Origin: Candidatus Coatesbacteria bacterium
GTDB taxonomy: Bacteria; RBG-13-66-14
Length of the DNA stretch: 60,904 nucleotides
Direction: 5' to 3'
Assembly: GCA_014728225.1 (NCBI GenBank)
Contig: WJLX01000079.1
Span: forward strand, 1-60,904
The translations under genes were made by a program, and so were the position numbers. Below, one piece after another: positions 1 through 60,904 of this stretch; within the stretch, counting starts at the first letter, position 1; each line of letters starts with the position of its first letter. Below the pieces are notes generated by a model, which worked only from the letters and a program-made list of their open reading frames with translations, did no database searches and had not been told where the DNA came from.

Positions 1-415
1 CAGCTCGACGTTCTCCAAAATGGCCCCCAGCAGGTGCTTCTCGCTGCAGTTGGGCGGTAGGCTGACGCGGACCTCGCCGCCCCGCTTGAGCAGCCCGAAG
101 ACGGGGATCATGCCGCCGGCGCCCCGGCCTCGCTTTCCTTTACGATGGCCGCCGAAGTAGGACTCATCGACTTCTATGTGCTTGTCGAATGTGCCCTTCG
201 AGCTTTTCCAGCTCGGCCACGCGATCGGCGGCGCTGCGCAATCTCACTGCGTTTCTCCGGCGGCGGCGCGTTGCGACACCCCGAGGGACGATGGCTGAAC
301 AACTTACCGCAGCGCTTGCACTTATGACGCCCGTCGCCGCAGCGGTAGTGATAGCGCTAGTTGCACCTTGGACACTTGACGTGCCGGTCTCTAGTTCTGC
401 TCTTCCCCGCCACAT
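1..415 (-). pseudogene. IS1595-family transposase pseudogene
   Basis: In-frame TAG after CPRCN; frameshift from a short duplication (GCACAT tcgacaa GCACAT) just before EVDESYFGG; region between Zn ribbon and catalytic domain appears shortened. Confidence 0.85.
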
Positions 416-509
416 TGCCCCCCCTCGTCGGTGGCGGAATGACAGACTTGTTCACGCAGAGAAAAGTACCCAACTGCGATACCTGATGTTCATCTTCTGT
501 GATGATCCC
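1..509 (-). mobile_element. IS1595-family element remnant (left end; runs off window start)
   Basis: Minus strand begins with GGGATCATCACAGAAG at 509, identical to the left end of the element at 58240. Minus-strand translation gives a Zn ribbon (KCPRC..KCKRCGKLFS) and EVDESYFGG..KGKRGRGAGG.IPVFGLLKRGG, typical of IS1595/ISXO2-like DDE transposases. Confidence 0.9.
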
Positions 510-1343
510 ATCACAAATCAGGATGATGGGGGGACTTCACCGGCAGCGCTTTCGTCGATCGCTTTTTCTGTGTCGATGAGCGGTCCAGGATGGTTGATGT
601 TGAACGGTAACAGCAGTGGACGCTCCTCGATGAGATAATGACGCCGGCGCTGGCGCGAACAGCCCCGGGTCGTTGGAGTCGGTATGGCAACCCTGTCTCC
701 CCTCAAGCCCCGCTAAAGAATGTCAATGTACCCGACTCGCTCTCTTCCAACTGCCTTTTTATGAATACGTTATAGGTATTGACAGGTCCATGGCCGTTAC
801 GTGATCCCAGTTTTTTAAACTCTACCACACCATCAACCCATAACTCCATGACCTCTAACCACCCTTGCATGAATGAGTTATTGATAATTGGTCCGTCATG
901 TCACGGGAGCCCCGTAATCTAACTGCGCAGGTCGTCATGACCCGGCAAATGGGGGCAACACCGTTGATAAGCTTGCGTTTATCAAGCTGTTGTTGATCTT
1001 CACCATACCAACGGGCTCGAGTTTGATCGAATTGGTCAACTTGCCACAGCAGAAAATTTATGCTAGCTTGCGCCCGTTGGAAAGATCGACTGCTATATTT
1101 GCATTATTAAACATCATAACATTATTTGACCGCAAAATAATCGCCTTTAGGCTATGAGATCTTGAACTTCGGCGCCACAGCCGGACACCGAGCAGTTTGT
1201 CAACGAGAAACCGGTCCTCCGGAGCGACCGCAAACCGCCCGATGCAACCGCCTCGAAGCCCTCAAGGCGGCTTGTCGATCTCGTCGACGATGCATCCGCG
1301 GAACCGTCCGGAACGGCCGTGACACTCTCGAAGGAGGGCGAAG

Positions 1344-2384
1344 TTGCCCGCAAACAGAAACCGCTCCACGAACTACTCCTTGATGATCGTGCCCCACGGA
1401 GGCGGCCGCGCCAAACCCTACAGCATCCCCCGCTGGGCCGTTGTCGTGGGTATCGTCCTGCTGGCCGCCATCGTCATCGGACTCGGCGCCACCGCGCTCT
1501 ACTACGCTACCCGCTACGAGGAGGTCCGCGATGAGCTGGCCCCCCTCGAGGAGCGCAGCGAGTTCCTGGCGCGCAAGAACAGCGAGTACAAGGGCTCGGC
1601 CCTGGTCTCCAACTCCGAGCTCAACTCCCTGCGCATCGCCGCCGAGCGCGATCGGCTGGCCTACGAGCGCTCGATGATGAACGTCCGCGCCCAATTGGCC
1701 CAGCTCCAGACCTTCTATAAGAACCTGCGGATCATGGCCGGCTTCAAGCTCGAGGAACAGGACGCCGATGAGCTGCTCGGCCGCGGCGGACCCTCCGGCG
1801 TCGACGGACCGCCGGCGGAGGAAGCGAGCAGCGTCGAGGACGAGGAGAGCGAAGAGGCCGAGGTGATCACCTCCTTCGGCTACACCAGCCACTCGGCCAA
1901 CGAGTACGCCGCCAACGAAGCCCTGTTGCTCTCCGAGATGGCCGAACTGAGCCAGGATATGTACAGCCTGGTCCGGGACCTGGAAAGCCGCATCTCGACG
2001 ATCAGCCCCGACGTGCCCTACGGCGTCCCCGTCCAGGGGGTCATCACCAGCTACTTCGGCGAGCCGCGCTGGCACGGACCCCACAAGGGCCTGGACATCG
2101 CCGCCCCCATCGGCACCCCGGTGCGTACCCCGGCCTCCGGCGTCGTCATCGAGGCCTCCTACCGCGGAGCCTACGGCCTGACCGTCTGGATCGACCACGG
2201 CAACGGCTACCAGACCCGCTACGCGCACATGGCCAGCGTCGGCGTCGAGATCGGCCAGCGGATCAACGCCGGCCAGGTCGTCGGCGCCGTCGGCGTGACC
2301 GGCGCCACCACCGGCCCCCACCTGCATTACGAGGTCCGCCTCAACGGCATCGCCCTCGATCCGGTCAACTACCTGGTTCAGTAA
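1344..2384 (+). CDS. M23 family metallopeptidase with N-terminal TM helix and coiled coil
   Basis: HKGLD (HxxxD) and HLH Zn motifs, GAYGLTVWIDHGNGYQTRYAH; AAGGAGG SD upstream of TTG start. Confidence 0.92.
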   Translation: MPANRNRSTNYSLMIVPHGGGRAKPYSIPRWAVVVGIVLLAAIVIGLGATALYYATRYEEVRDELAPLEERSEFLARKNSEYKGSALVSNSELNSLRIAAERDRLAYERSMMNVRAQLAQLQTFYKNLRIMAGFKLEEQDADELLGRGGPSGVDGPPAEEASSVEDEESEEAEVITSFGYTSHSANEYAANEALLLSEMAELSQDMYSLVRDLESRISTISPDVPYGVPVQGVITSYFGEPRWHGPHKGLDIAAPIGTPVRTPASGVVIEASYRGAYGLTVWIDHGNGYQTRYAHMASVGVEIGQRINAGQVVGAVGVTGATTGPHLHYEVRLNGIALDPVNYLVQ

Positions 2385-2434
2385 CGCTGATTCAGTAACG
2401 CCGGTATGGTAACGAACAGTTTATAGGTATCGAT

Positions 2435-2466
2435 AAACCGAGGACGGCCCGCCCGTCCTCGGTTTT
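2435..2466. terminator. Bidirectional intrinsic terminator candidate
   Basis: aaaccgaggacgg / ccgtcctcggttt hairpin between convergent genes. Confidence 0.75.
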
Positions 2467-2486
2467 CATTCTCAGTTTGGTTCTGT

Positions 2487-4052
2487 CTAGTGGTTTATCA
2501 GCACCCGACGGCTCGCCGTTTCTCCGTCGGCCCGCAGGATGGCGCTGTAGACACCGGGGGCGTAGGAGGTGCAGTCCAGAGCCAGGAGCTGGCGTCCGGA
2601 GGTAGGTTCGGGATTCAGGGTTTCCACAAGCCTGCCCGCCAGATCGTAGATTTCCAGCCGCGCGGCCGCGCAGTCCGCGGGCAGCTCGAGCTCAAACGCA
2701 GTCCAGTTCGACGCCGGACAGGGATAGGGTGGGTGCAGGACGACCCGGGGTAGAGATTCTTCATCGTAGACGATCTCTACGGGGCCGACCCGGAAGGTCT
2801 CACCGTCCGCCGTGGTCGCAACCAGGGTGTAACGGTGGACGCCGGGTTCCAGGTCGCGGTCCAGGTACCTGTAACTCGTCCGGCCGCTGAGGTTCACCAC
2901 CTCGGAACCGTCTCGCTCCAGCGTCCAACGAGTGCCGCCGGGATCGTCCTCGGTCGTCCAACTGACCAGCACACCGTCGTCCTCCACTCTCGCTTCGAGG
3001 TCTGTATCGCTAATACCGATTTGCCAGTCGCGGTAGAAGCAGACGTTATAATTCCCCTCCGCGGAAACGATGCAGATCTGGTCTAGATCACGGAAGAGGT
3101 ATTTCGGGAATAAATCGATTTCACTATCAGTATACTTTTCACCATACCAATAATCCCCGCCGGGATTGGGCCAGTAACACCACATATCGGCCAATACGAC
3201 AGGGCCATCCTCGTCGGCGTAGAGCCTTACGGGTGATTGGAAGCCATCGTCGTCGTTGATGACGATCACTTCATCGACCTTATCAGCGCCGTCGTCGGTA
3301 ATCAGGTGGAGTTCATCTCCCTGAAGGTAGGTAATGTAGACCGTACCGTCGGGACCCAAATACCCGAAGCAATAGCTTCCTGCGATGGTATATTCATCTA
3401 TCTCAAACTCATACCAGTCAGGTATGAGATACTCGCCGTAGAAATGGGCAAACCTACCATCGCGTTTGATGAATAAATGCTCCGTATTGGTGGGTTCGTG
3501 GTATTGGTAGTTGAAATAGGTCGAGCATGAATCAGTGAGCAAGTTCAACCAGACACCATCATAGTAAGACTCATATATCCAACCGGTGTACAGCTTGGAG
3601 TTGTCGAGAATGGCGAAACGACCATAGGAGCCCTGCAGGGGGCAGAAAGTTCCAAAGTTATATCGATACCAATCCATTTCCCCCAGACTATAACCATCGG
3701 GCCAGGATGGATTACCGACAAATACTTCACCGTCCTGGATAAAGACAACATTATAGTTCCCGTAGCTATCATATACTGGATAATAGGGACGATCACCACA
3801 ATGATCGTACCAGTCCCAATCCCAACTTGAACCCACACTAACCCATCCGGTTCCTTCCTTCTCGTGCAACACGTAGTTAAAGCCATTATAATCATCGGTT
3901 ACCACTCGCCATACCCCATCGCCACCGAGATGTGGCGGGCTGACATAACACAGGTTATAAGCGGAACTGATAAACATTTTCGGCCACTCGGCCTGAACGC
4001 CGCCGCTGCAACAAAGCAGGCCGATGACGAGGGCGATCGTTAATCTTTTCAT
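2487..4052 (-). CDS. Secreted protein with FN3-like domain and C-terminal T9SS type A-like (Por-secretion tail/Ig) domain
   Basis: Signal peptide MKRLTIALVIGLLCCSGGVQA; YRYLDRDLEPGVHRYTL FN3-like segment; C-terminus PYPCPAS...LEIYDLAGRLV...PGVYSAIL...SRRVLI. Start chosen at the ATG with GGAGAGG SD. Visibly lower GC than its neighbours. Confidence 0.75.
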   Translation of the reverse strand: MKRLTIALVIGLLCCSGGVQAEWPKMFISSAYNLCYVSPPHLGGDGVWRVVTDDYNGFNYVLHEKEGTGWVSVGSSWDWDWYDHCGDRPYYPVYDSYGNYNVVFIQDGEVFVGNPSWPDGYSLGEMDWYRYNFGTFCPLQGSYGRFAILDNSKLYTGWIYESYYDGVWLNLLTDSCSTYFNYQYHEPTNTEHLFIKRDGRFAHFYGEYLIPDWYEFEIDEYTIAGSYCFGYLGPDGTVYITYLQGDELHLITDDGADKVDEVIVINDDDGFQSPVRLYADEDGPVVLADMWCYWPNPGGDYWYGEKYTDSEIDLFPKYLFRDLDQICIVSAEGNYNVCFYRDWQIGISDTDLEARVEDDGVLVSWTTEDDPGGTRWTLERDGSEVVNLSGRTSYRYLDRDLEPGVHRYTLVATTADGETFRVGPVEIVYDEESLPRVVLHPPYPCPASNWTAFELELPADCAAARLEIYDLAGRLVETLNPEPTSGRQLLALDCTSYAPGVYSAILRADGETASRRVLINH

Positions 4053-4138
4053 TTGGACCTCTCCCAACTGAATGCAGTTAATGGTTACCTGTTTAATATG
4101 TTACTTTCCGGAGTAGCTGTCAAGGATTGTTAGCGATT

Positions 4139-4162
4139 AAAGCCGCCCGGGTGGGCGGCTTT
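4139..4162. terminator. Intrinsic terminator candidate downstream of LUD gene
   Basis: aaagccgccc-gggt-gggcggcttt hairpin with A/T tails on both sides. Confidence 0.75.
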
Positions 4163-4204
4163 TGCTTTGTTTAACCGGAGCGGGGTTGGCTGCATCCGGG
4201 TGGC

Positions 4205-4864
4205 CTACAATCCCAGGTTTTCGTCGACCAGGATCAGGTGGGTCTGCTGGTGCCCGGCGCGCAGATGGATCAGCAGCCGATTGCAGATGCGCTCCGCGTG
4301 ATCGCAGTCGTGGCAGTAGCCCGTGGCGGCGCAGGGGGTGTTCTTTTCCAGGCGCATGGCGTTGGCCGGGGCCGCCTTCTCGCGCACCCGGACCACGGCG
4401 GACTCCAGGTCCGGGCAGAGCTTGTTGATCCCGCAGACAAGGATCACGCGCTCGGGGCCGAAGCTCAGGCCGGCGACGCGGTTACCCAGCCCGTCGAGGT
4501 TGACGATCTCGCCGTCGGCGCTCAGGGCGTTGACACCGGAGAGGAAGACGTCGGCCGACAGGCTCCGGCGCCGGATGCGCAGCTTCTCCTCCCGGGGGGC
4601 GTCGACCGGGGCGTAGAGGATCTCGTGGCCGCGCTCGCGCAGGGCCTCCAGGGCGCCGAGCTGAGCCAGGGTCAGCGAGCCACCGGCGCCGACGACGGCT
4701 TCCGCGGGAACGCGCTCCAGCAGCTCCCGCAGGGCGGCTTCGCGGTCCTCGACGAAAACGGCCCGATAGCCGAGAGCCTCGAGCTGGGCCGTGACGGCCT
4801 CGGCGTTCAGCCGGTGGTAGCGTTCCAGGGAGCGGCGCGTCTTTTCGTCGCCGGCATTGGGCAT
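4205..4864 (-). CDS. Lactate utilization (LUD/YkgG) domain protein
   Basis: GAGGSLTL, ADVFLSGVNALSADGEIVNLDGLGNRVA, GPERVILVCGINKL, TPCAATGYCHDC..ERICN motifs; GGAGG SD. Confidence 0.88.
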   Translation of the reverse strand: MPNAGDEKTRRSLERYHRLNAEAVTAQLEALGYRAVFVEDREAALRELLERVPAEAVVGAGGSLTLAQLGALEALRERGHEILYAPVDAPREEKLRIRRRSLSADVFLSGVNALSADGEIVNLDGLGNRVAGLSFGPERVILVCGINKLCPDLESAVVRVREKAAPANAMRLEKNTPCAATGYCHDCDHAERICNRLLIHLRAGHQQTHLILVDENLGL

Positions 4865-5332
4865 GGGGTACCTCCACAGGTGAAAGACCTCAGAAAGAGC
4901 CGGGGCGTAAACGGTGCTTGGGAATCGCCGATTTAACTGACGGCGGTCGGTCGCGGCTTGGTGGTGTTGCGAAGCCGGTGCTCAGGGCCGGGAGAGTAAC
5001 ACAAGCACCGGGTAGGCTCGTTGCGGCGCCACGGATAGGGGCTGTGATCAAGAGCCGGCAGCAGCTCGGTTGCGCCGATGCCTGCGCCGGTCCGGCGCGG
5101 AAGACGCTCTCAACGACCTGCCGCGTGGATTGCCAAAAGCGGTCTCGAGAGCGAACGAGGGGTGACACGTGATAGTGCTCGCGAAGCGGGGGCAAAAGTG
5201 TTACAGCAGGCGAGCTACTGCGGTTTGGCTTCGGGACCGGCTCCGTGGTGACCTCGGCTCCAATACCGGAATAACCGCGGGAGTTCACCACTGCGGAAAT
5301 CGATTGCTCGTGGTCTCTCGTGGACCGTTGGG

Positions 5333-6040
5333 TTACTCGGACACCTCGGGCGCCCGCAGGGCTCGGGGTCGATCGCGCAGGGTGTCGACGGCGCCGGTGT
5401 AGTCGTAGTCCTTCAACTCCAGCCAGAGCGGTTCCGTCGGTCCGCCGAGGTGCAGATGGACCAGCCCGCTGATCGGCACCTCCTCGGAGAGCATCAGCAC
5501 CCCGCCCGCCATCGAGATCAGCAGGCACGGCGTCCGCCGGGAGTCGGGTTTCCAGAGGAAATCGACCACGGTGTAACGGTCGTTGACCGCCGCCGCCGTG
5601 GGGATGCGCCCCGCCAGTTCATCCCATAGCTCGGCCCCGGTCAGTTCACGCACCGGCCCCGGTTCCTCGAAGATCACCGCCCGGTCGGCGGCGGTGAAGA
5701 CCAGCTCGGCCAGCTCGACGAGGGTAGCCCGGCCCAGTTCCCGGGCCTCGGGATCGTCGATCAGGGCGTAGAAATCCTCGGCGAAGAGCTCCAGATCGTT
5801 GCGCTCCAGCTCGAGCTGGATGATGGTTAAACTGGTGCCGCCGTCGTAGGTCAGTTGGAGCACCAGGTAGGCTTCGAGGGCGGGCAGCAGCTCCAGGCGC
5901 AGGCCGGCCCGCTGGGCCGGCAGGCGGTAGACGGCCCATTCGCCGGCGTGCCACTCCGGGGGCTCGAAGCCGCCGCAACCACCAAACAGCAGCGCCGCCA
6001 GCAAAGCAACCGCCGTCAGCTCAATCGCCCGCTGGTTCAT
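5333..6040 (-). CDS. Hypothetical lipoprotein
   Basis: Lipobox-like LLFGGC after a hydrophobic stretch; GGAGGTG SD upstream of ATG 6040; overlaps the 3' end of the upstream gene. Confidence 0.7.
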   Translation of the reverse strand: MNQRAIELTAVALLAALLFGGCGGFEPPEWHAGEWAVYRLPAQRAGLRLELLPALEAYLVLQLTYDGGTSLTIIQLELERNDLELFAEDFYALIDDPEARELGRATLVELAELVFTAADRAVIFEEPGPVRELTGAELWDELAGRIPTAAAVNDRYTVVDFLWKPDSRRTPCLLISMAGGVLMLSEEVPISGLVHLHLGGPTEPLWLELKDYDYTGAVDTLRDRPRALRAPEVSE

Positions 6041-8822
6041 CGTCATCACCTCCCGTCGGTTCATCGCCCGGAGCCTCGACCCGCAACTCCTCCGGCAGAG
6101 TGAAGGCCTCGGGAACGCCGGCTCCCGCGGGAACCGGTGACTCGTCGGCCGGCGGGGCTTCTTCGTCGTGACTCGGCGCTTCGTCGCCGCCGGTCAGCTC
6201 GACCCGCGTCTTGCCGGTGGAAGCCAGCAGGCCGAAGTTGCGCTCGCGGAAGATCTCTTCACCGCGGTTCCAGAACAGGCCGACGTTGCGACCCATGCCG
6301 ATGGTGTAGCCGATGACCTCGCGCTCGAGCTTCATCAGCGCCGCCCGGGCCCAGTCGCCGCCGGCGCCGCGGCTGATCCAGAAGGGCCCCAGCATCTCGA
6401 AGATCTCGTACAGCCGGGCCTCACCGCCGGGGTAGCTCTGGCAGGGGAAGGTGTACTCCCCGGCCAGGAAACGGCGCAGGTCGAGGGCCAGGCGGGCCAG
6501 GAAGGGTTCGATGTCGCCGCCGCAAGGGCCGAAGAAATAATCCACCCCGGACAGGCCCGGGTAGTCCATCTTGTAGGCCGGCGGCGCGGCGAAGGGGAAG
6601 TCCTCCGGCGTTTCCAGCAGCGGCCAGCCACCCTCGGGTTCGGCAACGGGCTCACGCTCGGGCAGGGCGGCGATTTGCTCCCGGTACCAGGCGGCCTCAC
6701 CGACGCCGTCCGGGGGCGGCGGGATCGTCGAGTAGATATCGCGTAGCAGAACCTTGATCCCGTAGGGTCCGGCGTTATACATCGCCCCGGCCAGCTTGAG
6801 CCGCAGCAGGGTGCCCCAGCGCGTGGTGAAGTCCAAGGCGCCGCCGGGGCGATAGGCCGCCTGGAAACGCGGCTCGAAGTCCCAGCGGCTCTGGGAGACC
6901 AGCACCAGCTTGAGATACTGGATGCCGACCTGAAGGTTGAGTTCGTTGATGTAGCGCAGGTCGTAGCGCGTCTCCAGCGGGAGGGAGGGGAAGCCGACGC
7001 GTTGGGTCTCGCCGTCGCGCTCGTACTCCAGTTGATAACCCCCGTGGCGGACGGGATCGCCGGTGAGCTGCATGTAGCCCGTGGCCGAGCCGTGGCCGTA
7101 GGCCGCCCTGTAGCTGCGCCCCGAGCCCAGCACGTGCATCAGGCCGCACTCCTGGTAGCTGACCGCCTGGCAGAAAGCGCGGAAGGCCCCGTCGGCGATG
7201 TCGTAGCGCGTATGGGGGTTGAGTAGCAGCTCGCGCTGGGCTTCGTCGAGGAAGCCGGGATGGTCGGCGCCGTCGGGCCGGGCGGCGTTGTAGCGCGCCG
7301 CCAGCTCGGCGAAGCGATGATAGAGGCTGCGCTGCGGATGCTCGGCGTCGTAACAGGGCAGGTTGTCGAAATCGTCCAGGACCCACTCCCCGGGCAGACC
7401 GGGCAGGCTGAAGCGCAGCTCGGCGAGGGCCTGGAAGGTCTCCGGTCCGACGACCCGGGCCAGCAGCTCCGGCGGCGGCGGACCCTCGCCCAGCATCCCG
7501 CCCAGGTTGCCGTGCCTGCGCAGGAACTCCTCCGCCGTCGGCGTCGGGTGGGGAAAGCGCTCATGGAAGGCGCCCAGCAAGCGCACCAGCTCGTCGTCGA
7601 ACTGGCCGTCGGTGTCCCGGCAGGGCTCGAAGACGGTCCCCTCGAGCTCCGCCGCCGTGGTCAGCGCCAGATTGAGCCGGCGTTTGAGATGGGCCAGGAC
7701 GTCGCTGTGGTATTCCGGGGCGTCGGTCAGCCCGGGACGCTGGGCCAGGCAGGGGAAGTCGGACCGCCGTACCTCGAGCTCCGCCGGCCCCAGCACCGGC
7801 GTCAGCGCCCGGGGCGGTTTGTAACCGTAGTGCGGCCGACCCTCGGCGTCGACGGGATGGCGCAGGGCGAAGGGGCCGTTGGCCTCCGCCGCACCGGGCA
7901 GCACGGCCAACCGCGGGTAATCGCCCTCCCGGTCCAGGGTGCTGTAGCTGCGGCCCTCGCTCTGGACCCGCACCTCGACGGCGTAGGAGCCGAAGGGCAC
8001 CGGGCGGTCGCGGTAGGCGCCCAGGTTGCCCAGGCCGTTCCAACGGAAGTCGTTGACGGCGTTCCGGCTCAGCCGTCGCCGATCACCGTAGTCGCCGACC
8101 GGCTCCGTGGTGTCGGCGAGGAAGACCAGCTCGGGCTCCTCCTCCTCACCGACGGGCAAACGCCAGATGCGCAGCGTCACGGCGTCCGCGGCCGCCGGAA
8201 CCGGATCCAAATCGTAATGCAGCAGGTAGCCCGGGGCCGCGGTGCGCCGCGAGGGCTTGGGATAACAACGGAAGTCGGCCTCGCGAACGTTGAGCACCAA
8301 CCGGCCGTCGTTGTCCCAGTAGGGAATGCTGTCCTCGCCGAAACCGCGCTCCCAGGTGTCGTAGATCGCCGCCTCGAGGGGCTCACCCTCGCCGGCGATG
8401 TAGAAGGTGTAGCGGTGGCGTTCCAGATCGCGCTGGCGCGCCTGGACCAGGGAACCGTTGAGCAGCAAGGAGGGCCGCAGTTCGCCGAAGTCGTCCTCAC
8501 CCGCCGAGCGGAACTGGGCGTCGGCCAGGGAGCCATAGCGGTAGCGGTAGGTCCCGCTGACCGTGACCTTGTACAGCCGGCCCTCCTCCAGGGGCAGGGC
8601 CGTGCGCACCGGGGTGCCGTCGGCGGGGACGGCGACCTCGAAGGGGTCGTAGGCCGGGGTGGGGATGATGAACAGCAGCAGGCCGACGAAGCCCGTCAGC
8701 GCCAGGAAGGCCCAGTCCACGCGCAGGCCGGTGCGCTCTTTAGACCACTGGGCGGCGAAGAAACGCCCCAGCCGACCGGCGACACGTTTCAACAGGGATG
8801 CTTTAGTCGGCTGATCACTCAT
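6021..8822 (-). CDS. Membrane-anchored multidomain protein with FlgD-Ig-like, peptidoglycan-binding-like and lytic transglycosylase (SLT)-like regions
   Basis: N-terminal TM helix; WNG..G..VPFGSYAVEV (FlgD-Ig-like); DGQFDDELVRLLGAF (PG-binding-like); SYQECG / GYMQL / LNLQVGIQYL / YNAGP (SLT motifs). Confidence 0.7.
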   Translation of the reverse strand: MSDQPTKASLLKRVAGRLGRFFAAQWSKERTGLRVDWAFLALTGFVGLLLFIIPTPAYDPFEVAVPADGTPVRTALPLEEGRLYKVTVSGTYRYRYGSLADAQFRSAGEDDFGELRPSLLLNGSLVQARQRDLERHRYTFYIAGEGEPLEAAIYDTWERGFGEDSIPYWDNDGRLVLNVREADFRCYPKPSRRTAAPGYLLHYDLDPVPAAADAVTLRIWRLPVGEEEEPELVFLADTTEPVGDYGDRRRLSRNAVNDFRWNGLGNLGAYRDRPVPFGSYAVEVRVQSEGRSYSTLDREGDYPRLAVLPGAAEANGPFALRHPVDAEGRPHYGYKPPRALTPVLGPAELEVRRSDFPCLAQRPGLTDAPEYHSDVLAHLKRRLNLALTTAAELEGTVFEPCRDTDGQFDDELVRLLGAFHERFPHPTPTAEEFLRRHGNLGGMLGEGPPPPELLARVVGPETFQALAELRFSLPGLPGEWVLDDFDNLPCYDAEHPQRSLYHRFAELAARYNAARPDGADHPGFLDEAQRELLLNPHTRYDIADGAFRAFCQAVSYQECGLMHVLGSGRSYRAAYGHGSATGYMQLTGDPVRHGGYQLEYERDGETQRVGFPSLPLETRYDLRYINELNLQVGIQYLKLVLVSQSRWDFEPRFQAAYRPGGALDFTTRWGTLLRLKLAGAMYNAGPYGIKVLLRDIYSTIPPPPDGVGEAAWYREQIAALPEREPVAEPEGGWPLLETPEDFPFAAPPAYKMDYPGLSGVDYFFGPCGGDIEPFLARLALDLRRFLAGEYTFPCQSYPGGEARLYEIFEMLGPFWISRGAGGDWARAALMKLEREVIGYTIGMGRNVGLFWNRGEEIFRERNFGLLASTGKTRVELTGGDEAPSHDEEAPPADESPVPAGAGVPEAFTLPEELRVEAPGDEPTGGDDDEPAGD

Positions 8823-8834
8823 GGAGTCTTTTCA

Positions 8835-9027
8835 CGCGGCGAGACCTTTTGTCGACGGGTCCAAAAGGAGCGGCGTCAACTGCAGGGGTTGCGCCGCCGG
8901 AACCGGCACGGTTTTTGCATCTCGGCGACCGTTGGAGCGGCGGCAACGCTCCGCCTCCGCAAAAACCGTGCCGGTTCCGGCTCGTGGGAAGGGGCGGTTC
9001 AGCGGCTCGACAAAAGGTCTCGCCGCG
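8835..9027. repeat. Nested-palindrome element, copy 1
   Basis: Outer IR cgcggcgagaccttttgtcga / tcgacaaaaggtctcgccgcg; inner IR gccggaaccggcacggtttttgc / gcaaaaaccgtgccggttccggc. Confidence 0.95.
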
Positions 9028-9034
9028 GAGCGCC

Positions 9035-10303
9035 TCAGCCGTGGATGGTCGAGCCGCTTTCCACCTGGCGGTCGTGGAAGGCTCGGGGGTCGGTGACGTC
9101 GGGGTGGATGACGACGTTGCGGCCGATGGAGGTCTGGCGCGGGATGCGGGCGTTGCGTCCGACGACGGTCAAGCCGCTGTCGTACTTCTGCGGTTCTTCG
9201 GTGTTGGGGGACTTGTTTTCCCCGGTGCCCAGCAGGGTCTCGACGCCGACGACGACATTCTTGTCGATGATGGCGTGGTCGACGACGGCGCCTTCCTCGA
9301 TCACCGTGTCCGAGAAAATGATCGAGTCGCGCACCACGGCGCCGGAGTGGATCTCGACGTGGGGCGAGATGACGCTGCGCTGGACCACGCCGTTGACGCT
9401 GGAGCCGTTGGAGAGCAGGCTCTCCGAGACCTTGGCCCCTCGACCAAGGCGCACCGCCGGGGCCTCGGCCGAACGGGTGTGGACCCGGTGGTCGGTGTCG
9501 TAGAGATCGAACTCGGGTAACGGGCTGAGCAGGTCCATATTGGCCTGCCAGTAGCTCTGGATGGTGCCCACATCGCGCCAGTAGCTCTCCTGGAAGCGGT
9601 GGACGCGGATGCCGAGGCGTCGTTCGACGCAGGTGGGCAGAATGTTCTTACCGAAATCGTGGGCCGAGTCCTCGAGCACGGCGTCCTCGACCAGCAGCTC
9701 ATCGAGCAGCTCGAGGTCGAAGATGTAGATGCCCATGTTGGCCAGGTTGCTGGGCGGATCGGGCACCTTCTCCAGGAAGCGGGTGATGGTGCCGTCCTCG
9801 TCGGCCTCGATGACGCCGAAGCGCGGAGCGTCCTCCCAGGGGACCTCCATCGCCGCCACGGTGACCCGGGCGCCGGACTCCTTGTGCTCGGCGATCATCC
9901 GAGCGTAGTTCATCTTGTAGATGTGATCGCCGGAAAGGATCAGCGCCCGTTCCGGTTTCTGGTCGCGCAGCCAGGGCAGGTTTTGGAAGACGGCGTCGGC
10001 CGTGCCCCGGTACCAGCCGTCGACCTGGCCCCCCGGGTGGGGATGCAGCAGGGTCAACCCGCCCTCGAAGCGGTTGAGGTCCCAGGGCGCCCCCCGGCCC
10101 AGGTGGTGCATCAGCGAGTGCGGCCGGTACTGGGTCAGTACGCAGACGTTGTAGACCAGGGAGTTGACGCAATTGGAGAGGGTGAAGTCGATGATCCGGT
10201 ACTTGCCGCCGAAGGGTACGGCGGGCTTGGCCCGCTTGGCGGTCAGTATGCCGAGGCGGTTGCCCCGGCCCCCGGCCAGGATGACGGCCATGGTTCTCTG
10301 CAC
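9035..10303 (-). CDS. glgC: Glucose-1-phosphate adenylyltransferase
   Basis: [61 protein letters not shown] motifs; left-handed beta-helix C-terminus. Confidence 0.97.
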
Positions 10304-10396
10304 TGCGACTCCTCCCGCTGGATTGCCTTGTGCGTAACTAGGCGCTTGGACCGCTTTCGATTATAACAACAAACCGGGAGCCTGACAGCCCCCGGT
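10250..10396 (-). repeat. 147-bp direct repeat A: glgC promoter, SD and first codons
   Basis: Matches 13136-13282 with 11 mismatches and no gaps by manual alignment; contains TG-T-TATAAT extended -10 and GGGAGGAG SD on the minus strand. Confidence 0.92.
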
Positions 10397-10425
10397 TTCC
10401 TCTAGTGCCTTGCGCTTGATGAGTA

Positions 10426-10639
10426 ACGGCCCGGGCGAGACCTTTGAAAACAACCCATCGACCGCCTCGACGGTTCGAAGGCTCTCGCCGCCGGAACCGG
10501 CACGGTTTTTGCATCTCGGCGACCGTTACGAACGATGATAACGCTCGGCCTCCGCAAAAACCGTGCCGGTTCCGGCGGGGGTGCGGCCGCTGGTCACGGT
10601 TGGTGCTCGAGTTGTTTTCAAAGGTCTCGCCCGGGCCGT
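10426..10639. repeat. Nested-palindrome element, copy 2
   Basis: Perfect ~29-bp outer IR acggcccgggcgagacctttgaaaacaac; same conserved inner core as copy 1. Confidence 0.95.
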
Positions 10640-10642
10640 CGG

Positions 10643-10918
10643 TCAGTATTTGAGCGCCGCGCCTTCTTGTTGCTGGACGTGTTTGAAGAACTCGCATTTC
10701 GTCAGGCAGTGGCGCATTTTCTGCGCCCAGTTACCCTGGATGCGATCCTGGCAGAGGGTTCCCTCGACCATCCAGCAGTAGCGCCCGGCGTGCTGACCGT
10801 GGTTGTAACCGTCGAATTTCTGGTTGGTGAACACGGGGCAGACGCCGTACTCGCTTTCCCTGACTCCACCGGGTTGTCGGCCGCAGTCCATGTATTGCCA
10901 GCAGTTTTCCCTGGTCAT
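10643..10918 (-). CDS. Small Cys-rich two-CW-type domain protein
   Basis: NCWQYMDCGRQPGG...GVCP...GRYCWMVEGTLC...C..CEFF pattern; AGGAG SD. Confidence 0.8.
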   Translation of the reverse strand: MTRENCWQYMDCGRQPGGVRESEYGVCPVFTNQKFDGYNHGQHAGRYCWMVEGTLCQDRIQGNWAQKMRHCLTKCEFFKHVQQQEGAALKY

Positions 10919-11149
10919 AGTACAAGGCTCCTGATAATGGTCGAATTCATTATATCACGAAATAAGGATATTCTACTCATACAATACGGTATTTATCCGT
11001 TAAGGCGGGGACAGCCGTAGGTTATGGTGCGCGCGGGGGAACCGCTGTCTCGGCGGTGCTCGGTGTGTCGGGGTTGGTGACGGCCGGGTTGGTGGTTGTC
11101 GGTGGGGTGGATTTGGCCCAATGGCCCCAGCTGGTTGCTCATAGGCCGC

Positions 11150-13092
11150 TCACTGCATATAGCCCACGGCGCGGAGCTGCTCGAGCTGGGCTTCATCGTA
11201 GTAGCCCCAGGCCACATTGGTACCGTAGTGCTCGGCCAGGGGCGGGAGAGCGTCGCGGTGTTCGTCTATCTGTTCGGCCAGCCCCGCGGCCGGGGCGGGA
11301 TGCTCGGCGGCGACGTCGTCGGGCCGGGCGTAATAGTCGAGATACAGCTCGGGCGGCGTTCCGGCGTCGCGATCGAGGAACAGCCCGGCGTTGGCGCCGG
11401 ACTCGATCCGACGGAAGATCCAGTCGGAGTGGGCGGCGAAGCCGGACAGGTTGTTGCAGCGCTGGGCGTCACGGCACGGTCGGGGTCGGGGTCGTCGAGG
11501 AGGGAGACGCCGTTGAGTAGGTCCGGATCATAGTCCAGGCCGAGGGCCTCCAGAACGGTGGGGTGGAGGTCGCAGAGGGAGACGGGTGCCGCGACGCGGC
11601 GGCCGCCCTCGAGGCGTTCGGGCCAGTAGACGACCAGGGGCACGTGGGTCAGCTCGGGGTGGAGGTTGAGGCCGCCGTGGAGGTAATCGCCGTGCTCGGC
11701 GAACTCCTCGCCGTGGTCGCCGTTGAAGACGAGGGCGGTGTTGTCCCACAGGTTGCGGGCCTCGAAGATGTCGAGGATCCGCCCCAGGTAATCGTCGACG
11801 ACGCGGGCTTCGCCCTCGTAGAGGCGTTGGAGCTGGGCGGTTTCAGCCGGGGTGATGTTTCCAGCGACAATCTCAGCAGCGGTGAAGGCGAAGCTGTCGC
11901 GCTCGAAACGGCCCTCGTAGTCGTTTTGCGGGCGGTACTCCTCCGGCGGGACGTAGGGGTCGTCGACGTCGAAGAGGTGGATGTAGACCAGGTCGCCGCC
12001 GCTGGGGTTGAGGTTCTCTACCAGCTCGAGGCCCAGCTCGGGGACCAGCCGTCAGGTGTGATCGTAGAAGATCTTGTTGAGTCGCAGGGCCAGCTCGAAG
12101 GACCAGTCGAGGTACAGCGGTCCCCAGCGGTACTCGAGGAAGCCGCCGCCGAAGACCAGCTCGCAGCGCAGGGCGTAGTAGTCGAAGCCGGACTTGAGGC
12201 CGCTGTTGTTGGTGAAGATGTTGTTGGCGATCGCCGCCCGGGTGCGCCAGCCGTGGTCCCGCAGGATCACCGGCAGATAGGGCACGCCCCCGCGCAGCCC
12301 GGCGCTGGAGTCCATGCCGTTGACTGCGGGCTCCAGCCCGGAGAACAGCGCCGTCACCGCCGGAACGGTCCAGTTGCTGGGCGAGTAGCAGTTGTCGTAG
12401 GTCATGCCGCGGCGGGCCAGGCGTTCGAGGTTGGGCGTGGGGACGGGTCCGCCGTAAAGGGCGTTGACGTCGGCGCGGTGGGCGTCGGAGAGGACGATGA
12501 CGACGTTGACCGGGGCGGCGGGTTCGGGGTTGACGGAGAGGGAGGGCGGCTCGACGGGTAGGAGGAAGATCAGCGCCAGCCAGAGCGCCGCGCCGCCGGC
12601 CGGGACCCAACCGCAGATGCGAGCCAGTTCGAGGACCAGCTCCCGACGTTTGAACCAGCCCCAGACCAGCAGGGCGCCCAGCCCCAGGGTCGCCAGATAG
12701 GATAGGGCGGCGGTCAGGGAGTGGAAGATATTCAAATCGGCCCGCAGTCCCAGCAGGGCCGTCGCGGCGGCGGCCACGGGCACGACGCCCCAGCGCAGCC
12801 GGCGCTCCTCGTCCAACCTGAGCAGCCGGGTCAGGCCGATGTAGAGGACGACGAGGGGCAGGCAGACCAGCAGGGCCGTGAGGGGAAAGAGGACCAGGGC
12901 GCCGGAGAGCCAGCGCAGCAGCTCGTGGAAGCCGACCCCGGCGTAGAACCACGAGGGCGGCTCACCGTGGAGCAGCAGGTAGCCGCCGCTGAACAGCAGC
13001 AGGTAGGCGTAGGCGGCGGGCAGCGCCGCGGTGATCAGGCGTCGGCACTCCTTGATGAAGCCGGTCCGGGGGTGCCCATTGGTCTCGTTCAT
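11150..13092 (-). pseudogene. Sulfatase-like (alkaline phosphatase superfamily) membrane protein, disrupted
   Basis: N-terminal TM helices; VLSDAHRAD, SNWTVPAVTALFSG, HLFDVDDPY, GDHGEEF..HG, C-terminal EQLRAVGY. In-frame TGA at 12052-12054 and a 1-nt frameshift near 11470. Confidence 0.85.
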
Positions 13093-13129
13093 AAAGGACG
13101 GGAAACGGTGGGAACTGGTCGTTCGGGGT

Positions 13130-13189
13130 TCAGCCGCCGAGGCGGTTGCCCCGGCCCCCGGCGAGGATGACGGCCATGGTTCGCTGCAC
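13130..13189 (-). pseudogene. Truncated duplicate of the glgC 5' end (19 codons)
   Basis: [19 protein letters not shown] matches the start of glgC, then stops. Confidence 0.88.
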
Positions 13190-13282
13190 CGCGACTCCTC
13201 CCGCTGGATTACCTCGTGCGTAACTCGGCGCTTGGAGCGCTTGCGATTATCACAACAATCCGGGGGCCTGACAGCCCCCGGT
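13136..13282 (-). repeat. 147-bp direct repeat B (copy of glgC upstream region)
   Basis: About 92% identical to 10250-10396; the -10 reads GATAAT instead of TATAAT. Confidence 0.92.
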
Positions 13283-13432
13283 GGGAGGATACTCCACGAC
13301 AGGTCTATTCGGTTCGTTGTATCGGACCCGACTTGTCAGGCGGCACTGATTAGAGTTAGCGACAGTTCATCTCGAACCACTTTTGTCGAAAAGACAGCCA
13401 GAGGCTCACAACCCAGAAACGCTATGGATGAG

Positions 13433-14020
13433 ATGAAGAAGTTGCTGCTAGTTATGATTGTCTTGATCGTGCCGACCCTTGTCGGTTGCGGTGACGGCAC
13501 CGCCGAAGAAGCCGCTGCATCTGCCGAGAACCCGGAAGACAATACCGAAGAGATCGCGGGGACTGAGGAGAAGGCCGTTCCCGACTACGACGGACCTGAT
13601 TTCTACACCCTGGAAGTTGGAAACGAATGGCCCTATTATCACATCTCTTTCGGTTCCGAGAGTCACTCCTTCACCGATGAAGTGTACAACGAGAAGGAAG
13701 GGGTGTATTACATCAGGCGCACCTGGAGTCACGGATCAGAAAGCATCACCAAGCTGGAGAAAGAAGGTCCATACGTATATGAGATTGATAGGGATCAACG
13801 TGAACTGATCCTGGATATGTCCGCTGAGTTTGGTGATTTCTGGGGCGATTACGAGCTTCTTGATGATAACTACACTTGGACATACAGGGGTGATGAGATC
13901 GAAGGCTGCTTTGTTGTTGCCAATGGTTATAATGAGGAAGTCGTCTATGCCCCAGGAGTTGGACCTGTTCGCATAACGACACTCGTCGACCCCGACAATT
14001 TGAAGCGCAAGCAGCAGTAA
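13433..14020 (+). CDS. Acidic hypothetical lipoprotein
   Basis: MKKLLLVMIVLIVPTLVGC lipobox; lower GC than flanks. The longer ORF-track start (13031) overlaps repeat B and is unlikely. Confidence 0.75.
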   Translation: MKKLLLVMIVLIVPTLVGCGDGTAEEAAASAENPEDNTEEIAGTEEKAVPDYDGPDFYTLEVGNEWPYYHISFGSESHSFTDEVYNEKEGVYYIRRTWSHGSESITKLEKEGPYVYEIDRDQRELILDMSAEFGDFWGDYELLDDNYTWTYRGDEIEGCFVVANGYNEEVVYAPGVGPVRITTLVDPDNLKRKQQ

Positions 14021-14057
14021 CTCCCCGAAACCAGGACCCGCAGATGGTCGTTGAGTT

Positions 14058-14087
14058 AACAGGTCGGGTCAAGTGACCCGACCTGTT
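14058..14087. repeat. REP-like palindrome or terminator between convergent genes
   Basis: aacaggtcgggtca-ag-tgacccgacctgtt, 14-bp perfect stem. Confidence 0.65.
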
Positions 14088-14137
14088 CTCCAGCAGTGTG
14101 CCATCACGAAGACAGAGCTAGCCGCTTGCCATCGCCA

Positions 14138-15058
14138 TCACCCCAGCTCTTCCAGCTCGGTCAACGCCGCGCCGTGCTTGAGGTCGTAGTCGCTGACCAG
14201 CAGGGAGTCGCAGTTCAGCCGCTCCAGGACCTCGAGGACGACGGCGGTGCCGGCGACGATGATCTCGGCGCGGCGGGGCTCCAGGGCCAGCATCCGGCGG
14301 CGCTCGGCCAGCGTCTGTCCGGCCAGCTCGTCGAGGCGCCGTTCGAGGTCGGTACGTTCGAGGCGCGCACCCTGAACCAGCAGGGGCCGGTAATCGTCCA
14401 AACCCAGTTCGAGGGCCGCCAGAGTGGTTACGGTGCCGCCGGCGGCCGCGGCGGCGAGAGCGCCGGGAAGCTCGACGGCGCCCAACAGGCCGCGCAGGCG
14501 GTTGCGCAGAGCGGTCAGCTCCTCGAAGGTCGGTGGGTCAGCGGCCAGGAACTCGTCGGTCAAGCCGACGGCCCCCAGGGCCAGGGAGCGGTTGCGCAGC
14601 CCGCCGTCGCTCCACCAGGACAGCTCCGTCGAGCCGCCGCCGACGTCGAAACAGCAGTACTCCCGGCCGTCGAGCTTCAGGTTGCGCAGCCCCTCCTCGA
14701 CGCCCACCCGGGTGAGGAAGGCCTCCTCGGATCCGCTGAGGATGTGCAGGCGCAGGCCGTGGCGCTGTTTCAACGCCTCGACCAGCTTCCCGACACCCCC
14801 GAGGCGGCGGGCGAAGTGAGTGGCGCAGGCTTTGATCACCTCGGCGCCGTGCCGTTCGCCCCAGTCGAGGGCCCGCGCCGTGGCCGCCAACGCCGCTTGC
14901 AGCGCCTCGTCGTCGATAGCACCGTCACGGCTCCCACCCAGCCGGGTGGTCCGGCCCCCGATCGCCAGGGGGGCCAGGGGTCCGCCGGGCAGGACGTCGG
15001 CCAGCAGCCAACGCAGGGAGTTGGAGCCGTAATCGAGGACGAGGACGCGCCGGCTCAC
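14138..15058 (-). CDS. Ppx/GppA family phosphatase (short form, no HD domain)
   Basis: LDYGSNSLR, RTTRLG, LSGSEEAFL, FDVGGGSTE, AGGTVTTL, RAEIIVAG motifs. Confidence 0.92.
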   Translation of the reverse strand: MSRRVLVLDYGSNSLRWLLADVLPGGPLAPLAIGGRTTRLGGSRDGAIDDEALQAALAATARALDWGERHGAEVIKACATHFARRLGGVGKLVEALKQRHGLRLHILSGSEEAFLTRVGVEEGLRNLKLDGREYCCFDVGGGSTELSWWSDGGLRNRSLALGAVGLTDEFLAADPPTFEELTALRNRLRGLLGAVELPGALAAAAAGGTVTTLAALELGLDDYRPLLVQGARLERTDLERRLDELAGQTLAERRRMLALEPRRAEIIVAGTAVVLEVLERLNCDSLLVSDYDLKHGAALTELEELG

Positions 15059-16029
15059 TCCGGACCGCCCTTCTCCAGCCGCGGCAGACTGGTGCCCGGC
15101 CGGGCGACGACGTCGGCGGCGGCGCGGGAGGCCAGCTCGACGGCGCCCGTCGGGTTCAGCCCGGCGGCCAGGGCCAGCCCCAGGGCGGCGCTGACCGTAT
15201 CACCGGCGCCGGTGGCATCCACCACCCGCCGCGGCGCACAGAGGGCCTCGCGGCGCAGGCGGCCGTCGGCATGGTATAAGTCCATCCCCAACCGGCCCCG
15301 GGTGACGCAGAGCCAATCCAGACCCAACTCCCGGCGGCAGCCCGCGGCCTTGTCGGCCAGGGAGGCCGTCCCCCCGGAACCGCACCGCCACCACAGCTCC
15401 ACCTCGCGCCGGTTGGGCTTCAGGCAGGCCGCCCCGGCGAAGCGTCCCAGATCATCCCGGGTGTCGGCCAGCCAGGGTTTGTTGATTGAGCGGACGGTCT
15501 CGAGCAACCGGTCGTCGACGACGCCGTTGCCGTAATCGGAGACCACCACGGCGGCGCAGTCGGCGCCCGCCTCGACGATCAGCCCGCGCAGCCGCTCGAT
15601 GACGTCGTCGGCGAGGGGCCCGCGCCGCTCACGATAACTGTGGAAGACGTGCTGCTCGTCGGGGGCCGTGGCCACCAGCTTCAGTTTGGCCGTCGTCGGC
15701 CGTTCGGCGAGTTCGAGCACCCCGCCGGTGTCGACGCCCAGCTCACCGAGCAGCGCGTTGAGCCGACGCCCCTCCCCGTCCGCTCCCAAAACGGCGACGA
15801 CACGAACCTCGCCGCCCAGGACGGCGGCGTTGGCGGCCACGTTGGCGGCCTGGCCCGGAGCGATCAGCCGCTCGGCCTCGTCGAGGCAGGCCACCGGTGC
15901 TTCCTTGGCGATGGCCGTGACAGCGCCGTAGCGGTACTCATCCAGGCAGAGGTCGCCGACGACCAGCAGGGATCGCCCGCGCACGGCTCGCAACAGGGCC
16001 TCGATCTCGGACGGGGATGTATCAGGCAT
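15055..16029 (-). CDS. PfkB-family kinase, RfaE/HldE domain I-like (heptose-7-phosphate kinase-like)
   Basis: LVVGDLCLDEY, PGQAANVAAN, VVSDYGNG, LKPNRRE, DATGAGDTV; overlaps the Ppx gene by 4 nt. Confidence 0.85.
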   Translation of the reverse strand: MPDTSPSEIEALLRAVRGRSLLVVGDLCLDEYRYGAVTAIAKEAPVACLDEAERLIAPGQAANVAANAAVLGGEVRVVAVLGADGEGRRLNALLGELGVDTGGVLELAERPTTAKLKLVATAPDEQHVFHSYRERRGPLADDVIERLRGLIVEAGADCAAVVVSDYGNGVVDDRLLETVRSINKPWLADTRDDLGRFAGAACLKPNRREVELWWRCGSGGTASLADKAAGCRRELGLDWLCVTRGRLGMDLYHADGRLRREALCAPRRVVDATGAGDTVSAALGLALAAGLNPTGAVELASRAAADVVARPGTSLPRLEKGGPE

Positions 16030-16035
16030 GGGACG

Positions 16036-16102
16036 ATTATAGAGCCCCGGCGGGGTGCGAGTAAAGGGCGCGTTGACTTGAAAGCCCGCGGGTGCTAGGA
16101 TG
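16036..16102. promoter_or_regulatory. Divergent sigma70-type promoters
   Basis: Plus strand TTGACT-17-TAGGAT with TG extension; minus strand TATAAT 6 nt upstream of the kinase ATG. Confidence 0.65.
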
Positions 16103-16153
16103 CGGGCGCCGCCCACCGGGCGGTCTAAGCCAAAAGCCCGCCTCCCGGAGCCA

Positions 16154-17068
16154 ATGGTGAACTGCAAACTGCTCAGCGAAACCCTGCGGGCGCCCTTCTT
16201 CACCGCCACGCTGTCGACGGTCCTGGTGGGCAACCTGGCCGGCTTCGCCCATACCGGACGCCTGGACCCGCTGATGCTGGTGCTCTCCCTGGCGGCGATG
16301 CTCTTCGTTCACGCCGGCGCCAACACCGCCAACGACTACTTCGACGCCGCCACGGGCAACGACGACGTCAACCCCTACCACACGCCCTTCAACGGTGGCT
16401 CCCGGGTCATCCAGGACGGCCGGGTCAGTCGCCGGACCGTTGGTCTGATCTCCCTGGTCAGCTTCCTGGCCGCTACCGGTCTGGGCCTCGTCATCTGGCT
16501 GCTGACGCCGGGAAACCTGATCCTCTGGCTCGGCCTGTTCGGCGTCCTGACCGGCGCCGCCTACACCGCTCCACCACTGCGCTTGGGGTATCGCGGCCTC
16601 GGCGAAGCCGTCATCGCCCTCGATTTCGGCCTGCTGCCCGTCGTGGGCGGCTTCTACGTCCAGACCGGCGCCTACCACCCCGCCGCCCTCTACGCCGGGA
16701 TCACCCCCAGCCTGCTGATCCTGGCCGTCATCTGGATCAACCAGTTCCCCGACTACCAGGCCGACGCCGCCGTCGGCAAGCGCACCCTCGTCGTCAGACT
16801 GGGACGGCGACGCTCGCGCTGGATCTTCGCCGCCCTGCTGACCGGCGTGTACCTGGCCTCGCTGATGCTTACCCTCCTCGACCGGGCACCCTGGTGGACA
16901 CTCCTCGTCTGGACCACCCTGCCGCTGGCCGTCGGCGCCCTGCGCATCGCCTGGCGACGCTACGACGAACCCCTGGAACTCATTCCCGCCGAGGGCAAGA
17001 CCGTCCAGCTCCAGCTCTTCGGTAACCTGGCCCTGGCCGCCGGTTACCTGCTCGCGGGGCTGAGCTGA
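16154..17068 (+). CDS. menA: 1,4-dihydroxy-2-naphthoate polyprenyltransferase-like (UbiA family)
   Basis: LRAPFFTA, ANTANDYFD, YTAPPLRLGYRGLGE, INQFPDYQADAAVGKRTL; multiple TM helices. Confidence 0.85.
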   Translation: MVNCKLLSETLRAPFFTATLSTVLVGNLAGFAHTGRLDPLMLVLSLAAMLFVHAGANTANDYFDAATGNDDVNPYHTPFNGGSRVIQDGRVSRRTVGLISLVSFLAATGLGLVIWLLTPGNLILWLGLFGVLTGAAYTAPPLRLGYRGLGEAVIALDFGLLPVVGGFYVQTGAYHPAALYAGITPSLLILAVIWINQFPDYQADAAVGKRTLVVRLGRRRSRWIFAALLTGVYLASLMLTLLDRAPWWTLLVWTTLPLAVGALRIAWRRYDEPLELIPAEGKTVQLQLFGNLALAAGYLLAGLS

Positions 17069-17076
17069 CGGGTGAA

Positions 17077-17136
17077 CCCGTTGAATAACCGCCGCGGACG
17101 CTACGACGGCTCGCCCGAGGTAGGTTTCTCAACGGG
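17077..17136. repeat. Possible core-less relative of the nested-palindrome element (outer arms only)
   Basis: cccgttgaataacc / ggtttctcaacggg pair 12/14 and resemble the copy 7 arms (ccgttgaaaaacagcc). Confidence 0.4.
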
Positions 17137-17237
17137 CTCCTAACCGGCTTCGGGGGAAGCCCCCTGTGAGAAGTGCTATAATAACCCGTACCGACCCTTA
17201 ACACCATCAGCCCCAGCACACTCGAAACGGTTGAACG

Positions 17238-18275
17238 ATGGTCTTCGAAGCCCTCAACAGCTACCTGGCCGTGGATCTGACCCGGGTCGTCGAACGGATG
17301 GGCGAGATCGTCACCGAGGGCTGGGCGGAGGAGACCGAGCTGCTCGACGGCCTGGCGGCGATCCCCGGCGCTGAGAGCCTGGGCATCCGGCGCACGGTGC
17401 GCAGCCTGATCGAGGCCGGAGGCAAGCGCCTGCGGGCCGCCACGGCCCTGCTGGCGGCCCGGGGGCGGGGAGACGCACCGGCCGGCGAGCAGGCCGTCGA
17501 ACTGGGCGCCGTCGTAGAACTCCTCCACCTGGCCACACTGATCCACGACGACGTCATCGACCGCTCGGCCCTGCGGCGCGGCACGGCCACCCTGCATACC
17601 GTCGTCGGCGAGCCCGTGGCCGTCCTGGCCGGCGACCATCTCTATTCTCACGCCCTCTGGGACCTGTTGCGCCTGGTGCCGCGGCTGAATATCGTGCGGC
17701 GCTTGGCGCGCACCGTCGACGTCCTCTGCCGGGGCGAGATCCTGCAGAACCGCCTGGCCCGCAGCGGCGACGCCGGGTGGAAGCCGCCAGACGAGGACCA
17801 GTACCTACAGATCATCGGCCGCAAGACCGCCGATTTCATCGCCGCCTGCGGTGAGACCGGCGCCCTGCTGGCCGAAGAGCCGGAGCTGGTCGAACCGTTG
17901 AGCCGCTACGGTTACGCCCTGGGCCTGGCCTTCCAGATCACCGACGACCTGCTGGACTACACCGGCGCCAGCCGCCGCACAGGTAAGGAGGTCGGCAACG
18001 ACTGGGAGCTGGGCCGCTTGACCCTGCCGCTGATCCACGCCCTCCACGATCCCACACATCACGAGCGTTTGAGCGTCCTGCTGGACCGCGACGACGACGA
18101 CGCCCGCGCCGAGACCATGGCCTTGCTGCACCGGGCCGGCTCCCTGACTTACGCACAGCGGCGGGCCGCCGACTTCGTCGAGCAGGCTCGGGACGCCGTC
18201 GCCGACTATCCCAACCAGCGGGTTGCCGAGGTGCTGCGCCGTACCGCCAACGACGTCCTCGAGCGCCGGTGCTGA
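17238..18275 (+). CDS. Long-chain polyprenyl diphosphate synthase
   Basis: GGKRLR, ELLHLATLIHDDVID..RRG, GDHL, KTA, FQITDDLLD motifs; TG-C-TATAAT upstream. Confidence 0.93.
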   Translation: MVFEALNSYLAVDLTRVVERMGEIVTEGWAEETELLDGLAAIPGAESLGIRRTVRSLIEAGGKRLRAATALLAARGRGDAPAGEQAVELGAVVELLHLATLIHDDVIDRSALRRGTATLHTVVGEPVAVLAGDHLYSHALWDLLRLVPRLNIVRRLARTVDVLCRGEILQNRLARSGDAGWKPPDEDQYLQIIGRKTADFIAACGETGALLAEEPELVEPLSRYGYALGLAFQITDDLLDYTGASRRTGKEVGNDWELGRLTLPLIHALHDPTHHERLSVLLDRDDDDARAETMALLHRAGSLTYAQRRAADFVEQARDAVADYPNQRVAEVLRRTANDVLERRC

Positions 18276-18301
18276 ACACCACGAACCAAAACGATATTAT
18301 T

Positions 18302-18329
18302 ATCGGGAGGATCCGTCGATCCTCCCGAT
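18302..18329. terminator. Hairpin, terminator candidate
   Basis: atcgggaggatc-cgtc-gatcctcccgat, 12-bp stem downstream of the prenyl synthase. Confidence 0.6.
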
Positions 18330-18351
18330 TTCGACTTTCGCGGCCGCCTGA

Positions 18352-18555
18352 GGCGGCGACCTCTGAAAAACAGCCGGCGCGAAAGCCACTGAACCACGGC
18401 ACCACAGCGCGTCGGAACTGGCACGGTTTTTGCATCTCGACGACCGTTACGAGCGACGATAACGGTTCGCCTCCGCAAAAACCGTGCCAGTTCCGACGCT
18501 TTCCCGTTTCGGCTGTGTGGTGATTTTTCGGGGCTGTTTTTCAGAGGTCGCCGCC
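18352..18555. repeat. Nested-palindrome element, copy 3
   Basis: Outer IR ggcggcgacctctgaaaaacagcc; inner IR gcgtcggaactggcacggtttttgc with compensatory changes in the partner arm; overlaps the selA stop codon. Confidence 0.95.
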
Positions 18556-19698
18556 GGTCATGATCCCTCGGGCGATTTGGCACAGCGTTTCGTCGTTCTC
18601 CGGCGGAAGTGAACGCAGGTCCAGCAGCAGTCGGTCGTCGACCACCCTGCCGTAGACGCCGGCCCGGCGGCAGCGTCGCGCCAGCTCTCGGGCGTTCGGT
18701 TGGGCCTGCTCGATCAGTAATCCGGCACCGGGAAAATCGACCAGGGGCAGGGCGCCGGAACCGGCCCGGCCGACGGTGTTCGTCACCTCGATGGTAACGC
18801 CGGGCAAAGAGCTTTCCCGCAGCTTACGGCTCAGCAGTTCGGCCCGCCGGTGCAGCTCCTCCGCCGGGGTGCCGAGCAGGCGCAGGGTGGGCAGCTCGTC
18901 TTGCCGTCCGGCGAGGTAGAGCTCGAGCAGCGCCGCCAGACCGGCCAGCATGGTCTTGTCGAGGCGGGCCGCCCGGGCCAGGGGATGGTGGATGCAGCGC
19001 TCGACGAGCTCCCGTCGTCCGACGATCAGCCCGGCCTGGGGACCACCGAAGAGCTTGTCGCCGGAGAAACAGACCAGGTCCGCGCCGTCGGCCAGGGCCC
19101 CGCGGACCGTCGAGGCCGTCCCCGACCAGGGCGTCGACTCCAGCAGGCCGGAGCCCTGATCGTAGATCAGCGGCAGTCTGTGCTCGTGGGCCACAGCGGC
19201 CAGCTCGGCCAGATTCGGCTCGCGATAGTTACCCTCGAGGCGGAAGTTAGAGCGATGGGCGGCGAAGATCGCCCCCGTGCTCGTGTCGACGGCCCGGACG
19301 TAGTCCTCGACGGTGGTTCGATTGACGCTGCCCACTTCGACCAGACCGCAGCCCGAGCGGGCCATCACCGCCGGCATCTCGAAGGAGCCGCCGATGGCCA
19401 CCAGGCGCGAGACGCCGACGACGGCGTTCTTCGGTGCGCAGCAGGCCGCCAGACAGATCAGCGTCGCCGCTGCGTTGTTGTTGAAGGCGCAGCCGGGTTG
19501 ACCGAGCAGTCTCTCCAGCCGCCGACCGACGACGTCCTGACGTTGACCGCGCCGACCGCTGTCGGGCTCGATCTCCACCGTGGCCGCGCCCGCCGCGGCC
19601 CGCATGGCTGCTGCGACCTCGGGATGCAGCGGCGCCCGTCCCAGGCCGGTGTGCAGCACCACGCCGGTGCAGTTCAATACCGGAGCGACCTCGTTCAC
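18541..19698 (-). CDS. selA: L-seryl-tRNA(Sec) selenium transferase, N-terminally short
   Basis: VLNCTGVVLHTGLGRAP, NNNAAA, IGGSFEMP, LVEVGSVNRT, HRSNF, DLVCFSGDKLFGGPQAG (PLP lysine). Confidence 0.9.
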   Translation of the reverse strand: MNEVAPVLNCTGVVLHTGLGRAPLHPEVAAAMRAAAGAATVEIEPDSGRRGQRQDVVGRRLERLLGQPGCAFNNNAAATLICLAACCAPKNAVVGVSRLVAIGGSFEMPAVMARSGCGLVEVGSVNRTTVEDYVRAVDTSTGAIFAAHRSNFRLEGNYREPNLAELAAVAHEHRLPLIYDQGSGLLESTPWSGTASTVRGALADGADLVCFSGDKLFGGPQAGLIVGRRELVERCIHHPLARAARLDKTMLAGLAALLELYLAGRQDELPTLRLLGTPAEELHRRAELLSRKLRESSLPGVTIEVTNTVGRAGSGALPLVDFPGAGLLIEQAQPNARELARRCRRAGVYGRVVDDRLLLDLRSLPPENDETLCQIARGIMTGGDL

Positions 19699-19713
19699 GA
19701 TCAGACCTCATTC

Positions 19714-19747
19714 CCGTTGAGGGTACAATTCATTGTACCCTCAACGG
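19714..19747. repeat. REP-like perfect palindrome upstream of selA
   Basis: ccgttgagggtacaat-tc-attgtaccctcaacgg, 16-bp arms. Confidence 0.7.
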
Positions 19748-19885
19748 TACCCTGGGGCCAAGGCTCAGGCAAAAACCGCTGGAAAACCAATCCGGAACAG
19801 CTTTCACAGCGGGTTCTTCACCCAGACCGGCATATCCGCAACCCGCTGTAAGCCCGCGACATACCCGTTTCGGGCTACGCCCCCC

Positions 19886-19915
19886 TTGACAAGGAGCCCA
19901 AGTTTCTGCTAACCT
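19886..19915 (+). promoter_or_regulatory. Sigma70-type promoter candidate
   Basis: TTGACA-18-TAACCT with TG extension, upstream of the acidic lipoprotein. Confidence 0.5.
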
Positions 19916-20020
19916 ACACCTTCCGTTGCAACCGTACTCCGGTGGAAATCCTTCACCGGACTGTAACCACACCAACGATGAACTGGGGTGACTACGGTCA
20001 CCTCGCATAGGGGGTGTACG

Positions 20021-20335
20021 ATGAAGAAACTACTCACTCTCACCTTGATCGGCATTTTCGCGCTGGTCGCGCTGAGCTTCACCGCCTGCGAGAGCGAAGA
20101 GGAAGAGGCCGCTGAGGAGGCCGCTGCCGCGCTCGAGGAAATGGGCGAGGAGATGGAAGCCGCCGCCGAAGAAGCCGCCGCCGAAGCCGAGGAAATGGCC
20201 GCCGACGCTGCTGAAGCCGCTGAGGAAGCCGTCTCCGAAGCCGAGGAAGCCGCTGATGAGGCCGCCGCTGAAACCGAGGCCGCCGCTGAAGAGGCCGAAG
20301 GTGAGGCTGAGCAGACCGAAGAGTCCGCTCAGTAA
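20021..20335 (+). CDS. Small Ala/Glu-rich low-complexity lipoprotein
   Basis: MKKLLTLTLIGIFALVALSFTAC lipobox followed by EEAA repeats. Confidence 0.8.
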   Translation: MKKLLTLTLIGIFALVALSFTACESEEEEAAEEAAAALEEMGEEMEAAAEEAAAEAEEMAADAAEAAEEAVSEAEEAADEAAAETEAAAEEAEGEAEQTEESAQ

Positions 20336-20353
20336 CCAATCTTCACCAATCCT

Positions 20354-20563
20354 GAAGGGGCCTGGATTCAGGCCCCTTCTTTTTACGGCGCACGTCGGTT
20401 TTATCCCGGGGCGCAGCAATCACCCATGTACGCGTAGAAGGGGCCTGGATTCGGGCCACTTCTCTTTTTTATCGCCGGATCAGTTTATCGCCGGATCAGT
20501 CTTTTCCCTGGGCTCAGTTATCACCCACGTTCACGCAGAAGGGCCTGGATTCGGGCCCCTTCT
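20354..20563 (+). repeat. Three tandem copies of a terminator-like hairpin
   Basis: (a)gaaggggcctggattc(a/g)ggcc(c/a)cttc at 20354, 20436 and 20537, each followed by a T-rich tract. Confidence 0.85.
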
Positions 20564-20868
20564 CGTTTACGCCTTTTCGAGAAAGCAGCGAGGGCTTCCC
20601 GCTACCTGAGGAAGCTCGCGAGGTAAGGCGTTCAGCTCCCCAACAATTGCGTTACCCGACCAATCAGCCGAGCTGCCTGCCGCCTCTTTAAGCCAAGTGA
20701 GTACCGTTTCGTCACCCCGGGCTAACCGGTTTGAGCAGCCGCCCCTACTCCGGTCGCCGTCACGGTTCTTGCATTCCGGGTTCGACCCGCCGCTGCGGGC
20801 CGAACCCGGGCAAGAACTCGCGCCGGCGCCCGCGCTCTACACGACTGGGGTACACCGAGTCGTGAGAA

Positions 20869-21141
20869 TCAGTAGTCGACGGTGAAATCGCGGTAGCGCT
20901 TGGTCGGCGGGGTCCACTGGACGTCGACCTTGTCGACGGCAGCGGTCGCCGGGCCACGCTTGAGCAGGCGTAGTAGTTGTTGGAGTTCATCGCGGCCGCC
21001 CTCGACGACGACGCGGACACTGCCGTCGGGCAGGTTGGCCACGGTGCCGGTCAGGCCGAGGCTCCGGGCGTGGCGCAGGACGAAGTAGCGGAAGCCGACG
21101 CCCTGGACGCGGCCGTGGATGCGGGCGGTCAGGGCGCTCAT
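20869..21141 (-). CDS. acyP: Acylphosphatase
   Basis: IHGRVQGVGFR and GTVANLPDGSV signature; ATG overlaps the upstream stop. Confidence 0.95.
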   Translation of the reverse strand: MSALTARIHGRVQGVGFRYFVLRHARSLGLTGTVANLPDGSVRVVVEGGRDELQQLLRLLKRGPATAAVDKVDVQWTPPTKRYRDFTVDY

Positions 21142-21674
21142 GCTTTCTCCTCCCGGCGTTCCCGGGCCAGGGCGAGGGCCCGCTCGACGGCGGCGTCGGG
21201 GGATTCGGCGATTTCTAGCGTGCCGCGGTAGGAGCCCCGACCGCCGCGGCGCGCCCCAGCCTCCGGGTTCCAACTGCCCAGGCTGACCACGGGGCGGTCG
21301 ATGTTGAGAGCCAGGGCGATCTCGGAGAGGGTGCCGTAGGAGCCGTCGATGGCGATGACGGCTTCACCGGCGGCGACGACGAGGATGTTGCGCGCCAGGC
21401 GCATCCCTGTGGGCAGGGCGAGGGTCAGCTCGGCGTTGCCCTCGTCGTGGTCGTAGCCGCGCAGGATGCCGATGGTCGTACCGCCGACGGCGCGGGCGCC
21501 GCGGCAGGCGGCGGCCATCACCCCGCCGTAGCCGCCGCAGACGAGGACCGCGCCGGCGGCGGCCAGACGACGGCCGACCTCTTCGGCGATGTCCGCCGTA
21601 GCGGCGTCGCAGCTCGAACCACCGATGACGCTGATCTGCAGGGCACGCTCCACGATCGTCTCCGCGACGCTCAC
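21138..21674 (-). CDS. TIGR00725-family Rossmann-fold (LOG/DprA-like) protein
   Basis: ISVIGGS, LVCGGYGGVMAAACRGA, GTTIGIL, RNILVV, IDGSYGTLSEIALAL. Confidence 0.88.
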   Translation of the reverse strand: MSVAETIVERALQISVIGGSSCDAATADIAEEVGRRLAAAGAVLVCGGYGGVMAAACRGARAVGGTTIGILRGYDHDEGNAELTLALPTGMRLARNILVVAAGEAVIAIDGSYGTLSEIALALNIDRPVVSLGSWNPEAGARRGGRGSYRGTLEIAESPDAAVERALALARERREEKA

Positions 21675-21683
21675 TCGGTTGGT

Positions 21684-21731
21684 ATTCTAAAACCCAACCC
21701 CGAGCGGGGTCAATGCGGTCCGTGCTATAAT
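21684..21731. promoter_or_regulatory. Divergent sigma70-type promoters
   Basis: Minus strand TTGACC-18-TAGAAT; plus strand TG-C-TATAAT. Confidence 0.65.
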
Positions 21732-21758
21732 CATTACGTCACCGTCACTGAATTGAGT

Positions 21759-23474
21759 ATGCTGCAACGAATCACCTTTCTCGTCCTGGTGTTCGTCACC
21801 GCCCTCATCGGCGGCGGCGCCGCCGATGATCTGGCGGATTTGCTCGAACGGCTGGCTGCGGCCGAGGGGCCGGCGGAGCTGGGTCCGTTGATCGAGGAGT
21901 TGAACGCCCTGGGCGATCCCCGGGCGGCCGGTCCCCTGGCCCGGCGTTATCTGGTCGCCGATGACTCGATCAACGAGCTGCGCGACGCCGTCTACGGGTT
22001 GGGCTGCGCCGCCGCCCTGCCCGCCGTCGTCGAGGGTTGGCGGGAGCTGGACGAACTGGGAATCAACCGTTTGGTCGACCTGGCCTATCGGGCCGACGAT
22101 CCGACGGCCCACGCCCTGCTGAAGGAGGTCCTGGCGGAGGGTGACGAGCGCGAGCGCGCCCTGGCGGCCGGCCTGCTGGGGCGTCTGCGCTGCGGTCCAG
22201 CCGCGGAGGCCCTGGCCGCCGCCCTGGATGATCCGTCCGAGCGGGTGCGTCTGGCCGCCGCTGGAGCCCTGGGGAGTCTCGGCCGCCGCGCCGCGGAGCT
22301 GCTGGAGCTCTGCGAGGACGCCAGGTCGACTTCGGCGCGTCGCCGGTACCTGCTGTCCGCCCTGCGCTGCGGCGATCCGGCCCACGCCGAGCTGTTCCGC
22401 CGGACCCTGCGCGAGGCCGAGGGTGAAGAGCTGATCGAGCTGCTGGACATCCTGGAACTGCACCGTCCCGCCGGCTGGGAGGAGGCGCTGCTGGAGGCCC
22501 TGCTCGCCGATCCCGCCGCGGGTGCCGGACTGTTGAGCAAAGTCGCCGCCGTCGACGAAGCGGCGGCGGCCCGGCTGAGCCGGAACCTGATCGCCGCGAC
22601 CGACGATCCCCGGGCCGTCGAATATGCCCTGCGGGTTCTCGCGCGCCAGGAAGTCCCCCTGGAGGAAGACCTGCTGCTGCCGCTGCTGGACGACGGGGCT
22701 CGGCATTATCGAATCGCCCTGGAGCTGGTGGGCCTGCTGCCGCCGGAGCGCGCCGTCGAGCTGCTGCGCCTCGAGCTGCCCCTGGACGAGCCGGAGCGGC
22801 TGGCGGAATGGCAGCTCGAGCCGCTGACCCACGTGGAGGGCGGCGCCTTCGACGAGGTACTTATCCGGGCCGCCGCCGGGGGTTTTGAAACCGCTACGCG
22901 GGCTCTCCACGGGAGACCGGACGGCCTGGAAACCCTGCTGGAGCTCGCCGGCGACCCGTCGCGCAGCACGAACCGGCTCGATTATCAGCTCATCGAAGCC
23001 TGTTGGGCCCTGCGCGGAGAGCCCGCCGCGGCGCAGACGCTGCGCTCGATCTTTACCGACGAGAATGTGCACTGGGAGATCGGCATGGCGGCGGCGGCGG
23101 CCCTGGCCTACGGCGGCGACGCCGAGGCCCTGGAGCTGCTGCGCAGTACAGCCTTACTGGGCGAGAACGCCTTCACCAGCCGGGCCCTCGATTACCTTGA
23201 AGATATCGAGCCCCGGGACTCGATCGACATCTTCGCCGCCTGTCTGGGCGGACGTTCGCTGATGAGCGGCACCGGTTATACGGCCCGGCGCATCCTGCGC
23301 GAGCTCGAGGAGACGCCGACGGGCGACATCGCCGACGCCTGCCTCAACGTACTTCGACTCTCGGAGAATCCGACGGCCCGGGAGGACGCCCTCTGGGTGC
23401 TGGAGCGCCGCGACGACCCTACGGCCCACCGGGCCCGCCGACGTTACTACGACCGCGACTGGAAAGATGACTAG
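21759..23474 (+). CDS. Exported HEAT/PBS-lyase-like repeat protein
   Basis: Signal peptide; repeats such as AAALDDPSERVRLAAAGALGSLG and EIGMAAAAALAYGGD. Confidence 0.75.
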   Translation: MLQRITFLVLVFVTALIGGGAADDLADLLERLAAAEGPAELGPLIEELNALGDPRAAGPLARRYLVADDSINELRDAVYGLGCAAALPAVVEGWRELDELGINRLVDLAYRADDPTAHALLKEVLAEGDERERALAAGLLGRLRCGPAAEALAAALDDPSERVRLAAAGALGSLGRRAAELLELCEDARSTSARRRYLLSALRCGDPAHAELFRRTLREAEGEELIELLDILELHRPAGWEEALLEALLADPAAGAGLLSKVAAVDEAAAARLSRNLIAATDDPRAVEYALRVLARQEVPLEEDLLLPLLDDGARHYRIALELVGLLPPERAVELLRLELPLDEPERLAEWQLEPLTHVEGGAFDEVLIRAAAGGFETATRALHGRPDGLETLLELAGDPSRSTNRLDYQLIEACWALRGEPAAAQTLRSIFTDENVHWEIGMAAAAALAYGGDAEALELLRSTALLGENAFTSRALDYLEDIEPRDSIDIFAACLGGRSLMSGTGYTARRILRELEETPTGDIADACLNVLRLSENPTAREDALWVLERRDDPTAHRARRRYYDRDWKDD

Positions 23475-24195
23475 AGCCGCCCGCTGCTACAACTGCAACT
23501 CCCCTCTGGGGGCTTCCGGCTCCGGCGTCGTCTGTGCCGAGTGCGGCTCGGTCTGCTTCGTGCGCGGAACAGCGGTCCTGCCCCACCTGATTTCACGCTT
23601 GTCGCCGCTGGATCCGGCCCAGCGTCTGTCGGAGCACCTGGGCGAGCTGGGGCTGAGCTGTCGTCTCGAAGCCGCCGAGGCGCTCTACCTGCCCTGCTAC
23701 CTCTTCGGCCGTCCCGGCGGCGAGGCAGTCTGGGAGCCGGCCTTCGACGATCTCGTCAGCCGTTTCATCCGCCGCTACCGGCCGCCGACGGGCAAGCTCG
23801 AGCCCTTCAGGGATCCCGGGGAAGAGCGGCTCCTCGTCGCCCCGACCGTGGGCCTCCGGCGCGCCGCCGCCCGATTGGTGCAGCGCGGCCTGTCCCGGGA
23901 GAGTTACCGCGCTGAAGCCCTCGTCCACCTGCCGGCCGACCGCTTGCGCTACCAGGTGGATCACCGCCGCTCGGCGGCGCTGGCCCTGGTCGACAGCATC
24001 TACACCGAGAACCCGCCCGCTTCACGCTCCGAGGCGCTCAACCGCCTGCGCTTGTACATCGGCGGCGGCACCGCCGCCGTCGTGCTGGCCACCACGGTGC
24101 TCCTCGGCGGTTGGGGCGGGGCCCTGCTGGCCCTGGGCGAAACCCTCGCCGGAACGGTCCTGCTGGCCGCCCAGAGTCGTCGCGACGGCTCCTAG
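23467..24195 (+). CDS. Hypothetical protein with N-terminal Zn ribbon and C-terminal TM helices
   Basis: CYNC...CAEC; hydrophobic C-terminal hairpin; overlaps the upstream stop. Confidence 0.7.
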   Translation: MTRAARCYNCNSPLGASGSGVVCAECGSVCFVRGTAVLPHLISRLSPLDPAQRLSEHLGELGLSCRLEAAEALYLPCYLFGRPGGEAVWEPAFDDLVSRFIRRYRPPTGKLEPFRDPGEERLLVAPTVGLRRAAARLVQRGLSRESYRAEALVHLPADRLRYQVDHRRSAALALVDSIYTENPPASRSEALNRLRLYIGGGTAAVVLATTVLLGGWGGALLALGETLAGTVLLAAQSRRDGS

Positions 24196-24397
24196 GCCGG
24201 GGTCAACTCGGTTTTGGCTTCGACCCCGAAGCAACCCCCTGTCCGACCATTGCTTGCCCTCTAACAATACCAATACCTGGACAGGTTCATTATACAAGGC
24301 AGCAACCCCGGCATCGCCTGGAAAGGTAGCATCGCGGCTTGTAGCATCGCGGCTGGTAGATGTTTAGGGGGGGGGTTCGACCGTGGAAAACATCTTG

Positions 24398-24426
24398 TTG
24401 AAATAGGTTCCCGGTCGTGATACAAT
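24398..24426 (+). promoter_or_regulatory. Sigma70-type promoter candidate
   Basis: TTGAAA-17-TACAAT with TG extension. Confidence 0.6.
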
Positions 24427-24536
24427 CCGTTCATCGTTCGTATCGTTTCAGGCCGCCTCCTGTTCATAGGGGATGGAGGACGGCTGACGGACGAGCCAAC
24501 TGGCAGTCTATACCACCCTACAACCAAGGAGCTGTC

Positions 24537-25103
24537 ATGAAGAAACTTTTGCTGATCACCCTGGTGCTCGCTCTGTTGGCGCCGGCCATGGCCAAGAACA
24601 TGGCCGAGGGCAAGTTCTCCGCTGGCGTCGGTTTCGGTAACGGCGTCTCGATGCTCTGCCCCGGTAACGCCTGGGCGGCCGGCATCAACCTGCAGTACAC
24701 CCTGCCCGGCATCGCCTTCCAGGGCTACTTCGACTATCATCTGGCCCTGCAGCCCGAGGCCGACGACCTGGGTGACGCCACCGAGTCCATCATGGACTTC
24801 GGCCTGGATATCCTGGGCGTCGTCGGTGACGGCCCCTTCGTCGGCTACACCGGCGTGGGCTTCTTCTACATGATGTCGAGTCTGGATATGGGTATCGAAG
24901 GTGTCGATGCCGTTGACATGAGCACCCTGGGTCTGAACTGGTCCGCCGGTGTCGATTACTTCCTCACCGACATGATCGCCCTGGGCTTCGAAGTCAACGC
25001 CCCGATCTCCCTCTCCTCCGACGACGGCGGCGAAGATGACTACAACGGCGCCGCCAACGCCGCCGGGCTGTTCTACAAGAGCACCGTCAAGTTCTTCTTC
25101 TAG
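24537..25103 (+). CDS. Small outer-membrane beta-barrel protein
   Basis: Signal peptide (APAMA), alternating amphipathic strands (PFVGYTGVGF, LGLNWSAGVDYFL), C-terminal aromatic KFFF; AAGGAG SD. Confidence 0.82.
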   Translation: MKKLLLITLVLALLAPAMAKNMAEGKFSAGVGFGNGVSMLCPGNAWAAGINLQYTLPGIAFQGYFDYHLALQPEADDLGDATESIMDFGLDILGVVGDGPFVGYTGVGFFYMMSSLDMGIEGVDAVDMSTLGLNWSAGVDYFLTDMIALGFEVNAPISLSSDDGGEDDYNGAANAAGLFYKSTVKFFF

Positions 25104-25124
25104 ATCCGACATCTTCGATTGTAC

Positions 25125-25152
25125 ACGGGGTCCCGAGAGGGACCCCGTTTTT
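25125..25152 (+). terminator. Intrinsic terminator
   Basis: acggggtccc-gaga-gggaccccgt followed by T tract. Confidence 0.8.
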
Positions 25153-25522
25153 ATCGGCGGCGAGAAGTGGCGCTAACTCTGTCTTCCACCAGCCGGACCC
25201 TTCCTGCGACTACGGCGATAGGCCCTGCGATTGCCTCGGACGGGGGTTCAGCACTTTACCGGTGTGGTTACAGCCTCTCTACAGGGGACGGCCCTCGGCT
25301 CTGTCCGGCGGGCCTTAACCGATCTCCCAGGTCAAACACATCCCAGGATGAAACAAGCTCGTGGATCAAGCTCGATCCGATGAGACAGAAGCTGAACCCG
25401 GCCTGAATTGCCTGAGACTCGGCTGACGGCGGCAACGAAACACAGAGGCAGCGCTCTCACACGCTCGCCTCAGCGTCCGCCATAAGCAAAACCGCTCCCA
25501 CAGCCGGAAAACAGGAGGGTAA
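25150..25522 (-). pseudogene. Possible decayed lipoprotein gene
   Basis: MVVLTLLFSGC lipobox-like start, then a frame change and several in-frame stops. No family recognised. Confidence 0.25.
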
Positions 25523-25645
25523 GGACTACCATTACAATACGACAGCCAGTGACTGCTCTCCAACGGCGGTACAGTACCCACTCACCGACCAGCGGTAAAC
25601 TGTTTAGTGGGTACGCACGGAAGCTACGGGGACGACAAACGGCTT

Positions 25646-25686
25646 GCAAGGCTCGGTTCGCAAGGCTCGGTTCGCAAGGCTCGGTT
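25646..25686 (+). repeat. 14-bp tandem repeat x3
   Basis: gcaaggctcggttc repeated three times. Confidence 0.9.
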
Positions 25687-25811
25687 GAAGATTGGACCGC
25701 AAAGGGCAAGGGGGCCTGCAGGTCCCCCTCTCGCATTCCCCGACCAGCATCAGCCGGGCGGCCGGCGCTTTGTCGGCGATGACCTTGTCAACCCGGCCGC
25801 CGCCGCATCCC

Positions 25812-25875
25812 GTAGGGCGGGGGCCCTACTCCGCCCTACCATGGAAAAGGGGCGACTGAACTCAGTCGCCCCTAC
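25812..25875. repeat. GTAG-type REP doublet (REPIN-like)
   Basis: GTAGGGCGG...CCGCCCTAC followed by an inverted AGGGGCGACTGA-AC-TCAGTCGCCCCTAC; GTAG tetranucleotides at both outer ends. Confidence 0.7.
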
Positions 25876-25900
25876 GGCGAGGCAGCCGAAATCGGCGGTC

Positions 25901-26599
25901 CTAGTAATGGCCCTTGGGCGGCCAGCGCGTGTCAAGCCAGTCCCGCTGTTTCCAGTAGACGTAGTCGCCCTTGAACAGCTTGCGGTTGCGTGTGATCAAA
26001 TCGCGCAGGAAGCGGTGCCGGGCGGCGTGGAGACCCAGCTTGGGGTAGCGACGGTCCTCGCGCACGGCGTCGACGAGCTCCCTGCCCAGGCGGGCGGCCC
26101 GGGCGTAGAGGGCCGCGCCGTCGTTGGGCCGGCTGTAGACCATGTAGACCCCGGCCAGCTCGCCGACGAGGTCGTAGCCCATCATTTCGCAGCAGGTGCC
26201 CAGGTAGCGCGCCACCTCCTGCTCGCCCATCCCGGCGCTGGTGGCCACGGCGACGGCGTGGCGGCCGGTCAGCTCGGGACGGTGCAGCAGCGACATCGAA
26301 CGATCCAGGAAGGCCTTGAGCTGGGCGGTCACACCGAAGACGTAAACCGGTCCGGCCAGCACCAGGGCATCGGCGTCGCGCAGCTCCTCGTGCAGCCGGG
26401 AGACGTCGTCGTCGAAGGGACAGGGCTCGCCGGCCAGGCAGTGGGCCGTGCCCTTGCAGGGGTTGATCTCCAGTTGGGCCGGATAGCGTTCGACGACCTC
26501 GCCGCCCGCCTCCCGCCAGGGCCGTAACAGCTCGCCCGTCAGCCTGGCCGTGTTACCCTCGGCGCCGTAGGGCGAGCCGTTGATTAACAGCAGTTTCAT
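25901..26599 (-). CDS. Flavodoxin-family / iron-sulfur-flavoprotein-like NAD(P)H-dependent FMN reductase
   Basis: LLINGSP..GNT, CKGTAHC.....C.FDDD, ADALVLAGPVYVFGVTAQLKAFLDR; GGAGG SD. Confidence 0.88.
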   Translation of the reverse strand: MKLLLINGSPYGAEGNTARLTGELLRPWREAGGEVVERYPAQLEINPCKGTAHCLAGEPCPFDDDVSRLHEELRDADALVLAGPVYVFGVTAQLKAFLDRSMSLLHRPELTGRHAVAVATSAGMGEQEVARYLGTCCEMMGYDLVGELAGVYMVYSRPNDGAALYARAARLGRELVDAVREDRRYPKLGLHAARHRFLRDLITRNRKLFKGDYVYWKQRDWLDTRWPPKGHY

Positions 26600-26717
26600 C
26601 AGAACCTCCAAACCTCCAACGGGTTCGGACAATGCGGATCATCAACCGCCAACCGGCGTCGGATATCTCATCCAACGCCGGTTCGGGAACATCAAATCGC
26701 CAGAGGGAGGAGGGACA

Positions 26718-27893
26718 CTAGGAACCGCTCTGGGGTCTGAAGACGGGCAGGCGCCTGCGCAAACCTGCAATAGCTTCGGCGAAGCGGCGCCGGAAGACCG
26801 CCACCTGGTACTCGAAAAGCAGAGAACCGAATAGCTCTTTGACGGAGATTATCTCATCGGCCAAATAGGCATTGGCCCCGGCGAAGGTGAAACCGTGCTG
26901 CAGATTGCCGCGCCGGGCCTGCTCGAGAGCCCCGGCGATACAGTAGTGCGCCTGACGCTGGTCGCAGGTCTTCATGCACTTCCAGGAGCAGTTGCGCGGC
27001 TCCTTTTCGCCACGCTCGGCGGCCCGCAGGAAGTCGTTGTTGACCGCCCGGCCCGGCAGCCCCAGGGGGCTGTCGATGATGACGATGTCTTCCTGTTTGG
27101 CGTTCAGGTAGGCCTGCTTGAATTCCGCGGCGGCATCGCACTCGTGGGTGGTCACGAAGCGGGTGGCCATCTGGACCCCGGCGGCACCCAGCTCGAGAAA
27201 ATGTTCGACGTCGCCGCCGGTGTAAACGCCGCCGGCGGCGATCACCGGGATTGATCGACCGAGGCGTTCGCTGTGTTGGGCGACTACCTCCAGCACGTCG
27301 CCGACGAGGTGTTCGAGGGCGAAGGCCGGGTCTTTGAGCTGTTTTCGGCTGAAGCCCAGGTGACCGCCGGCCAGGGGGCCCTCGACGACAAAGGCGTCGG
27401 GGGAGCGGCCGTAGCGCTTCTCCCAGCTCCGCAGGATCAGCTCGACCGCCCGGCCCGAAGAAACGATGGGGATCAGTTTGGTGTGTAGCTTCGCCGCGCC
27501 GGCGTCGGCGACGATCGGCGGTAGCTTCAGCGGCAGCCCGGCACCCAGGAAGATGCACTCGACGCCCCGCTCGACGGAAAGCTGGAAGTAGTCATCGTAA
27601 TCGGTCAGGGCCACCAGGATGTTGACCCCGATGGCGCCTTTAGTCTGGCGGCGGCTCCGGGCGATTTCGCGACGCAGAAACTCGAGGCGGGAGACCAAGC
27701 TGTCGCGGGGTTCACCGTCGAGATCGGCGCCCTTGAGTATGGCCGCCGAAATGACGCCGACTCCACCCTCGTCGGCCACGGCCGAGGCGAGGGAGGATAA
27801 GGACACCCCGACCCCCATCCCACCCTGGATGATGGGCAGGGGGACGTCCATGTCTCCAATGGTCAGCTTGGGCAGATGGGGTAATCGTAGCAT
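26718..27893 (-). CDS. Nitronate monooxygenase / FabK-like flavin oxidoreductase
   Basis: PIIQGGMGVGVS, VVEGPLAGGHLG, VIAAGG, GAAGVQMATRF, FAGAN motifs. Confidence 0.9.
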   Translation of the reverse strand: MLRLPHLPKLTIGDMDVPLPIIQGGMGVGVSLSSLASAVADEGGVGVISAAILKGADLDGEPRDSLVSRLEFLRREIARSRRQTKGAIGVNILVALTDYDDYFQLSVERGVECIFLGAGLPLKLPPIVADAGAAKLHTKLIPIVSSGRAVELILRSWEKRYGRSPDAFVVEGPLAGGHLGFSRKQLKDPAFALEHLVGDVLEVVAQHSERLGRSIPVIAAGGVYTGGDVEHFLELGAAGVQMATRFVTTHECDAAAEFKQAYLNAKQEDIVIIDSPLGLPGRAVNNDFLRAAERGEKEPRNCSWKCMKTCDQRQAHYCIAGALEQARRGNLQHGFTFAGANAYLADEIISVKELFGSLLFEYQVAVFRRRFAEAIAGLRRRLPVFRPQSGS

Positions 27894-28536
27894 TAACGGT
27901 CCTTGGGGCGGAAGGCGGGGTTTGTTCGGGCAAAACATAAATGTAGTATGGATTTATTCCCGTCAACCAACCTGCGGGACACCCAACTTGACGAGCCTCC
28001 TTTTTTCCGCTTCCTTTCTCTACTACATTATACGTTATTGCGGGCAAAAAAAATCCCCATTTTTCAATTATTTACGAAATTTCTCCGCCATCCGGGCCAA
28101 GCCTGTCTGCACACCCCCCCCCTGACAATCCGCAGGGCTTCCTGAAACAGACAAGAGTGTTGCACAACCGTCTATACTCTTGCTGGTTTTCCTGCTGCAG
28201 CGGTATCCCGGTCGCCACAAGCCCTGTCAGCCTGGAGTCACCACGGCCGGTAGGCATTGATAATTCGTCATCCCAATGACGGCCGCGCATTGATCGATGG
28301 TTGCCGGCCCACACCGGTGGTTTATCCACAGCCTCGGGCGCTTCATCGAGGAGAAGGCCCACCGTTTCGACCAAGCAAGCGCCATCCCCTTGGCAGCCTG
28401 GCAGTATCCTATCAAGGTCCATGTCGATCCACCGGGGTGTTCCCGAGGCGCCAAACGGAAGAAAAAGCGGAAAAAGACCACACGCCGGCGCGAGTGGTCT
28501 TTCCGATACCACGAACACGGTTTCCAGCGTCCCGTA

Positions 28537-29256
28537 TCAATCCCAGACTTTGTCATCGGGGATACAGTAGTCGCAGGGCAGCTTACCCGCTGTGACCAGC
28601 ATCTGGGCCTCGAAAACGGCCACCAGGTTCTCGGCGCCGATTCGCGGCGCGTGGCCGTAGCCCACCCGGTGGTAGCTGTCCTGCTCGTCCGAGGCTAAGT
28701 AAACGGCGGGCGGGTCCAGCGCCGGATCGAAGACCCCCCGGCCGGCCGCAAAGGCTTCGGCCATCAACCGGCGGTACTCCTCGGCCCGCTCGCAGTTGGG
28801 CAGGTAGCGCCAGGCCACCGCCCAGCCACCTTCGAGCAGCTCCGCCCCCACATCTTCGCAGCTCAGGGTCTCGACGTAGGCCAACCAGCGCCAGGTGCTG
28901 GAACCGTCGCGCTCGTCGAGGTCCGCCGACAACCAGACCTGTGTCCCCGGCGGCAACAGCTCCTCCAGGGCCGCCCCGGCCTCCGCATACCCCGGGCGGT
29001 AGCGCTCCGGGGTGTTGATGCCGATCAGGCGGACCGTGTGCCGATACGGCTCGTCTGGGCCGTATTCGCCGGCGTCGACCCCCTCCAACCAGTCGGGTAA
29101 ATAGATGCTGAAGGTGTCACCGTCAATGACCTCGCAGACCGTCACCACCTCCGCGTCGGGAAAGGGTATCTCCGACCTGCCGGCGTCTACCGACATGACA
29201 AGCGACAGGACTAGAAAGACAACCGCGGCGCCGTAGCGTTGCGTCGAAATGCACAT
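28537..29256 (-). CDS. Thermonuclease (SNase-like) family protein with a degenerate Ada-type metal-binding C-terminus
   Basis: Signal peptide; EVIDGDTF, VRLIGINTPE, RWLAYV, LLEGGWA; C-terminal YHR...AGKLPCDYC. Confidence 0.85.
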   Translation of the reverse strand: MCISTQRYGAAVVFLVLSLVMSVDAGRSEIPFPDAEVVTVCEVIDGDTFSIYLPDWLEGVDAGEYGPDEPYRHTVRLIGINTPERYRPGYAEAGAALEELLPPGTQVWLSADLDERDGSSTWRWLAYVETLSCEDVGAELLEGGWAVAWRYLPNCERAEEYRRLMAEAFAAGRGVFDPALDPPAVYLASDEQDSYHRVGYGHAPRIGAENLVAVFEAQMLVTAGKLPCDYCIPDDKVWD

Positions 29257-29336
29257 GAGGCTTCCTTGCCTTGAATGGCTCGTTCCGGAGCCCAAAGCGT
29301 TGCGAAAACGATTGGAACCGGCGAGATGCCTCTGCC

Positions 29337-29538
29337 GCCGGGACCTTTGAAAAACAGCAAACCCCAACGGCCGCCAATCGCCGGACGGCCCGCGCCGGAA
29401 CTGGCACGGTTTTTGCGGAGGCGGACCGTTATCGTCGTCCGTAACGGTCACCGAGATGCAAAAACCGTGCCAGTTCCGGCGCAGCGGGACAGCCGTACCG
29501 CAAGGCTCTTGCGCGTTTGTTTTTCAAAGGTCCTCGGC
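29337..29538. repeat. Nested-palindrome element, copy 4 (opposite orientation)
   Basis: Outer IR ggacctttgaaaaaca; inner IR gcgccggaactggcacggtttttgc. Confidence 0.95.
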
Positions 29539-29714
29539 AACACGGTCGGTCGTTGAGCGAAGCCGCAGAGCAGTTGTCCGGAGTTGGGCCGTTGGATCGA
29601 GGAGCGATGGTGGGCCGCTCAGGGCGGCTTCGAAGGACAGGAAAGACGTGTCATGATGTTGGATTAGAATACTACTCCGGACTGACAGAAGCTGGCGATG
29701 GGCAAATTTGCCGG

Positions 29715-29743
29715 AAAAAACCGCCGGCGCGACCGGCGGTTTT
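29715..29743. terminator. Intrinsic terminator downstream of clpX
   Basis: aaaaaaccgccgg-cgcga-ccggcggtttt; reads as a hairpin plus U6 on the minus strand. Confidence 0.8.
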
Positions 29744-29768
29744 CTACTCGCAGAGTACTGGTCGGCGG

Positions 29769-31049
<1,281 letters not shown>

Positions 31050-31148
31050 TGGTAGCCTTTCGCGCCGTTAAGGTCGCCTTTCCGACTCCTCGTCTTTACT
31101 CCAGAACGGACCGTGTATAACACAGCCGGCCCCGTCGAGGCAAGGCGG

Positions 31149-31199
31149 TTGATAAGCCGGACGGACTCGATTATGATTGCGTTATCAATCGATTATACT
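31149..31199 (+). promoter_or_regulatory. Tandem sigma70-type promoter candidates
   Basis: TTGATA-17-TATGAT and TTATGA-17-TATACT. Confidence 0.5.
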
Positions 31200-31209
31200 A
31201 CACCGAGCC

Positions 31210-31248
31210 CCGAGGAACCGAAGGAACCGAAGGAACCGAAGGAGCCGA
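31210..31248 (+). repeat. 9-bp tandem repeat (CCGAAGGAA) ending in the SD
   Basis: ccgaggaa ccgaaggaa ccgaaggaa ccgaaggag ccga directly before ATG 31252. Confidence 0.85.
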
Positions 31249-31251
31249 GCG

Positions 31252-32877
31252 ATGGCTGATTTCAAGGAATTGTTGAAGCGGCGCTACCTGCTGACGGTCC
31301 TGGCCGTCGCCCTGATCGCCGCCCTCTTCCTGCCCCTGCCGGCCTACCAGAGTTCGCTGCGCACCGATTCCGCCAGCCACCGGCTGGACTTCGTCGAGGG
31401 ACGCTCGGTCTTCGGCGGTTTTACCTCCGCCTACTCGGGCCATCCGACCTATTACCGCGCCCTGTTCGAGTTGCTGTACGGCCTGGAGAGTCGGTGGGGC
31501 CTATCACCCTTCGGTTTTCGTCTGATAAGCGCTCTGCTGGTTTGTCTGGGGGCTCTGTTGGCGGCCCGCCTGACCACGGGATTGACCGGGGAGAAGAGCC
31601 ACGGCCTGGTCGCCGGGGTCCTCTTCGCCCTCCATCCCCTGGTCGGTTACATGATCCTGCGCCCGATCAACCAGGTTACGCTGTTGGCGGTGGTGCTGAT
31701 GCTGGGGGCGGTGGGCGCCTTCACCGCTGCGTTGCGGTCCGGGGAATCCCGGCGGCGCCGTTGGCTGTGGGGTCTGTCTCTGGCGGCGGCCCTGGCGGCG
31801 ATGCTGACCAAAGAGATCGCCCTGCCCCTGCCCGGGGTGATCTTCCTCATCGCCCTGCGCGAGCGGCTCAAAAACGACGAGGTCTTCGACGACGCCCTCA
31901 AGTACGCGGCACTGCGCCTGCTGCCCTTCGTCGGCGTCCTCGCCGCGGCCCTGCTGCTGCGCTCGGCCGCCCTGGGCGGCCTGGCGCTGATCGGTGAGCA
32001 GGGCGGCGAAGGCCTGCGCTCTCTGGGAGCCTTCGCCGTCAACGCTCTGTGGCCCCCGGCCTTCGACCACCTCCTCGAGGACGGCTCCCGAACACTCGAA
32101 CTGGCCGTCTGCGGACTGCCCTTCGCCCTCTGGCTCGTCATCGCCCTGGTGCGGAACATGAAGGAAACAACGGACAAAGGCCGCCCGTTGTTGCGCCGGT
32201 TGTTCGTTCACCCAACCGTCTTCGTCCCGCTGTGCAGCTTGCCCCTGCTGGTGCCTCTCTACGGTCGCCCAAGCATGCTGGATTCCCTGGTGTTCTTACC
32301 TGCTTTCATCATCCCCGCCGCCTGGCTGTTCGTCCGGCTGGCCCGCAAAAGACGCGCTCCGGCAACGATCCTGGCCGTCATCGTCCTGGGATGGTTCTGC
32401 ATCGCCGGAGTGACCGACGCCCTGCTCTGGTCGCGGACCTCGGCGACTAACGACCGCCTGGTTGCAGCCCTGGAGGCTGAGCTGCCCGATATCACCGCCG
32501 CCAGGGGCTACGTCTTCCTCAACCCACCCTCCTTCTATCGCGACGACAGCTGTCTGACCCGCCTCAACCCGCCCGGTGTGACCTACGCCATGGCCGATCA
32601 GCTAATGCACCTGGCTCCGGGTATCGGCTACGCCGACGCCTCCCGCTGGCGGGGCGCTGATCCCGCCGGCGAAGGGGCCGGCGTGGACGTCGACGGCCGC
32701 ACGATCACCCTGAACCTCAGCCACGGTTGGCTGGCTCCACCACCAAACGACGCCCGCCGCGAACCCGTTCCCCTCAAGCCCGAGCTGTCCGGCGAGGTCG
32801 ATACCCTGACACTGGTGTACCCCGGTGTGCCCACCTACGCTCTCGCCGAAGGACGCTTGGCCGTGATCAAACGCTGA
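31252..32877 (+). CDS. Polytopic membrane protein, GT-C/PMT-like glycosyltransferase candidate
   Basis: YYRAL..., FALHPL, MLTKEIAL..P motifs typical of PMT/TMTC-like membrane proteins; about 10 TM helices plus a periplasmic tail. Confidence 0.6.
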   Translation: MADFKELLKRRYLLTVLAVALIAALFLPLPAYQSSLRTDSASHRLDFVEGRSVFGGFTSAYSGHPTYYRALFELLYGLESRWGLSPFGFRLISALLVCLGALLAARLTTGLTGEKSHGLVAGVLFALHPLVGYMILRPINQVTLLAVVLMLGAVGAFTAALRSGESRRRRWLWGLSLAAALAAMLTKEIALPLPGVIFLIALRERLKNDEVFDDALKYAALRLLPFVGVLAAALLLRSAALGGLALIGEQGGEGLRSLGAFAVNALWPPAFDHLLEDGSRTLELAVCGLPFALWLVIALVRNMKETTDKGRPLLRRLFVHPTVFVPLCSLPLLVPLYGRPSMLDSLVFLPAFIIPAAWLFVRLARKRRAPATILAVIVLGWFCIAGVTDALLWSRTSATNDRLVAALEAELPDITAARGYVFLNPPSFYRDDSCLTRLNPPGVTYAMADQLMHLAPGIGYADASRWRGADPAGEGAGVDVDGRTITLNLSHGWLAPPPNDARREPVPLKPELSGEVDTLTLVYPGVPTYALAEGRLAVIKR

Positions 32878-32888
32878 CCCCAACGGGA

Positions 32889-33093
32889 CCGCAACCGACC
32901 TTTGAAAAGCAGCCCGCGGCGGCGCAATCCGTCAAACAAAACCCCGCCCCGGAACTGGCACGGTTTTTGCGGAAGCGGACCGTTATCATCACCCTAACGG
33001 TCGGCGAGATGCAAAAACCGTGCCAGTTCCGGGGCTGAAGTGTCAAGCAGCGGTGAAGGTCCTGGGAGTCTGCTTTTCAAAGGTCGGCTGCGG
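32889..33093. repeat. Nested-palindrome element, copy 5
   Basis: Outer IR ccgcaaccgacctttgaaaagcag / ctgcttttcaaaggtcggctgcgg; conserved inner core. Confidence 0.95.
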
Positions 33094-33145
33094 TGTGCAA
33101 AGCGGACCCGGTGGGACGGGTCCGCGGGGTATCTTAACTGTTTGG

Positions 33146-33736
33146 TTAGCCCAGTTCACGCTTTTCGAGGATCTTGTCGACGAGGCCGTACTCGAGGGCT
33201 TCCTGGGCGGGGATGAAATTGTCGCGTTCGGTGTCCTTTTTGATCGTCTCGATGTCTTGACCGGTGTGATGGGCCAGGATCTCGGCCATTCGCTGCTTGA
33301 GTCGCAGGATCTCCTGGGCGTGGATCTCGATGTCGGTGGCCTGGCCCGAGTAGCCACCCAGGGGCTGGTGGATCATCAGGATACTGTTGGGCAGGGCGAA
33401 GCGTTTTCCCTCGGTGCCGCCGGCGGAAAGGACCGCGGCCATGCTGGCCGCCTGGCCGATGCAGTAGGTCGAGATGTCGGGGCGGACGAACTGCATGGTA
33501 TCGTAAATGGCCAGACCGGCGGAGACGTAGCCGCCCGGCGAATTGATGTACAGGGCGATGTCCCGACTGGAGTCCTCCTGCTCCAGGAAAAGGAGCTGGG
33601 CGATGACCAGGTTGGCGATGCTGTCGTCGATCGGGGTGCCGATAAAGATGATGCGCTCCTTGAGCAGGCGGGAGTAGATGTCGTAGGCCCGCTCGGTGCG
33701 ACCGGACTGCTCGATGACGATGGGAACGAGGCTCAT
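33146..33736 (-). CDS. clpP: ATP-dependent Clp protease proteolytic subunit
   Basis: [25 protein letters not shown] (Ser), MIHQP (His), RDNF (Asp). Confidence 0.98.
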
Positions 33737-33801
33737 GGATTTCCTTTTGTTGGGTTGGAGCACGCGGCTCACACAAATGGTCGGGTAATCTCCGCGGGCA
33801 A

Positions 33802-33874
33802 TTATAGCAGAGCGGTCGTATTTGTCCCAACACTCGTCCCACCTCTTGACGAGACGGGCTTGAGCGAATAAAAT
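33802..33874. promoter_or_regulatory. Divergent promoters for clpP and the M23 gene
   Basis: Plus strand TTGACG-17-TAAAAT; minus strand TG-C-TATAAT. Confidence 0.65.
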
Positions 33875-33942
33875 CAACCCTGGTCAACGGGTTAACTAGT
33901 CCTCTCCCGACAGACGCGGTTGATCGGCAGGCAACCAGAACG

Positions 33943-34872
33943 ATGCGCAGCGATCGCTTCACCGTCATCATCAACCGGGACAACATCCTGGGCACCTACC
34001 GCCGCGACTACTCCCGTCGCGGGGTGCGCAATTTCTTCATCATCCTGGGTCTGTTCCTCGTCGGCTCGTCCGTCCTGGTCCTGCTCTACTCCGACAACGT
34101 CCGCAAGAATCTGGAGTTGTACTCCCTCGGCTTGACCGACGAGCGTCAACAGGAACAGCTCACCAACTCCCACGATCGCGTGGCCGAGTTGAGTTCCCGA
34201 CTTGACCAACAACGCGAAGTCACCGATATAGCCCGTTTACTGCACACCCTGGGGCCGGTCCCGGCCGCCGAACGCGAGGGGGGCATCGGCGGTGTCGAGC
34301 TGGGTCATCTCTTGGAGGGCTTTCCGCAAATCACCAGCTCCGATCTCGATCACCTTTCGCAACGCTACTTCGAGCGCACCCTGCGACTGAGCGGAGCGGT
34401 CCGGATGGAAACCACCCTGGTCAACGAAACCATCGAGCGCTCACGCCGCGAGGCCGACATCCGCAATCATACGCCGACGATCAAGCCCGTCGTCGGCCAC
34501 ATCATCAGCTACATCGGCAACCGTATCCACCCGATCACCGGTCGGATCCATTTCCACCGGGGCATCGATATCCAGGCGGCCTGGGGCACACCGATCTTCG
34601 CTCCCGCCGACGGCGTGATCAGCTTCGCCGGGGTTCGCGGCGGCTACGGCAAAACCTGCTTCGTCGATCACGGCTACGGCTACCAGACCCGCTACGGCCA
34701 CTGCTCGACCCTTCACGTCGTCGAGGGTCAGGAGGTCGAGCGGGGACAGATCATCGCCGAGATCGGTTCGACGGGGATGTCCACCGGTCCCCACCTGCAT
34801 TACGAAGTTCTGGTCGAGGGCAGCGTCACCAATCCGCTGGCCTATATCTACCCCGATTACGAGTTCGACTGA
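33943..34872 (+). CDS. M23 family metallopeptidase (second paralog)
   Basis: N-terminal TM helix; HRGID and HLH motifs; GGYGKTCFVDHGYGYQTRYGH. Confidence 0.92.
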   Translation: MRSDRFTVIINRDNILGTYRRDYSRRGVRNFFIILGLFLVGSSVLVLLYSDNVRKNLELYSLGLTDERQQEQLTNSHDRVAELSSRLDQQREVTDIARLLHTLGPVPAAEREGGIGGVELGHLLEGFPQITSSDLDHLSQRYFERTLRLSGAVRMETTLVNETIERSRREADIRNHTPTIKPVVGHIISYIGNRIHPITGRIHFHRGIDIQAAWGTPIFAPADGVISFAGVRGGYGKTCFVDHGYGYQTRYGHCSTLHVVEGQEVERGQIIAEIGSTGMSTGPHLHYEVLVEGSVTNPLAYIYPDYEFD

Positions 34873-34929
34873 GCGCACTCGCCCGTATTAAGACAGGCCC
34901 CGGTTGAGCCTGTTCTTTTTTTATCCGCC

Positions 34930-35134
34930 CCGGCGGCGGCGACCTTTTTCCATCGCACGACTAGCGCGCTGCGACACGCTAAACCGCCGGAACCGGCACG
35001 GTTTTTGCATCTCGGCGACCGTTGGAACGAATGTTAACGGTCCGCCTCCGCAAAAACCGTGCCGGTTCCGGCGGTTTAGCATCGGGGCGGTCCTGCGCCT
35101 CGGGCTACGCTGCTTTAAAGGTCGCCGGCGGCGG
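34930..35134. repeat. Nested-palindrome element, copy 6
   Basis: Inner IR extended to gctaaaccgccggaaccggcacggtttttgc; outer arms ggcgaccttt / aaaggtcgcc. Confidence 0.92.
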
Positions 35135-35236
35135 TAGTCGCCGATGCTTCGCAAGTCCTGTTAGCTATCGGGGTTGCCGACGTGCTATACTACCATTGAA
35201 TCTTTGCGAAACTAACCGACTCTCTGGAGGTCGACG

Positions 35237-38200
35237 ATGTCGAAATGGTCGCGTCTGGCCCTGGTGTTGCTGTTGCTCACGGCCGGCGGAGCCCTGGCCG
35301 ATGCCGAGGAGCTCTTCGAGGACGCCGAGGAGTACTACAACAACAAGAGCTATCATCTGGCCCTGGAGAATTACGAGGAGCTGATTTCCCGCTACTCGGG
35401 CAGCCGCTACGTTCCCCAGGCGATGTACAAGGCGGCGCGCTCGGCGGAGTACCTCTCCGAGTACGAGGCGGTCAGCGGCTATTATCTCAGGCTGGCCAAG
35501 TACTACGGCGACACCTACTGGGGCGCATTGGCCAAGCTTCAGGTCTCCGACAACATGTTCTGGTGGAGCCACCCCGAGCTGACCTATCCGCAGACCTACA
35601 CCATGCAGCAGCAGTTGCTGTTCGAGGCCGCCGAGACCATGGAGGACGTCAAGGACGACCTCGACGAGCCTTACGACGCGGAGTGCGTCGATCAGCTGGC
35701 CCGGCTCTACATGCGCTTGGGCAACCAGGCCGTCTACAACGAGGACGGCGGAGTCGACGAGGATTTCGACGCCGACGCCTGGTGGTGGGAGAATTACGAA
35801 CGGTCCGTGGAGCTGGAGCCCTCACCGGAGATCGCCCAGGAGGCCTACTACGCCATGGGCCAGCGCAGGCTGGGCCGCGTGTTCGTCGAGCCCTACCCGG
35901 AGGAGGCGCCGACGCTGCAGCAGTGGCGCTCCCTGATGGCCGAGCGCTACGAGACCAACCTGGAGTATCTCGAGGACGCGCTGGAGTACTGGGGGGTAAT
36001 CCTCGAAAACTGGCCGGAGTGCCGGACGGCCCACCGGATTTTCATCGATCGCGCCGAGTACACCGAGGTGTTCCTCGATTCCCCGTCCGGCGCCCTGGAG
36101 CTGTACCGTGAGGCCGCCGAGCGCTACGAGGACGACTGGGACAAGTCCGGCGAGGCGTCCAATAACGCCCGCCGTCTGACCACGCCCAACCTCGATCTGC
36201 CTCGGGTCGCCGAGCAGTTGCCCACGGGGGAGAAGCTGAGTTTCTCCTACACCAGCCGGCTGGCAGAGTCCGCCGAGCTGCGCCTTTACCGCCTGACCGA
36301 GGAGCAGTTGATCGGTCTCTACGACGGCACCTTCCCCGAGGTCGAGCAGGAGAAGCCCTATGAGCGCGACGTTCCCGAGCTCGACGGCCTGGAGCTGGTC
36401 TTCAGCGAGACCCTCGAGTTGCCGGGGATCAACGATTACCACCCCCACTACGACATCTACAATACCGACAACCCGGGACCGGGCCTGTACCTGCTGACTG
36501 CCCTGGTCGACGGCGAGCTCTCCAGCGCGACCAGCTTCACCGTCAGCGATCTGGGCGCTTTCCTGGCCAACGGTTACGGCGGGGGTTACGTCTGGAGTGC
36601 CTGGTTGGAGGACGGTGAATACGCCCCCGGGGCCAACCTCAACGTCTGGGAGTCCTACTACGACTCCCGCTACTACCACGAGTTGTGGCGTTCCGATGAA
36701 ACGGACCGCGACGGCTGGGTCCAGTTCGCGACGCCCAACGAGGAGATCGAATCCCCCGTCGCCGTCGTCGAGACCCAGGGCCATTACGCCCTGGTCGATT
36801 CCTACGACTTCTACGCCCTGCCGGAGTTCGACCCCGTCGGCTGCGCCCTGACCGACCGGACGCTCTACAAGCCCGGCGACACCGTTTACTTCGAGATCCA
36901 TGTCCGCGAGGAGGTCACCCCCTCGGGCCGTATCTACGGCTACGAGCCCGTCACCGACCTGGAGCTGACCGTCGAGGCCTACGCCGGCGATCTGATCTAC
37001 GAGGGCGAGCTGGTGACCGACCGTCGCGGCCGCTGCGGCGCCTCCTTCGACATCCCCGAGGACGTCCAGCTCGGCTACATCAACCTCAACGCCTACTGGA
37101 CCGACGCCGACGATTACACCCACTCCATTGTCTACCAGGACCTGCGCCTCGAGGAGTACAAGAAGCCGGAGTTCGACGTCAGCGTCAGCCTGGAGCGCGG
37201 TCCCCTGCGTTTGGGCGGCGAGGCCCGGGCCGCGGTCAGCGCCAGCTTCCTCTCCGGGGAGCCCCTGGCCGACGGCGAGGTGCGTTACACCGTCAGCCGC
37301 ACCCCGCGCTACTGGATGCCCGAGTTCCCCACCGAGGATGACAAGACCCTGCCGCCGTGGTTCGAGGCCGAGACCTATGACGACTATTACTACTACTGGT
37401 GGTATTACGAGCCAGAGACGGTCTACACCGGCAGCGTTGTCCTCGACGACGAGGGTCGGGCCGACTTCCCGGTGGTGCTGATACCGCCGGAGGGCGACCC
37501 CAACGCCGGCTATCTCGAGTCGGGCTGGTACACCTACTACTACGACTTCAACCTCGACCTGACCGTGGCCGACAGTACGGGCCGCGCCGTCGACGGCTCC
37601 GCTTCGACCCAGGCCGCCCGGCACCTCTACCAGCCCGCGGTCAGTTTCGAGAACGGTACCGTGGCCAAGGGCGACGACTGGCTGGGCGATTTTACCCTGA
37701 TCGATCTCTTCGACGAGCCCGCCGCCGAGCGCGAGGTGACCGTCAACCTCTACGAGATGCCCACGGATTACTCCTGGTACTATACCGGCCTGGAGGACGA
37801 GCCCTGGCTGACCTTCACCGGGGTGACCAACGACGACGGCGTGCTCGAGCTGGAGATCGACACCGACATCCTCGATCCCGGCAGCTACCTGCTGGCCCTG
37901 GGCTTCACCGATCCCTGGAGCGGTGAGCGCGAGTACTACCACTACCTCTACCTGACCGCGGAGCCCGTCGAGCCCGAAGAGGTCCCGCCGTCGCTGACCC
38001 TGTCCCTGGACGAGGAGTTCTACGTCGTCGGCGACACGGCCACGGTGACCATCGACTGGAACAAGGAGCCCGTCGAGGGCATGCTGGTCGTCGAATCCGG
38101 CGGACTGATGCGCGAGCATTACCCCGTCGACATCCGCGAGGGTCAGACCACCCAGCCGATCGAGCTGACCGGCCACCACGCCCCCACCACCAGCATCCGC

Positions 38201-40888
38201 CTGCTGACCTTCTACGAGCGTAAAACCTTCAACACCTACATCACCACCCGGGTGGTCCCCGAGGAGAAGATTCTCAACGTCGAGGTCCTGCCGGGCCAGG
38301 AACAGTACGGTCCCGGCGAGACGGCGAGCCTCGAGGTCCGGGTGACCGACTGGCAGGGTAATCCCGTCCAGAGCCGCCTGACCCTGACGGCCTTCGACAA
38401 GTCGCTGTTCGTCCTGGGCGCCCAGCCCCACCTCGATATCCGCAGCCATTTCTTCCGCGACTTCAACTACGGCAGCCTCTCGGTCTACAGCTCCGCCGAC
38501 AGCTACATCTACTCCGACTTCATCGACCACTGGGCCCACCCCGCCGGCGAGCTGCCCCATGGCTGGCTGCTGGCCAACCTGGGCCTCGTCACCACCGCGG
38601 AAGACATCCCCGCCCCTTCGGCCTACGCCCCCGAAGAAAAGGCGATGGCCGAGAGCCCGATGATGATGGACGGCGGCATGGCCGGTGAAGTAGACGCTAT
38701 GGCCGCCGGCACCGGCGCCGGCGGTATGGGCGGCGCCGATGAATCCGAACAGAGCGCCCGCTACAACCAGTCGGCCTCCGAGCTCCTCGAAACCATGGGC
38801 GAGCTGGTCCGCGAGGACTTCCGCGATACCGCCCACTGGCAGACCCAGGTCCGCACCGACGCCCGGGGCCGCGCCGAGGTCTCCTTCCAGCTCCCCGACG
38901 ACCTCACCGGCTGGCGCGTAGTCGCCTGGGCCTACGAGGACGACCGCGTCGGCCAGGCCGAGACCGACTTCCGCACCACCCTGCCCGTGATCACCCGACT
39001 GGGTTATCCCCGCTACCTGACCGCCGGCGACGAGTGCACCCTGACCCTCTCGGTGCGCAACAACGCCGCCCGGACCGCCGCGGGCAAGGCCGGGATGGTG
39101 GCCGAGCAAAACGATGTCAAGCTGCTCGACGAGCTGCGCGACATCGCCCCCGAGGCCGGCGGCGAGGCCGTGCTGGACTTCCGCCTGGCCGTCGAGGAGG
39201 CCGGCCTGGTCAGCCTGACCGGTCTGGCCCAGACCGACCGCGGCTCCGACGCCCAGGCCCGGCGCTTCGAGGTCATCGACCACGGCGCGCCGATCTACCT
39301 CTTCGAGTCCGGCCGCACCGAGGACGACCCCTACCGCTTCACCTTCCGCATGCCCGAGCAGATCGACCCCGACCAGACCCACCTGCGCGTCTGGCTGCAT
39401 CCCAGCCTGGCCGCCGGGCTGAAGGAATCCCTCTACTTCCTGCAGGAGTACCCCTACAACTGCGTCGAGCAAACCGCTTCGCGTTTCTGGCCCGCCGCCG
39501 TCTTCGCCCGGGCCATGAACGAACTCGATGTGCCCGAACACCTCGCCGTGGGCTCGGCCGAGGACTCGATCACCGAGGGCGTCACCCGGCTCTACGGCAC
39601 ACAGAACGCCGACGGCGGCTGGCCCTGGTGGGCCGGAGGCTACTCCTCCGAGCACATCACCAGCTACGTCCTGGTGGCCCTCCACGAGGTCGGCGAGCTG
39701 GACTGGATCGACAACGAGCTGGAACGCAAACGCCTGGCGATGGCCGAGAACGGCCTCGACTACCTGGAGCGCCGCCTCGAAGCCCTCGAACCCGACGAAA
39801 CCCTGGCCCTCTACTCCATGTACGCCCTGGCCCTCTGGGACCACGACGTACCGAGCAAGATCTGGCGTCTGACCTACGACACCCGCGAACAGCTCGGCAG
39901 CTACTCCCGCGCCCTACTGGCCCTGTTCCTCCACGAAAACGGCGAGGGCAACGAGGCCCGGCAGGTGATCGAGAACATGGAGGGCTACGCCGAGATCACC
40001 GACGAGGACGCCTACTGGGGCGATTGGGAGTGGGGCTGGTACTGGTGGCAGGACCGCGTCGAGACCACCGCCCTGTCGCTGAAGGCCCTCCTGGCCATCG
40101 ACCCCGAGCACGAGCTGATGGAGAAGGCCGCCCACTGGCTGCTGGTCAACCGACGGGCCAACCGCTGGAAGTCCACCATCGACACCTCGCTGTGCGTCTG
40201 GACCCTGATGGATTACCTCGAGGAAACCGGTGAGCTCGAAGCCGATTACACCGCCGTCGTCGAGCTGGGCGACGAGGTACTGGCCTCCACCACCTTCGAA
40301 CCCGAAGACGTCTGGGGCGAGGGCACCGTCTACGAACGCTTCGGCGAGGAGGTCCAGCCCGGCGAGCTGCCGATGGTCTTCCGCAAGGAGGACGGCCCCG
40401 GCCGCCTCTACTTCACCGCCAGCCTCGAGTACTACTCCAAGGAAGAGCTGATCCCCGCCCATTGGGACACCGTGCGCGTCGAGCGTCAACTGTACCTCGT
40501 CGGTCAAGACGACGAGACCCTGACGCCGCTGGCCGAAGTCGACAACACCATCACCGTCGGCGATTACGTCGAGGTCGTCCTGACCGTCGAAAGCCCCAAC
40601 GACTTCGACTACGTCGCCGTCGAGGACCCGCGCATCGCCGGCTGCGAGTTCCTGCCCAAGGACCGCTCCGGCTGGGACTGGCGCTCCGGAACCTACCGAG
40701 AGATCAAGGAAAAGCTGACCGCCTTCTTCTACCAAACCCTGACCGTCGGCGAGCACGAAATCCGCTACCGGGTGCGCGCCGAGCGCCCCGGCGTCTACCA
40801 CGTCCTGCCCACACAACTCTACGGCATGTACGCCGTCGACATCCGCGCCAACGCCGCCGAGGTCGTGGTAACCGTCAACGCCGAGTAG
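35237..40888 (+). CDS. Bacterial alpha-2-macroglobulin (MG2-domain) protein with intact thioester motif and N-terminal TPR-like segment
   Basis: TDRTLYKPGDTV, EEYKKPEFDV, VREDFRDTAHW, FQLPDDLTGW, YPYNCVEQ (CxEQ), QNADGGWPWW, WKSTIDT, YRVRAERPG.YHVLP; signal peptide; GGAGG SD. Confidence 0.95.
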   Translation: MSKWSRLALVLLLLTAGGALADAEELFEDAEEYYNNKSYHLALENYEELISRYSGSRYVPQAMYKAARSAEYLSEYEAVSGYYLRLAKYYGDTYWGALAKLQVSDNMFWWSHPELTYPQTYTMQQQLLFEAAETMEDVKDDLDEPYDAECVDQLARLYMRLGNQAVYNEDGGVDEDFDADAWWWENYERSVELEPSPEIAQEAYYAMGQRRLGRVFVEPYPEEAPTLQQWRSLMAERYETNLEYLEDALEYWGVILENWPECRTAHRIFIDRAEYTEVFLDSPSGALELYREAAERYEDDWDKSGEASNNARRLTTPNLDLPRVAEQLPTGEKLSFSYTSRLAESAELRLYRLTEEQLIGLYDGTFPEVEQEKPYERDVPELDGLELVFSETLELPGINDYHPHYDIYNTDNPGPGLYLLTALVDGELSSATSFTVSDLGAFLANGYGGGYVWSAWLEDGEYAPGANLNVWESYYDSRYYHELWRSDETDRDGWVQFATPNEEIESPVAVVETQGHYALVDSYDFYALPEFDPVGCALTDRTLYKPGDTVYFEIHVREEVTPSGRIYGYEPVTDLELTVEAYAGDLIYEGELVTDRRGRCGASFDIPEDVQLGYINLNAYWTDADDYTHSIVYQDLRLEEYKKPEFDVSVSLERGPLRLGGEARAAVSASFLSGEPLADGEVRYTVSRTPRYWMPEFPTEDDKTLPPWFEAETYDDYYYYWWYYEPETVYTGSVVLDDEGRADFPVVLIPPEGDPNAGYLESGWYTYYYDFNLDLTVADSTGRAVDGSASTQAARHLYQPAVSFENGTVAKGDDWLGDFTLIDLFDEPAAEREVTVNLYEMPTDYSWYYTGLEDEPWLTFTGVTNDDGVLELEIDTDILDPGSYLLALGFTDPWSGEREYYHYLYLTAEPVEPEEVPPSLTLSLDEEFYVVGDTATVTIDWNKEPVEGMLVVESGGLMREHYPVDIREGQTTQPIELTGHHAPTTSIRLLTFYERKTFNTYITTRVVPEEKILNVEVLPGQEQYGPGETASLEVRVTDWQGNPVQSRLTLTAFDKSLFVLGAQPHLDIRSHFFRDFNYGSLSVYSSADSYIYSDFIDHWAHPAGELPHGWLLANLGLVTTAEDIPAPSAYAPEEKAMAESPMMMDGGMAGEVDAMAAGTGAGGMGGADESEQSARYNQSASELLETMGELVREDFRDTAHWQTQVRTDARGRAEVSFQLPDDLTGWRVVAWAYEDDRVGQAETDFRTTLPVITRLGYPRYLTAGDECTLTLSVRNNAARTAAGKAGMVAEQNDVKLLDELRDIAPEAGGEAVLDFRLAVEEAGLVSLTGLAQTDRGSDAQARRFEVIDHGAPIYLFESGRTEDDPYRFTFRMPEQIDPDQTHLRVWLHPSLAAGLKESLYFLQEYPYNCVEQTASRFWPAAVFARAMNELDVPEHLAVGSAEDSITEGVTRLYGTQNADGGWPWWAGGYSSEHITSYVLVALHEVGELDWIDNELERKRLAMAENGLDYLERRLEALEPDETLALYSMYALALWDHDVPSKIWRLTYDTREQLGSYSRALLALFLHENGEGNEARQVIENMEGYAEITDEDAYWGDWEWGWYWWQDRVETTALSLKALLAIDPEHELMEKAAHWLLVNRRANRWKSTIDTSLCVWTLMDYLEETGELEADYTAVVELGDEVLASTTFEPEDVWGEGTVYERFGEEVQPGELPMVFRKEDGPGRLYFTASLEYYSKEELIPAHWDTVRVERQLYLVGQDDETLTPLAEVDNTITVGDYVEVVLTVESPNDFDYVAVEDPRIAGCEFLPKDRSGWDWRSGTYREIKEKLTAFFYQTLTVGEHEIRYRVRAERPGVYHVLPTQLYGMYAVDIRANAAEVVVTVNAE

Positions 40889-40909
40889 CAACTCCGCCAA
40901 ACCACCCAA

Positions 40910-40939
40910 CGGGGCCCCCGCCGGGGGCCCCGCTTTTTT
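40910..40939 (+). terminator. Intrinsic terminator
   Basis: cggggccccc-gcc-gggggccccg followed by T6. Confidence 0.85.
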
Positions 40940-40965
40940 ACGTCCCGCACCTCCCGACCAACCGC

Positions 40966-41174
40966 CGCCGGACAACCGTTGAAAAACAGCCCGCCGGCTA
41001 CTCCCCACTGCGTCGGGAACGGCAAAGTGCCGGAACTGGCACGGTTTTTGCGGAGGCGAACCGTTATCGTCGTCCGCAACGGTCGCCGAGATGCAAAAAC
41101 CGTGCCAGTTCCGGCATCGTGGTTCTCGCAACGCCGCGGATCGTCTGGGGCTGTTTTTCAACGGTTGTCCGGCG
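40966..41174. repeat. Nested-palindrome element, copy 7
   Basis: Perfect ~27-bp outer IR cgccggacaaccgttgaaaaacagccc; conserved inner core. Confidence 0.95.
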
Positions 41175-41315
41175 CTCCATGAGCGTTCGCCAAGCCGGTG
41201 TTTGTGACGCTGGGTCAGCTTGATTGGAACGTCCGGGCACCGGCTGCGTATACAGACAATGGCCTTTCCGGCCCGGCGACATCCGGCATCATCGAGTATC
41301 CATCCGGGAGGTGCC

Positions 41316-41519
41316 ATGCGACCTGTGTGTCGACTGCTCGAGCACTGCCCACTGATCCGCAAGCTGCAATCCAAGGAGGCCGCCGAACTCTTCATCCTGC
41401 TCTACTGTCGCGGCGACTGGCGTCGCTGCCGCCGTTGGCTCGCCTACTTCCGGGGCGAAGTCGTGCCCGACGATCTGACCCCAAACGGTCGTCGGTTGGA
41501 CAGCCGGGCGGCGGGTTGA
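41316..41519 (+). CDS. Small Cys-rich hypothetical protein (67 aa)
   Basis: C.....C...YC.GD...C.R...VP.DL.P pattern; GGGAGGTG SD; followed by a hairpin. Confidence 0.72.
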   Translation: MRPVCRLLEHCPLIRKLQSKEAAELFILLYCRGDWRRCRRWLAYFRGEVVPDDLTPNGRRLDSRAAG

Positions 41520-41525
41520 CTTTGA

Positions 41526-41560
41526 GACGGGTCCCCGGCGGAGACCCGTCGTTTATTGTT
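41526..41560 (+). terminator. Intrinsic terminator candidate
   Basis: gacgggtc...gacccgtc stem followed by a T-rich tract. Confidence 0.6.
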
Positions 41561-41607
41561 TACGGTTGCCGCAGCGGGCCGGCGGTGATAGAATGAAATA
41601 AACAACT

Positions 41608-41624
41608 ATTGTCATAGTGACAAT
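41608..41624. promoter_or_regulatory. Candidate operator palindrome upstream of the giant kinase
   Basis: ATTGTCA-tag-TGACAAT, just downstream of a TG-A-TAGAAT extended -10. Confidence 0.4.
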
Positions 41625-41669
41625 GGCGGTACTTTCCATCCGCCCTTCCCACCCTCCAGCCTCTTTCCC

Positions 41670-44600
41670 GTGATGAAGGACGAGCGAAAAACCAAAGCCC
41701 AGCTCATCGAGGAGCTCAAGGAGCTCCGCCGCCGCCTGGCCGAGTTGACCAGCGAGACGGTGGCCGAGCTTCGCGGGCGGGGGGAGGTCGTCGACGCCGC
41801 CGAGAAGAGCGGTGTCGATCTCTACCGGCTGCTGGTCGAGCACGCCCCCGTCGGGGTGCTGCTGGCCGATACCGGGGGCAATCTTAAGCTGGTCAACGAG
41901 AAGCTGGTTGAGCTCCTCGGCTCGCCCTCGACCGAACTGACCCTGGCCATCAATCTGCTGGAGTTCCAACCCCTGGTCGAGTCCGGTTTCTCCGGGCTGT
42001 TCAAGAGCGCCGCCGACGGCGGTGAAACCCTGGTCCAGGAGCTTTCGTACCGCTCCCACTGGGGCCGCGAGCTGGAGGCCCGGGTCCAGCTCACGCCGAT
42101 TCTGAATGCCGATGACAGGGTAGAGGCCGTCCTCGGGCTGATCGAGGACGTCAGCCGGGTGAAGCTGATGGAGCGGGCTCTGGAGCAGACCGAGCACCGC
42201 TACGAGACCCTGCTGGACCTAGTGCCTGACGGCGTGGTCATCGTCGACGAGGAGTTGATGGTTGGGGCCGTCAACGACCGGGCCCTGGAGATTCTGGGAC
42301 GGGGGAACAGGGCGAAGCTGTTGGGGACCGACGGCTTGGCTCTGCTGGGCGGTCGCGAGGCCGACAAGGCCGCGGACAATGCCGAGAAACTGCGCGCGTT
42401 GGGCCGCACCCGTGGGGCGGAATACGAGTTGCGCCGCCCCGACGGTGAAACGATCATCGTGGGGGTGCGGGCCTCTGTGCTGGGAACCGCGGAGCGTCCC
42501 GCGGGCTACCTGGTGATCCTGCGCGATCTGACGGATTATCGGCGGGCCGAAGAGCGTCTGCGTCGCAGCGAGGAGCGCCTGCGGGAGGTCGTCGAGGGCG
42601 CCGAGCTGGGCTACTGGGACTGGGATATCGCCGCCGGCACCTTGCACCTCAATGAGCGTTGGGCTTCAATGCTGGGCTACAGCCTGGACGAGGTCGAAGC
42701 CAGCTACGAGGGTTGGCGGGAACTGGTCCATCCCGAGGACCTGGAACGGGTGGAAAGCGAGCTTCAGCGCCACCTCGACGGCGAGAGCGAGGCCTACGAG
42801 TGCGAGTACCGGATGCGGTCCGCGGACGGCGGCTGGAGTTGGATCCTCAGCCGGGGCAAGGTGCGCGAGCGCGACGTCGCCGGGCAGCCGTTACGCGCCG
42901 CCGGCATCCACCAGGACGTCGGTAAGCGCAGGCGGGCAGAACTGGAGCGCGACGAGAGCCGCCGCCGGCTGCAGTCCTTTGTCGAGAAAGTCCCCGACGT
43001 GCTCTACCGGGCGGATCTGCGCGCCAAGCGTTTCGAGTTTTTGGCGTCCTCGGTGGAGCGGATGCTCGGCTATCCCTACGGGGAGGTCTGGAACGACTTC
43101 AAGAACTTCACCCTCAAGGTGTTGCATCCCGACGATCGTGAGCGCGTCGAGGACGAGGTCCGGACCTTCATCGGCAATGGTCCCCGGGACGAGACCCTGG
43201 AGATCACGGCGCGGATGATCCGCTCCGACGGCCGGATCATCTGGGTCCGCGACAGCATCCGCTACGAGTGGGACGATGAGGGTCTGGCGATCGTCAACGG
43301 CGTAATGACCGACATCACCAGCCAGGTGGAGACCGAGCAGAGCTATCGGGCCCTGGTCGAGGAAGCCCTTGTCGGCGTCTACATCTTCCACCCCCCCGCC
43401 GAACCCGACGATCCGGGACGTTTCATGTTCGTCAACGACGAGATGAGCCGGATCACCGGTTACTCCAAAGACGAACTGCTGGCCCTGGACACCGGCGAGC
43501 TGACCCATCCCGACGATCATCGCCCGCTGATGGATCGGATGGCTGAACGCCTCGAAGGTCGGGAAGTGCCCAGTCGCTACACCATGCGCATCCGGCGCAG
43601 GGACGGTAGGACGGCGGTGCTGCGCGTCTCGACGCGGCCGATCACCTACCGCGGCCGCCAGGCGTTCCTGGGTAACTGCTCCGACGTCACCGAAACGGTC
43701 AACTACGAGGAGGAACTCCAGAGCCGGGTCAAGCACAGTGAGACCCTGGCGGATCTGTCCGGGGTCTTCTTCGAAACCGCGGGTCGGGAGGAGATCCTCT
43801 CCCGGGCCGCCGATCTGCTGGCCGAGTCCTTTCCGGTTTTCGTCAGCCTGAACCTGCTCGACGCGGAGCGGGGTAAGCTGGTAATGGCCGAGTACCGCAC
43901 CGACGACAAGCTGCTCAATTTCCTCAACGATCTCGTCGGTCGGCCGCTGGACGGCTGGGAGATTCCCCTGGATCAGGATTCGGTCATCAGCCGGACGATG
44001 ACCAGCGGTCGCCCGACGGTCTGCGGCCTGGATTTCACCCCGGACGAGGAGGTCGAGAAAACGACCCTGGTCGAGATGCTGCGGGCGATGGTCGAGGAGA
44101 AGAGCCCCCTGCGCCGGCTGGCCGGGCGGGCGGCCAAACGGATGGGCGCCGCCGGGCTGCTGGGCATTCCCTTCATCGACTCCAGCGGCCGGATCGTCGG
44201 CTCATTGACGGTCTTGTCGCGGGAGACCTTCGGTCGGGACGACTACAATCTGGCCAAGGTGGCCGCCGACCAGATCGGCCGCGCCCTGGAACAGCACCGC
44301 CTCAACGAAGAGCTACGCGCATCCGAGGAGCGCTTCCGCAGCGTCTTCTCCAACGTCCATCTCGGCGTCTACCGCACAACCCCGGACGGCCGCATCCTGC
44401 TGGCCAACCAGGCCATGGTCGAGATGATGGGCTTCACGACCCTCGAGGAGCTGCTGGACCACAACCTGGAGACCAACGGCTACCAGCCCCAGCTCTCCCG
44501 GGCGGACTTCAAGCGGGAGCTCGAGGAGCGCGGCGAGATCGTCGGCCGGGAGTACACCTGGACCAAACGCGACGGCCGGACGCTCTACGTCCGGGAGAGC

Positions 44601-47600
44601 GCCCGGGCCGTGCGCTCCCCCGACGGCACGGTGCGTTACTACGAAGGCACCGTCGAAGATCTGACCGAACGGCGGCGTACCGAGCAGGCCCTGGCCGATA
44701 GCGAGGAGCAGTACCGCCTGCTGGCCGAAACCGCCGACGACGTCATCATCATCCACGACATCCAGGGTCGGATCATCTATACCAATCCCGCCGGTGTGGA
44801 CAAATTGGGCTACACAGCCGCGGAACTGATCGGAAGCCCCATCGACGATTATCTCGCCAACAGCGGCGACACGGCTATCGACGAGCGACGCCGACGGCGC
44901 CGGGCCGGTGAGCAGGGCGTTTTCTCCTATGAACGCGAGGTTGTGGCCAGGGACGACCGCCGCCTGCTGATGGAGATCAACTCCTCGATGATCGAGCGCG
45001 AGGGTGAGCCGTGGGGCATCCTGCTGATCGCCCGGGACATCACCGAGCGTCGCAGCGCCGAGCTGGAACTCGAGCGGGCCAACGCCCGCCTGCGGGCCCT
45101 GGTGGAGGAGAAGGAGGCCGCCGAGGAGCGCTACCGCAGCCTGCAGGAGAACCTGCCCCTGGGCGTCTACCGGGTCACCCCGGCCGGGGAGTTCATCGAG
45201 GTCAACGACGCCTTTGTCAAGCTCTTCGGTTTCACCGATCGGGAGGAGCTCTTCCAGCGGCGGGCCGTCGAGCTGTACGTGGACGAGGAACGCCGCACGG
45301 AGCTGATGGAGGCCATGCGCCGCGACGGCGTGGTCAACGGCTTCCAGGCCCGCCTGCACCGGGCCGACGGCCAAACCTTCTGGGTCTCGATCGACGTCCG
45401 CGCCGTGCGCGACGCCGCCGGTGAGGTCGTCTATCACGACGGCATCCTGACCGACATCTCGGCGGTCAAGCGCGCCGAAACCGTCCGCGAGGTTCTGTTC
45501 AACATCGCCAACGCCATCAACACCTGCGAAAGCACCGACGAGCTCTACCCCCTCATCCACCGCAACCTGTCGCGGATCATCGACACCACCAACTTCTTCA
45601 TCACCCTCTACGACCGTGAGCCCAACCTTCTCGTCTTCCCCTACTACGTCGACAGCAGGAAAGAGAGTCTGACGGAGTTCCCGGCCGAGCAGACGGTCAG
45701 CCACTACGTCATCCGCAGCGGCGAGACCCTGCTGGCCGACGACGAAGTCTTCGACGAGCTGATCGAACGGGGCGAGATCGCCCCCCGGGGCCGGATGGCC
45801 AGCCCCCGGGTCTGGCTCGGAGCGCCGCTCAAGCGCGGCGATGAGGTCTTCGGTGTGGTGGCCGTCCAGAATTACGACGATCCGCGAACCTACGACGAGC
45901 ATGACCGCGAGCTGCTGGAGACGGTCTCCAGCCAGATCGCCAACGCCGTCGACAAGCTGCGGACCGAACGGGCGCTGCGCGATTCGGAGAACCGCTTCCG
46001 CACCCTCTACGAGAACATGGCCGGCGGAGTGCTGATCATCGATGAGGAATACGTCATCCGCGACATCAACGAGCACACCTGTCAGATCACCGGCTACGAC
46101 CGCGCAGAGCTGGTCGGCGAACCGTGCGACATCATCTGTCCCAAGGGCTCCGATTCCGGTGAGTGCCCCATCTGGGCCGAGGGCCAAGACGGCTTCCGCG
46201 GGATGGATACCACCATCAAGTGCCGCGACGGGCGGCTGAACCCGATCCTGAAAAACGCCAATCGTATCGAGCTCGACGGTCGGACCTACATCATTGAGAA
46301 CTTCCAGGACATCTCCGACGTCAAGCGCGCCGAGACCGTTCAGGACGTCCTGTTCGCCATCGCCAATTCGATCAACACCTGCGAGCGCCTCGACGACCTC
46401 TACCCGATAATCCATCGCAACCTGGCCCGGGTCCTGGAAACCACCAACTTCTTCATCGCCCTCTTCGACGAGTCCAGCAACACCCTGCGCTTCCCCTACT
46501 TCGCCGACGTCGACGAGATCCTCAAGGAGTACCCGGCCGAAAAAACCCTCTGTCATTACGTCGTCCGCCGGGCCGAGGCGGTGCTCGTTGATTCTGCAGG
46601 CTTCGATGAACTCGCTGAAACCGGGGAGATCGAACCACGTGGCGACCTCAAACGACCCCGCGTCTGGCTGGGCGCGCCGCTCAAGCGCGGCGACGAGGTC
46701 TTCGGCGTGGTGGCCGTTCAGAGTTACGACGACGACGCGGCCTACAACGACGACGACCGGGAGCTGCTGCAGCTGATCGCCCACCAGATCGCCAACGCCG
46801 TCGACGAACTCCAGGCCGAGCAGGCCCTGCGGGAGAGCGAGGAGCGCTTCCGGCGGATGGCCGACAACATCTCCGACGGCCTGGCGATCATCGAGGACGG
46901 CCGCGTCGTCTATGTCAACGAGCGGTTGTGCGAGATCCTCCAGCGCGAGCGCGCCGAGATCGAGGCCGGGCTGACCGGGATCGACATCGCCGCCCCCGAC
47001 GAGGTCGAACGCCTCGAGCGCCTGCGCCGCCGAACCCTGGAGAGCGGTGAGCCCCTCCGCTCGCTGGAGTTCTGGATCGAACGCCCCGACGGCGAGCGCC
47101 GCTGCATCCACAACCGCTACTCCCACAGTATTACCCCGGACGGCGTTCGAAACCGCTACGTGGTCACCTCGGACATCACCGAGCGCAAGCTGGCCGAGCG
47201 CGCCCTGCGGGAGAGCGAGGACAAGTTCCGCCTGATCAGCGAGAACTCGCTGATGGGTATCCTGATCCTCCAGGAAGGGGTGATCAGGTACGCCAACCGG
47301 GCGATGACCGACCTGACCGGCTATACCCCGGAGGAGCTGCTGGCCTGGGATCCCGGCGAGTTCGCCCGCCTGATCCATCCCGAGGATCGGGGCTTCGTCA
47401 TCGAGCAGAGCACGAAAAAGCAGCGCGGCGAAACCACGGGGATCATCCCTCATTACTCCTACCGCGGCGTGGCCAAGGACGGCAGGATCGGCTGGATCGA
47501 CCAGTACTCCACCTCGATCTCCTATCAGGGGGCTCCGGCGGTGCTGGTGATGATGGTCGAGATCACCGAGCAGAAGCGGGCCGAGGAGGCGTTGCAGGAA

Positions 47601-50600
47601 TCCGAGCGCTTCAACCGCGCCGTCGTCGAGCACCTGCCCCTGGGGGTCAGCGTGCGCACCACCGAGGGCCGCCTGATCCTGGCCAACGAGGCCTGGCGCC
47701 GCATCTGGGCCGTACCCGAGGACGAACTGGCCCGGGATCGCTCCGCGACGCGCGGTGAGTTGAGCTTCGACGAGCGTGACCATTACCTGGGCGACTGGCG
47801 CGACAAGGTCCGCAGCATCTACAGCGAGGGCGGCTACCTGCACATCCCGGAACTGGCGGTACTCGAGCCCCGGCCCGGCGGAGCGTTATGGGTCTCCCAG
47901 CACTTCTACGCCCTGACCGACGCCGACGGCGTCGTCAACCGGGTGGTGATCCTGACCGAGGACATCACCGAACGCAAGTTGGCCGAGGAGAAAGAACGCG
48001 AATACATCACCCACCTGTCCCTGTTGACGGAAACGGCGCTGGACTTCGTCCGGATGGATCCGGGCACCGACATCTTCGCCTACCTGGCCCGACGACTCTG
48101 CGGAATGCTCGACAACGCCCTGGTCACCGTATCGCAATACGACGCCCGGACCGAGCGGATGAAGGTGCGCTCGATTGAATGCTCGGCCGCTGAAGCCCCG
48201 CCGCTGGTGACCAGCCTGTGCAATAATCCCGAGCTGACCTACGAGCTGCCCGGTGAGGGCGACGTCAAGAGCCTGCACGGCGAGCTGGAGATCTACCCCT
48301 TCGACGACAACGTGCTGAAGCAGTGGGGGGTGCCCGACGAGCTGGTCGAGGGCCTGGCTGGGGAGCTGGGCGTCGAGGTGATCGCCTCGATGGGCCTGGT
48401 GCGCGAGGGCGTCCTCTACGGCATGGTCGATATCATCCTCCTCAACGGCGCCCGGATGACCAAGGGCGAGGTGGTGGAGACCTTCCTCAACCAGGCCTCG
48501 GTAGCGCTGCAGCGCACGCTGTCCGAGCGGGCCCTGGCCGAGAGTCGCGAAGCGCTGAGCCAGTACGCCGACAATGTGGCCGACGTCCTCTACCGCATCA
48601 ATCTCGAGCAGAACCGCTTCGAATTCGTCTCCCCGGCGGTGGAGCAGGTCTTGGGCTATGGAGTCGACGAGGTGATGCACCGTAGCGGCTTCGCCTTCAC
48701 CGAGGTCCTGCCCGCGGAGGAGAAGGACGCCTTCCTCGAGCGCCTGCGGGGCTTCCTCGCCACCGGTCCGACCGAGCGTCCCCTGGTCTTCGAGAGCCGG
48801 CTGCAGCGCCGTAACGGTGAGCTTTTCTGGGCCCGGCATTCGATCCGCTACGAGTGGGACGACGACGGCCACCCAGTGGCCGCCAGCGGCATCCTCTCCG
48901 ACATCACCGAGCGCAAGCGCACCGAGCTCGAGCTGGCGGATAGCGAGGAACGCTTCCGCCGCTTCGCCGGCGCCGTCACCGACACCATCTACCGCTTCGA
49001 CATCCGCCGCCAGGCCTACGACTTCATCAGCCCCTCCTGTGAGCGCCTGACCGGCTACAGCGCCGAGGAGTTCATCGAGGGGGCCCACGACATCTGGCGC
49101 CGGATCATTCATCCCGACGACATCGAGATGGTCTACCGCAAGCTCGACGAGCAGAGCGCCCAGCGTCGCCGCGAACACCGCTTCAGCATGGACTACCGTA
49201 TCCTGCACAAGGACGGCCGGACGATCTGGGTCAACGAGCGCGGCGACTACGAACTCGACGAGAACGGCGAGATCCGCAGCTACAACGGCGTCATCCGCGA
49301 TATCAGCGAAACCCGTGAGGCCGAGGCGGCTCTGGCGGAAAGCGAGCGGACCTACCGCAGCCTCTACGACACCACCCTGGCCCTGGCCGACGAACGCGAA
49401 CTCAGCAAGACCATCGCCGTCATCGCCGAGCACGCCACCAACCTGCTGGGCGCCGAGGAAAGCCATTTCTTTCTCCTCGACCACGACCACGGCGTCCTGC
49501 GGCCGATCTACACCAACAACGCCGCCTTCGCCGCCGAGATGGAGAGCTTCGAACTGCCCCTGGGAACCGGGCTCACCGGCCTGGTGGCCCAGAGCGGTCG
49601 GGGGCGCTTCATCAACGCCGGCGATCCCGAGCTCGAGCACGCCGTCCATCTGCCGGGCACCGATCCGGCGGTCGACGTCACCGAATCCCTGATCAGCGTG
49701 CCGGTCTTCGACGGCGAGCGGGTCAGCGGGGTGCTGACCCTGGGCAGCGGCCGCAGCCGCTTCGACGACGAGGATTTGCAGCGCCTGACCGTCTTCGCCC
49801 GTCAGGCCGAGATCGCCGTCAAGCGCGCCCGCTACCTCGAGCGCCTGGCCGAGTCCGAGGAGGTCTACCGCAGCCTCTATCAGACCACCCTGGCCGTCAC
49901 CGACAAGACCGATCTCGACGAGGTTCTAGAGGTGCTGGTCAACCAGGCCGGCAAGCTGCTCAAGGCGCGTTACTGCACCATCTACCGCCTGCTGCCCCGG
50001 CGCGGCGTCCTCCAGCCGCTCAAGACCACCTCCGCCGAGACCTACGATCAGGTGATGGCCTACCAGGTCGAGCTGGGCCGGGGGCTGACCGGCACCGTGG
50101 CCCGCACCGGCGTGGGCCGTTACGTCAACGCCGGCGACGAGGACCGCTCGGTCATCGCCCAGCTACCGGGAACGGAAAGCGAACTCGATCAGTACGAATC
50201 CCTGCTCTGCGAGCCGATCCTCGACGGCGACGAGGTCAGCGGTGTACTGACCCTTTCCAAGCTCTACGCCGCCTTCGATGATCGCGACCAGGAGATAATC
50301 CGCATCTTCGTCCACCTGGTCTCCCTGGCCCTGCGCCGGGCCGAGAACGTCGCCGCGCTGCGCGAGAGCGAACAGACCTACCGTCGGCTCTACGACACCA
50401 CCCTGGCTTTGGCCGACACCGACGAACTCGAGGTCTCGATCCGGGTCATCGCCGAGCACGCCGCCGAACTGATCGACGCCGCCGTCTGCATCTTCTACCG
50501 CTACGACGAGGAGCGGGAGAAGCTGGTCCCGATCTATACCAACGAACCCGAGGAACCCGACGAGGTGATGAGCTTCGAGGCGCCCCTGGGGATGGGGTTG

Positions 50601-53600
50601 ACCGGTCGCGTGGCCCAGAGCCGCCGCGGCGCCTACTCCAACTACGACGAAGACCAGCGCCCCGTGGCCACCATCCCGGGCACGACCAATCAGAGTAAAA
50701 CCAACTCCCTGATCGCCGTGCCCATCTCCGACAGCGATGAGTTGCTCGGGGTGATGACCCTGATCGCCCCCCGGCGGCGTTTCACCGACGAGGACCTCAA
50801 CCGCCTGGGCATTTTCTCCCGCCAGGCCGAAATCGCCGTCAAGCGCGCCCGCTACCTCAACGCCCTGGCCCAGAGCGAACAGACCTACCGCCGACTCTAC
50901 GACACCACCCTGACCCTGGCCGACACCGACGAGCTGGCGACGGCCGCCGAAGCTATCGCCCACCAGGCCAAGCTGACCCTGGAATCCCACTTCTGCATCG
51001 TCTTCCTCTACGAAGCCGACGACGAGCGGCTGGTGCCGCTCAGCGTCGACGCCCCCGCAGCCGTCGAGGAGCTCAAGGCGGCCGTCATGGCCCTGGGTGA
51101 GGGCCTGACCGGTCGGGTGGCCCGGGATCGGGAGGGAGCCTACGTCAACTATGACGAGCCGGAGCGCAAGGACAGGCACGTTCCGGGCACACCGGCCGAG
51201 GACGACGAGCGCCAGTCGACCATCGCCGAACCGATCATGGACGGCGAGAATCTGCTGGGCGCCGTCACCCTGGGGACCTACGACCGTCGCTACGATGACG
51301 ACGACCTGACCCAGCTGCGCGTTTTCGCCCGGTTGGCCGCCATCGCCGTCAAGCGTAACCAGTACATCCGGGCCCTGGCCGAGGGCGAGGAGACCTACCG
51401 CCGGCTCTACGAGACGACCCTCGTCCTGGCCGACAACGACGACCTGGACGAGGTCGTCGCCGTGATCGGCGACCAGGCGACCCAGATGCTCGATTCCAAC
51501 TTCTGCATCGTCTACACCTTCGACGAGGACGAGCAGGTCCTGCGACCGCTCTACACCAACACCGACACCGATCCGGACACGATCTATTCCTTCCGGCTCA
51601 AGCCCGGCGAGGGCCTGGTGGGCAGGGTGGCCGTCGAGCGCCGGGGTGCCTACGACAACTACAACGACCTCGAGCGCAAGGTCGTCTACATCGAGGGCAC
51701 CGACGACTCGACCGATCACCTGCAGTCGATCATCGCCGAACCGATCACCGACGGCGACCGCCTGCTCGGTGTCCTCTCCATCGGCCAGGTCGAGCGGGTC
51801 TACAACGAGGCCGACCTGGGGAAGCTGCGCATCTTCGCCCGCATGGCCGCCGTCGCCATTCTGCGCACGCGCAACCTCCACGCCCTGGCCGAAAGCGAGG
51901 AGAAACACCGCACCCTGGTCGAGCAGGCCACCGACGGCGTGATCATCGTCCAGGACGGCCTGATCAAGCTGGCCAATACGGCGATGGCCGAGCTTTCCGG
52001 TTTCTCCATCGACGAGCTGGTCGACACCCCCGTCAGTGAATATATCGATCCGGCGGACATCGACAAGGTGATGGACAACTACCGGCGGCGCCTGAACGGC
52101 GAAAGCGACGTGCCCCATATCTACGAGATCCAGGGCCTGACCAGGGACGGCAAACGTATCCCCCTGGAGCTCAACGCCGGGGTGATGACCTATCTGGGCC
52201 AGCGCGCCGTGCTGGTGCTGGTGCGCGACATCACCGAACGGCTCGAAGCCCGGGAGAGCATCCGCCAACTCAACTCCACCCTGCGGGCCCTGCGCAACAT
52301 CAGCCAGTTGATCACCGTCGAGAAGAACCCCGCCGAGCTGATCGACGGCGCCTGCGAGCAACTGACCCAAAGTCACTACGACCAGGCCTGGATCGTACTG
52401 CTCGACGACGACGGCGACGTCACCACCATGGCCTACCGCAGTTCCTTCGACAAGTCCCTTGAGGAGTCGGGCTATGAAACGACGGCCGATCTGCCCTTGT
52501 GCCTGCGGCGGATCGCCGAAGCCGAAGACAACGTCCTCGCCGGAAACTGCGACGACTGCCCCCTGTTCGACAACGGAAAAGTGAGTTATCTGGCCGCGCG
52601 TCTCGAATACGGCGACCGCGTTTTCGGCTATCTGTCCCTGGGCGGCATCGAAGGCAACGTCCCGGAGCGCGAGGAACGGGAGCTGATCGTCGAGCTGGCC
52701 AACGACCTGGCCTTCGCCCTGTACTCGATCGGGCTGGAGCGCAGCCAGGCCGAGACCGAGCGCCGCTCCCGCTACTACGTCGAGCACATCTCCGAGGGGG
52801 TCTGGTGCTTTGAACTCGAGCCCCTGTCCCTGGAGCGGCTCAGCGACCCCGCCCTGCGTGAAGCCAATCTCGAGCTGCTGTTTTCCGGGATCTGCGTGGA
52901 GTGCAACGACGCCCTGGCGGAGATGTACCTTACCCGGCGCGAGGAGCTGCTGGGCCGGCGGATGAGTGAGGTCTTCCCCCGGCGCGAAACCCTCCTCGAA
53001 CACCTGCAGCGCTTCCTGGACAACGACTGCCGCCTGGACAACAGCGTTTTCGGCGAGCTAACCCCCGCGGGCGAGCAGCGCTGGTTCATCGCCAGCATGT
53101 TCGGCGAGATCGTCGACGAACGCCTGGTCCGGCTCTGGGGTCGGCAGCTCGACATCACCGAACAACGTCGCGCCGAGGCCGAGCGTGATCGTCACCGCCG
53201 CGAGGTCCAGGCCATCTTCGACAACATGGACATCATGCTCTGGAGCATGCGCCTCGATGACGAGGGCTACCTGTACTACGAGCAGGTCAACCGCCCCTTC
53301 GCCGCCGTCGAGGGCCGAACGCCGGATTTCTACAACGGCGAGCGGATCGTCGATATCGCCGCCCCGGAGCAGGTCGCCGCCATGCGTCGGCGCTTCGAGC
53401 ATATCGCCGACGGAGCCGTCCACTCCTACGAACTCGATGTCGGCGCCGGCGAAAACCGGCGGGCCTTCGACATCCGGCTGATCCCCCTGCCCGAGGCCGG
53501 CGGCGAGGTCCGCTGGTTCATCGGCACCGCCATCGACGTCACCCGGCGCAAGCAGGCCCTGGAGGCCCTGCGGGAGAGTGAGGAGAAGTACCGGGCCTTC

Positions 53601-55460
53601 ACCGAAGAGGCCATGATCGGGGTCTACATCCTCAGCGGCGATGAGTTCATCTTCGTCAACCATCAAATGGAGGTTATCTCGGGTTACCCGGCCGCAGAGC
53701 TGCTGCGGATGGATCCCGTCGAGCTGGCCCCGGAAGCCGATCGCGGGAAACTGCTGGAACGCCGGCGCAGCCGGGGCACCGACGCCGGACTCTCCCCCGA
53801 GTTCATCACCCGCCTGGTCCGTAAGGACGGCGAGATCCGCAACGTCGAGATCCACGCCCGGCCGATCACCCTCGAGGGCAAAACCGCCATCCTGGGCAAC
53901 CTGATCGACATCACCGAGCGGCGGCGGGCCCAGCAGGCCCTGGCCGAAAGCGAGGAGCGCTACCGCTCCATCTGGAACCGCTCGCCCATCGGCATCTGCC
54001 TGACCGACCGCGGCGGCGATCTGACGATGGCCAACCCGGCCCTGTGCGGCATGTTGGGCTATGACGAGGACGAACTCATCGGCAGCCGCTTCTACGACCT
54101 GTTGATCTTCGCCTACGATGAAAGCGAAAGCGGGGTCGAGGGACTGCTGTCCGGCAAACTCGATACCCAATCCTACCGCAACCAGTTCTCCCTGTTCAGC
54201 GGCAAGCCGACGGAGCTGGTCATGCGTCGCAAGGACGGCGGCTTGCTGCCCGTCGAGTTCACCGTGGACTTCATCTCCCGCGAAGGCTCGGTGCGCTACA
54301 TGATCGCCCTGATCACCGATATCACCGAGCGCAAGCGTGCCGAGGAGGCCCGGGCCAACTATCAGGCCGACCTCGAGCGCGAGGTGGCGGCCAAGACCGA
54401 GCAGCTCAGCATCGCCCGCCGCTACCTGCGCGACGTGCTGGACTCCTCGGGCGAGCTGATCACCGTCTGCGACGCCGCTGGCAACCTGGAGATCCTCAAC
54501 CGCACCGCCGCCTCGCTGACCGGCTACGACGAAGACGAGGTCCTCGGCGAACACATCTCGCTGTTCTACTATCAGAAGGACCTCAAGCTGCTCGGGGAAA
54601 TCCACAAGCGCATGACTGACGGCGGCGGTACGGCGGTGTTCCAGGTCGATATCCGCTGCCAGGACGGCAGCCCCCTGCCCGTCGAGCTGTCCGTCTCGCC
54701 CCTGCACGACGAGAACGGTGATTTCACCGGCTCCGTCGGCATCGCCCGCAACCTGCAGGAGATAGAAGACCTGCGCAAGGCCCTGCTGCAGTCGGAGAAG
54801 CTGGCCGCCATCGGCAAGCTGGCCGCCAGCATCGCCCACGAGGTCAACAACCCCCTCGGGGTGATCAAGAACTACCTGCAGATCGCCAAGCTGGACCTGG
54901 AAAGCGGCTCGGAGAAGTACCGCCTACTGGGGATCATCGAGGAGGAGGTCCAGCGCATCGTGCGGATCATCCAGGGCCTGCTCAACTTCTACCGCCCCGA
55001 AAGCACCACCGTGGTGGCCACCGATATCAACCGCATCATCGAGGACCTGTTGCTGCTGGTAGGTATCCAGCTCGAGAAGAACGACATCAGCGTCGAGAAG
55101 AATCTCGCCGAGACCCTGCCGCCCGTCATCGTGGCCCCGGACCAGTTCCGTCAGATCATGCTCAATCTGGTCACCAACGCCCAGGACGCCATGCCCGACG
55201 GCGGCGTGCTGGGCCTGGGCACAGCCTTCCGGGAGGGCCACGTAATCATCACCGTCAGCGACACCGGCCACGGGATCGCCAAGGGCGACCTGCCCAACAT
55301 CTTCGATCCCTTCTTCACCACCAAGGGCCAGAAGGGCACCGGCCTGGGCCTCTCGATCAGCTACGGCCTGATCAAATCCTTCGACGGCGAGATCGAGGTC
55401 GACAGCCGACCGGGACAGGGCTCGACCTTCACCATCCATCTGCCCAGCCGGGAAGCCTGA
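41670..55460 (+). CDS. Giant cytoplasmic multi-PAS/GAF sensor histidine kinase (4596 aa)
   Basis: About 20 PAS/PAC modules (ending in DITE-like motifs) and about 10 GAF modules; HisKA AASIAHEVNNPL; HATPase NLVTNAQDAM, DTGHGI, FDPFFTTK, GTGLGL; no TM segment seen. Confidence 0.93.
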   Translation: MMKDERKTKAQLIEELKELRRRLAELTSETVAELRGRGEVVDAAEKSGVDLYRLLVEHAPVGVLLADTGGNLKLVNEKLVELLGSPSTELTLAINLLEFQPLVESGFSGLFKSAADGGETLVQELSYRSHWGRELEARVQLTPILNADDRVEAVLGLIEDVSRVKLMERALEQTEHRYETLLDLVPDGVVIVDEELMVGAVNDRALEILGRGNRAKLLGTDGLALLGGREADKAADNAEKLRALGRTRGAEYELRRPDGETIIVGVRASVLGTAERPAGYLVILRDLTDYRRAEERLRRSEERLREVVEGAELGYWDWDIAAGTLHLNERWASMLGYSLDEVEASYEGWRELVHPEDLERVESELQRHLDGESEAYECEYRMRSADGGWSWILSRGKVRERDVAGQPLRAAGIHQDVGKRRRAELERDESRRRLQSFVEKVPDVLYRADLRAKRFEFLASSVERMLGYPYGEVWNDFKNFTLKVLHPDDRERVEDEVRTFIGNGPRDETLEITARMIRSDGRIIWVRDSIRYEWDDEGLAIVNGVMTDITSQVETEQSYRALVEEALVGVYIFHPPAEPDDPGRFMFVNDEMSRITGYSKDELLALDTGELTHPDDHRPLMDRMAERLEGREVPSRYTMRIRRRDGRTAVLRVSTRPITYRGRQAFLGNCSDVTETVNYEEELQSRVKHSETLADLSGVFFETAGREEILSRAADLLAESFPVFVSLNLLDAERGKLVMAEYRTDDKLLNFLNDLVGRPLDGWEIPLDQDSVISRTMTSGRPTVCGLDFTPDEEVEKTTLVEMLRAMVEEKSPLRRLAGRAAKRMGAAGLLGIPFIDSSGRIVGSLTVLSRETFGRDDYNLAKVAADQIGRALEQHRLNEELRASEERFRSVFSNVHLGVYRTTPDGRILLANQAMVEMMGFTTLEELLDHNLETNGYQPQLSRADFKRELEERGEIVGREYTWTKRDGRTLYVRESARAVRSPDGTVRYYEGTVEDLTERRRTEQALADSEEQYRLLAETADDVIIIHDIQGRIIYTNPAGVDKLGYTAAELIGSPIDDYLANSGDTAIDERRRRRRAGEQGVFSYEREVVARDDRRLLMEINSSMIEREGEPWGILLIARDITERRSAELELERANARLRALVEEKEAAEERYRSLQENLPLGVYRVTPAGEFIEVNDAFVKLFGFTDREELFQRRAVELYVDEERRTELMEAMRRDGVVNGFQARLHRADGQTFWVSIDVRAVRDAAGEVVYHDGILTDISAVKRAETVREVLFNIANAINTCESTDELYPLIHRNLSRIIDTTNFFITLYDREPNLLVFPYYVDSRKESLTEFPAEQTVSHYVIRSGETLLADDEVFDELIERGEIAPRGRMASPRVWLGAPLKRGDEVFGVVAVQNYDDPRTYDEHDRELLETVSSQIANAVDKLRTERALRDSENRFRTLYENMAGGVLIIDEEYVIRDINEHTCQITGYDRAELVGEPCDIICPKGSDSGECPIWAEGQDGFRGMDTTIKCRDGRLNPILKNANRIELDGRTYIIENFQDISDVKRAETVQDVLFAIANSINTCERLDDLYPIIHRNLARVLETTNFFIALFDESSNTLRFPYFADVDEILKEYPAEKTLCHYVVRRAEAVLVDSAGFDELAETGEIEPRGDLKRPRVWLGAPLKRGDEVFGVVAVQSYDDDAAYNDDDRELLQLIAHQIANAVDELQAEQALRESEERFRRMADNISDGLAIIEDGRVVYVNERLCEILQRERAEIEAGLTGIDIAAPDEVERLERLRRRTLESGEPLRSLEFWIERPDGERRCIHNRYSHSITPDGVRNRYVVTSDITERKLAERALRESEDKFRLISENSLMGILILQEGVIRYANRAMTDLTGYTPEELLAWDPGEFARLIHPEDRGFVIEQSTKKQRGETTGIIPHYSYRGVAKDGRIGWIDQYSTSISYQGAPAVLVMMVEITEQKRAEEALQESERFNRAVVEHLPLGVSVRTTEGRLILANEAWRRIWAVPEDELARDRSATRGELSFDERDHYLGDWRDKVRSIYSEGGYLHIPELAVLEPRPGGALWVSQHFYALTDADGVVNRVVILTEDITERKLAEEKEREYITHLSLLTETALDFVRMDPGTDIFAYLARRLCGMLDNALVTVSQYDARTERMKVRSIECSAAEAPPLVTSLCNNPELTYELPGEGDVKSLHGELEIYPFDDNVLKQWGVPDELVEGLAGELGVEVIASMGLVREGVLYGMVDIILLNGARMTKGEVVETFLNQASVALQRTLSERALAESREALSQYADNVADVLYRINLEQNRFEFVSPAVEQVLGYGVDEVMHRSGFAFTEVLPAEEKDAFLERLRGFLATGPTERPLVFESRLQRRNGELFWARHSIRYEWDDDGHPVAASGILSDITERKRTELELADSEERFRRFAGAVTDTIYRFDIRRQAYDFISPSCERLTGYSAEEFIEGAHDIWRRIIHPDDIEMVYRKLDEQSAQRRREHRFSMDYRILHKDGRTIWVNERGDYELDENGEIRSYNGVIRDISETREAEAALAESERTYRSLYDTTLALADERELSKTIAVIAEHATNLLGAEESHFFLLDHDHGVLRPIYTNNAAFAAEMESFELPLGTGLTGLVAQSGRGRFINAGDPELEHAVHLPGTDPAVDVTESLISVPVFDGERVSGVLTLGSGRSRFDDEDLQRLTVFARQAEIAVKRARYLERLAESEEVYRSLYQTTLAVTDKTDLDEVLEVLVNQAGKLLKARYCTIYRLLPRRGVLQPLKTTSAETYDQVMAYQVELGRGLTGTVARTGVGRYVNAGDEDRSVIAQLPGTESELDQYESLLCEPILDGDEVSGVLTLSKLYAAFDDRDQEIIRIFVHLVSLALRRAENVAALRESEQTYRRLYDTTLALADTDELEVSIRVIAEHAAELIDAAVCIFYRYDEEREKLVPIYTNEPEEPDEVMSFEAPLGMGLTGRVAQSRRGAYSNYDEDQRPVATIPGTTNQSKTNSLIAVPISDSDELLGVMTLIAPRRRFTDEDLNRLGIFSRQAEIAVKRARYLNALAQSEQTYRRLYDTTLTLADTDELATAAEAIAHQAKLTLESHFCIVFLYEADDERLVPLSVDAPAAVEELKAAVMALGEGLTGRVARDREGAYVNYDEPERKDRHVPGTPAEDDERQSTIAEPIMDGENLLGAVTLGTYDRRYDDDDLTQLRVFARLAAIAVKRNQYIRALAEGEETYRRLYETTLVLADNDDLDEVVAVIGDQATQMLDSNFCIVYTFDEDEQVLRPLYTNTDTDPDTIYSFRLKPGEGLVGRVAVERRGAYDNYNDLERKVVYIEGTDDSTDHLQSIIAEPITDGDRLLGVLSIGQVERVYNEADLGKLRIFARMAAVAILRTRNLHALAESEEKHRTLVEQATDGVIIVQDGLIKLANTAMAELSGFSIDELVDTPVSEYIDPADIDKVMDNYRRRLNGESDVPHIYEIQGLTRDGKRIPLELNAGVMTYLGQRAVLVLVRDITERLEARESIRQLNSTLRALRNISQLITVEKNPAELIDGACEQLTQSHYDQAWIVLLDDDGDVTTMAYRSSFDKSLEESGYETTADLPLCLRRIAEAEDNVLAGNCDDCPLFDNGKVSYLAARLEYGDRVFGYLSLGGIEGNVPEREERELIVELANDLAFALYSIGLERSQAETERRSRYYVEHISEGVWCFELEPLSLERLSDPALREANLELLFSGICVECNDALAEMYLTRREELLGRRMSEVFPRRETLLEHLQRFLDNDCRLDNSVFGELTPAGEQRWFIASMFGEIVDERLVRLWGRQLDITEQRRAEAERDRHRREVQAIFDNMDIMLWSMRLDDEGYLYYEQVNRPFAAVEGRTPDFYNGERIVDIAAPEQVAAMRRRFEHIADGAVHSYELDVGAGENRRAFDIRLIPLPEAGGEVRWFIGTAIDVTRRKQALEALRESEEKYRAFTEEAMIGVYILSGDEFIFVNHQMEVISGYPAAELLRMDPVELAPEADRGKLLERRRSRGTDAGLSPEFITRLVRKDGEIRNVEIHARPITLEGKTAILGNLIDITERRRAQQALAESEERYRSIWNRSPIGICLTDRGGDLTMANPALCGMLGYDEDELIGSRFYDLLIFAYDESESGVEGLLSGKLDTQSYRNQFSLFSGKPTELVMRRKDGGLLPVEFTVDFISREGSVRYMIALITDITERKRAEEARANYQADLEREVAAKTEQLSIARRYLRDVLDSSGELITVCDAAGNLEILNRTAASLTGYDEDEVLGEHISLFYYQKDLKLLGEIHKRMTDGGGTAVFQVDIRCQDGSPLPVELSVSPLHDENGDFTGSVGIARNLQEIEDLRKALLQSEKLAAIGKLAASIAHEVNNPLGVIKNYLQIAKLDLESGSEKYRLLGIIEEEVQRIVRIIQGLLNFYRPESTTVVATDINRIIEDLLLLVGIQLEKNDISVEKNLAETLPPVIVAPDQFRQIMLNLVTNAQDAMPDGGVLGLGTAFREGHVIITVSDTGHGIAKGDLPNIFDPFFTTKGQKGTGLGLSISYGLIKSFDGEIEVDSRPGQGSTFTIHLPSREA

Positions 55461-55644
55461 ACCGCAGGCGCAGGAAAACAAAACGGTCGGATAATAGAAG
55501 TTTGCACCCCAATTATTGTATGATTAACCCGCTGGTCGCCGTCGTCGCCGGCGAGTCGCCTCCCTTGTCCCCCAAACGATACCGGCGCCGGTCGACCCGC
55601 CACCCTCGCAACGTCGCGAACGGCTACACCCCAAACACACTCCG

Positions 55645-56778
55645 ATGTCCTCTACCACCAGCAGCACCGAACGCCGACGCCGTGTCGGCCCGCAGATCGA
55701 GCGCATCCTCGTCATCGACGATGAGCGGCGGATGTGCGAATCGATTCGCATCCTCCTCGAGAAGGAAGGCTACCGCGTCGTCACCGCCGCCGACGGCTCC
55801 GAGGGTATCGAGAAACTCAAGAGCGAGCGCTTCAGCCTCTGCATCGTCGACCTGATGATGCCCAAGGTCGACGGCTTCGAGGTGCTGGCCTACGTCCGCA
55901 ACAACCTGCCCCAGACCCTGGTGATCGTCATTACCGGCTACTCGTCGATGCGTTCGTCGATCGAGGCTCTGCGCGGCGGTGCCTACGACTACCTGACTAA
56001 GCCCTTCGACTTCGATATCTTCAAGCTGACCGTCGAGAAGGCCCTCGACAAGCTGCGCATCCAACGCCTCAACGACGAGTTCATCTCGATGATCACCCAC
56101 GACCTGAAAAACCCGCTGACCTCGATCATCGGCTACTGCTCGTTATTGCTCTCCGGCGCCTACGGCAAACTCGCCGGCGAGATCCTGCCACCCCTCGAAG
56201 GCATCAACACCAACGCCGAGCGCTTGCTCGACCTGATCAACGATTTCCTCGTCGTCAACAAGATCTCCGCCGAGGGGCTCAAGCTCGAACGCCAGCCCAT
56301 CCAGCTCAACAGCCTGCTCGAGCACCTCTCCGACAACGTCCAGGCCCAACTGGAGATCAAGAAGATCCACTTCACCCTGCGCCTCGACGCCGATATCCCC
56401 CCGGTCAAGTGCGACGCCCTGCAAATCGAACGGGTGATCAACAACCTACTGTCCAACGCCGTCAAGTTCACTCCGATGGGCGGCAGTATCTCGATTGCAT
56501 CGGGCGCCGACGACGACTGGGTCTGGTTCGCCGTCACCGACACCGGCACGGGCATCCCTCCCGAGCAACAAGAAGACATCTTCCAGAAATACTCGCGCAT
56601 CGACAAGAAGACCGAGGGCACCGGCCTGGGCCTGTTCATCACCAAGAGCATCGTCGACCTCCACCAGGGCTTGATCGAGATCGAGAGCACCCCGGGGGAG
56701 GGCTCGACCTTCACCGTCCGTCTACCCCTCCACCCCCCCGAAGAAAACACCGACGGTAACGGCGGCGGCGGCGGTTAA
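55645..56778 (+). CDS. Hybrid receiver-histidine kinase (REC-HisKA-HATPase)
   Basis: ILVIDDE, IVDLMMP (phospho-Asp), YLTKPF; MITHDLKNPL; NLLSNAVKFT, DTGTGI, GTGLGL. Confidence 0.93.
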   Translation: MSSTTSSTERRRRVGPQIERILVIDDERRMCESIRILLEKEGYRVVTAADGSEGIEKLKSERFSLCIVDLMMPKVDGFEVLAYVRNNLPQTLVIVITGYSSMRSSIEALRGGAYDYLTKPFDFDIFKLTVEKALDKLRIQRLNDEFISMITHDLKNPLTSIIGYCSLLLSGAYGKLAGEILPPLEGINTNAERLLDLINDFLVVNKISAEGLKLERQPIQLNSLLEHLSDNVQAQLEIKKIHFTLRLDADIPPVKCDALQIERVINNLLSNAVKFTPMGGSISIASGADDDWVWFAVTDTGTGIPPEQQEDIFQKYSRIDKKTEGTGLGLFITKSIVDLHQGLIEIESTPGEGSTFTVRLPLHPPEENTDGNGGGGG

Positions 56779-56905
56779 ACCAACCCGGGCGTCGACGTGT
56801 TACAATCTCGCGTGAAAACGAGCCTCGAACGCGGGCTCGCTTTTAGCGACGGGGCCGCACGTAATAATGGGCAGCCCACGACAAAGACCGGCACCGCTGA
56901 ACGAC

Positions 56906-57098
56906 GGCGCAAGACCCTTGAAAGCCCGGCCCGACGACCAGGCTCGTCTCCGCCCCGGAACCGGCACGGTTTTTGCGGAGGCGGACCGTTGTCGTCGCAC
57001 CAACGGGCGCCGAGATGCAAAAACCGTGCCGGTTCCGGGGCGGGTGGGGTCTCAGCGAAAGGCACAGGCCCCGGCGGGGCTTTCAAGGGTCTTGCGCC
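56906..57098. repeat. Nested-palindrome element, copy 8
   Basis: Perfect 22-bp outer IR ggcgcaagacccttgaaagccc; conserved inner core. Confidence 0.95.
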
Positions 57099-57164
57099 TT
57101 TGCGCCGCTGCCGACGTTTTTGACCCCGCTATCGCCCTATCTTACCACCCGGAGTGATCGCAAC

Positions 57165-58229
57165 TTGACCCCGAAGCAGCAGCGCCTGATCGACGATCCC
57201 GCCGTCTGGGACGCCCTGGTGACGGCCCAGCCCGCCGCGGCGCCTTGTCAATTGTCGGCTTGGGCGCGGTTGAAGGAAGCCTACGGTTATCGTTCCCTGC
57301 GTCTGGCCCTGGAAAGGGAGGCCGGTCCGCCGGTGCTGGGCCAGGTGTTGATCCGCCGGATCGTGCCCCTCGGCGGGGACTGGCTGTACTGCCCCTACGG
57401 TCCCCTGCTCGAGCCCGACGACGCCGCGGGTCTGCAGGCCTGGGTCCGGGCCCTGCTGGCGACGCCGTCGGCCCGGCGGGCCGCCGTACTGACCCTGGAA
57501 CCCCGCCTGGCGCCCGGGGCGCCGGCGATCAGGGTCCTGGTCGAGGGTTCCGCTTTCCGCCCGGCGCGGCAGAGCATCCAGCCCCGAGGAACCTTTTTGC
57601 TGGATCTGCGACCCGCTGTTGAGGAGCTGCGGGCGGGAATGGAGCGCCGTACGCGTTACAACGTCGGGCTGGCCGAGCGTCGCGGCGTCGAAGTGCGGCT
57701 GCAGAACGATGCGGCCGGCGTCGACGTCTTCTGCGATCTGCTGGAGGAGACCGCCGAGCGCCAACGTTTCCTGGCCCACGACCGGAAGTACTACCACCGG
57801 GTTTGGCGAGCCTTCGGCTCCGACGGAGCCGACATCCTGCTGGCCTACTTCGATGGCGAACCCGTCGCCGGGGTGTTCCTGTTATATGCCGGAAGCAACG
57901 CCTACTACGTCTACGGCGCCTCCAGCCACCGCCACGCCAAACAGAAGGGCACCCAGTACGTCCAGTGGAAAGCCGTCCAGCGGGCCCGGGAGCGCGGCGC
58001 CGAGTCGTACGACTTCTGGGGCGCCCCCGTCGAGCCGACCAAGAACCACCCTCTCTGGGGCGTTTACAAGTTCAAGAAAGGCTTTGGCGGCGAGCATACG
58101 GTCTTCTGCGGTCCGCAAGAGCGCGCCCTGACCCTCTGGGGCGGTTTAGCCTGGCGTCACGGTTTACCCTTGGCGCGGCGGCTGCGAAACCTGCTGGTCC
58201 GCGGTCGCACCGCCGACGTGCTGGACTAG
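57165..58229 (+). CDS. FemAB/FemX-family peptidoglycan bridge aminoacyltransferase
   Basis: WARLKEAYGY, YCPYGP, QPRGTFLLDL, RTRYNVGLAERRGV, YVYGAS, YDFWG, GVYKFKKGFGG; TTG start after GGAG. Confidence 0.88.
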   Translation: MTPKQQRLIDDPAVWDALVTAQPAAAPCQLSAWARLKEAYGYRSLRLALEREAGPPVLGQVLIRRIVPLGGDWLYCPYGPLLEPDDAAGLQAWVRALLATPSARRAAVLTLEPRLAPGAPAIRVLVEGSAFRPARQSIQPRGTFLLDLRPAVEELRAGMERRTRYNVGLAERRGVEVRLQNDAAGVDVFCDLLEETAERQRFLAHDRKYYHRVWRAFGSDGADILLAYFDGEPVAGVFLLYAGSNAYYVYGASSHRHAKQKGTQYVQWKAVQRARERGAESYDFWGAPVEPTKNHPLWGVYKFKKGFGGEHTVFCGPQERALTLWGGLAWRHGLPLARRLRNLLVRGRTADVLD

Positions 58230-58239
58230 GAAAGATGCT

Positions 58240-58680
58240 GGGATCATCACAGAAGATGAACATCAGCTATTACAGTGGGGTTCTTATATCGGCGTGAACG
58301 GGTCTGTCATCGCGCCACCGACGAGGCGGGCAATGTGGCGGGGAGGAGCGGGGCGGGGGAGCGGCACGTCAACCGTCCCAGCTTCAACTACCGCTGGCCG
58401 ACGGCGGGCGGGCCTATAAGCAACTGTCGCTCAGCGGCTTCCACCATAAACGCATCAACCATGACAAGACCTTGGTCAATGACAAGGTGCATATCAACGG
58501 CCTCGAGACTTCCGGGACTACGCCAAGCGCCGCCTAACAGCCGACCACGGCGGCTGCAAACGCAACTTCAGACTCTTTATCCGTGAAAGGTCGTTCCGCT
58601 TCAACCATCGAGACGCCGATATCACGCTATACATTCTCAGAAGCAGACTGCGCGCTTGGTCATAATTAGGTGATAATCCC
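58240..58680 (+). mobile_element. Internally deleted IS1595-family element (MITE-like, 441 bp)
   Basis: TIRs GGGATCATCA / TGATAATCCC; flanking 8-mers AAGATGCT / AAGATGAT; left ~150 bp homologous to 360-509; C-terminal transposase fragment HKRINHDK..HINGLE..AKRRL...FRFNHR with a frameshift. Confidence 0.9.
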
Positions 58681-58683
58681 AAG

Positions 58684-58920
58684 ATGATGCTCCGCCTGCT
58701 CGCCATCCTGGCCGGTCTGTTCCTCTACCTGGTGGTGGGGCGCTACCTGTTCCGGGTCTACCTCTGGCTGGGCTGCTTCGCCGACGATGTGCCCTACTCC
58801 GCCCGCAAGCACGAGCTGGCCGAGCTGTCGGGCTGGCAGGTTTTCACCTGGCCGCTGTTGCTGCTGTTTTTACCCTTCTACGCCGTCTGGGTTCTGGCCA
58901 AGCGCCTGACCAACCCCTGA
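58684..58920 (+). CDS. Small membrane protein
   Basis: Two hydrophobic helices, high-GC codon pattern; the start lies in the right TSD. Confidence 0.7.
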   Translation: MMLRLLAILAGLFLYLVVGRYLFRVYLWLGCFADDVPYSARKHELAELSGWQVFTWPLLLLFLPFYAVWVLAKRLTNP

Positions 58921-58965
58921 TCGGTTCGGTGGGTCCGCCCGTCGTCCGTCGCGTGGAGTGAATCC

Positions 58966-60786
58966 ATGAAAAGGCTGATACTGGTCACCGCCCTGCTGCT
59001 GCTCCTGCTGGTCGCCTGCAGCCGGGAGCAGCGCCTGGTCTACCTCGACGAGGGCGAGCTGTACCTTTGGGAAGAGGGAGCCGAGCAGGCCGAGCACTTC
59101 ATCGACCGCGACGACGTCGGTGAGTTTTTCTTCTCCCCCTCGGGCAGGCACGTGGCCTACCTGGTGGAGAAACCCTACTCCGAGCCCTTCTGGTGCTACG
59201 CCGATCTCGAGGAGGCCGGGGAGATCAAGACCCGTTCCCGACCCCTGTTCTCCGGCGCCGGCAGTACCGTGGCCTCAATCAAGGAGCGCGACGACCGCTT
59301 GATCCTGATGGAGGAGGGCGGCGGCGGTCGCATCGACGTCGCCGAGTGGGTCCAGGGCGCCCAGTGGAACTCCGCCGGTGACCAGCTGGCTTACATCGAA
59401 GAGGGGGATCTGAAGGTCTTCGAGCTGGAGACGATGAGCAGCCGCTTCCTCTCCTCGCAAGCTCTGGCCGGACCGGACTTCGTCGCCGACGATCTGGTGC
59501 TGTTCCTGACCGAGGACAACACCCTGGCCGCGGCGGCCACCGACGGTGAAGGGGTCTTCCGCCTGGTCGAGGAGACCCGGGAATACTACATCCCCCGGGA
59601 TCGCAGCGGCCTGGTGCGCGGCGAGCGCCTGGTCTGCGTCGATATCGACCGCGACGCCTACTTGATGGACTTCGACGGCGGTGAGCGCCGCCGCACCGGT
59701 ACCGACACCTACCGGGTGGTTTGGGACCACGATGGATCGCGGTTCTTCCTCATCGAACGCAAGAGCGGCGACTACCTGCTCAGCGTCTATTCAGCCACGG
59801 GACAGCGGCTGCTCGAGCACGAGGAACCCTGGAGCCGTCGCGCCGCCGACACTCTCTGTTGGTCTTGGCGGTCCGACGAGCTGGCCTTCATCAACAAGCG
59901 CGGCGAACTGCAGGTCCTCGATCTGAACGGGCAGACCCGACTGATCTCCGAGGAGGTCCTCGAGGTGGCCTGGGTGCCCAACGAGCGCCGGTTGTTGGTG
60001 CTCGAGCCGCGAGCCGCCGAAGACGAGGAAGCTGTAACCCTGGAAGAGGGCACCGTCGAAGAGACCGAAGCGGTGGAAGAAAACGTCCCGGCATCGACGG
60101 AGCAGGAGGCCGCCGCTCCACCTGCTGACGCCGGAAGCGGGGAAGAGGGGGACACGCCGTCAATCGAAGAGGACGCCGCCGCGCTCCAAGAAGCTGTAGC
60201 AGAAAGCGAGGTCGAAGCCGACGAGGTTGACGCTGAGCAAGCCCCGCCGTCGCCGGACCCGGCTTCGCCGGTTTACCTGGCCACCCTGAGGCCGAACAAG
60301 CGGCTCCACGACTTCCCACCGCCCATCGAGGAAACCGTGCCGACTCCCACCGCCGACAACGAGACAGAGCCCCCGGAGTACGCCGTTTACCTCTACTCCC
60401 TCGAACCCGAGGGCGGACCGCGCCAACTGATCGCCCGCACCGATCACCTGCCGCTGAGCTCCCCCGACGGGCGCTTCCTGCTCTACACCGAGCGCCTAAC
60501 CGACGAGTTGTACAACCTCAATCTGTACTCCCTCGACGAGAGCAACCCCGGTGAGTTGTTCCTGGGCAAGGTGCCGCTGGAGCGCCCCGCGGCCGCCTGG
60601 CAACCCGCCGGCCGCGCCGCCGAGGGCAACTTCAGCGAGGCCCTGCTGACCATCGTCCTGATCGTGGCGGGCGGAGTGCTGCTGCTGATCCTGATCCGCA
60701 GCTACATCCGCCACCGTCGTCAGGACGAGCTGCGCCGCAAACTGGAACGGCAGCGCCGCCTCGAGGAGCGCGACGCCGTCCTCTAA
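58966..60786 (+). CDS. Lipoprotein with TolB/PD40-like beta-propeller repeats, acidic linker and C-terminal TM anchor
   Basis: LLLLVAC lipobox; FSPSGRHVAY, WNSAGDQLAY, WDHDGSRF, SSPDGRFLLY repeats; C-terminal hydrophobic helix followed by an Arg-rich tail. Confidence 0.75.
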   Translation: MKRLILVTALLLLLLVACSREQRLVYLDEGELYLWEEGAEQAEHFIDRDDVGEFFFSPSGRHVAYLVEKPYSEPFWCYADLEEAGEIKTRSRPLFSGAGSTVASIKERDDRLILMEEGGGGRIDVAEWVQGAQWNSAGDQLAYIEEGDLKVFELETMSSRFLSSQALAGPDFVADDLVLFLTEDNTLAAAATDGEGVFRLVEETREYYIPRDRSGLVRGERLVCVDIDRDAYLMDFDGGERRRTGTDTYRVVWDHDGSRFFLIERKSGDYLLSVYSATGQRLLEHEEPWSRRAADTLCWSWRSDELAFINKRGELQVLDLNGQTRLISEEVLEVAWVPNERRLLVLEPRAAEDEEAVTLEEGTVEETEAVEENVPASTEQEAAAPPADAGSGEEGDTPSIEEDAAALQEAVAESEVEADEVDAEQAPPSPDPASPVYLATLRPNKRLHDFPPPIEETVPTPTADNETEPPEYAVYLYSLEPEGGPRQLIARTDHLPLSSPDGRFLLYTERLTDELYNLNLYSLDESNPGELFLGKVPLERPAAAWQPAGRAAEGNFSEALLTIVLIVAGGVLLLILIRSYIRHRRQDELRRKLERQRRLEERDAVL

Positions 60787-60872
60787 TCCGCCCAGACAGC
60801 CGCCGTGCTACAATAGCCTGTCGGCTAACACCACCAGCTTAGGTAAGCACCCTGGTTGAGAAAAGGGTAGAG

Positions 60873-60902
60873 AAATGGGGGAGGCCCGGGCCTCCCCCAT
60901 TT
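60873..60902. repeat. 30-bp perfect palindrome (terminator or operator candidate)
   Basis: aaatgggggaggcccgggcctcccccattt is its own reverse complement. Confidence 0.7.
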
Positions 60903-60904
60903 AC

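Follow-up and report, generated by a model that had tools for sequence, protein, structure and literature searches.

Several families of bacterial intergenic repeat, among them REP, ERIC and Correia elements, are known to bring along terminators, parts of sigma-70 promoters and sites for proteins. The Correia elements (CREE/NEMIS) of Neisseria resemble MITEs: they are intergenic, measure about 100-200 bp, have inverted ends, number in the hundreds per small genome, carry promoter elements and can form hairpins. The promoter parts at their ends are of the sigma-70 type, and the elements also contain a site for IHF and are flanked by a duplicated TA target; we know of no cognate transposase. At sigma-54 promoters the polymerase waits in a stable closed complex, and transcription begins only once an ATPase activator has acted. 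In the literature that we searched, we did not find a repeat family with paired sigma-54 promoters as its conserved payload. Here we describe intergenic hairpin-within-hairpin repeats of about 200 bp, present in about 240-250 copies in the 2.96-Mb MAG of a Candidatus Coatesbacteria bacterium. On balance, we lean toward viewing these repeats as an old, MITE-like family of DNA palindromes that has been kept by selection and that scatters paired predicted sigma-54 docking sites or promoters across the genome.

The organism is uncultured and is present in hypersaline microbial-mat samples, namely ERZ922774/PRJEB25599 and JGI 3300012002. The window analyzed here is a stretch of 60,904 nt from this MAG. 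All eight copies that the initial annotation had picked out are present in it, with the nested architecture of outer inverted repeat, unique linkers, conserved stem, fixed bulge, small stem and loop that it described (Table 1). In these eight copies the outer inverted repeat is 18-29 bp long and usually contains GACC(T/C)TTGAAAA; the outer-arm consensus, GAGACCTTTG.AAAAC, is TIR-like, and individual copies diverge from it. The inner stem is 25 bp (CCGCCGGAAC[C/T]GGCACGGTTTTTGC). An asymmetric internal loop (ATCTC / CCTCC) separates it from a small GGCGACCGTT/AACGGTCGCC stem, which closes on a loop of about 12 nt. The compensatory arm variants also proved to be as first described: copies 1, 2, 6 and 8 have C..G (GGAACC..GGTTCC) and copies 3, 4, 5 and 7 have T..A (GGAACT..AGTTCC), with GTCGG/CCGAC in copy 3. 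The two linkers of each copy are mutually unrelated, with a genome-wide median length of 29-30 nt and a 5-95% range of 15-37 nt, and we found neither self-complementarity within linkers nor similarity between those of different copies. Read toward the core, linkers are C/A-rich both in this genus and in a sister genus. Outward transcription would be expected to skew the linkers in this direction; the skew could have other causes.

Table 1. Copies of the repeat in the window, with the parts of copy 2 given separately.
Feature	Position	Strand	Remarks
Copy 1, full	8835-9027	+	Outer arms 8835-8855 / 9007-9027 (CGCGGCGAGACCTTTTGTCGA); core 8905-8972
Copy 2, full	10426-10639	+	Between the end of a sulfatase-like gene and a glgC-like promoter
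Copy 2, left outer arm (ACGGCCCGGGCGAGACCTTTGAAAACAAC)	10426-10454	+	Perfect complement of 10611-10639
Copy 2, left linker	10455-10487	+	Copy-unique, C-rich, unpaired
Copy 2, left inner arm (CCGCCGGAACCGGCACGGTTTTTGC)	10488-10512	+	Predicted sigma-54 -24/-12 box, reads rightward
Copy 2, interior	10513-10553	+	ATCTC, GGCGACCGTT, 12-nt loop, AACGCTCGGCC, TCC; asymmetric, invertible center
Copy 2, right inner arm	10554-10578	-	Identical predicted sigma-54 box, reads leftward
Copy 2, right linker	10579-10610	+	Copy-unique; G-rich on the + strand
Copy 2, right outer arm	10611-10639	+	Pairs with 10426-10454
Copy 3, full	18352-18555	+	TGGCAC arms, GTCGG/CCGAC stem extension
Copy 4, full	29337-29538	-	3' of clpX
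Copy 5, full	32888-33094	-	Between a 541-aa gene and clpP
Copy 6, full	34930-35134	+	Between M23 peptidase and alpha-2-macroglobulin genes; short outer arm (CCGGCGGCGGCGACCTTT)
Copy 7, full	40966-41174	-	3' of the alpha-2-macroglobulin gene
Copy 8, full	56906-57098	-	Flanked by a hybrid histidine kinase gene and, on the other side, a FemAB-like gene

Genome-wide, exact core arms occur in 237-238 copies and the generic paired box in 251, which bears out the extrapolation from eight copies to a dispersed family of hundreds. Like a MITE, the element is short (~200 bp), non-coding, multicopy (237-251) and dispersed. Nearly all copies are intergenic. The placement shortly downstream of gene ends that had been noted for the window holds there but does not extend to the whole genome, where 31 copies lie between divergent genes. 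Convergent gene gaps are somewhat enriched, with copies in 49/323 of them vs 127/1343 tandem gaps. Both orientations relative to transcription had been reported and both occur genome-wide without bias (73 vs 52 copies), nor is there a bias toward gene starts, as about 46% of the copies' outward directions enter a gene start vs 50% for all intergenic regions. A blastn search of plasmids gave no match to the element, and a search for closer relatives through a flanking protein gave a best match that was 73% identical and not syntenic.

The initial annotation did not notice that both inner arms are sigma-54 -24/-12 boxes of the consensus type (TGGCACG-N4-TTGCA); the two boxes of a copy lie on opposite strands and face inward. 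The arm TGGCACGGTTTTTGCA fits TGGCACG-N4-TTGCW, and in both arms of every window copy the GG and GC doublets fall one helical turn apart within TGGCAC-N5-TTGC, with copies 1, 2, 6 and 8 reading CGGCAC where the others read TGGCAC. The predicted start for the left box of copy 2 lies about 12 nt inside the interior. TGGCAC-N5-TTGC sites number 259 in the genome vs about 6 expected by chance. In sequence, the box coincides with the motif of the organism's native promoters: about 20 of the 259 sites are single, intergenic and located 10-150 nt 5' of genes, with the consensus TTGGCAC[GA]nTTCTTGCA. The genome also encodes rpoN, on contig C157, and eight full-scoring Sigma54_activat genes among ten matches over the cut-off. 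When arms were ascertained by the interior only, GG and TTGC were the least variable positions; of the arm changes ascertained in this way, 25 affect a single arm and 15, which avoid GG and GC, are mirrored.

In their exact TGGCACG-N4-TTGC(A) bases and spacing, and in having GG and GC as the least variable positions of the arms, the elements resemble sigma-54 promoters. Unlike such promoters, their boxes stand face-to-face about 40 bp apart within a repeat and amount to about 500 per genome. We did not find the boxes placed 5' of genes with an activator site at about -80 to -150; they point inward and show no preference for gene starts, and the regions downstream of them are GC-rich, unlike those of native promoters. 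No activator site common to elements and native promoters was found, and the outer arm was rejected as a shared activator site since it is absent 5' of the roughly 20 native promoters. The promoter role of the element boxes is a predicted one.

In a sister genus there is a separate family, numbering 123-215 copies, whose outer ends are the same but whose arm differs in sequence while retaining the sigma-54 positions; this arm, GGCGTTGGCACGTTTCTTGC(A), occurs in the same architecture in 123 and 184 copies. Generic facing boxes number 111, 148 and 215 in three expanded genomes, 1-2 in two other genomes of the family and 0 in the other 20 genomes of the phylum. The critical positions of the box survive the change of arm sequence between genera, and the earlier proposal, that the fold and not the primary sequence is what is maintained, does not hold for the inner arms. 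Rates of change come from 5-7 orthologous pairs in G001 and G004, which represent the sister genus rather than this genome and diverge by 11.2% at third codon positions and 10.5% in non-ORF sequence. Substitutions were found at 0/182 inner-arm positions, 1/97 of the stem extension, 52/501 (10.4%) of the linkers, which is about the neutral rate, and 50/301 (16.6%) of the interior; the paired outer-plus-extension positions carry 3 single changes in 125 pairs and 0 double changes. In these alignments the inner arms and paired outer positions are strongly constrained, whereas linkers and interiors evolve as fast as neutral sequence or faster. Because the paired positions change about 10x more slowly than linkers in these orthologues, unbiased arm-to-arm repair alone, which had been offered as a way of homogenizing each copy, is insufficient.

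The resident copies are vertically inherited. We observed no gain, loss or flip of copies 3-7, the copies covered, among strains that are 99.5-99.9% identical, and copy 3 is present in three other strains, where it differs by a SNP in a linker and another in the loop. Six orthologous sites in the sister genus show no presence/absence difference except for one internal deletion, a 90-bp loss of the core that leaves an arm remnant, and core-less outer repeats are deletion derivatives. In one orthologous copy the interior is inverted between species, and the two interior orientations are about equally common in the sister genus (roughly 10 to 9, counted by eye); the interior flips through exchange between the arms. 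One ancient copy occupies the same intergenic site in both genera, with 25-nt arms that are identical save for one co-varying pair and a remainder that is unalignable. Its arm is the sole one of its type in the sister genus, and its conservation therefore does not come from copying among elements. Since this copy keeps all 25 arm bases, beyond the sigma-54 positions, another protein or the hairpin may be the constraint.

Within each copy the arms co-vary, as the initial annotation had claimed. RNAalifold on the eight copies recovers the nested structure with double changes in 25/60 pairs, and five covariation measures all lie above 500/500 shuffles and every slid control. A copy's own outer partner outscores 30 foreign partners in 185/221 copies, and the DNA fold of one copy has an energy of -91.3 kcal/mol (z = -12.45). 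We propose a model for a family that appears to be lineage-wide within one Coatesbacteria family, wherein TIR-like outer arms and neutrally drifting linkers surround an inner palindrome in which two putative RpoN boxes point, from either side, toward an invertible interior of about 40 bp. Ancient spread may have been driven by a mobilizer acting in trans. The copies would then persist as working DNA: each would offer sigma-54 RNA polymerase a pair of docking sites, from which, with an activator, it could fire outward through the opposite arm, or at which it would sit in closed complexes between genes. Arm pairing, through its hairpin or cruciform potential, would itself be selected, such that a change in one arm is removed and only the occasional mirrored change goes to fixation, which would leave arms that match within a copy and differ between copies. 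The type-A interior is far better conserved than the linkers in this genome, and this model does not account for that conservation unless the interior is also functional.

A stronger form of this model, which we put forward tentatively, is that the copies are not junk but several hundred host-maintained modules whose boxes and stems are under purifying selection and which act as activator-dependent bidirectional promoters or as closed-complex insulators. The invertible center would pick the box with the favorable TTGCA context, and an extruded stem would present a -24/-12 duplex ending in a fork-like loop at -12. Together the copies could form a sigma-54 regulon spread by a mobile palindrome.

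It is unlikely, in our estimate, that the family is an ordinary selfish MITE or foldback element whose arms and ends bind its own unassembled transposase or recombinase, with the sigma-54 likeness incidental or tolerated and no host function. A MITE-like origin as such, one of the options first suggested, does fit, as the outer-arm motif is common to three genera with different interiors and two sites that are filled in a sister species, compared at 70-79% identity, are empty here. A purely selfish element would also be consistent with the expansion of a different arm type in each genus and with an ancient copy whose conserved arm bases exceed what sigma-54 needs, and IS copies are often lost from MAG assemblies. 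However, vertically inherited residents are constrained in arms and stems, an upkeep per locus that a selfish element does not need, and the lone other-type arm in the sister genus is conserved without a family to serve. That two independent arm sequences would both match TGGCAC-N5-TTGC by chance is very unlikely; the motif also equals that of native promoters. Flanking direct repeats are no commoner than in shuffled pairs, in agreement with the earlier remark that no target-site duplication is evident. There are no long pairs of outer ends, no autonomous parent was found, and, as had been noted from the window, no transposase with these ends came to light in searches that covered the Y1 and DDE_Tnp_1 families: genes of neither were found, nor was an IS4/IS5-type DDE transposase or integrase bounded by the outer ends. 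Recent transposition in this genome was rejected on the ground that no two copies share a linker, and weak linker similarity between paralogues is seen only in the sister genus.

We are more doubtful still that the selected entity is an RNA hairpin, folded from read-through of either strand and acting as a terminator, 3'-end stabilizer or RNase target in the manner of REP, ERIC and Correia elements, with the sigma-54 boxes secondary. Paired positions that are kept while linkers and loops are free make the classic pattern of stem selection, a palindrome folds alike from both strands, and the intergenic placement with some enrichment between convergent genes would suit such a role. The mismatches speak against it. 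Of 348 stem mismatches, 52 are of the G-U (G-T) type and 52 of the A-C type, with C-C and G-G dominating, and the G-U type is not enriched on the sense strand of copies with co-directional neighbors either (26 vs 36). The equality of G-T and A-C mismatches, the dominance of C-C and G-G and the lack of orientation bias argue for a DNA rather than an RNA reading, and the first and last of these, together with the interior inversion between species, disfavor a strand-specific form of the structured RNA that the initial annotation had allowed for. Placement between divergent genes is likewise unhelpful to an RNA hairpin, which would also leave the retention of the sigma-54 box across genera unexplained. 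The Rfam search that had been called for gave no match for the window at the gathering score and none for copy 2 at E<=1, by which a described RNA family was rejected. The outer stem was rejected as an intrinsic terminator hosting the core, as no T-run follows the right arm, the outer motif is kept across genera as part of the element, and the core-less copy is a deletion with an arm remnant; separate insertion of the inner palindrome into older hairpins was rejected on the same evidence.

It is very improbable that the copies are REPIN- or IS200/IS605-like single-strand hairpin substrates of an HUH (Y1, RAYT) enzyme, or attC-like integron integrase sites, both raised at the outset: hairpin formation, the lack of a target duplication, copies in the hundreds and lineage-specific sequence types, as in REPIN populations, would fit, but Y1 (PF01797) or RAYT genes are absent from this genome (G000) and from G001, both element-rich, genus g4 has Y1 genes yet no expansion, the only two tyrosine recombinases in the genome are Xer-like, and copies stand singly among housekeeping genes in both orientations with no cassette arrays.

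If the favored reading of a selection-kept DNA palindrome holds, about 500 consensus sites per 3-Mb genome would affect the amount of free sigma-54 polymerase, and would bear on antisense and read-out transcription between genes and on regulon rewiring by a mobile element, because sigma-54 promoters are activator-dependent and keep the polymerase in a stable closed state. From the patterns of substitution, selection on DNA pairing appears to keep hundreds of copy-specific stems, and the family could therefore offer a natural setting in which to ask if cruciform or hairpin DNA has a role in vivo.

Among described repeats, Correia elements share with this family their intergenic MITE-like form, inverted ends, copy number in the hundreds, promoter elements and hairpins. 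In contrast to them, the Coatesbacteria payload is an inward-facing pair of predicted sigma-54 boxes, and the copies have no detectable duplication, unique linkers and arms that differ from one copy to another. REP/BIME and REPIN sequences are likewise dispersed intergenic palindromes with lineage-specific types, long vertical persistence and hairpin potential, but the element described here lacks a RAYT (Y1) gene, consists of two nested stems plus unique linkers over some 200 bp, and has as its conserved part a promoter motif rather than a REP hairpin. The asymmetric center between perfect inverted arms, found in both orientations, may be likened to the flip/flop terminal palindromes of parvoviruses and AAV. 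This is an analogy only, as the Coatesbacteria elements are chromosomal, internal and non-viral, and their interior inversion is most simply explained by arm recombination or template switching rather than by rolling-hairpin replication.

Reading the eight sites individually, together with a repeat search of the window, bore out in detail the eight copies and the nested architecture described in the initial annotation. In each copy, a near-perfect outer inverted repeat of 18-29 bp encloses two linkers, unrelated to one another, a 25-bp inner stem (CCGCCGGAAC[C/T]GGCACGGTTTTTGC), an asymmetric internal loop (ATCTC/CCTCC), and a centre made of a small stem and a loop of ~12 nt. RNAalifold recovered this nested structure from the eight copies, with double changes at 25 of 60 pairs. 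Covariation, which had been proposed as a check, is evident in the same copies, as all measures exceeded 500/500 shuffles and all slid controls. One copy folded as single-stranded DNA gives -91.3 kcal/mol (z = -12.45).

Palindromic elements of the window, outer arm to outer arm
Element	Coordinates
Copy 1	8835-9027
Copy 2	10426-10639
Copy 3	18352-18555
Copy 4	29337-29538
Copy 5	32888-33094
Copy 6	34930-35134
Copy 7	40966-41174
Copy 8	56906-57098

The family is real and large. In the assembly to which the window belongs as contig C33 (G000; 2.96 Mb, 181 contigs, 65.8% G+C), copies whose core arms match exactly number 237-238, in line with the hundreds extrapolated initially; generic-box pairs number 251, and half copies occur in addition at contig ends. 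Placed on a rough gene map obtained by self-training, practically every copy falls between genes (flanking genes tandem in 127 cases, convergent in 49 and divergent in 31), and the 13 nominally 'inside' genes lie at over-extended gene ends, mostly starts. The claim that every copy follows a gene end thus holds for the window and fails genome-wide, given the copies between divergent genes. Orientation relative to transcription is 73 versus 52. Next to the window copies lie housekeeping genes, those for a glgC-like transferase, polyprenyl synthase, SelA, ClpX, ClpP, an M23 peptidase, alpha-2-macroglobulin, a PAS kinase and FemAB.

The window contains other repeats. A 93%-identical direct duplication of 147 bp (10250-10396 and 13136-13282) takes in the glgC-like gene's promoter and 5' end, and its two units enclose ~2.9 kb; copy 2 starts 30 nt past the first unit. 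An inverted repeat (353-513 / 58236-58395; arms of 71-95 nt, 79-85% complementary) has its arms 57.7 kb apart, near both contig ends. Tandem repeats of 54 nt (20101-20571) lie in an acidic repeat region, and another strain's alignment to this stretch self-overlaps by ~218 bp, as if the number of repeat units differed. A 4596-aa open frame (41670-55460) carries many PAS domains and ~510-bp internal repeats.

A 221-copy alignment gave the consensus gcGaCC.ttGAAAAaC.gcC, linker, cCGCCGGAACcGGCACGGTTTTTGC ATCTCGGCGaCCGTT... for the left half and ...AACGgT.CGCCTCC GCAAAAACCGTGCCgGTTCCGGcGg, linker, GGc.GtTTTTCa..GGTCgc for the right. Self-complementarity scores within copies, compared with cross-copy scores, were 28.0 versus 11.4 for the outer arm, 20.6 versus 13.5 for the stem extension and 8.6 versus 8.6 for the linker. 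An arm's own partner outscored 30 foreign arms in 185/221 copies. Mirrored variants reach the core arms too (CACAG/CTGTG, GGTAC/GTACC, GGAGTT/AACTCC), and a subfamily B of ~22 copies combines the same arms with a different, non-hairpin interior. No two copies in G000 were found to share a linker, and linker identity between copies (29-31%) is close to the composition expectation of 28.5%. Despite their unique sequences, the linkers have a common skew, their content when read toward the core being 40-43% for C, 26-28% for G and 10-14% for T; of 378 linkers, 81% have more C than G, versus 30% of each base in intergenic DNA as a whole. This skew, found again in the sister genus, weakens past the outer arms. 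Its direction is that expected on the non-template strand of outward transcripts from the core, and other causes are possible.

The inner arm, TGGCACGGTTTTTGCA, corresponds to the sigma-54 consensus TGGCACG-N4-TTGCW, with an inward-reading box on both strands, so predicted starts fall inside the interior. G000 encodes rpoN and eight full activator genes. It contains 259 matches to TGGCAC-N5-TTGC, versus ~6 by chance, and 35 of these fall outside the palindromes. About 20 of the 35 are single intergenic sites 10-150 nt upstream of genes (consensus TTGGCAC[GA]nTTCTTGCA) that look like native promoters; most others are contig-end half elements. In arms ascertained by interior only, GG and TTGC vary least, and the 15 mirrored changes, versus 25 single-arm ones, avoid GG and GC.

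A search with the outer-arm motif found paired matches ~170 bp apart in a sister genus (g2) and in genus g3, and the copies retrieved have the same architecture. The g2 inner arm, GGCGTTGGCACGTTTCTTGC(A), keeps all sigma-54 positions, with changed upstream bases and two changed spacer bases. The two g2 genomes, G001 and G004, hold 123 and 184 copies of this type, and G000 one; each of the two holds a single G000-type copy. Generic facing boxes number 111 in G000, 148 in G001 and 215 in G004, 1-2 in two other genomes of the family and 0 in the phylum's other 20 genomes. Genus g3 has the same outer arm with a different interior. The shared outer arm and the differing interiors and inner arms point to the outer arm as a deep, TIR-like end and to the sigma-54 pair as a putative payload, retained through change of arm sequence. 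In g3 elements (G002, L036-L038), the same outer arm, GAGACCTTTGCAAAAC, surrounds an interior of CAAGGGG...CCCCTTG hairpins without facing sigma-54 boxes, which suggests that one set of ends could carry different cargoes. The sole g2-type element of G000 (contig C45, ~1770-2100) is flanked by two tandem paralogues, and ~45 bp of their 3' ends is repeated on both sides of it.

The initial annotation offered arm-to-arm templated repair as one reason why arms match within a copy. We compared G001 and G004 across three syntenic blocks (92-93% identical), in which 6/6 G004 elements are also in G001; third codon positions (11.2%) and non-ORF DNA (10.5%) gave the neutral reference. Across seven orthologous pairs, substitutions were 0/182 (0%) in the 14-nt inner arms, 1/97 (1.0%) in the stem extension, 52/501 (10.4%) in the linkers and 50/301 (16.6%) in the interiors. 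Of 125 base pairs at outer-plus-extension positions in five full orthologous pairs, three had changed on a single arm and none on both. Unbiased copying between arms predicts the neutral rate; the ~tenfold deficit at paired positions is not explained by such repair alone and argues for purifying selection on these positions, which would explain why arms match within a copy yet differ between old copies. In one orthologue the interior is inverted between the two species, with flanks, linkers and arms unaltered, and interior orientation in G004, relative to the asymmetry just outside the arms, is ~10 to 9 (counted by eye). One G001 copy has lost 90 bp of core and retains the last right-arm bases; core-less outer repeats are thus deletions, and this remnant rules them out as empty targets.

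One copy is ancient. The only G000-type element in each of G001 and G004, it sits between a terminator and the sigma-70-like promoter of a TraF_2-like outer-membrane gene, and the corresponding site of G000 (contig C148) is also occupied by an element. Between the genera its 25-nt arms differ solely in the co-varying C..G / T..A position; the linkers, the outer arms and the interior cannot be aligned. As g2 has no second G000-type arm, paralogue copying cannot account for this conservation. Conservation of all 25 arm bases is more than sigma-54 alone should need, a caveat for the predicted sigma-54 function.

Stem mismatches occur at 348/6756 pairs, most commonly C-C (69) and G-G (60). G-T-type and A-C-type mismatches number 52 each, and 26 versus 36 on the sense strand of co-directional neighbors. 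Of 26 strain SNPs, ~80% are transitions (hand count). These numbers, too small a sample for more, hint that stems are cleared of transition mismatches, for which mismatch repair on a DNA hairpin would account.

Contigs of sample Ga0272441, from one or several sister species (flanks 70-88% identical to G000), have elements where G000 has only 126-bp and 34-bp spacers. At one site occupied in both, orientation, arms and linkers all differ. Downstream of this site (L012 ~590-830 / G000 contig C75 ~3300-3700) is a conserved promoter-like TTGACC-N17-TATCAT, and after it comes a segment, likewise conserved, that finishes with a GGTGCGTTTTTT terminator and may be a small RNA gene. Recent movement left no trace: among strains 99.5-99.9% identical, copies 3-7 are unchanged except for linker, loop and edge SNPs. 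As noted initially, no target-site duplication was found around the elements and no transposase is evident: searches found neither long pairs of element ends, as in an autonomous parent, nor a DDE_Tnp_1 gene. The only two tyrosine recombinases are Xer-like. One element adjoins the stop codon of such a gene (G000 contig C63, 5640-7090), which may be chance, given an element in ~12% of intergenic regions. The suggestion of a REPIN-like HUH substrate fared poorly, as no Y1/RAYT gene was found in G000 or G001; such genes are present in the element-poor genus g4.

Within the databases and literature searched here, the family is undescribed. The substitution patterns indicate that selection maintains its stems and predicted sigma-54 boxes in resident copies. 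The family is best placed among the MITE/REP-like intergenic palindromes, as a variant with a facing pair of predicted sigma-54 boxes as its distinctive payload.

What the first reader, a model, noticed from the sequence alone, without database searches (positions are those of the whole stretch)
41670..55460. 4596-aa soluble histidine kinase with about 20 PAS and 10 GAF modules
Seen: a single uninterrupted 13.8-kb ORF with no TM helix. Order by manual count: PASx5-GAF-PASx3-GAF-PAS-GAF-PASx3-GAF-PASx2-GAFx5-PAS-GAF-PASx5-HisKA-HATPase. Established: most histidine kinases have a few sensor domains, so about 30 on one kinase is extreme. Inference: it may act as a long helical signal-integrating rod or scaffold, feeding the adjacent REC-HK in a phosphorelay.
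Basis: partly seen in the sequence, partly recalled or inferred. Interest (0 to 1): 0.7.

Follow-up and report, generated by a model that had tools for sequence, protein, structure and literature searches.

The report
Record-size 30-sensor-module histidine kinase
An uncultured Coatesbacteria bacterium really does encode an intact 4,595-residue soluble sensor kinase with 20 PAS and 10 GAF modules, the longest kinase found in these searches, but it is an extreme member of a known class, not a new kind of system.

Summary
Window 41673-55460 (+) is one intact gene for a 4,595-aa, 520-kDa protein with no membrane helix. Its order is PASx5-GAF-PASx3-GAF-PAS-GAF-PASx3-GAF-PASx2-GAFx5-PAS-GAF-PASx5-HisKA-HATPase.

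All 20 PAS modules and 8 GAF modules pass Pfam cut-offs one by one. A ninth GAF misses by 0.4 bit. The tenth is invisible to Pfam but folds as a GAF (pLDDT 91.6).

It is not a mis-assembly:
- five records carry a protein of the same length;
- a strain 5% diverged keeps the frame open, with dN/dS 0.18;
- a sister genus has a 4,551-aa ortholog in the same gene order;
- internal DNA repeats are only 62-81% alike.

The 30 modules are old and distinct, and each is closer to its ortholog than to its paralogs.

Predicted long single helices join the modules. A Rec-controlled kinase follows the gene in three genera. Both fit a helical multi-input integrator that feeds a second kinase, but this is inferred.

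Soluble multi-PAS/GAF kinases of 2,500-4,130 aa are widespread, so this is the top of a known distribution. No larger one turned up in two searches of 5.8 billion proteins.

The parts
41673..55460 (+). Giant sensor histidine kinase gene (4,595 aa from the ATG; the GTG at 41670 opens the frame one codon earlier)
   Evidence: dN/dS 0.18 against strain variant L002
41566..41594 (+). Sigma-70-like promoter match (TTGCCG-17-TAGAAT with TG), 79 nt upstream of the ATG
   Evidence: a consensus match only
41670..41849 (+). N-terminal charged coiled-coil-like leader (aa 1-60), conserved in relatives
41850..43691 (+). PAS1-PAS5 (aa 61-674)
43692..44360 (+). GAF1 (aa 675-897), long ~200-aa GAF subtype
   Evidence: Pfam GAF 29.1 bits against cut-off 22.4; also hit by the GAF-X HMM
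44361..45461 (+). PAS6-PAS8 (aa 898-1264)
45534..45950 (+). GAF2 (aa 1289-1427); 62% identical to GAF3, the only recent internal duplicate
   Evidence: DNA repeats D5, D6 and D8
46023..46316 (+). PAS9 (aa 1452-1549) with four conserved Cys (1471, 1486, 1490, 1499)
46389..46802 (+). GAF3 (aa 1574-1711)
46875..47969 (+). PAS10-PAS12 (aa 1736-2100)
47970..48581 (+). GAF-X (aa 2101-2304): divergent GAF that Pfam does not see
   Evidence: no Pfam hit; 876 homologs; AF2 pLDDT 91.6; Foldseek matches GAF folds
48582..49307 (+). PAS13-PAS14 (aa 2305-2546)
49308..51932 (+). GAF4-GAF8 tandem array with its linkers (aa 2547-3421), period 169-171 aa, conserved across the family
   Evidence: AF2 gives five GAF folds joined by 45-46-residue helices
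51933..52235 (+). PAS15 (aa 3422-3522)
52302..52739 (+). GAF9 (aa 3545-3690) with four conserved Cys (3562, 3611, 3627, 3630)
   Evidence: GAF_2 28.2 bits against cut-off 28.6, full-length match
52812..54758 (+). PAS16-PAS20 (aa 3715-4363)
54813..55004 (+). HisKA (DHp) domain; phospho-acceptor His4390 at 54837-54839 in AHEVNNPL
55137..55451 (+). HATPase_c catalytic domain; N, G1, F and G2 boxes readable in the sequence
55645..56778 (+). Downstream partner: REC-HisKA-HATPase_c (377 aa, D69, K119, H152), a Rec-controlled histidine kinase
   Evidence: synteny in L001, L002, L009, L010; no + strand terminator match in the 184-nt gap

Best explanation
This is a real, intact and selectively maintained gene of a Candidatus Coatesbacteria bacterium. 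It encodes a cytoplasmic class-I (HisKA/HATPase_c, AtoS/ZraS-like) sensor histidine kinase of 520 kDa per chain.

Shown here:
- It has 20 PAS and 10 GAF modules, each distinct.
- The modules are conserved one by one with a 4,551-aa ortholog.
- Every module is under purifying selection.
- The kinase motifs are complete.
- The gene order alpha-2-macroglobulin, giant kinase, REC-HisKA-HATPase, FemAB is conserved in three genera.

Inferred mechanism:
- Like other HisKA kinases, it acts as a parallel homodimer.
- The modules are strung on fixed-length helical connectors: 24 residues between PAS cores, and single 45-46-residue helices between GAF cores. These run into the DHp helix.
- Ligand, cofactor or redox changes in several modules bias this helical spine. 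Candidates are the conserved Cys clusters in PAS9, GAF9 and PAS16.
- The summed effect sets autophosphorylation of His4390.
- The phosphoryl group most likely goes to Asp69 of the downstream, probably co-transcribed Rec-controlled kinase, which is switched on and signals to an unidentified regulator.

The protein grew stepwise by inserting and duplicating whole modules. Related proteins (those carrying the related GAF array) are about 680-2,200 aa in other families of the phylum. True orthologs are about 3,000-3,460 aa in a sister genus and 4,551-4,595 aa in this genus and its nearest neighbour.
For: The ORF and its domains.

The GAF fold of the module Pfam cannot see.

The gene is not an artefact:
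- Five records hold a protein of the same 4,595-aa length, on contigs of 32-79 kb; four of them differ from the window's protein at 15-230 residues.
- One variant differs at 703 nt and 230 aa, has no stop or frameshift, and gives dN/dS 0.18, with every module below 1.
- Seven full-length records hold a 4,551-aa ortholog.
- Internal DNA repeats are only 62-81% identical, with a single 77-nt stretch at 91%.

Module history:
- Modules are 43-81% identical to their orthologous modules.
- Most paralog pairs are below 40% identical.

The helical spine:
- Linker lengths.
- AF2 of the five-GAF array.

The partner:
- Conserved synteny, with a 3-nt gap in genus g4.
- The partner has the canonical D, K and H residues.
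- The activation mechanism of Rec-controlled kinases is described in PMC13269768.

The kinase core scores best against AtoS and ZraS models.
Against: All genomes involved are metagenome bins.

No module could be assigned a ligand. There is no LOV motif, no NKFDE motif and no phytochrome-type Cys-His context, and PAS9 and GAF9 have no close solved structure.

The AF2 multi-domain model has pTM 0.36, so an extended rod is not demonstrated.

The AtoS/ZraS-like core usually pairs with NtrC-type regulators, so the true acceptor may lie elsewhere among the 19 REC proteins of the genome.

A 184-nt gap separates the two kinase genes in this genome.
Confidence: 0.72

Rival explanations
1. Assembly artefact. 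The 13.8-kb ORF would be a chimera or a repeat-driven mis-join of several shorter PAS/GAF kinase genes.
For: The genome is a 181-contig metagenome bin. The protein is built of repeated module types. Reads could not be examined.
Against: Five records hold a protein of identical length, and four of them differ in sequence from the window's protein. A strain 5% diverged is collinear with no indel. A 59%-identical ortholog of 4,551 aa appears in seven records with the same flanking genes. Internal DNA repeats are 62-81% identical, too low to confuse an assembler.
Confidence: 0.02
2. Mostly a scaffold or spacer. Only a few modules near the kinase sense anything. The rest form a structural rod, or a docking platform for other proteins, and do not act as independent inputs.
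For: No cofactor or ligand motif was recognised in any module. Signal transmission through about 30 modules has no known precedent. The N-terminal modules PAS1-PAS4 found no collinear orthologs in the shorter genus-g4 proteins, only weak or no matches.
Against: Every module is under purifying selection, with dN/dS 0.04-0.78. Each keeps its own identity against its ortholog. Conserved Cys clusters in PAS9, GAF9 and PAS16 look like functional sites. Selection on a scaffold would produce some of these patterns too, so this rival is not excluded.
Confidence: 0.2
3. The neighbouring REC-kinase is not the phospho-acceptor. The giant kinase would serve an unlinked NtrC-type (sigma-54) regulator, and the neighbour would be an independent or upstream element.
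For: The kinase core scores best against AtoS and ZraS models, whose partners are NtrC-family regulators. The genome has several REC proteins of 450-530 aa, and sigma-54-like boxes are abundant. In this genome the two genes are 184 nt apart.
Against: The two genes are adjacent in three genera and 3 nt apart in one of them. No + strand terminator match lies between them here. The neighbour's REC domain has all its phospho-acceptor residues. The AtoS and ZraS scores are far below the family cut-offs.
Confidence: 0.2
4. The locus yields several nested products. Internal starts or internal promoters would give shorter kinases with subsets of the sensor modules, and the full-length protein would be rare.
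For: None directly. The gene is very long, and many in-frame ATG and GTG codons exist.
Against: The reading frame and the N-terminus are conserved across genera. The number of sigma-70-like matches in the scanned region, only one of them inside the gene and that on the opposite strand, is no higher than in shuffled sequence.
Confidence: 0.08

Closest known systems
Large soluble multi-PAS/GAF sensor histidine kinases ('PAS domain S-box proteins'), e.g. the 3,706-aa Cyanothece sp. PCC 7425 kinase and the 4,130-aa candidate division KSB1 protein
   Same: Cytoplasmic. Long tandem arrays of PAS (and GAF) modules, mostly joined by 24-residue linkers, ending in HisKA-HATPase_c.
   Different: This one is longer (4,595 aa) and has more modules (30, against at least 24 and at least 21 by the same HMMs). 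It mixes 10 GAFs with 20 PAS, including a conserved five-GAF block. None of these proteins has been characterised.
LvrA-LvrB of Leptospira: an upstream kinase activating a Rec-DHp-CA 'Rec-controlled' kinase (PMC13269768)
   Same: The downstream gene has the same Rec-HisKA-HATPase_c architecture and size (377 aa) with intact Asp and His. It follows a sensor kinase, as LvrB is activated by LvrA.
   Different: Only weak, sub-threshold similarity to the Lvr family models was seen: the neighbour lists the LvrA model and the giant kinase's core the LvrB model. No equivalog-level relation exists. The downstream regulator is unknown here, and phosphotransfer is untested.
Tandem GAF regulatory modules joined by long helices (GAF-A/GAF-B of PDE2/5/6 and CyaB adenylyl cyclases; phytochrome PAS-GAF-PHY)
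   Same: GAF cores are connected by one continuous long helix. The fold matches are to phytochrome and cyanobacteriochrome GAFs. The comparison with PDE and CyaB rests on general knowledge.
   Different: There are five GAFs in a row, and ten in all. There is no NKFDE cyclic-nucleotide motif and no bilin-type Cys-His context. The output is a histidine kinase.
Multi-PAS/GAF redox kinases MsmS and RdmS of Methanosarcina (reviewed in PMC6944256)
   Same: Soluble kinases with alternating PAS and GAF modules. One senses through a heme and the other through thiols. The conserved Cys clusters here suggest comparable redox modules.
   Different: Those proteins have only a few modules and lack a phosphorylatable His. 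Here the canonical H-box is present.

Membership tests
Class I sensor histidine kinase (HisKA + HATPase_c) | DHp/HisKA domain with a phospho-acceptor His in an H-box | tested here: met
   PF00512 scores 42.1 bits against cut-off 26.9 at aa 4382-4445. H4390 lies in SIAHEVNNPLG.
Class I sensor histidine kinase (HisKA + HATPase_c) | Bergerat-fold ATP-binding domain with N, G1, F and G2 boxes | tested here: met
   PF02518 scores 88.8 bits against cut-off 26.4 at aa 4490-4594. NLVTNAQDAM, DTGHGI, FDPFFTTK and GTGLGLS can be read in the translation.
Class I sensor histidine kinase (HisKA + HATPase_c) | Autophosphorylation and transfer to a receiver Asp | not testable with these tools
   This needs purified protein. 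Only a candidate acceptor (D69 of the neighbouring gene) was identified.
PAS domain (Pfam clan PAS_Fold) | Each claimed module reaches a Pfam PAS-family gathering score on its own | tested here: met
   20 of 20 modules pass when scanned singly. The weakest are PAS1 at 30.1, PAS12 at 30.8 and PAS16 at 30.7 bits, all above their cut-offs.
GAF domain | Each claimed module reaches a Pfam GAF-family gathering score, or shows the GAF fold | tested here: met
   Eight modules pass Pfam. GAF9 scores 28.2 against 28.6 with a full-length alignment, so it is marginal. GAF-X has no Pfam hit, but its AF2 model (pLDDT 91.6) matches GAF structures at probability 1.0, TM about 0.6.
Multi-step phosphorelay (His-Asp-His-Asp with an HPt) | An HPt domain or protein between two receiver steps | tested here: not met
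   No PF01627 (Hpt) hit in the giant kinase or its neighbour. The neighbour is Rec-HisKA-HATPase_c, so this is a kinase cascade and not a classical relay.
Rec-controlled histidine kinase (LvrB type), for the downstream gene | N-terminal receiver with the conserved Asp and Lys, followed directly by DHp-CA | tested here: met
   Response_reg 98.8, HisKA 54.7 and HATPase_c 105.6 bits. D69, K119 and H152 are present. Activation by phosphorylation was not tested.
Phytochrome / cyanobacteriochrome photoreceptor | Bilin-binding Cys (Cys-His context) in a GAF, or the PAS-GAF-PHY knot | tested here: not met
   There is a single 'CH' dipeptide (aa 1628, in GAF3). By eye its context does not look phytochrome-like. 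The Cys is Ser in the paralog GAF2 and in the genus-g2 ortholog, though it is kept in the genus-g4 proteins. The Foldseek matches are at the level of the GAF fold only.
LOV / cyclic-nucleotide GAF sensors | NCRFL flavin-Cys motif; NKFDE motif | tested here: not met
   Regex scans found neither motif.

The most novel reading that the evidence does not exclude
The roughly 1-MDa dimer would form a rod about 100 nm long, a sizeable fraction of the cell's length. This is a rough estimate from 30 modules at about 3.5-5 nm each, not from a model. In this reading the protein computes a combined output from a dozen or more distinct inputs carried along one continuous coiled coil. Alternatively it doubles as a spatial scaffold or ruler that positions the Rec-controlled kinase and envelope enzymes (A2M, FemAB). 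Either way it would be the longest allosteric wire known in two-component signalling, held in a 3-Mb genome that concentrates about half of its PAS domains in this one protein.
Probability: 0.15. Interest if true: 0.7.

Novelty: new member of a known kind. Interest (0 to 1): 0.4.

Why it matters
How a signal sensed in one PAS or GAF module travels through helical linkers to a kinase core is an open mechanistic question, and it has been studied on proteins with one to three sensor modules.

A natural kinase with 30 distinct modules, each individually conserved and under purifying selection, suggests that very long sensor arrays are functional and are not junk. It offers a natural series of about 3,200, 4,551 and 4,595 aa for asking three questions: how many inputs one kinase can integrate, whether distal modules still control output, and how modules are gained.

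The work also exposes a widespread GAF subfamily of about 200 aa that Pfam does not cover (876 homologs in the library).

In practical terms, the finding shows that the annotation 'PAS domain S-box protein' hides the largest histidine kinase found in these searches.

Tried and rejected
- Repeat-collapse artefact. Rejected, because internal DNA repeats are only 62-81% identical.
- Pseudogene. Rejected, because dN/dS is 0.18 with no frame disruption over 703 differences.
- Heptad-quantised linkers. In this protein the PAS-PAS linkers of 17, 24 and 38 residues looked like steps of seven. Across 64 other giant kinases the distribution is simply a sharp peak at 24, with a second peak at 20. I claim only a fixed linker length, not heptad phasing.
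- Ligand assignment. No LOV, NKFDE or bilin motifs. PDB sequence searches with PAS9 and GAF9 found nothing useful.
- A sequence-profile search of GAF-X against the PDB gave only E about 0.4 to a GAF-containing kinase. The fold search was needed.
- The 67-aa Cys-rich ORF upstream as a conserved partner. Rejected, because it is absent from the loci of the other two genera and has no paralog in this genome.
- A literature figure for the record number of PAS domains per protein. The relevant review (PMC3298442) is not held, and full-text searches gave no census.
A 677-aa piece was used instead.
Full report
**What is in the sequence**

The window is one whole 60,904-bp contig (C33) of a 2.96-Mb, 181-contig genome bin. 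The bin is 96.8% complete and 0.42% contaminated.

An uninterrupted frame runs from 41670 to 55460 on the + strand: 4,596 codons from a GTG. The next codon is ATG (41673). Database records of the same protein have 4,595 residues. The N-terminus MKDERKTKAQL is conserved in relatives, so the gene most likely starts at 41673.

It is the longest ORF of the genome and takes up 0.47% of the assembly. The protein is 520 kDa with pI 4.8. No 19-residue window exceeds a Kyte-Doolittle mean of 1.47, and the N-terminus is a charged helix-like segment. It therefore has no membrane helix and no signal peptide.

**Domain count**

Whole-protein Pfam scanning finds PAS-clan families, GAF families, one HisKA (aa 4382-4445) and one HATPase_c (aa 4490-4594). 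HMMs built from the protein's own modules delimit 18 PAS and 7 GAF. The gaps left over hold one GAF, one GAF-like module, one marginal GAF and two divergent PAS.

I then scanned each of the 30 modules separately:
- All 20 PAS modules exceed a Pfam PAS-family gathering score.
- Eight GAF modules exceed a GAF gathering score.
- GAF9 (aa 3545-3690) scores 28.2 bits against a cut-off of 28.6, with a full-length alignment.
- The module at aa 2101-2304 has no Pfam hit at all.

That last module has 876 homologs at E <= 0.001 in a 1.84-billion-protein representative library, always inside signalling proteins. A 31-sequence alignment gave an AlphaFold model with mean pLDDT 91.6. Foldseek matched the model to GAF domains of cyanobacteriochromes, phytochromes, a sigma-54 regulator (3K2N) and PtsP (3CI6), at probability 1.0 and TM about 0.6. 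It is a divergent GAF, and GAF1 belongs to the same ~200-aa subtype.

The architecture is therefore PASx5-GAF-PASx3-GAF-PAS-GAF-PASx3-GAF-PASx2-GAFx5-PAS-GAF-PASx5-HisKA-HATPase.

**Is the gene real?**

- Five records (JGI, NCBI, ENA), on contigs of 32-79 kb, carry a protein of the same 4,595-aa length. One is the window's own. Three differ at 15-16 residues, and one differs at 230 residues.
- The DNA of the 230-residue variant (L002) differs from the window at 703 of 13,788 positions. It has no indel and no stop.
- Nei-Gojobori dN/dS against that variant is 0.18 overall and below 1 in every module, ranging from 0.04 to 0.78.
- A second cluster holds a 4,551-aa ortholog in seven full-length records. 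Two partial members are labelled Candidatus Coatesbacteria.
- The internal DNA repeats are only 62-81% identical, apart from one 77-nt stretch at 91%. That is far too diverged to mislead an assembler.

A chimera or a pseudogene is thus very unlikely.

**Evolution of the array**

Module by module, the 4,551-aa ortholog is collinear with this protein at 43-81% identity. The exception is aa 1150-1940. There, this protein has a duplicated GAF (GAF2 and GAF3, 62% identical), while the ortholog has additional PAS modules instead.

Within the protein, all other paralog pairs are old. The five tandem GAFs are 33-49% identical to one another, and most PAS pairs are below 35%. Each module is closer to its ortholog than to any paralog. 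The 30 modules are therefore individually maintained and are not a recent amplification.

Across 30 relatives in the genome collection:
- the sister genus g2 has an open frame of 4,593 codons;
- genus g4 of the same family has frames of 3,000-3,360 codons;
- other families of the phylum carry proteins of 680-2,200 aa with the related GAF array.

The g4 proteins (3,241-3,458 aa when complete) share GAF1-PAS6, PAS12, the five-GAF block, PAS15 and the PAS19-PAS20-kinase core. They lack GAF-X, GAF9 and PAS16. The giant arose by stepwise gain of whole modules.

**How rare is it?**

Two searches of a 5.8-billion-protein collection admitted candidates up to 1.75 times the query length. One used this protein as the query and the other used the 4,130-aa KSB1 protein. 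Together they returned about a hundred soluble multi-PAS/GAF kinases of 2,300-4,130 aa. These came from Cyanobacteria, Chloroflexota, Bacteroidota, KSB1, Nitrospira and others. None was longer than this protein and its ortholog.

By the same HMMs, the 3,706-aa Cyanothece PCC 7425 kinase has at least 24 PAS and the KSB1 protein at least 21. Earlier notes of this scan also describe soluble kinases of 1,700-3,000 aa with up to 13 GAFs, judged to be ordinary family members.

The finding is therefore the top of a known, broad distribution and not a new kind. The searches score only the candidates that share most words, so 'largest found' is not a census.

**Anatomy that bears on mechanism**

The kinase core is complete. 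H4390 sits in AHEVNNPL, and the N, G1, F and G2 boxes are present. Its best NCBIfam scores are to AtoS and ZraS, far below their cut-offs, which gives a class resemblance only.

Linkers are strikingly regular:
- six of the ten PAS-to-PAS junctions that could be measured are exactly 24 residues;
- all four GAF-to-GAF junctions are 31 residues between HMM envelopes;
- in 64 other giant kinases, 245 of 363 PAS-PAS linkers are also 24 residues.

AlphaFold on aa 2547-3421 used 8 aligned sequences and gave pLDDT 81.7. It predicts five GAF folds joined by single uninterrupted helices of 45-46 residues, plus a 41-residue exit helix. The GAF-X model likewise has a 27-residue entry helix and a 38-residue exit helix.

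The pTM of 0.36 means the overall shape is not determined. I looked for heptad phasing of linker lengths and do not claim it.

No known cofactor motif was found. Three modules carry Cys clusters conserved between genera: PAS9 has four, GAF9 has four and PAS16 has three. These are candidate metal, Fe-S or thiol redox sites, by inference only.

**Neighbours and output**

Immediately downstream (55645-56778) lies a 377-aa Rec-HisKA-HATPase_c protein with the canonical D69, K119 and H152. The gene order is alpha-2-macroglobulin, giant kinase, Rec-kinase, FemAB, an ORF of about 76 aa, then a protein of about 600 aa. This order is conserved in all three genera. In genus g4 the kinase stop and the Rec-kinase start are 3 nt apart.

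In this window the gap is 184 nt with no + strand terminator match. A strong terminator and a sigma-70-like match lie upstream of the giant gene.

The Rec-kinase is 78% identical to its genus-g2 ortholog, so it is better conserved than the giant.

Rec-DHp-CA kinases are activated by phosphorylation of their receiver. LvrB, activated by the upstream kinase LvrA, is the prototype (PMC13269768). The most likely wiring is giant kinase to Rec-kinase to an unknown regulator. Neither protein has an HPt domain, so this is a kinase cascade and not a classical phosphorelay.

The genome has about 13 kinase and 19 receiver ORFs. The giant holds roughly half of the genome's PAS domains. A second giant kinase of 3,150 aa lies on another contig.

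**Verdict**

The helical architecture and the linked Rec-kinase fit the evidence, but signal integration, rod shape and phosphotransfer are inferred.

This is a new and extreme member of a known kind, the soluble multi-PAS/GAF histidine kinase. It is of moderate interest as a natural test case for long-range signalling through modular helical arrays.

Noticed in passing
window 41316-41519 (+): A 67-aa Cys-rich ORF (MRPVCRLLEHCPLIRKL...) lies between the macroglobulin gene and the giant kinase. The strain variant encodes the identical protein despite 9 nucleotide differences, all synonymous, so it is probably a real gene. It has no Pfam hit, is absent from the other two genera's loci and has no paralog in this genome.
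   Followed up: partly
window 40970-41171 and about 56900-57100: Two copies of the ~200-bp nested palindrome with facing sigma-54-like boxes (TGGCACGgttTTTGC) bracket the kinase and Rec-kinase pair. The box occurs 16 times in the window against 1.3 expected. They belong to the repeat family already described for this genome in earlier notes.
   Followed up: partly
window 47970-48581 (aa 2101-2304) and 43692-44360 (aa 675-897): A ~200-aa GAF subtype ending in 'ETFxNQASVALQR' is widespread: 876 homologs at E <= 0.001 in the representative library. Pfam essentially does not see it, with only 4 of 31 members giving weak GAF hits. This is a candidate for a new family model.
   Followed up: yes
genome contig C23:12730-22179 (-), outside the window: The same genome holds a second giant kinase: a 3,150-codon open frame with at least 11 PAS and 2 GAF, followed by a 518-codon REC-containing open frame. 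The sister genus also has a second giant frame of 3,659 codons.
   Followed up: no
window 35237-40888, 57165-58229, 58966-60786; loci L001, L002, L009, L010: The gene block is conserved in three genera: bacterial alpha-2-macroglobulin (1,883 aa), giant kinase, Rec-kinase, FemAB-family transferase, an ORF of about 76 aa, then a protein of about 600 aa with only faint beta-propeller-like hits. This hints that the kinase pair may regulate a cell-envelope function.
   Followed up: partly
window 46023-46316 (PAS9), 52302-52739 (GAF9), 52812-53183 (PAS16): These modules carry Cys clusters conserved between the two genera. PAS9 has C-x14-C-x3-C-x8-C. GAF9 has four Cys, including CxxC. PAS16 has CxxC plus one more Cys. 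They are possible metal, Fe-S or thiol redox sensing sites, and no solved structure is close.
   Followed up: partly
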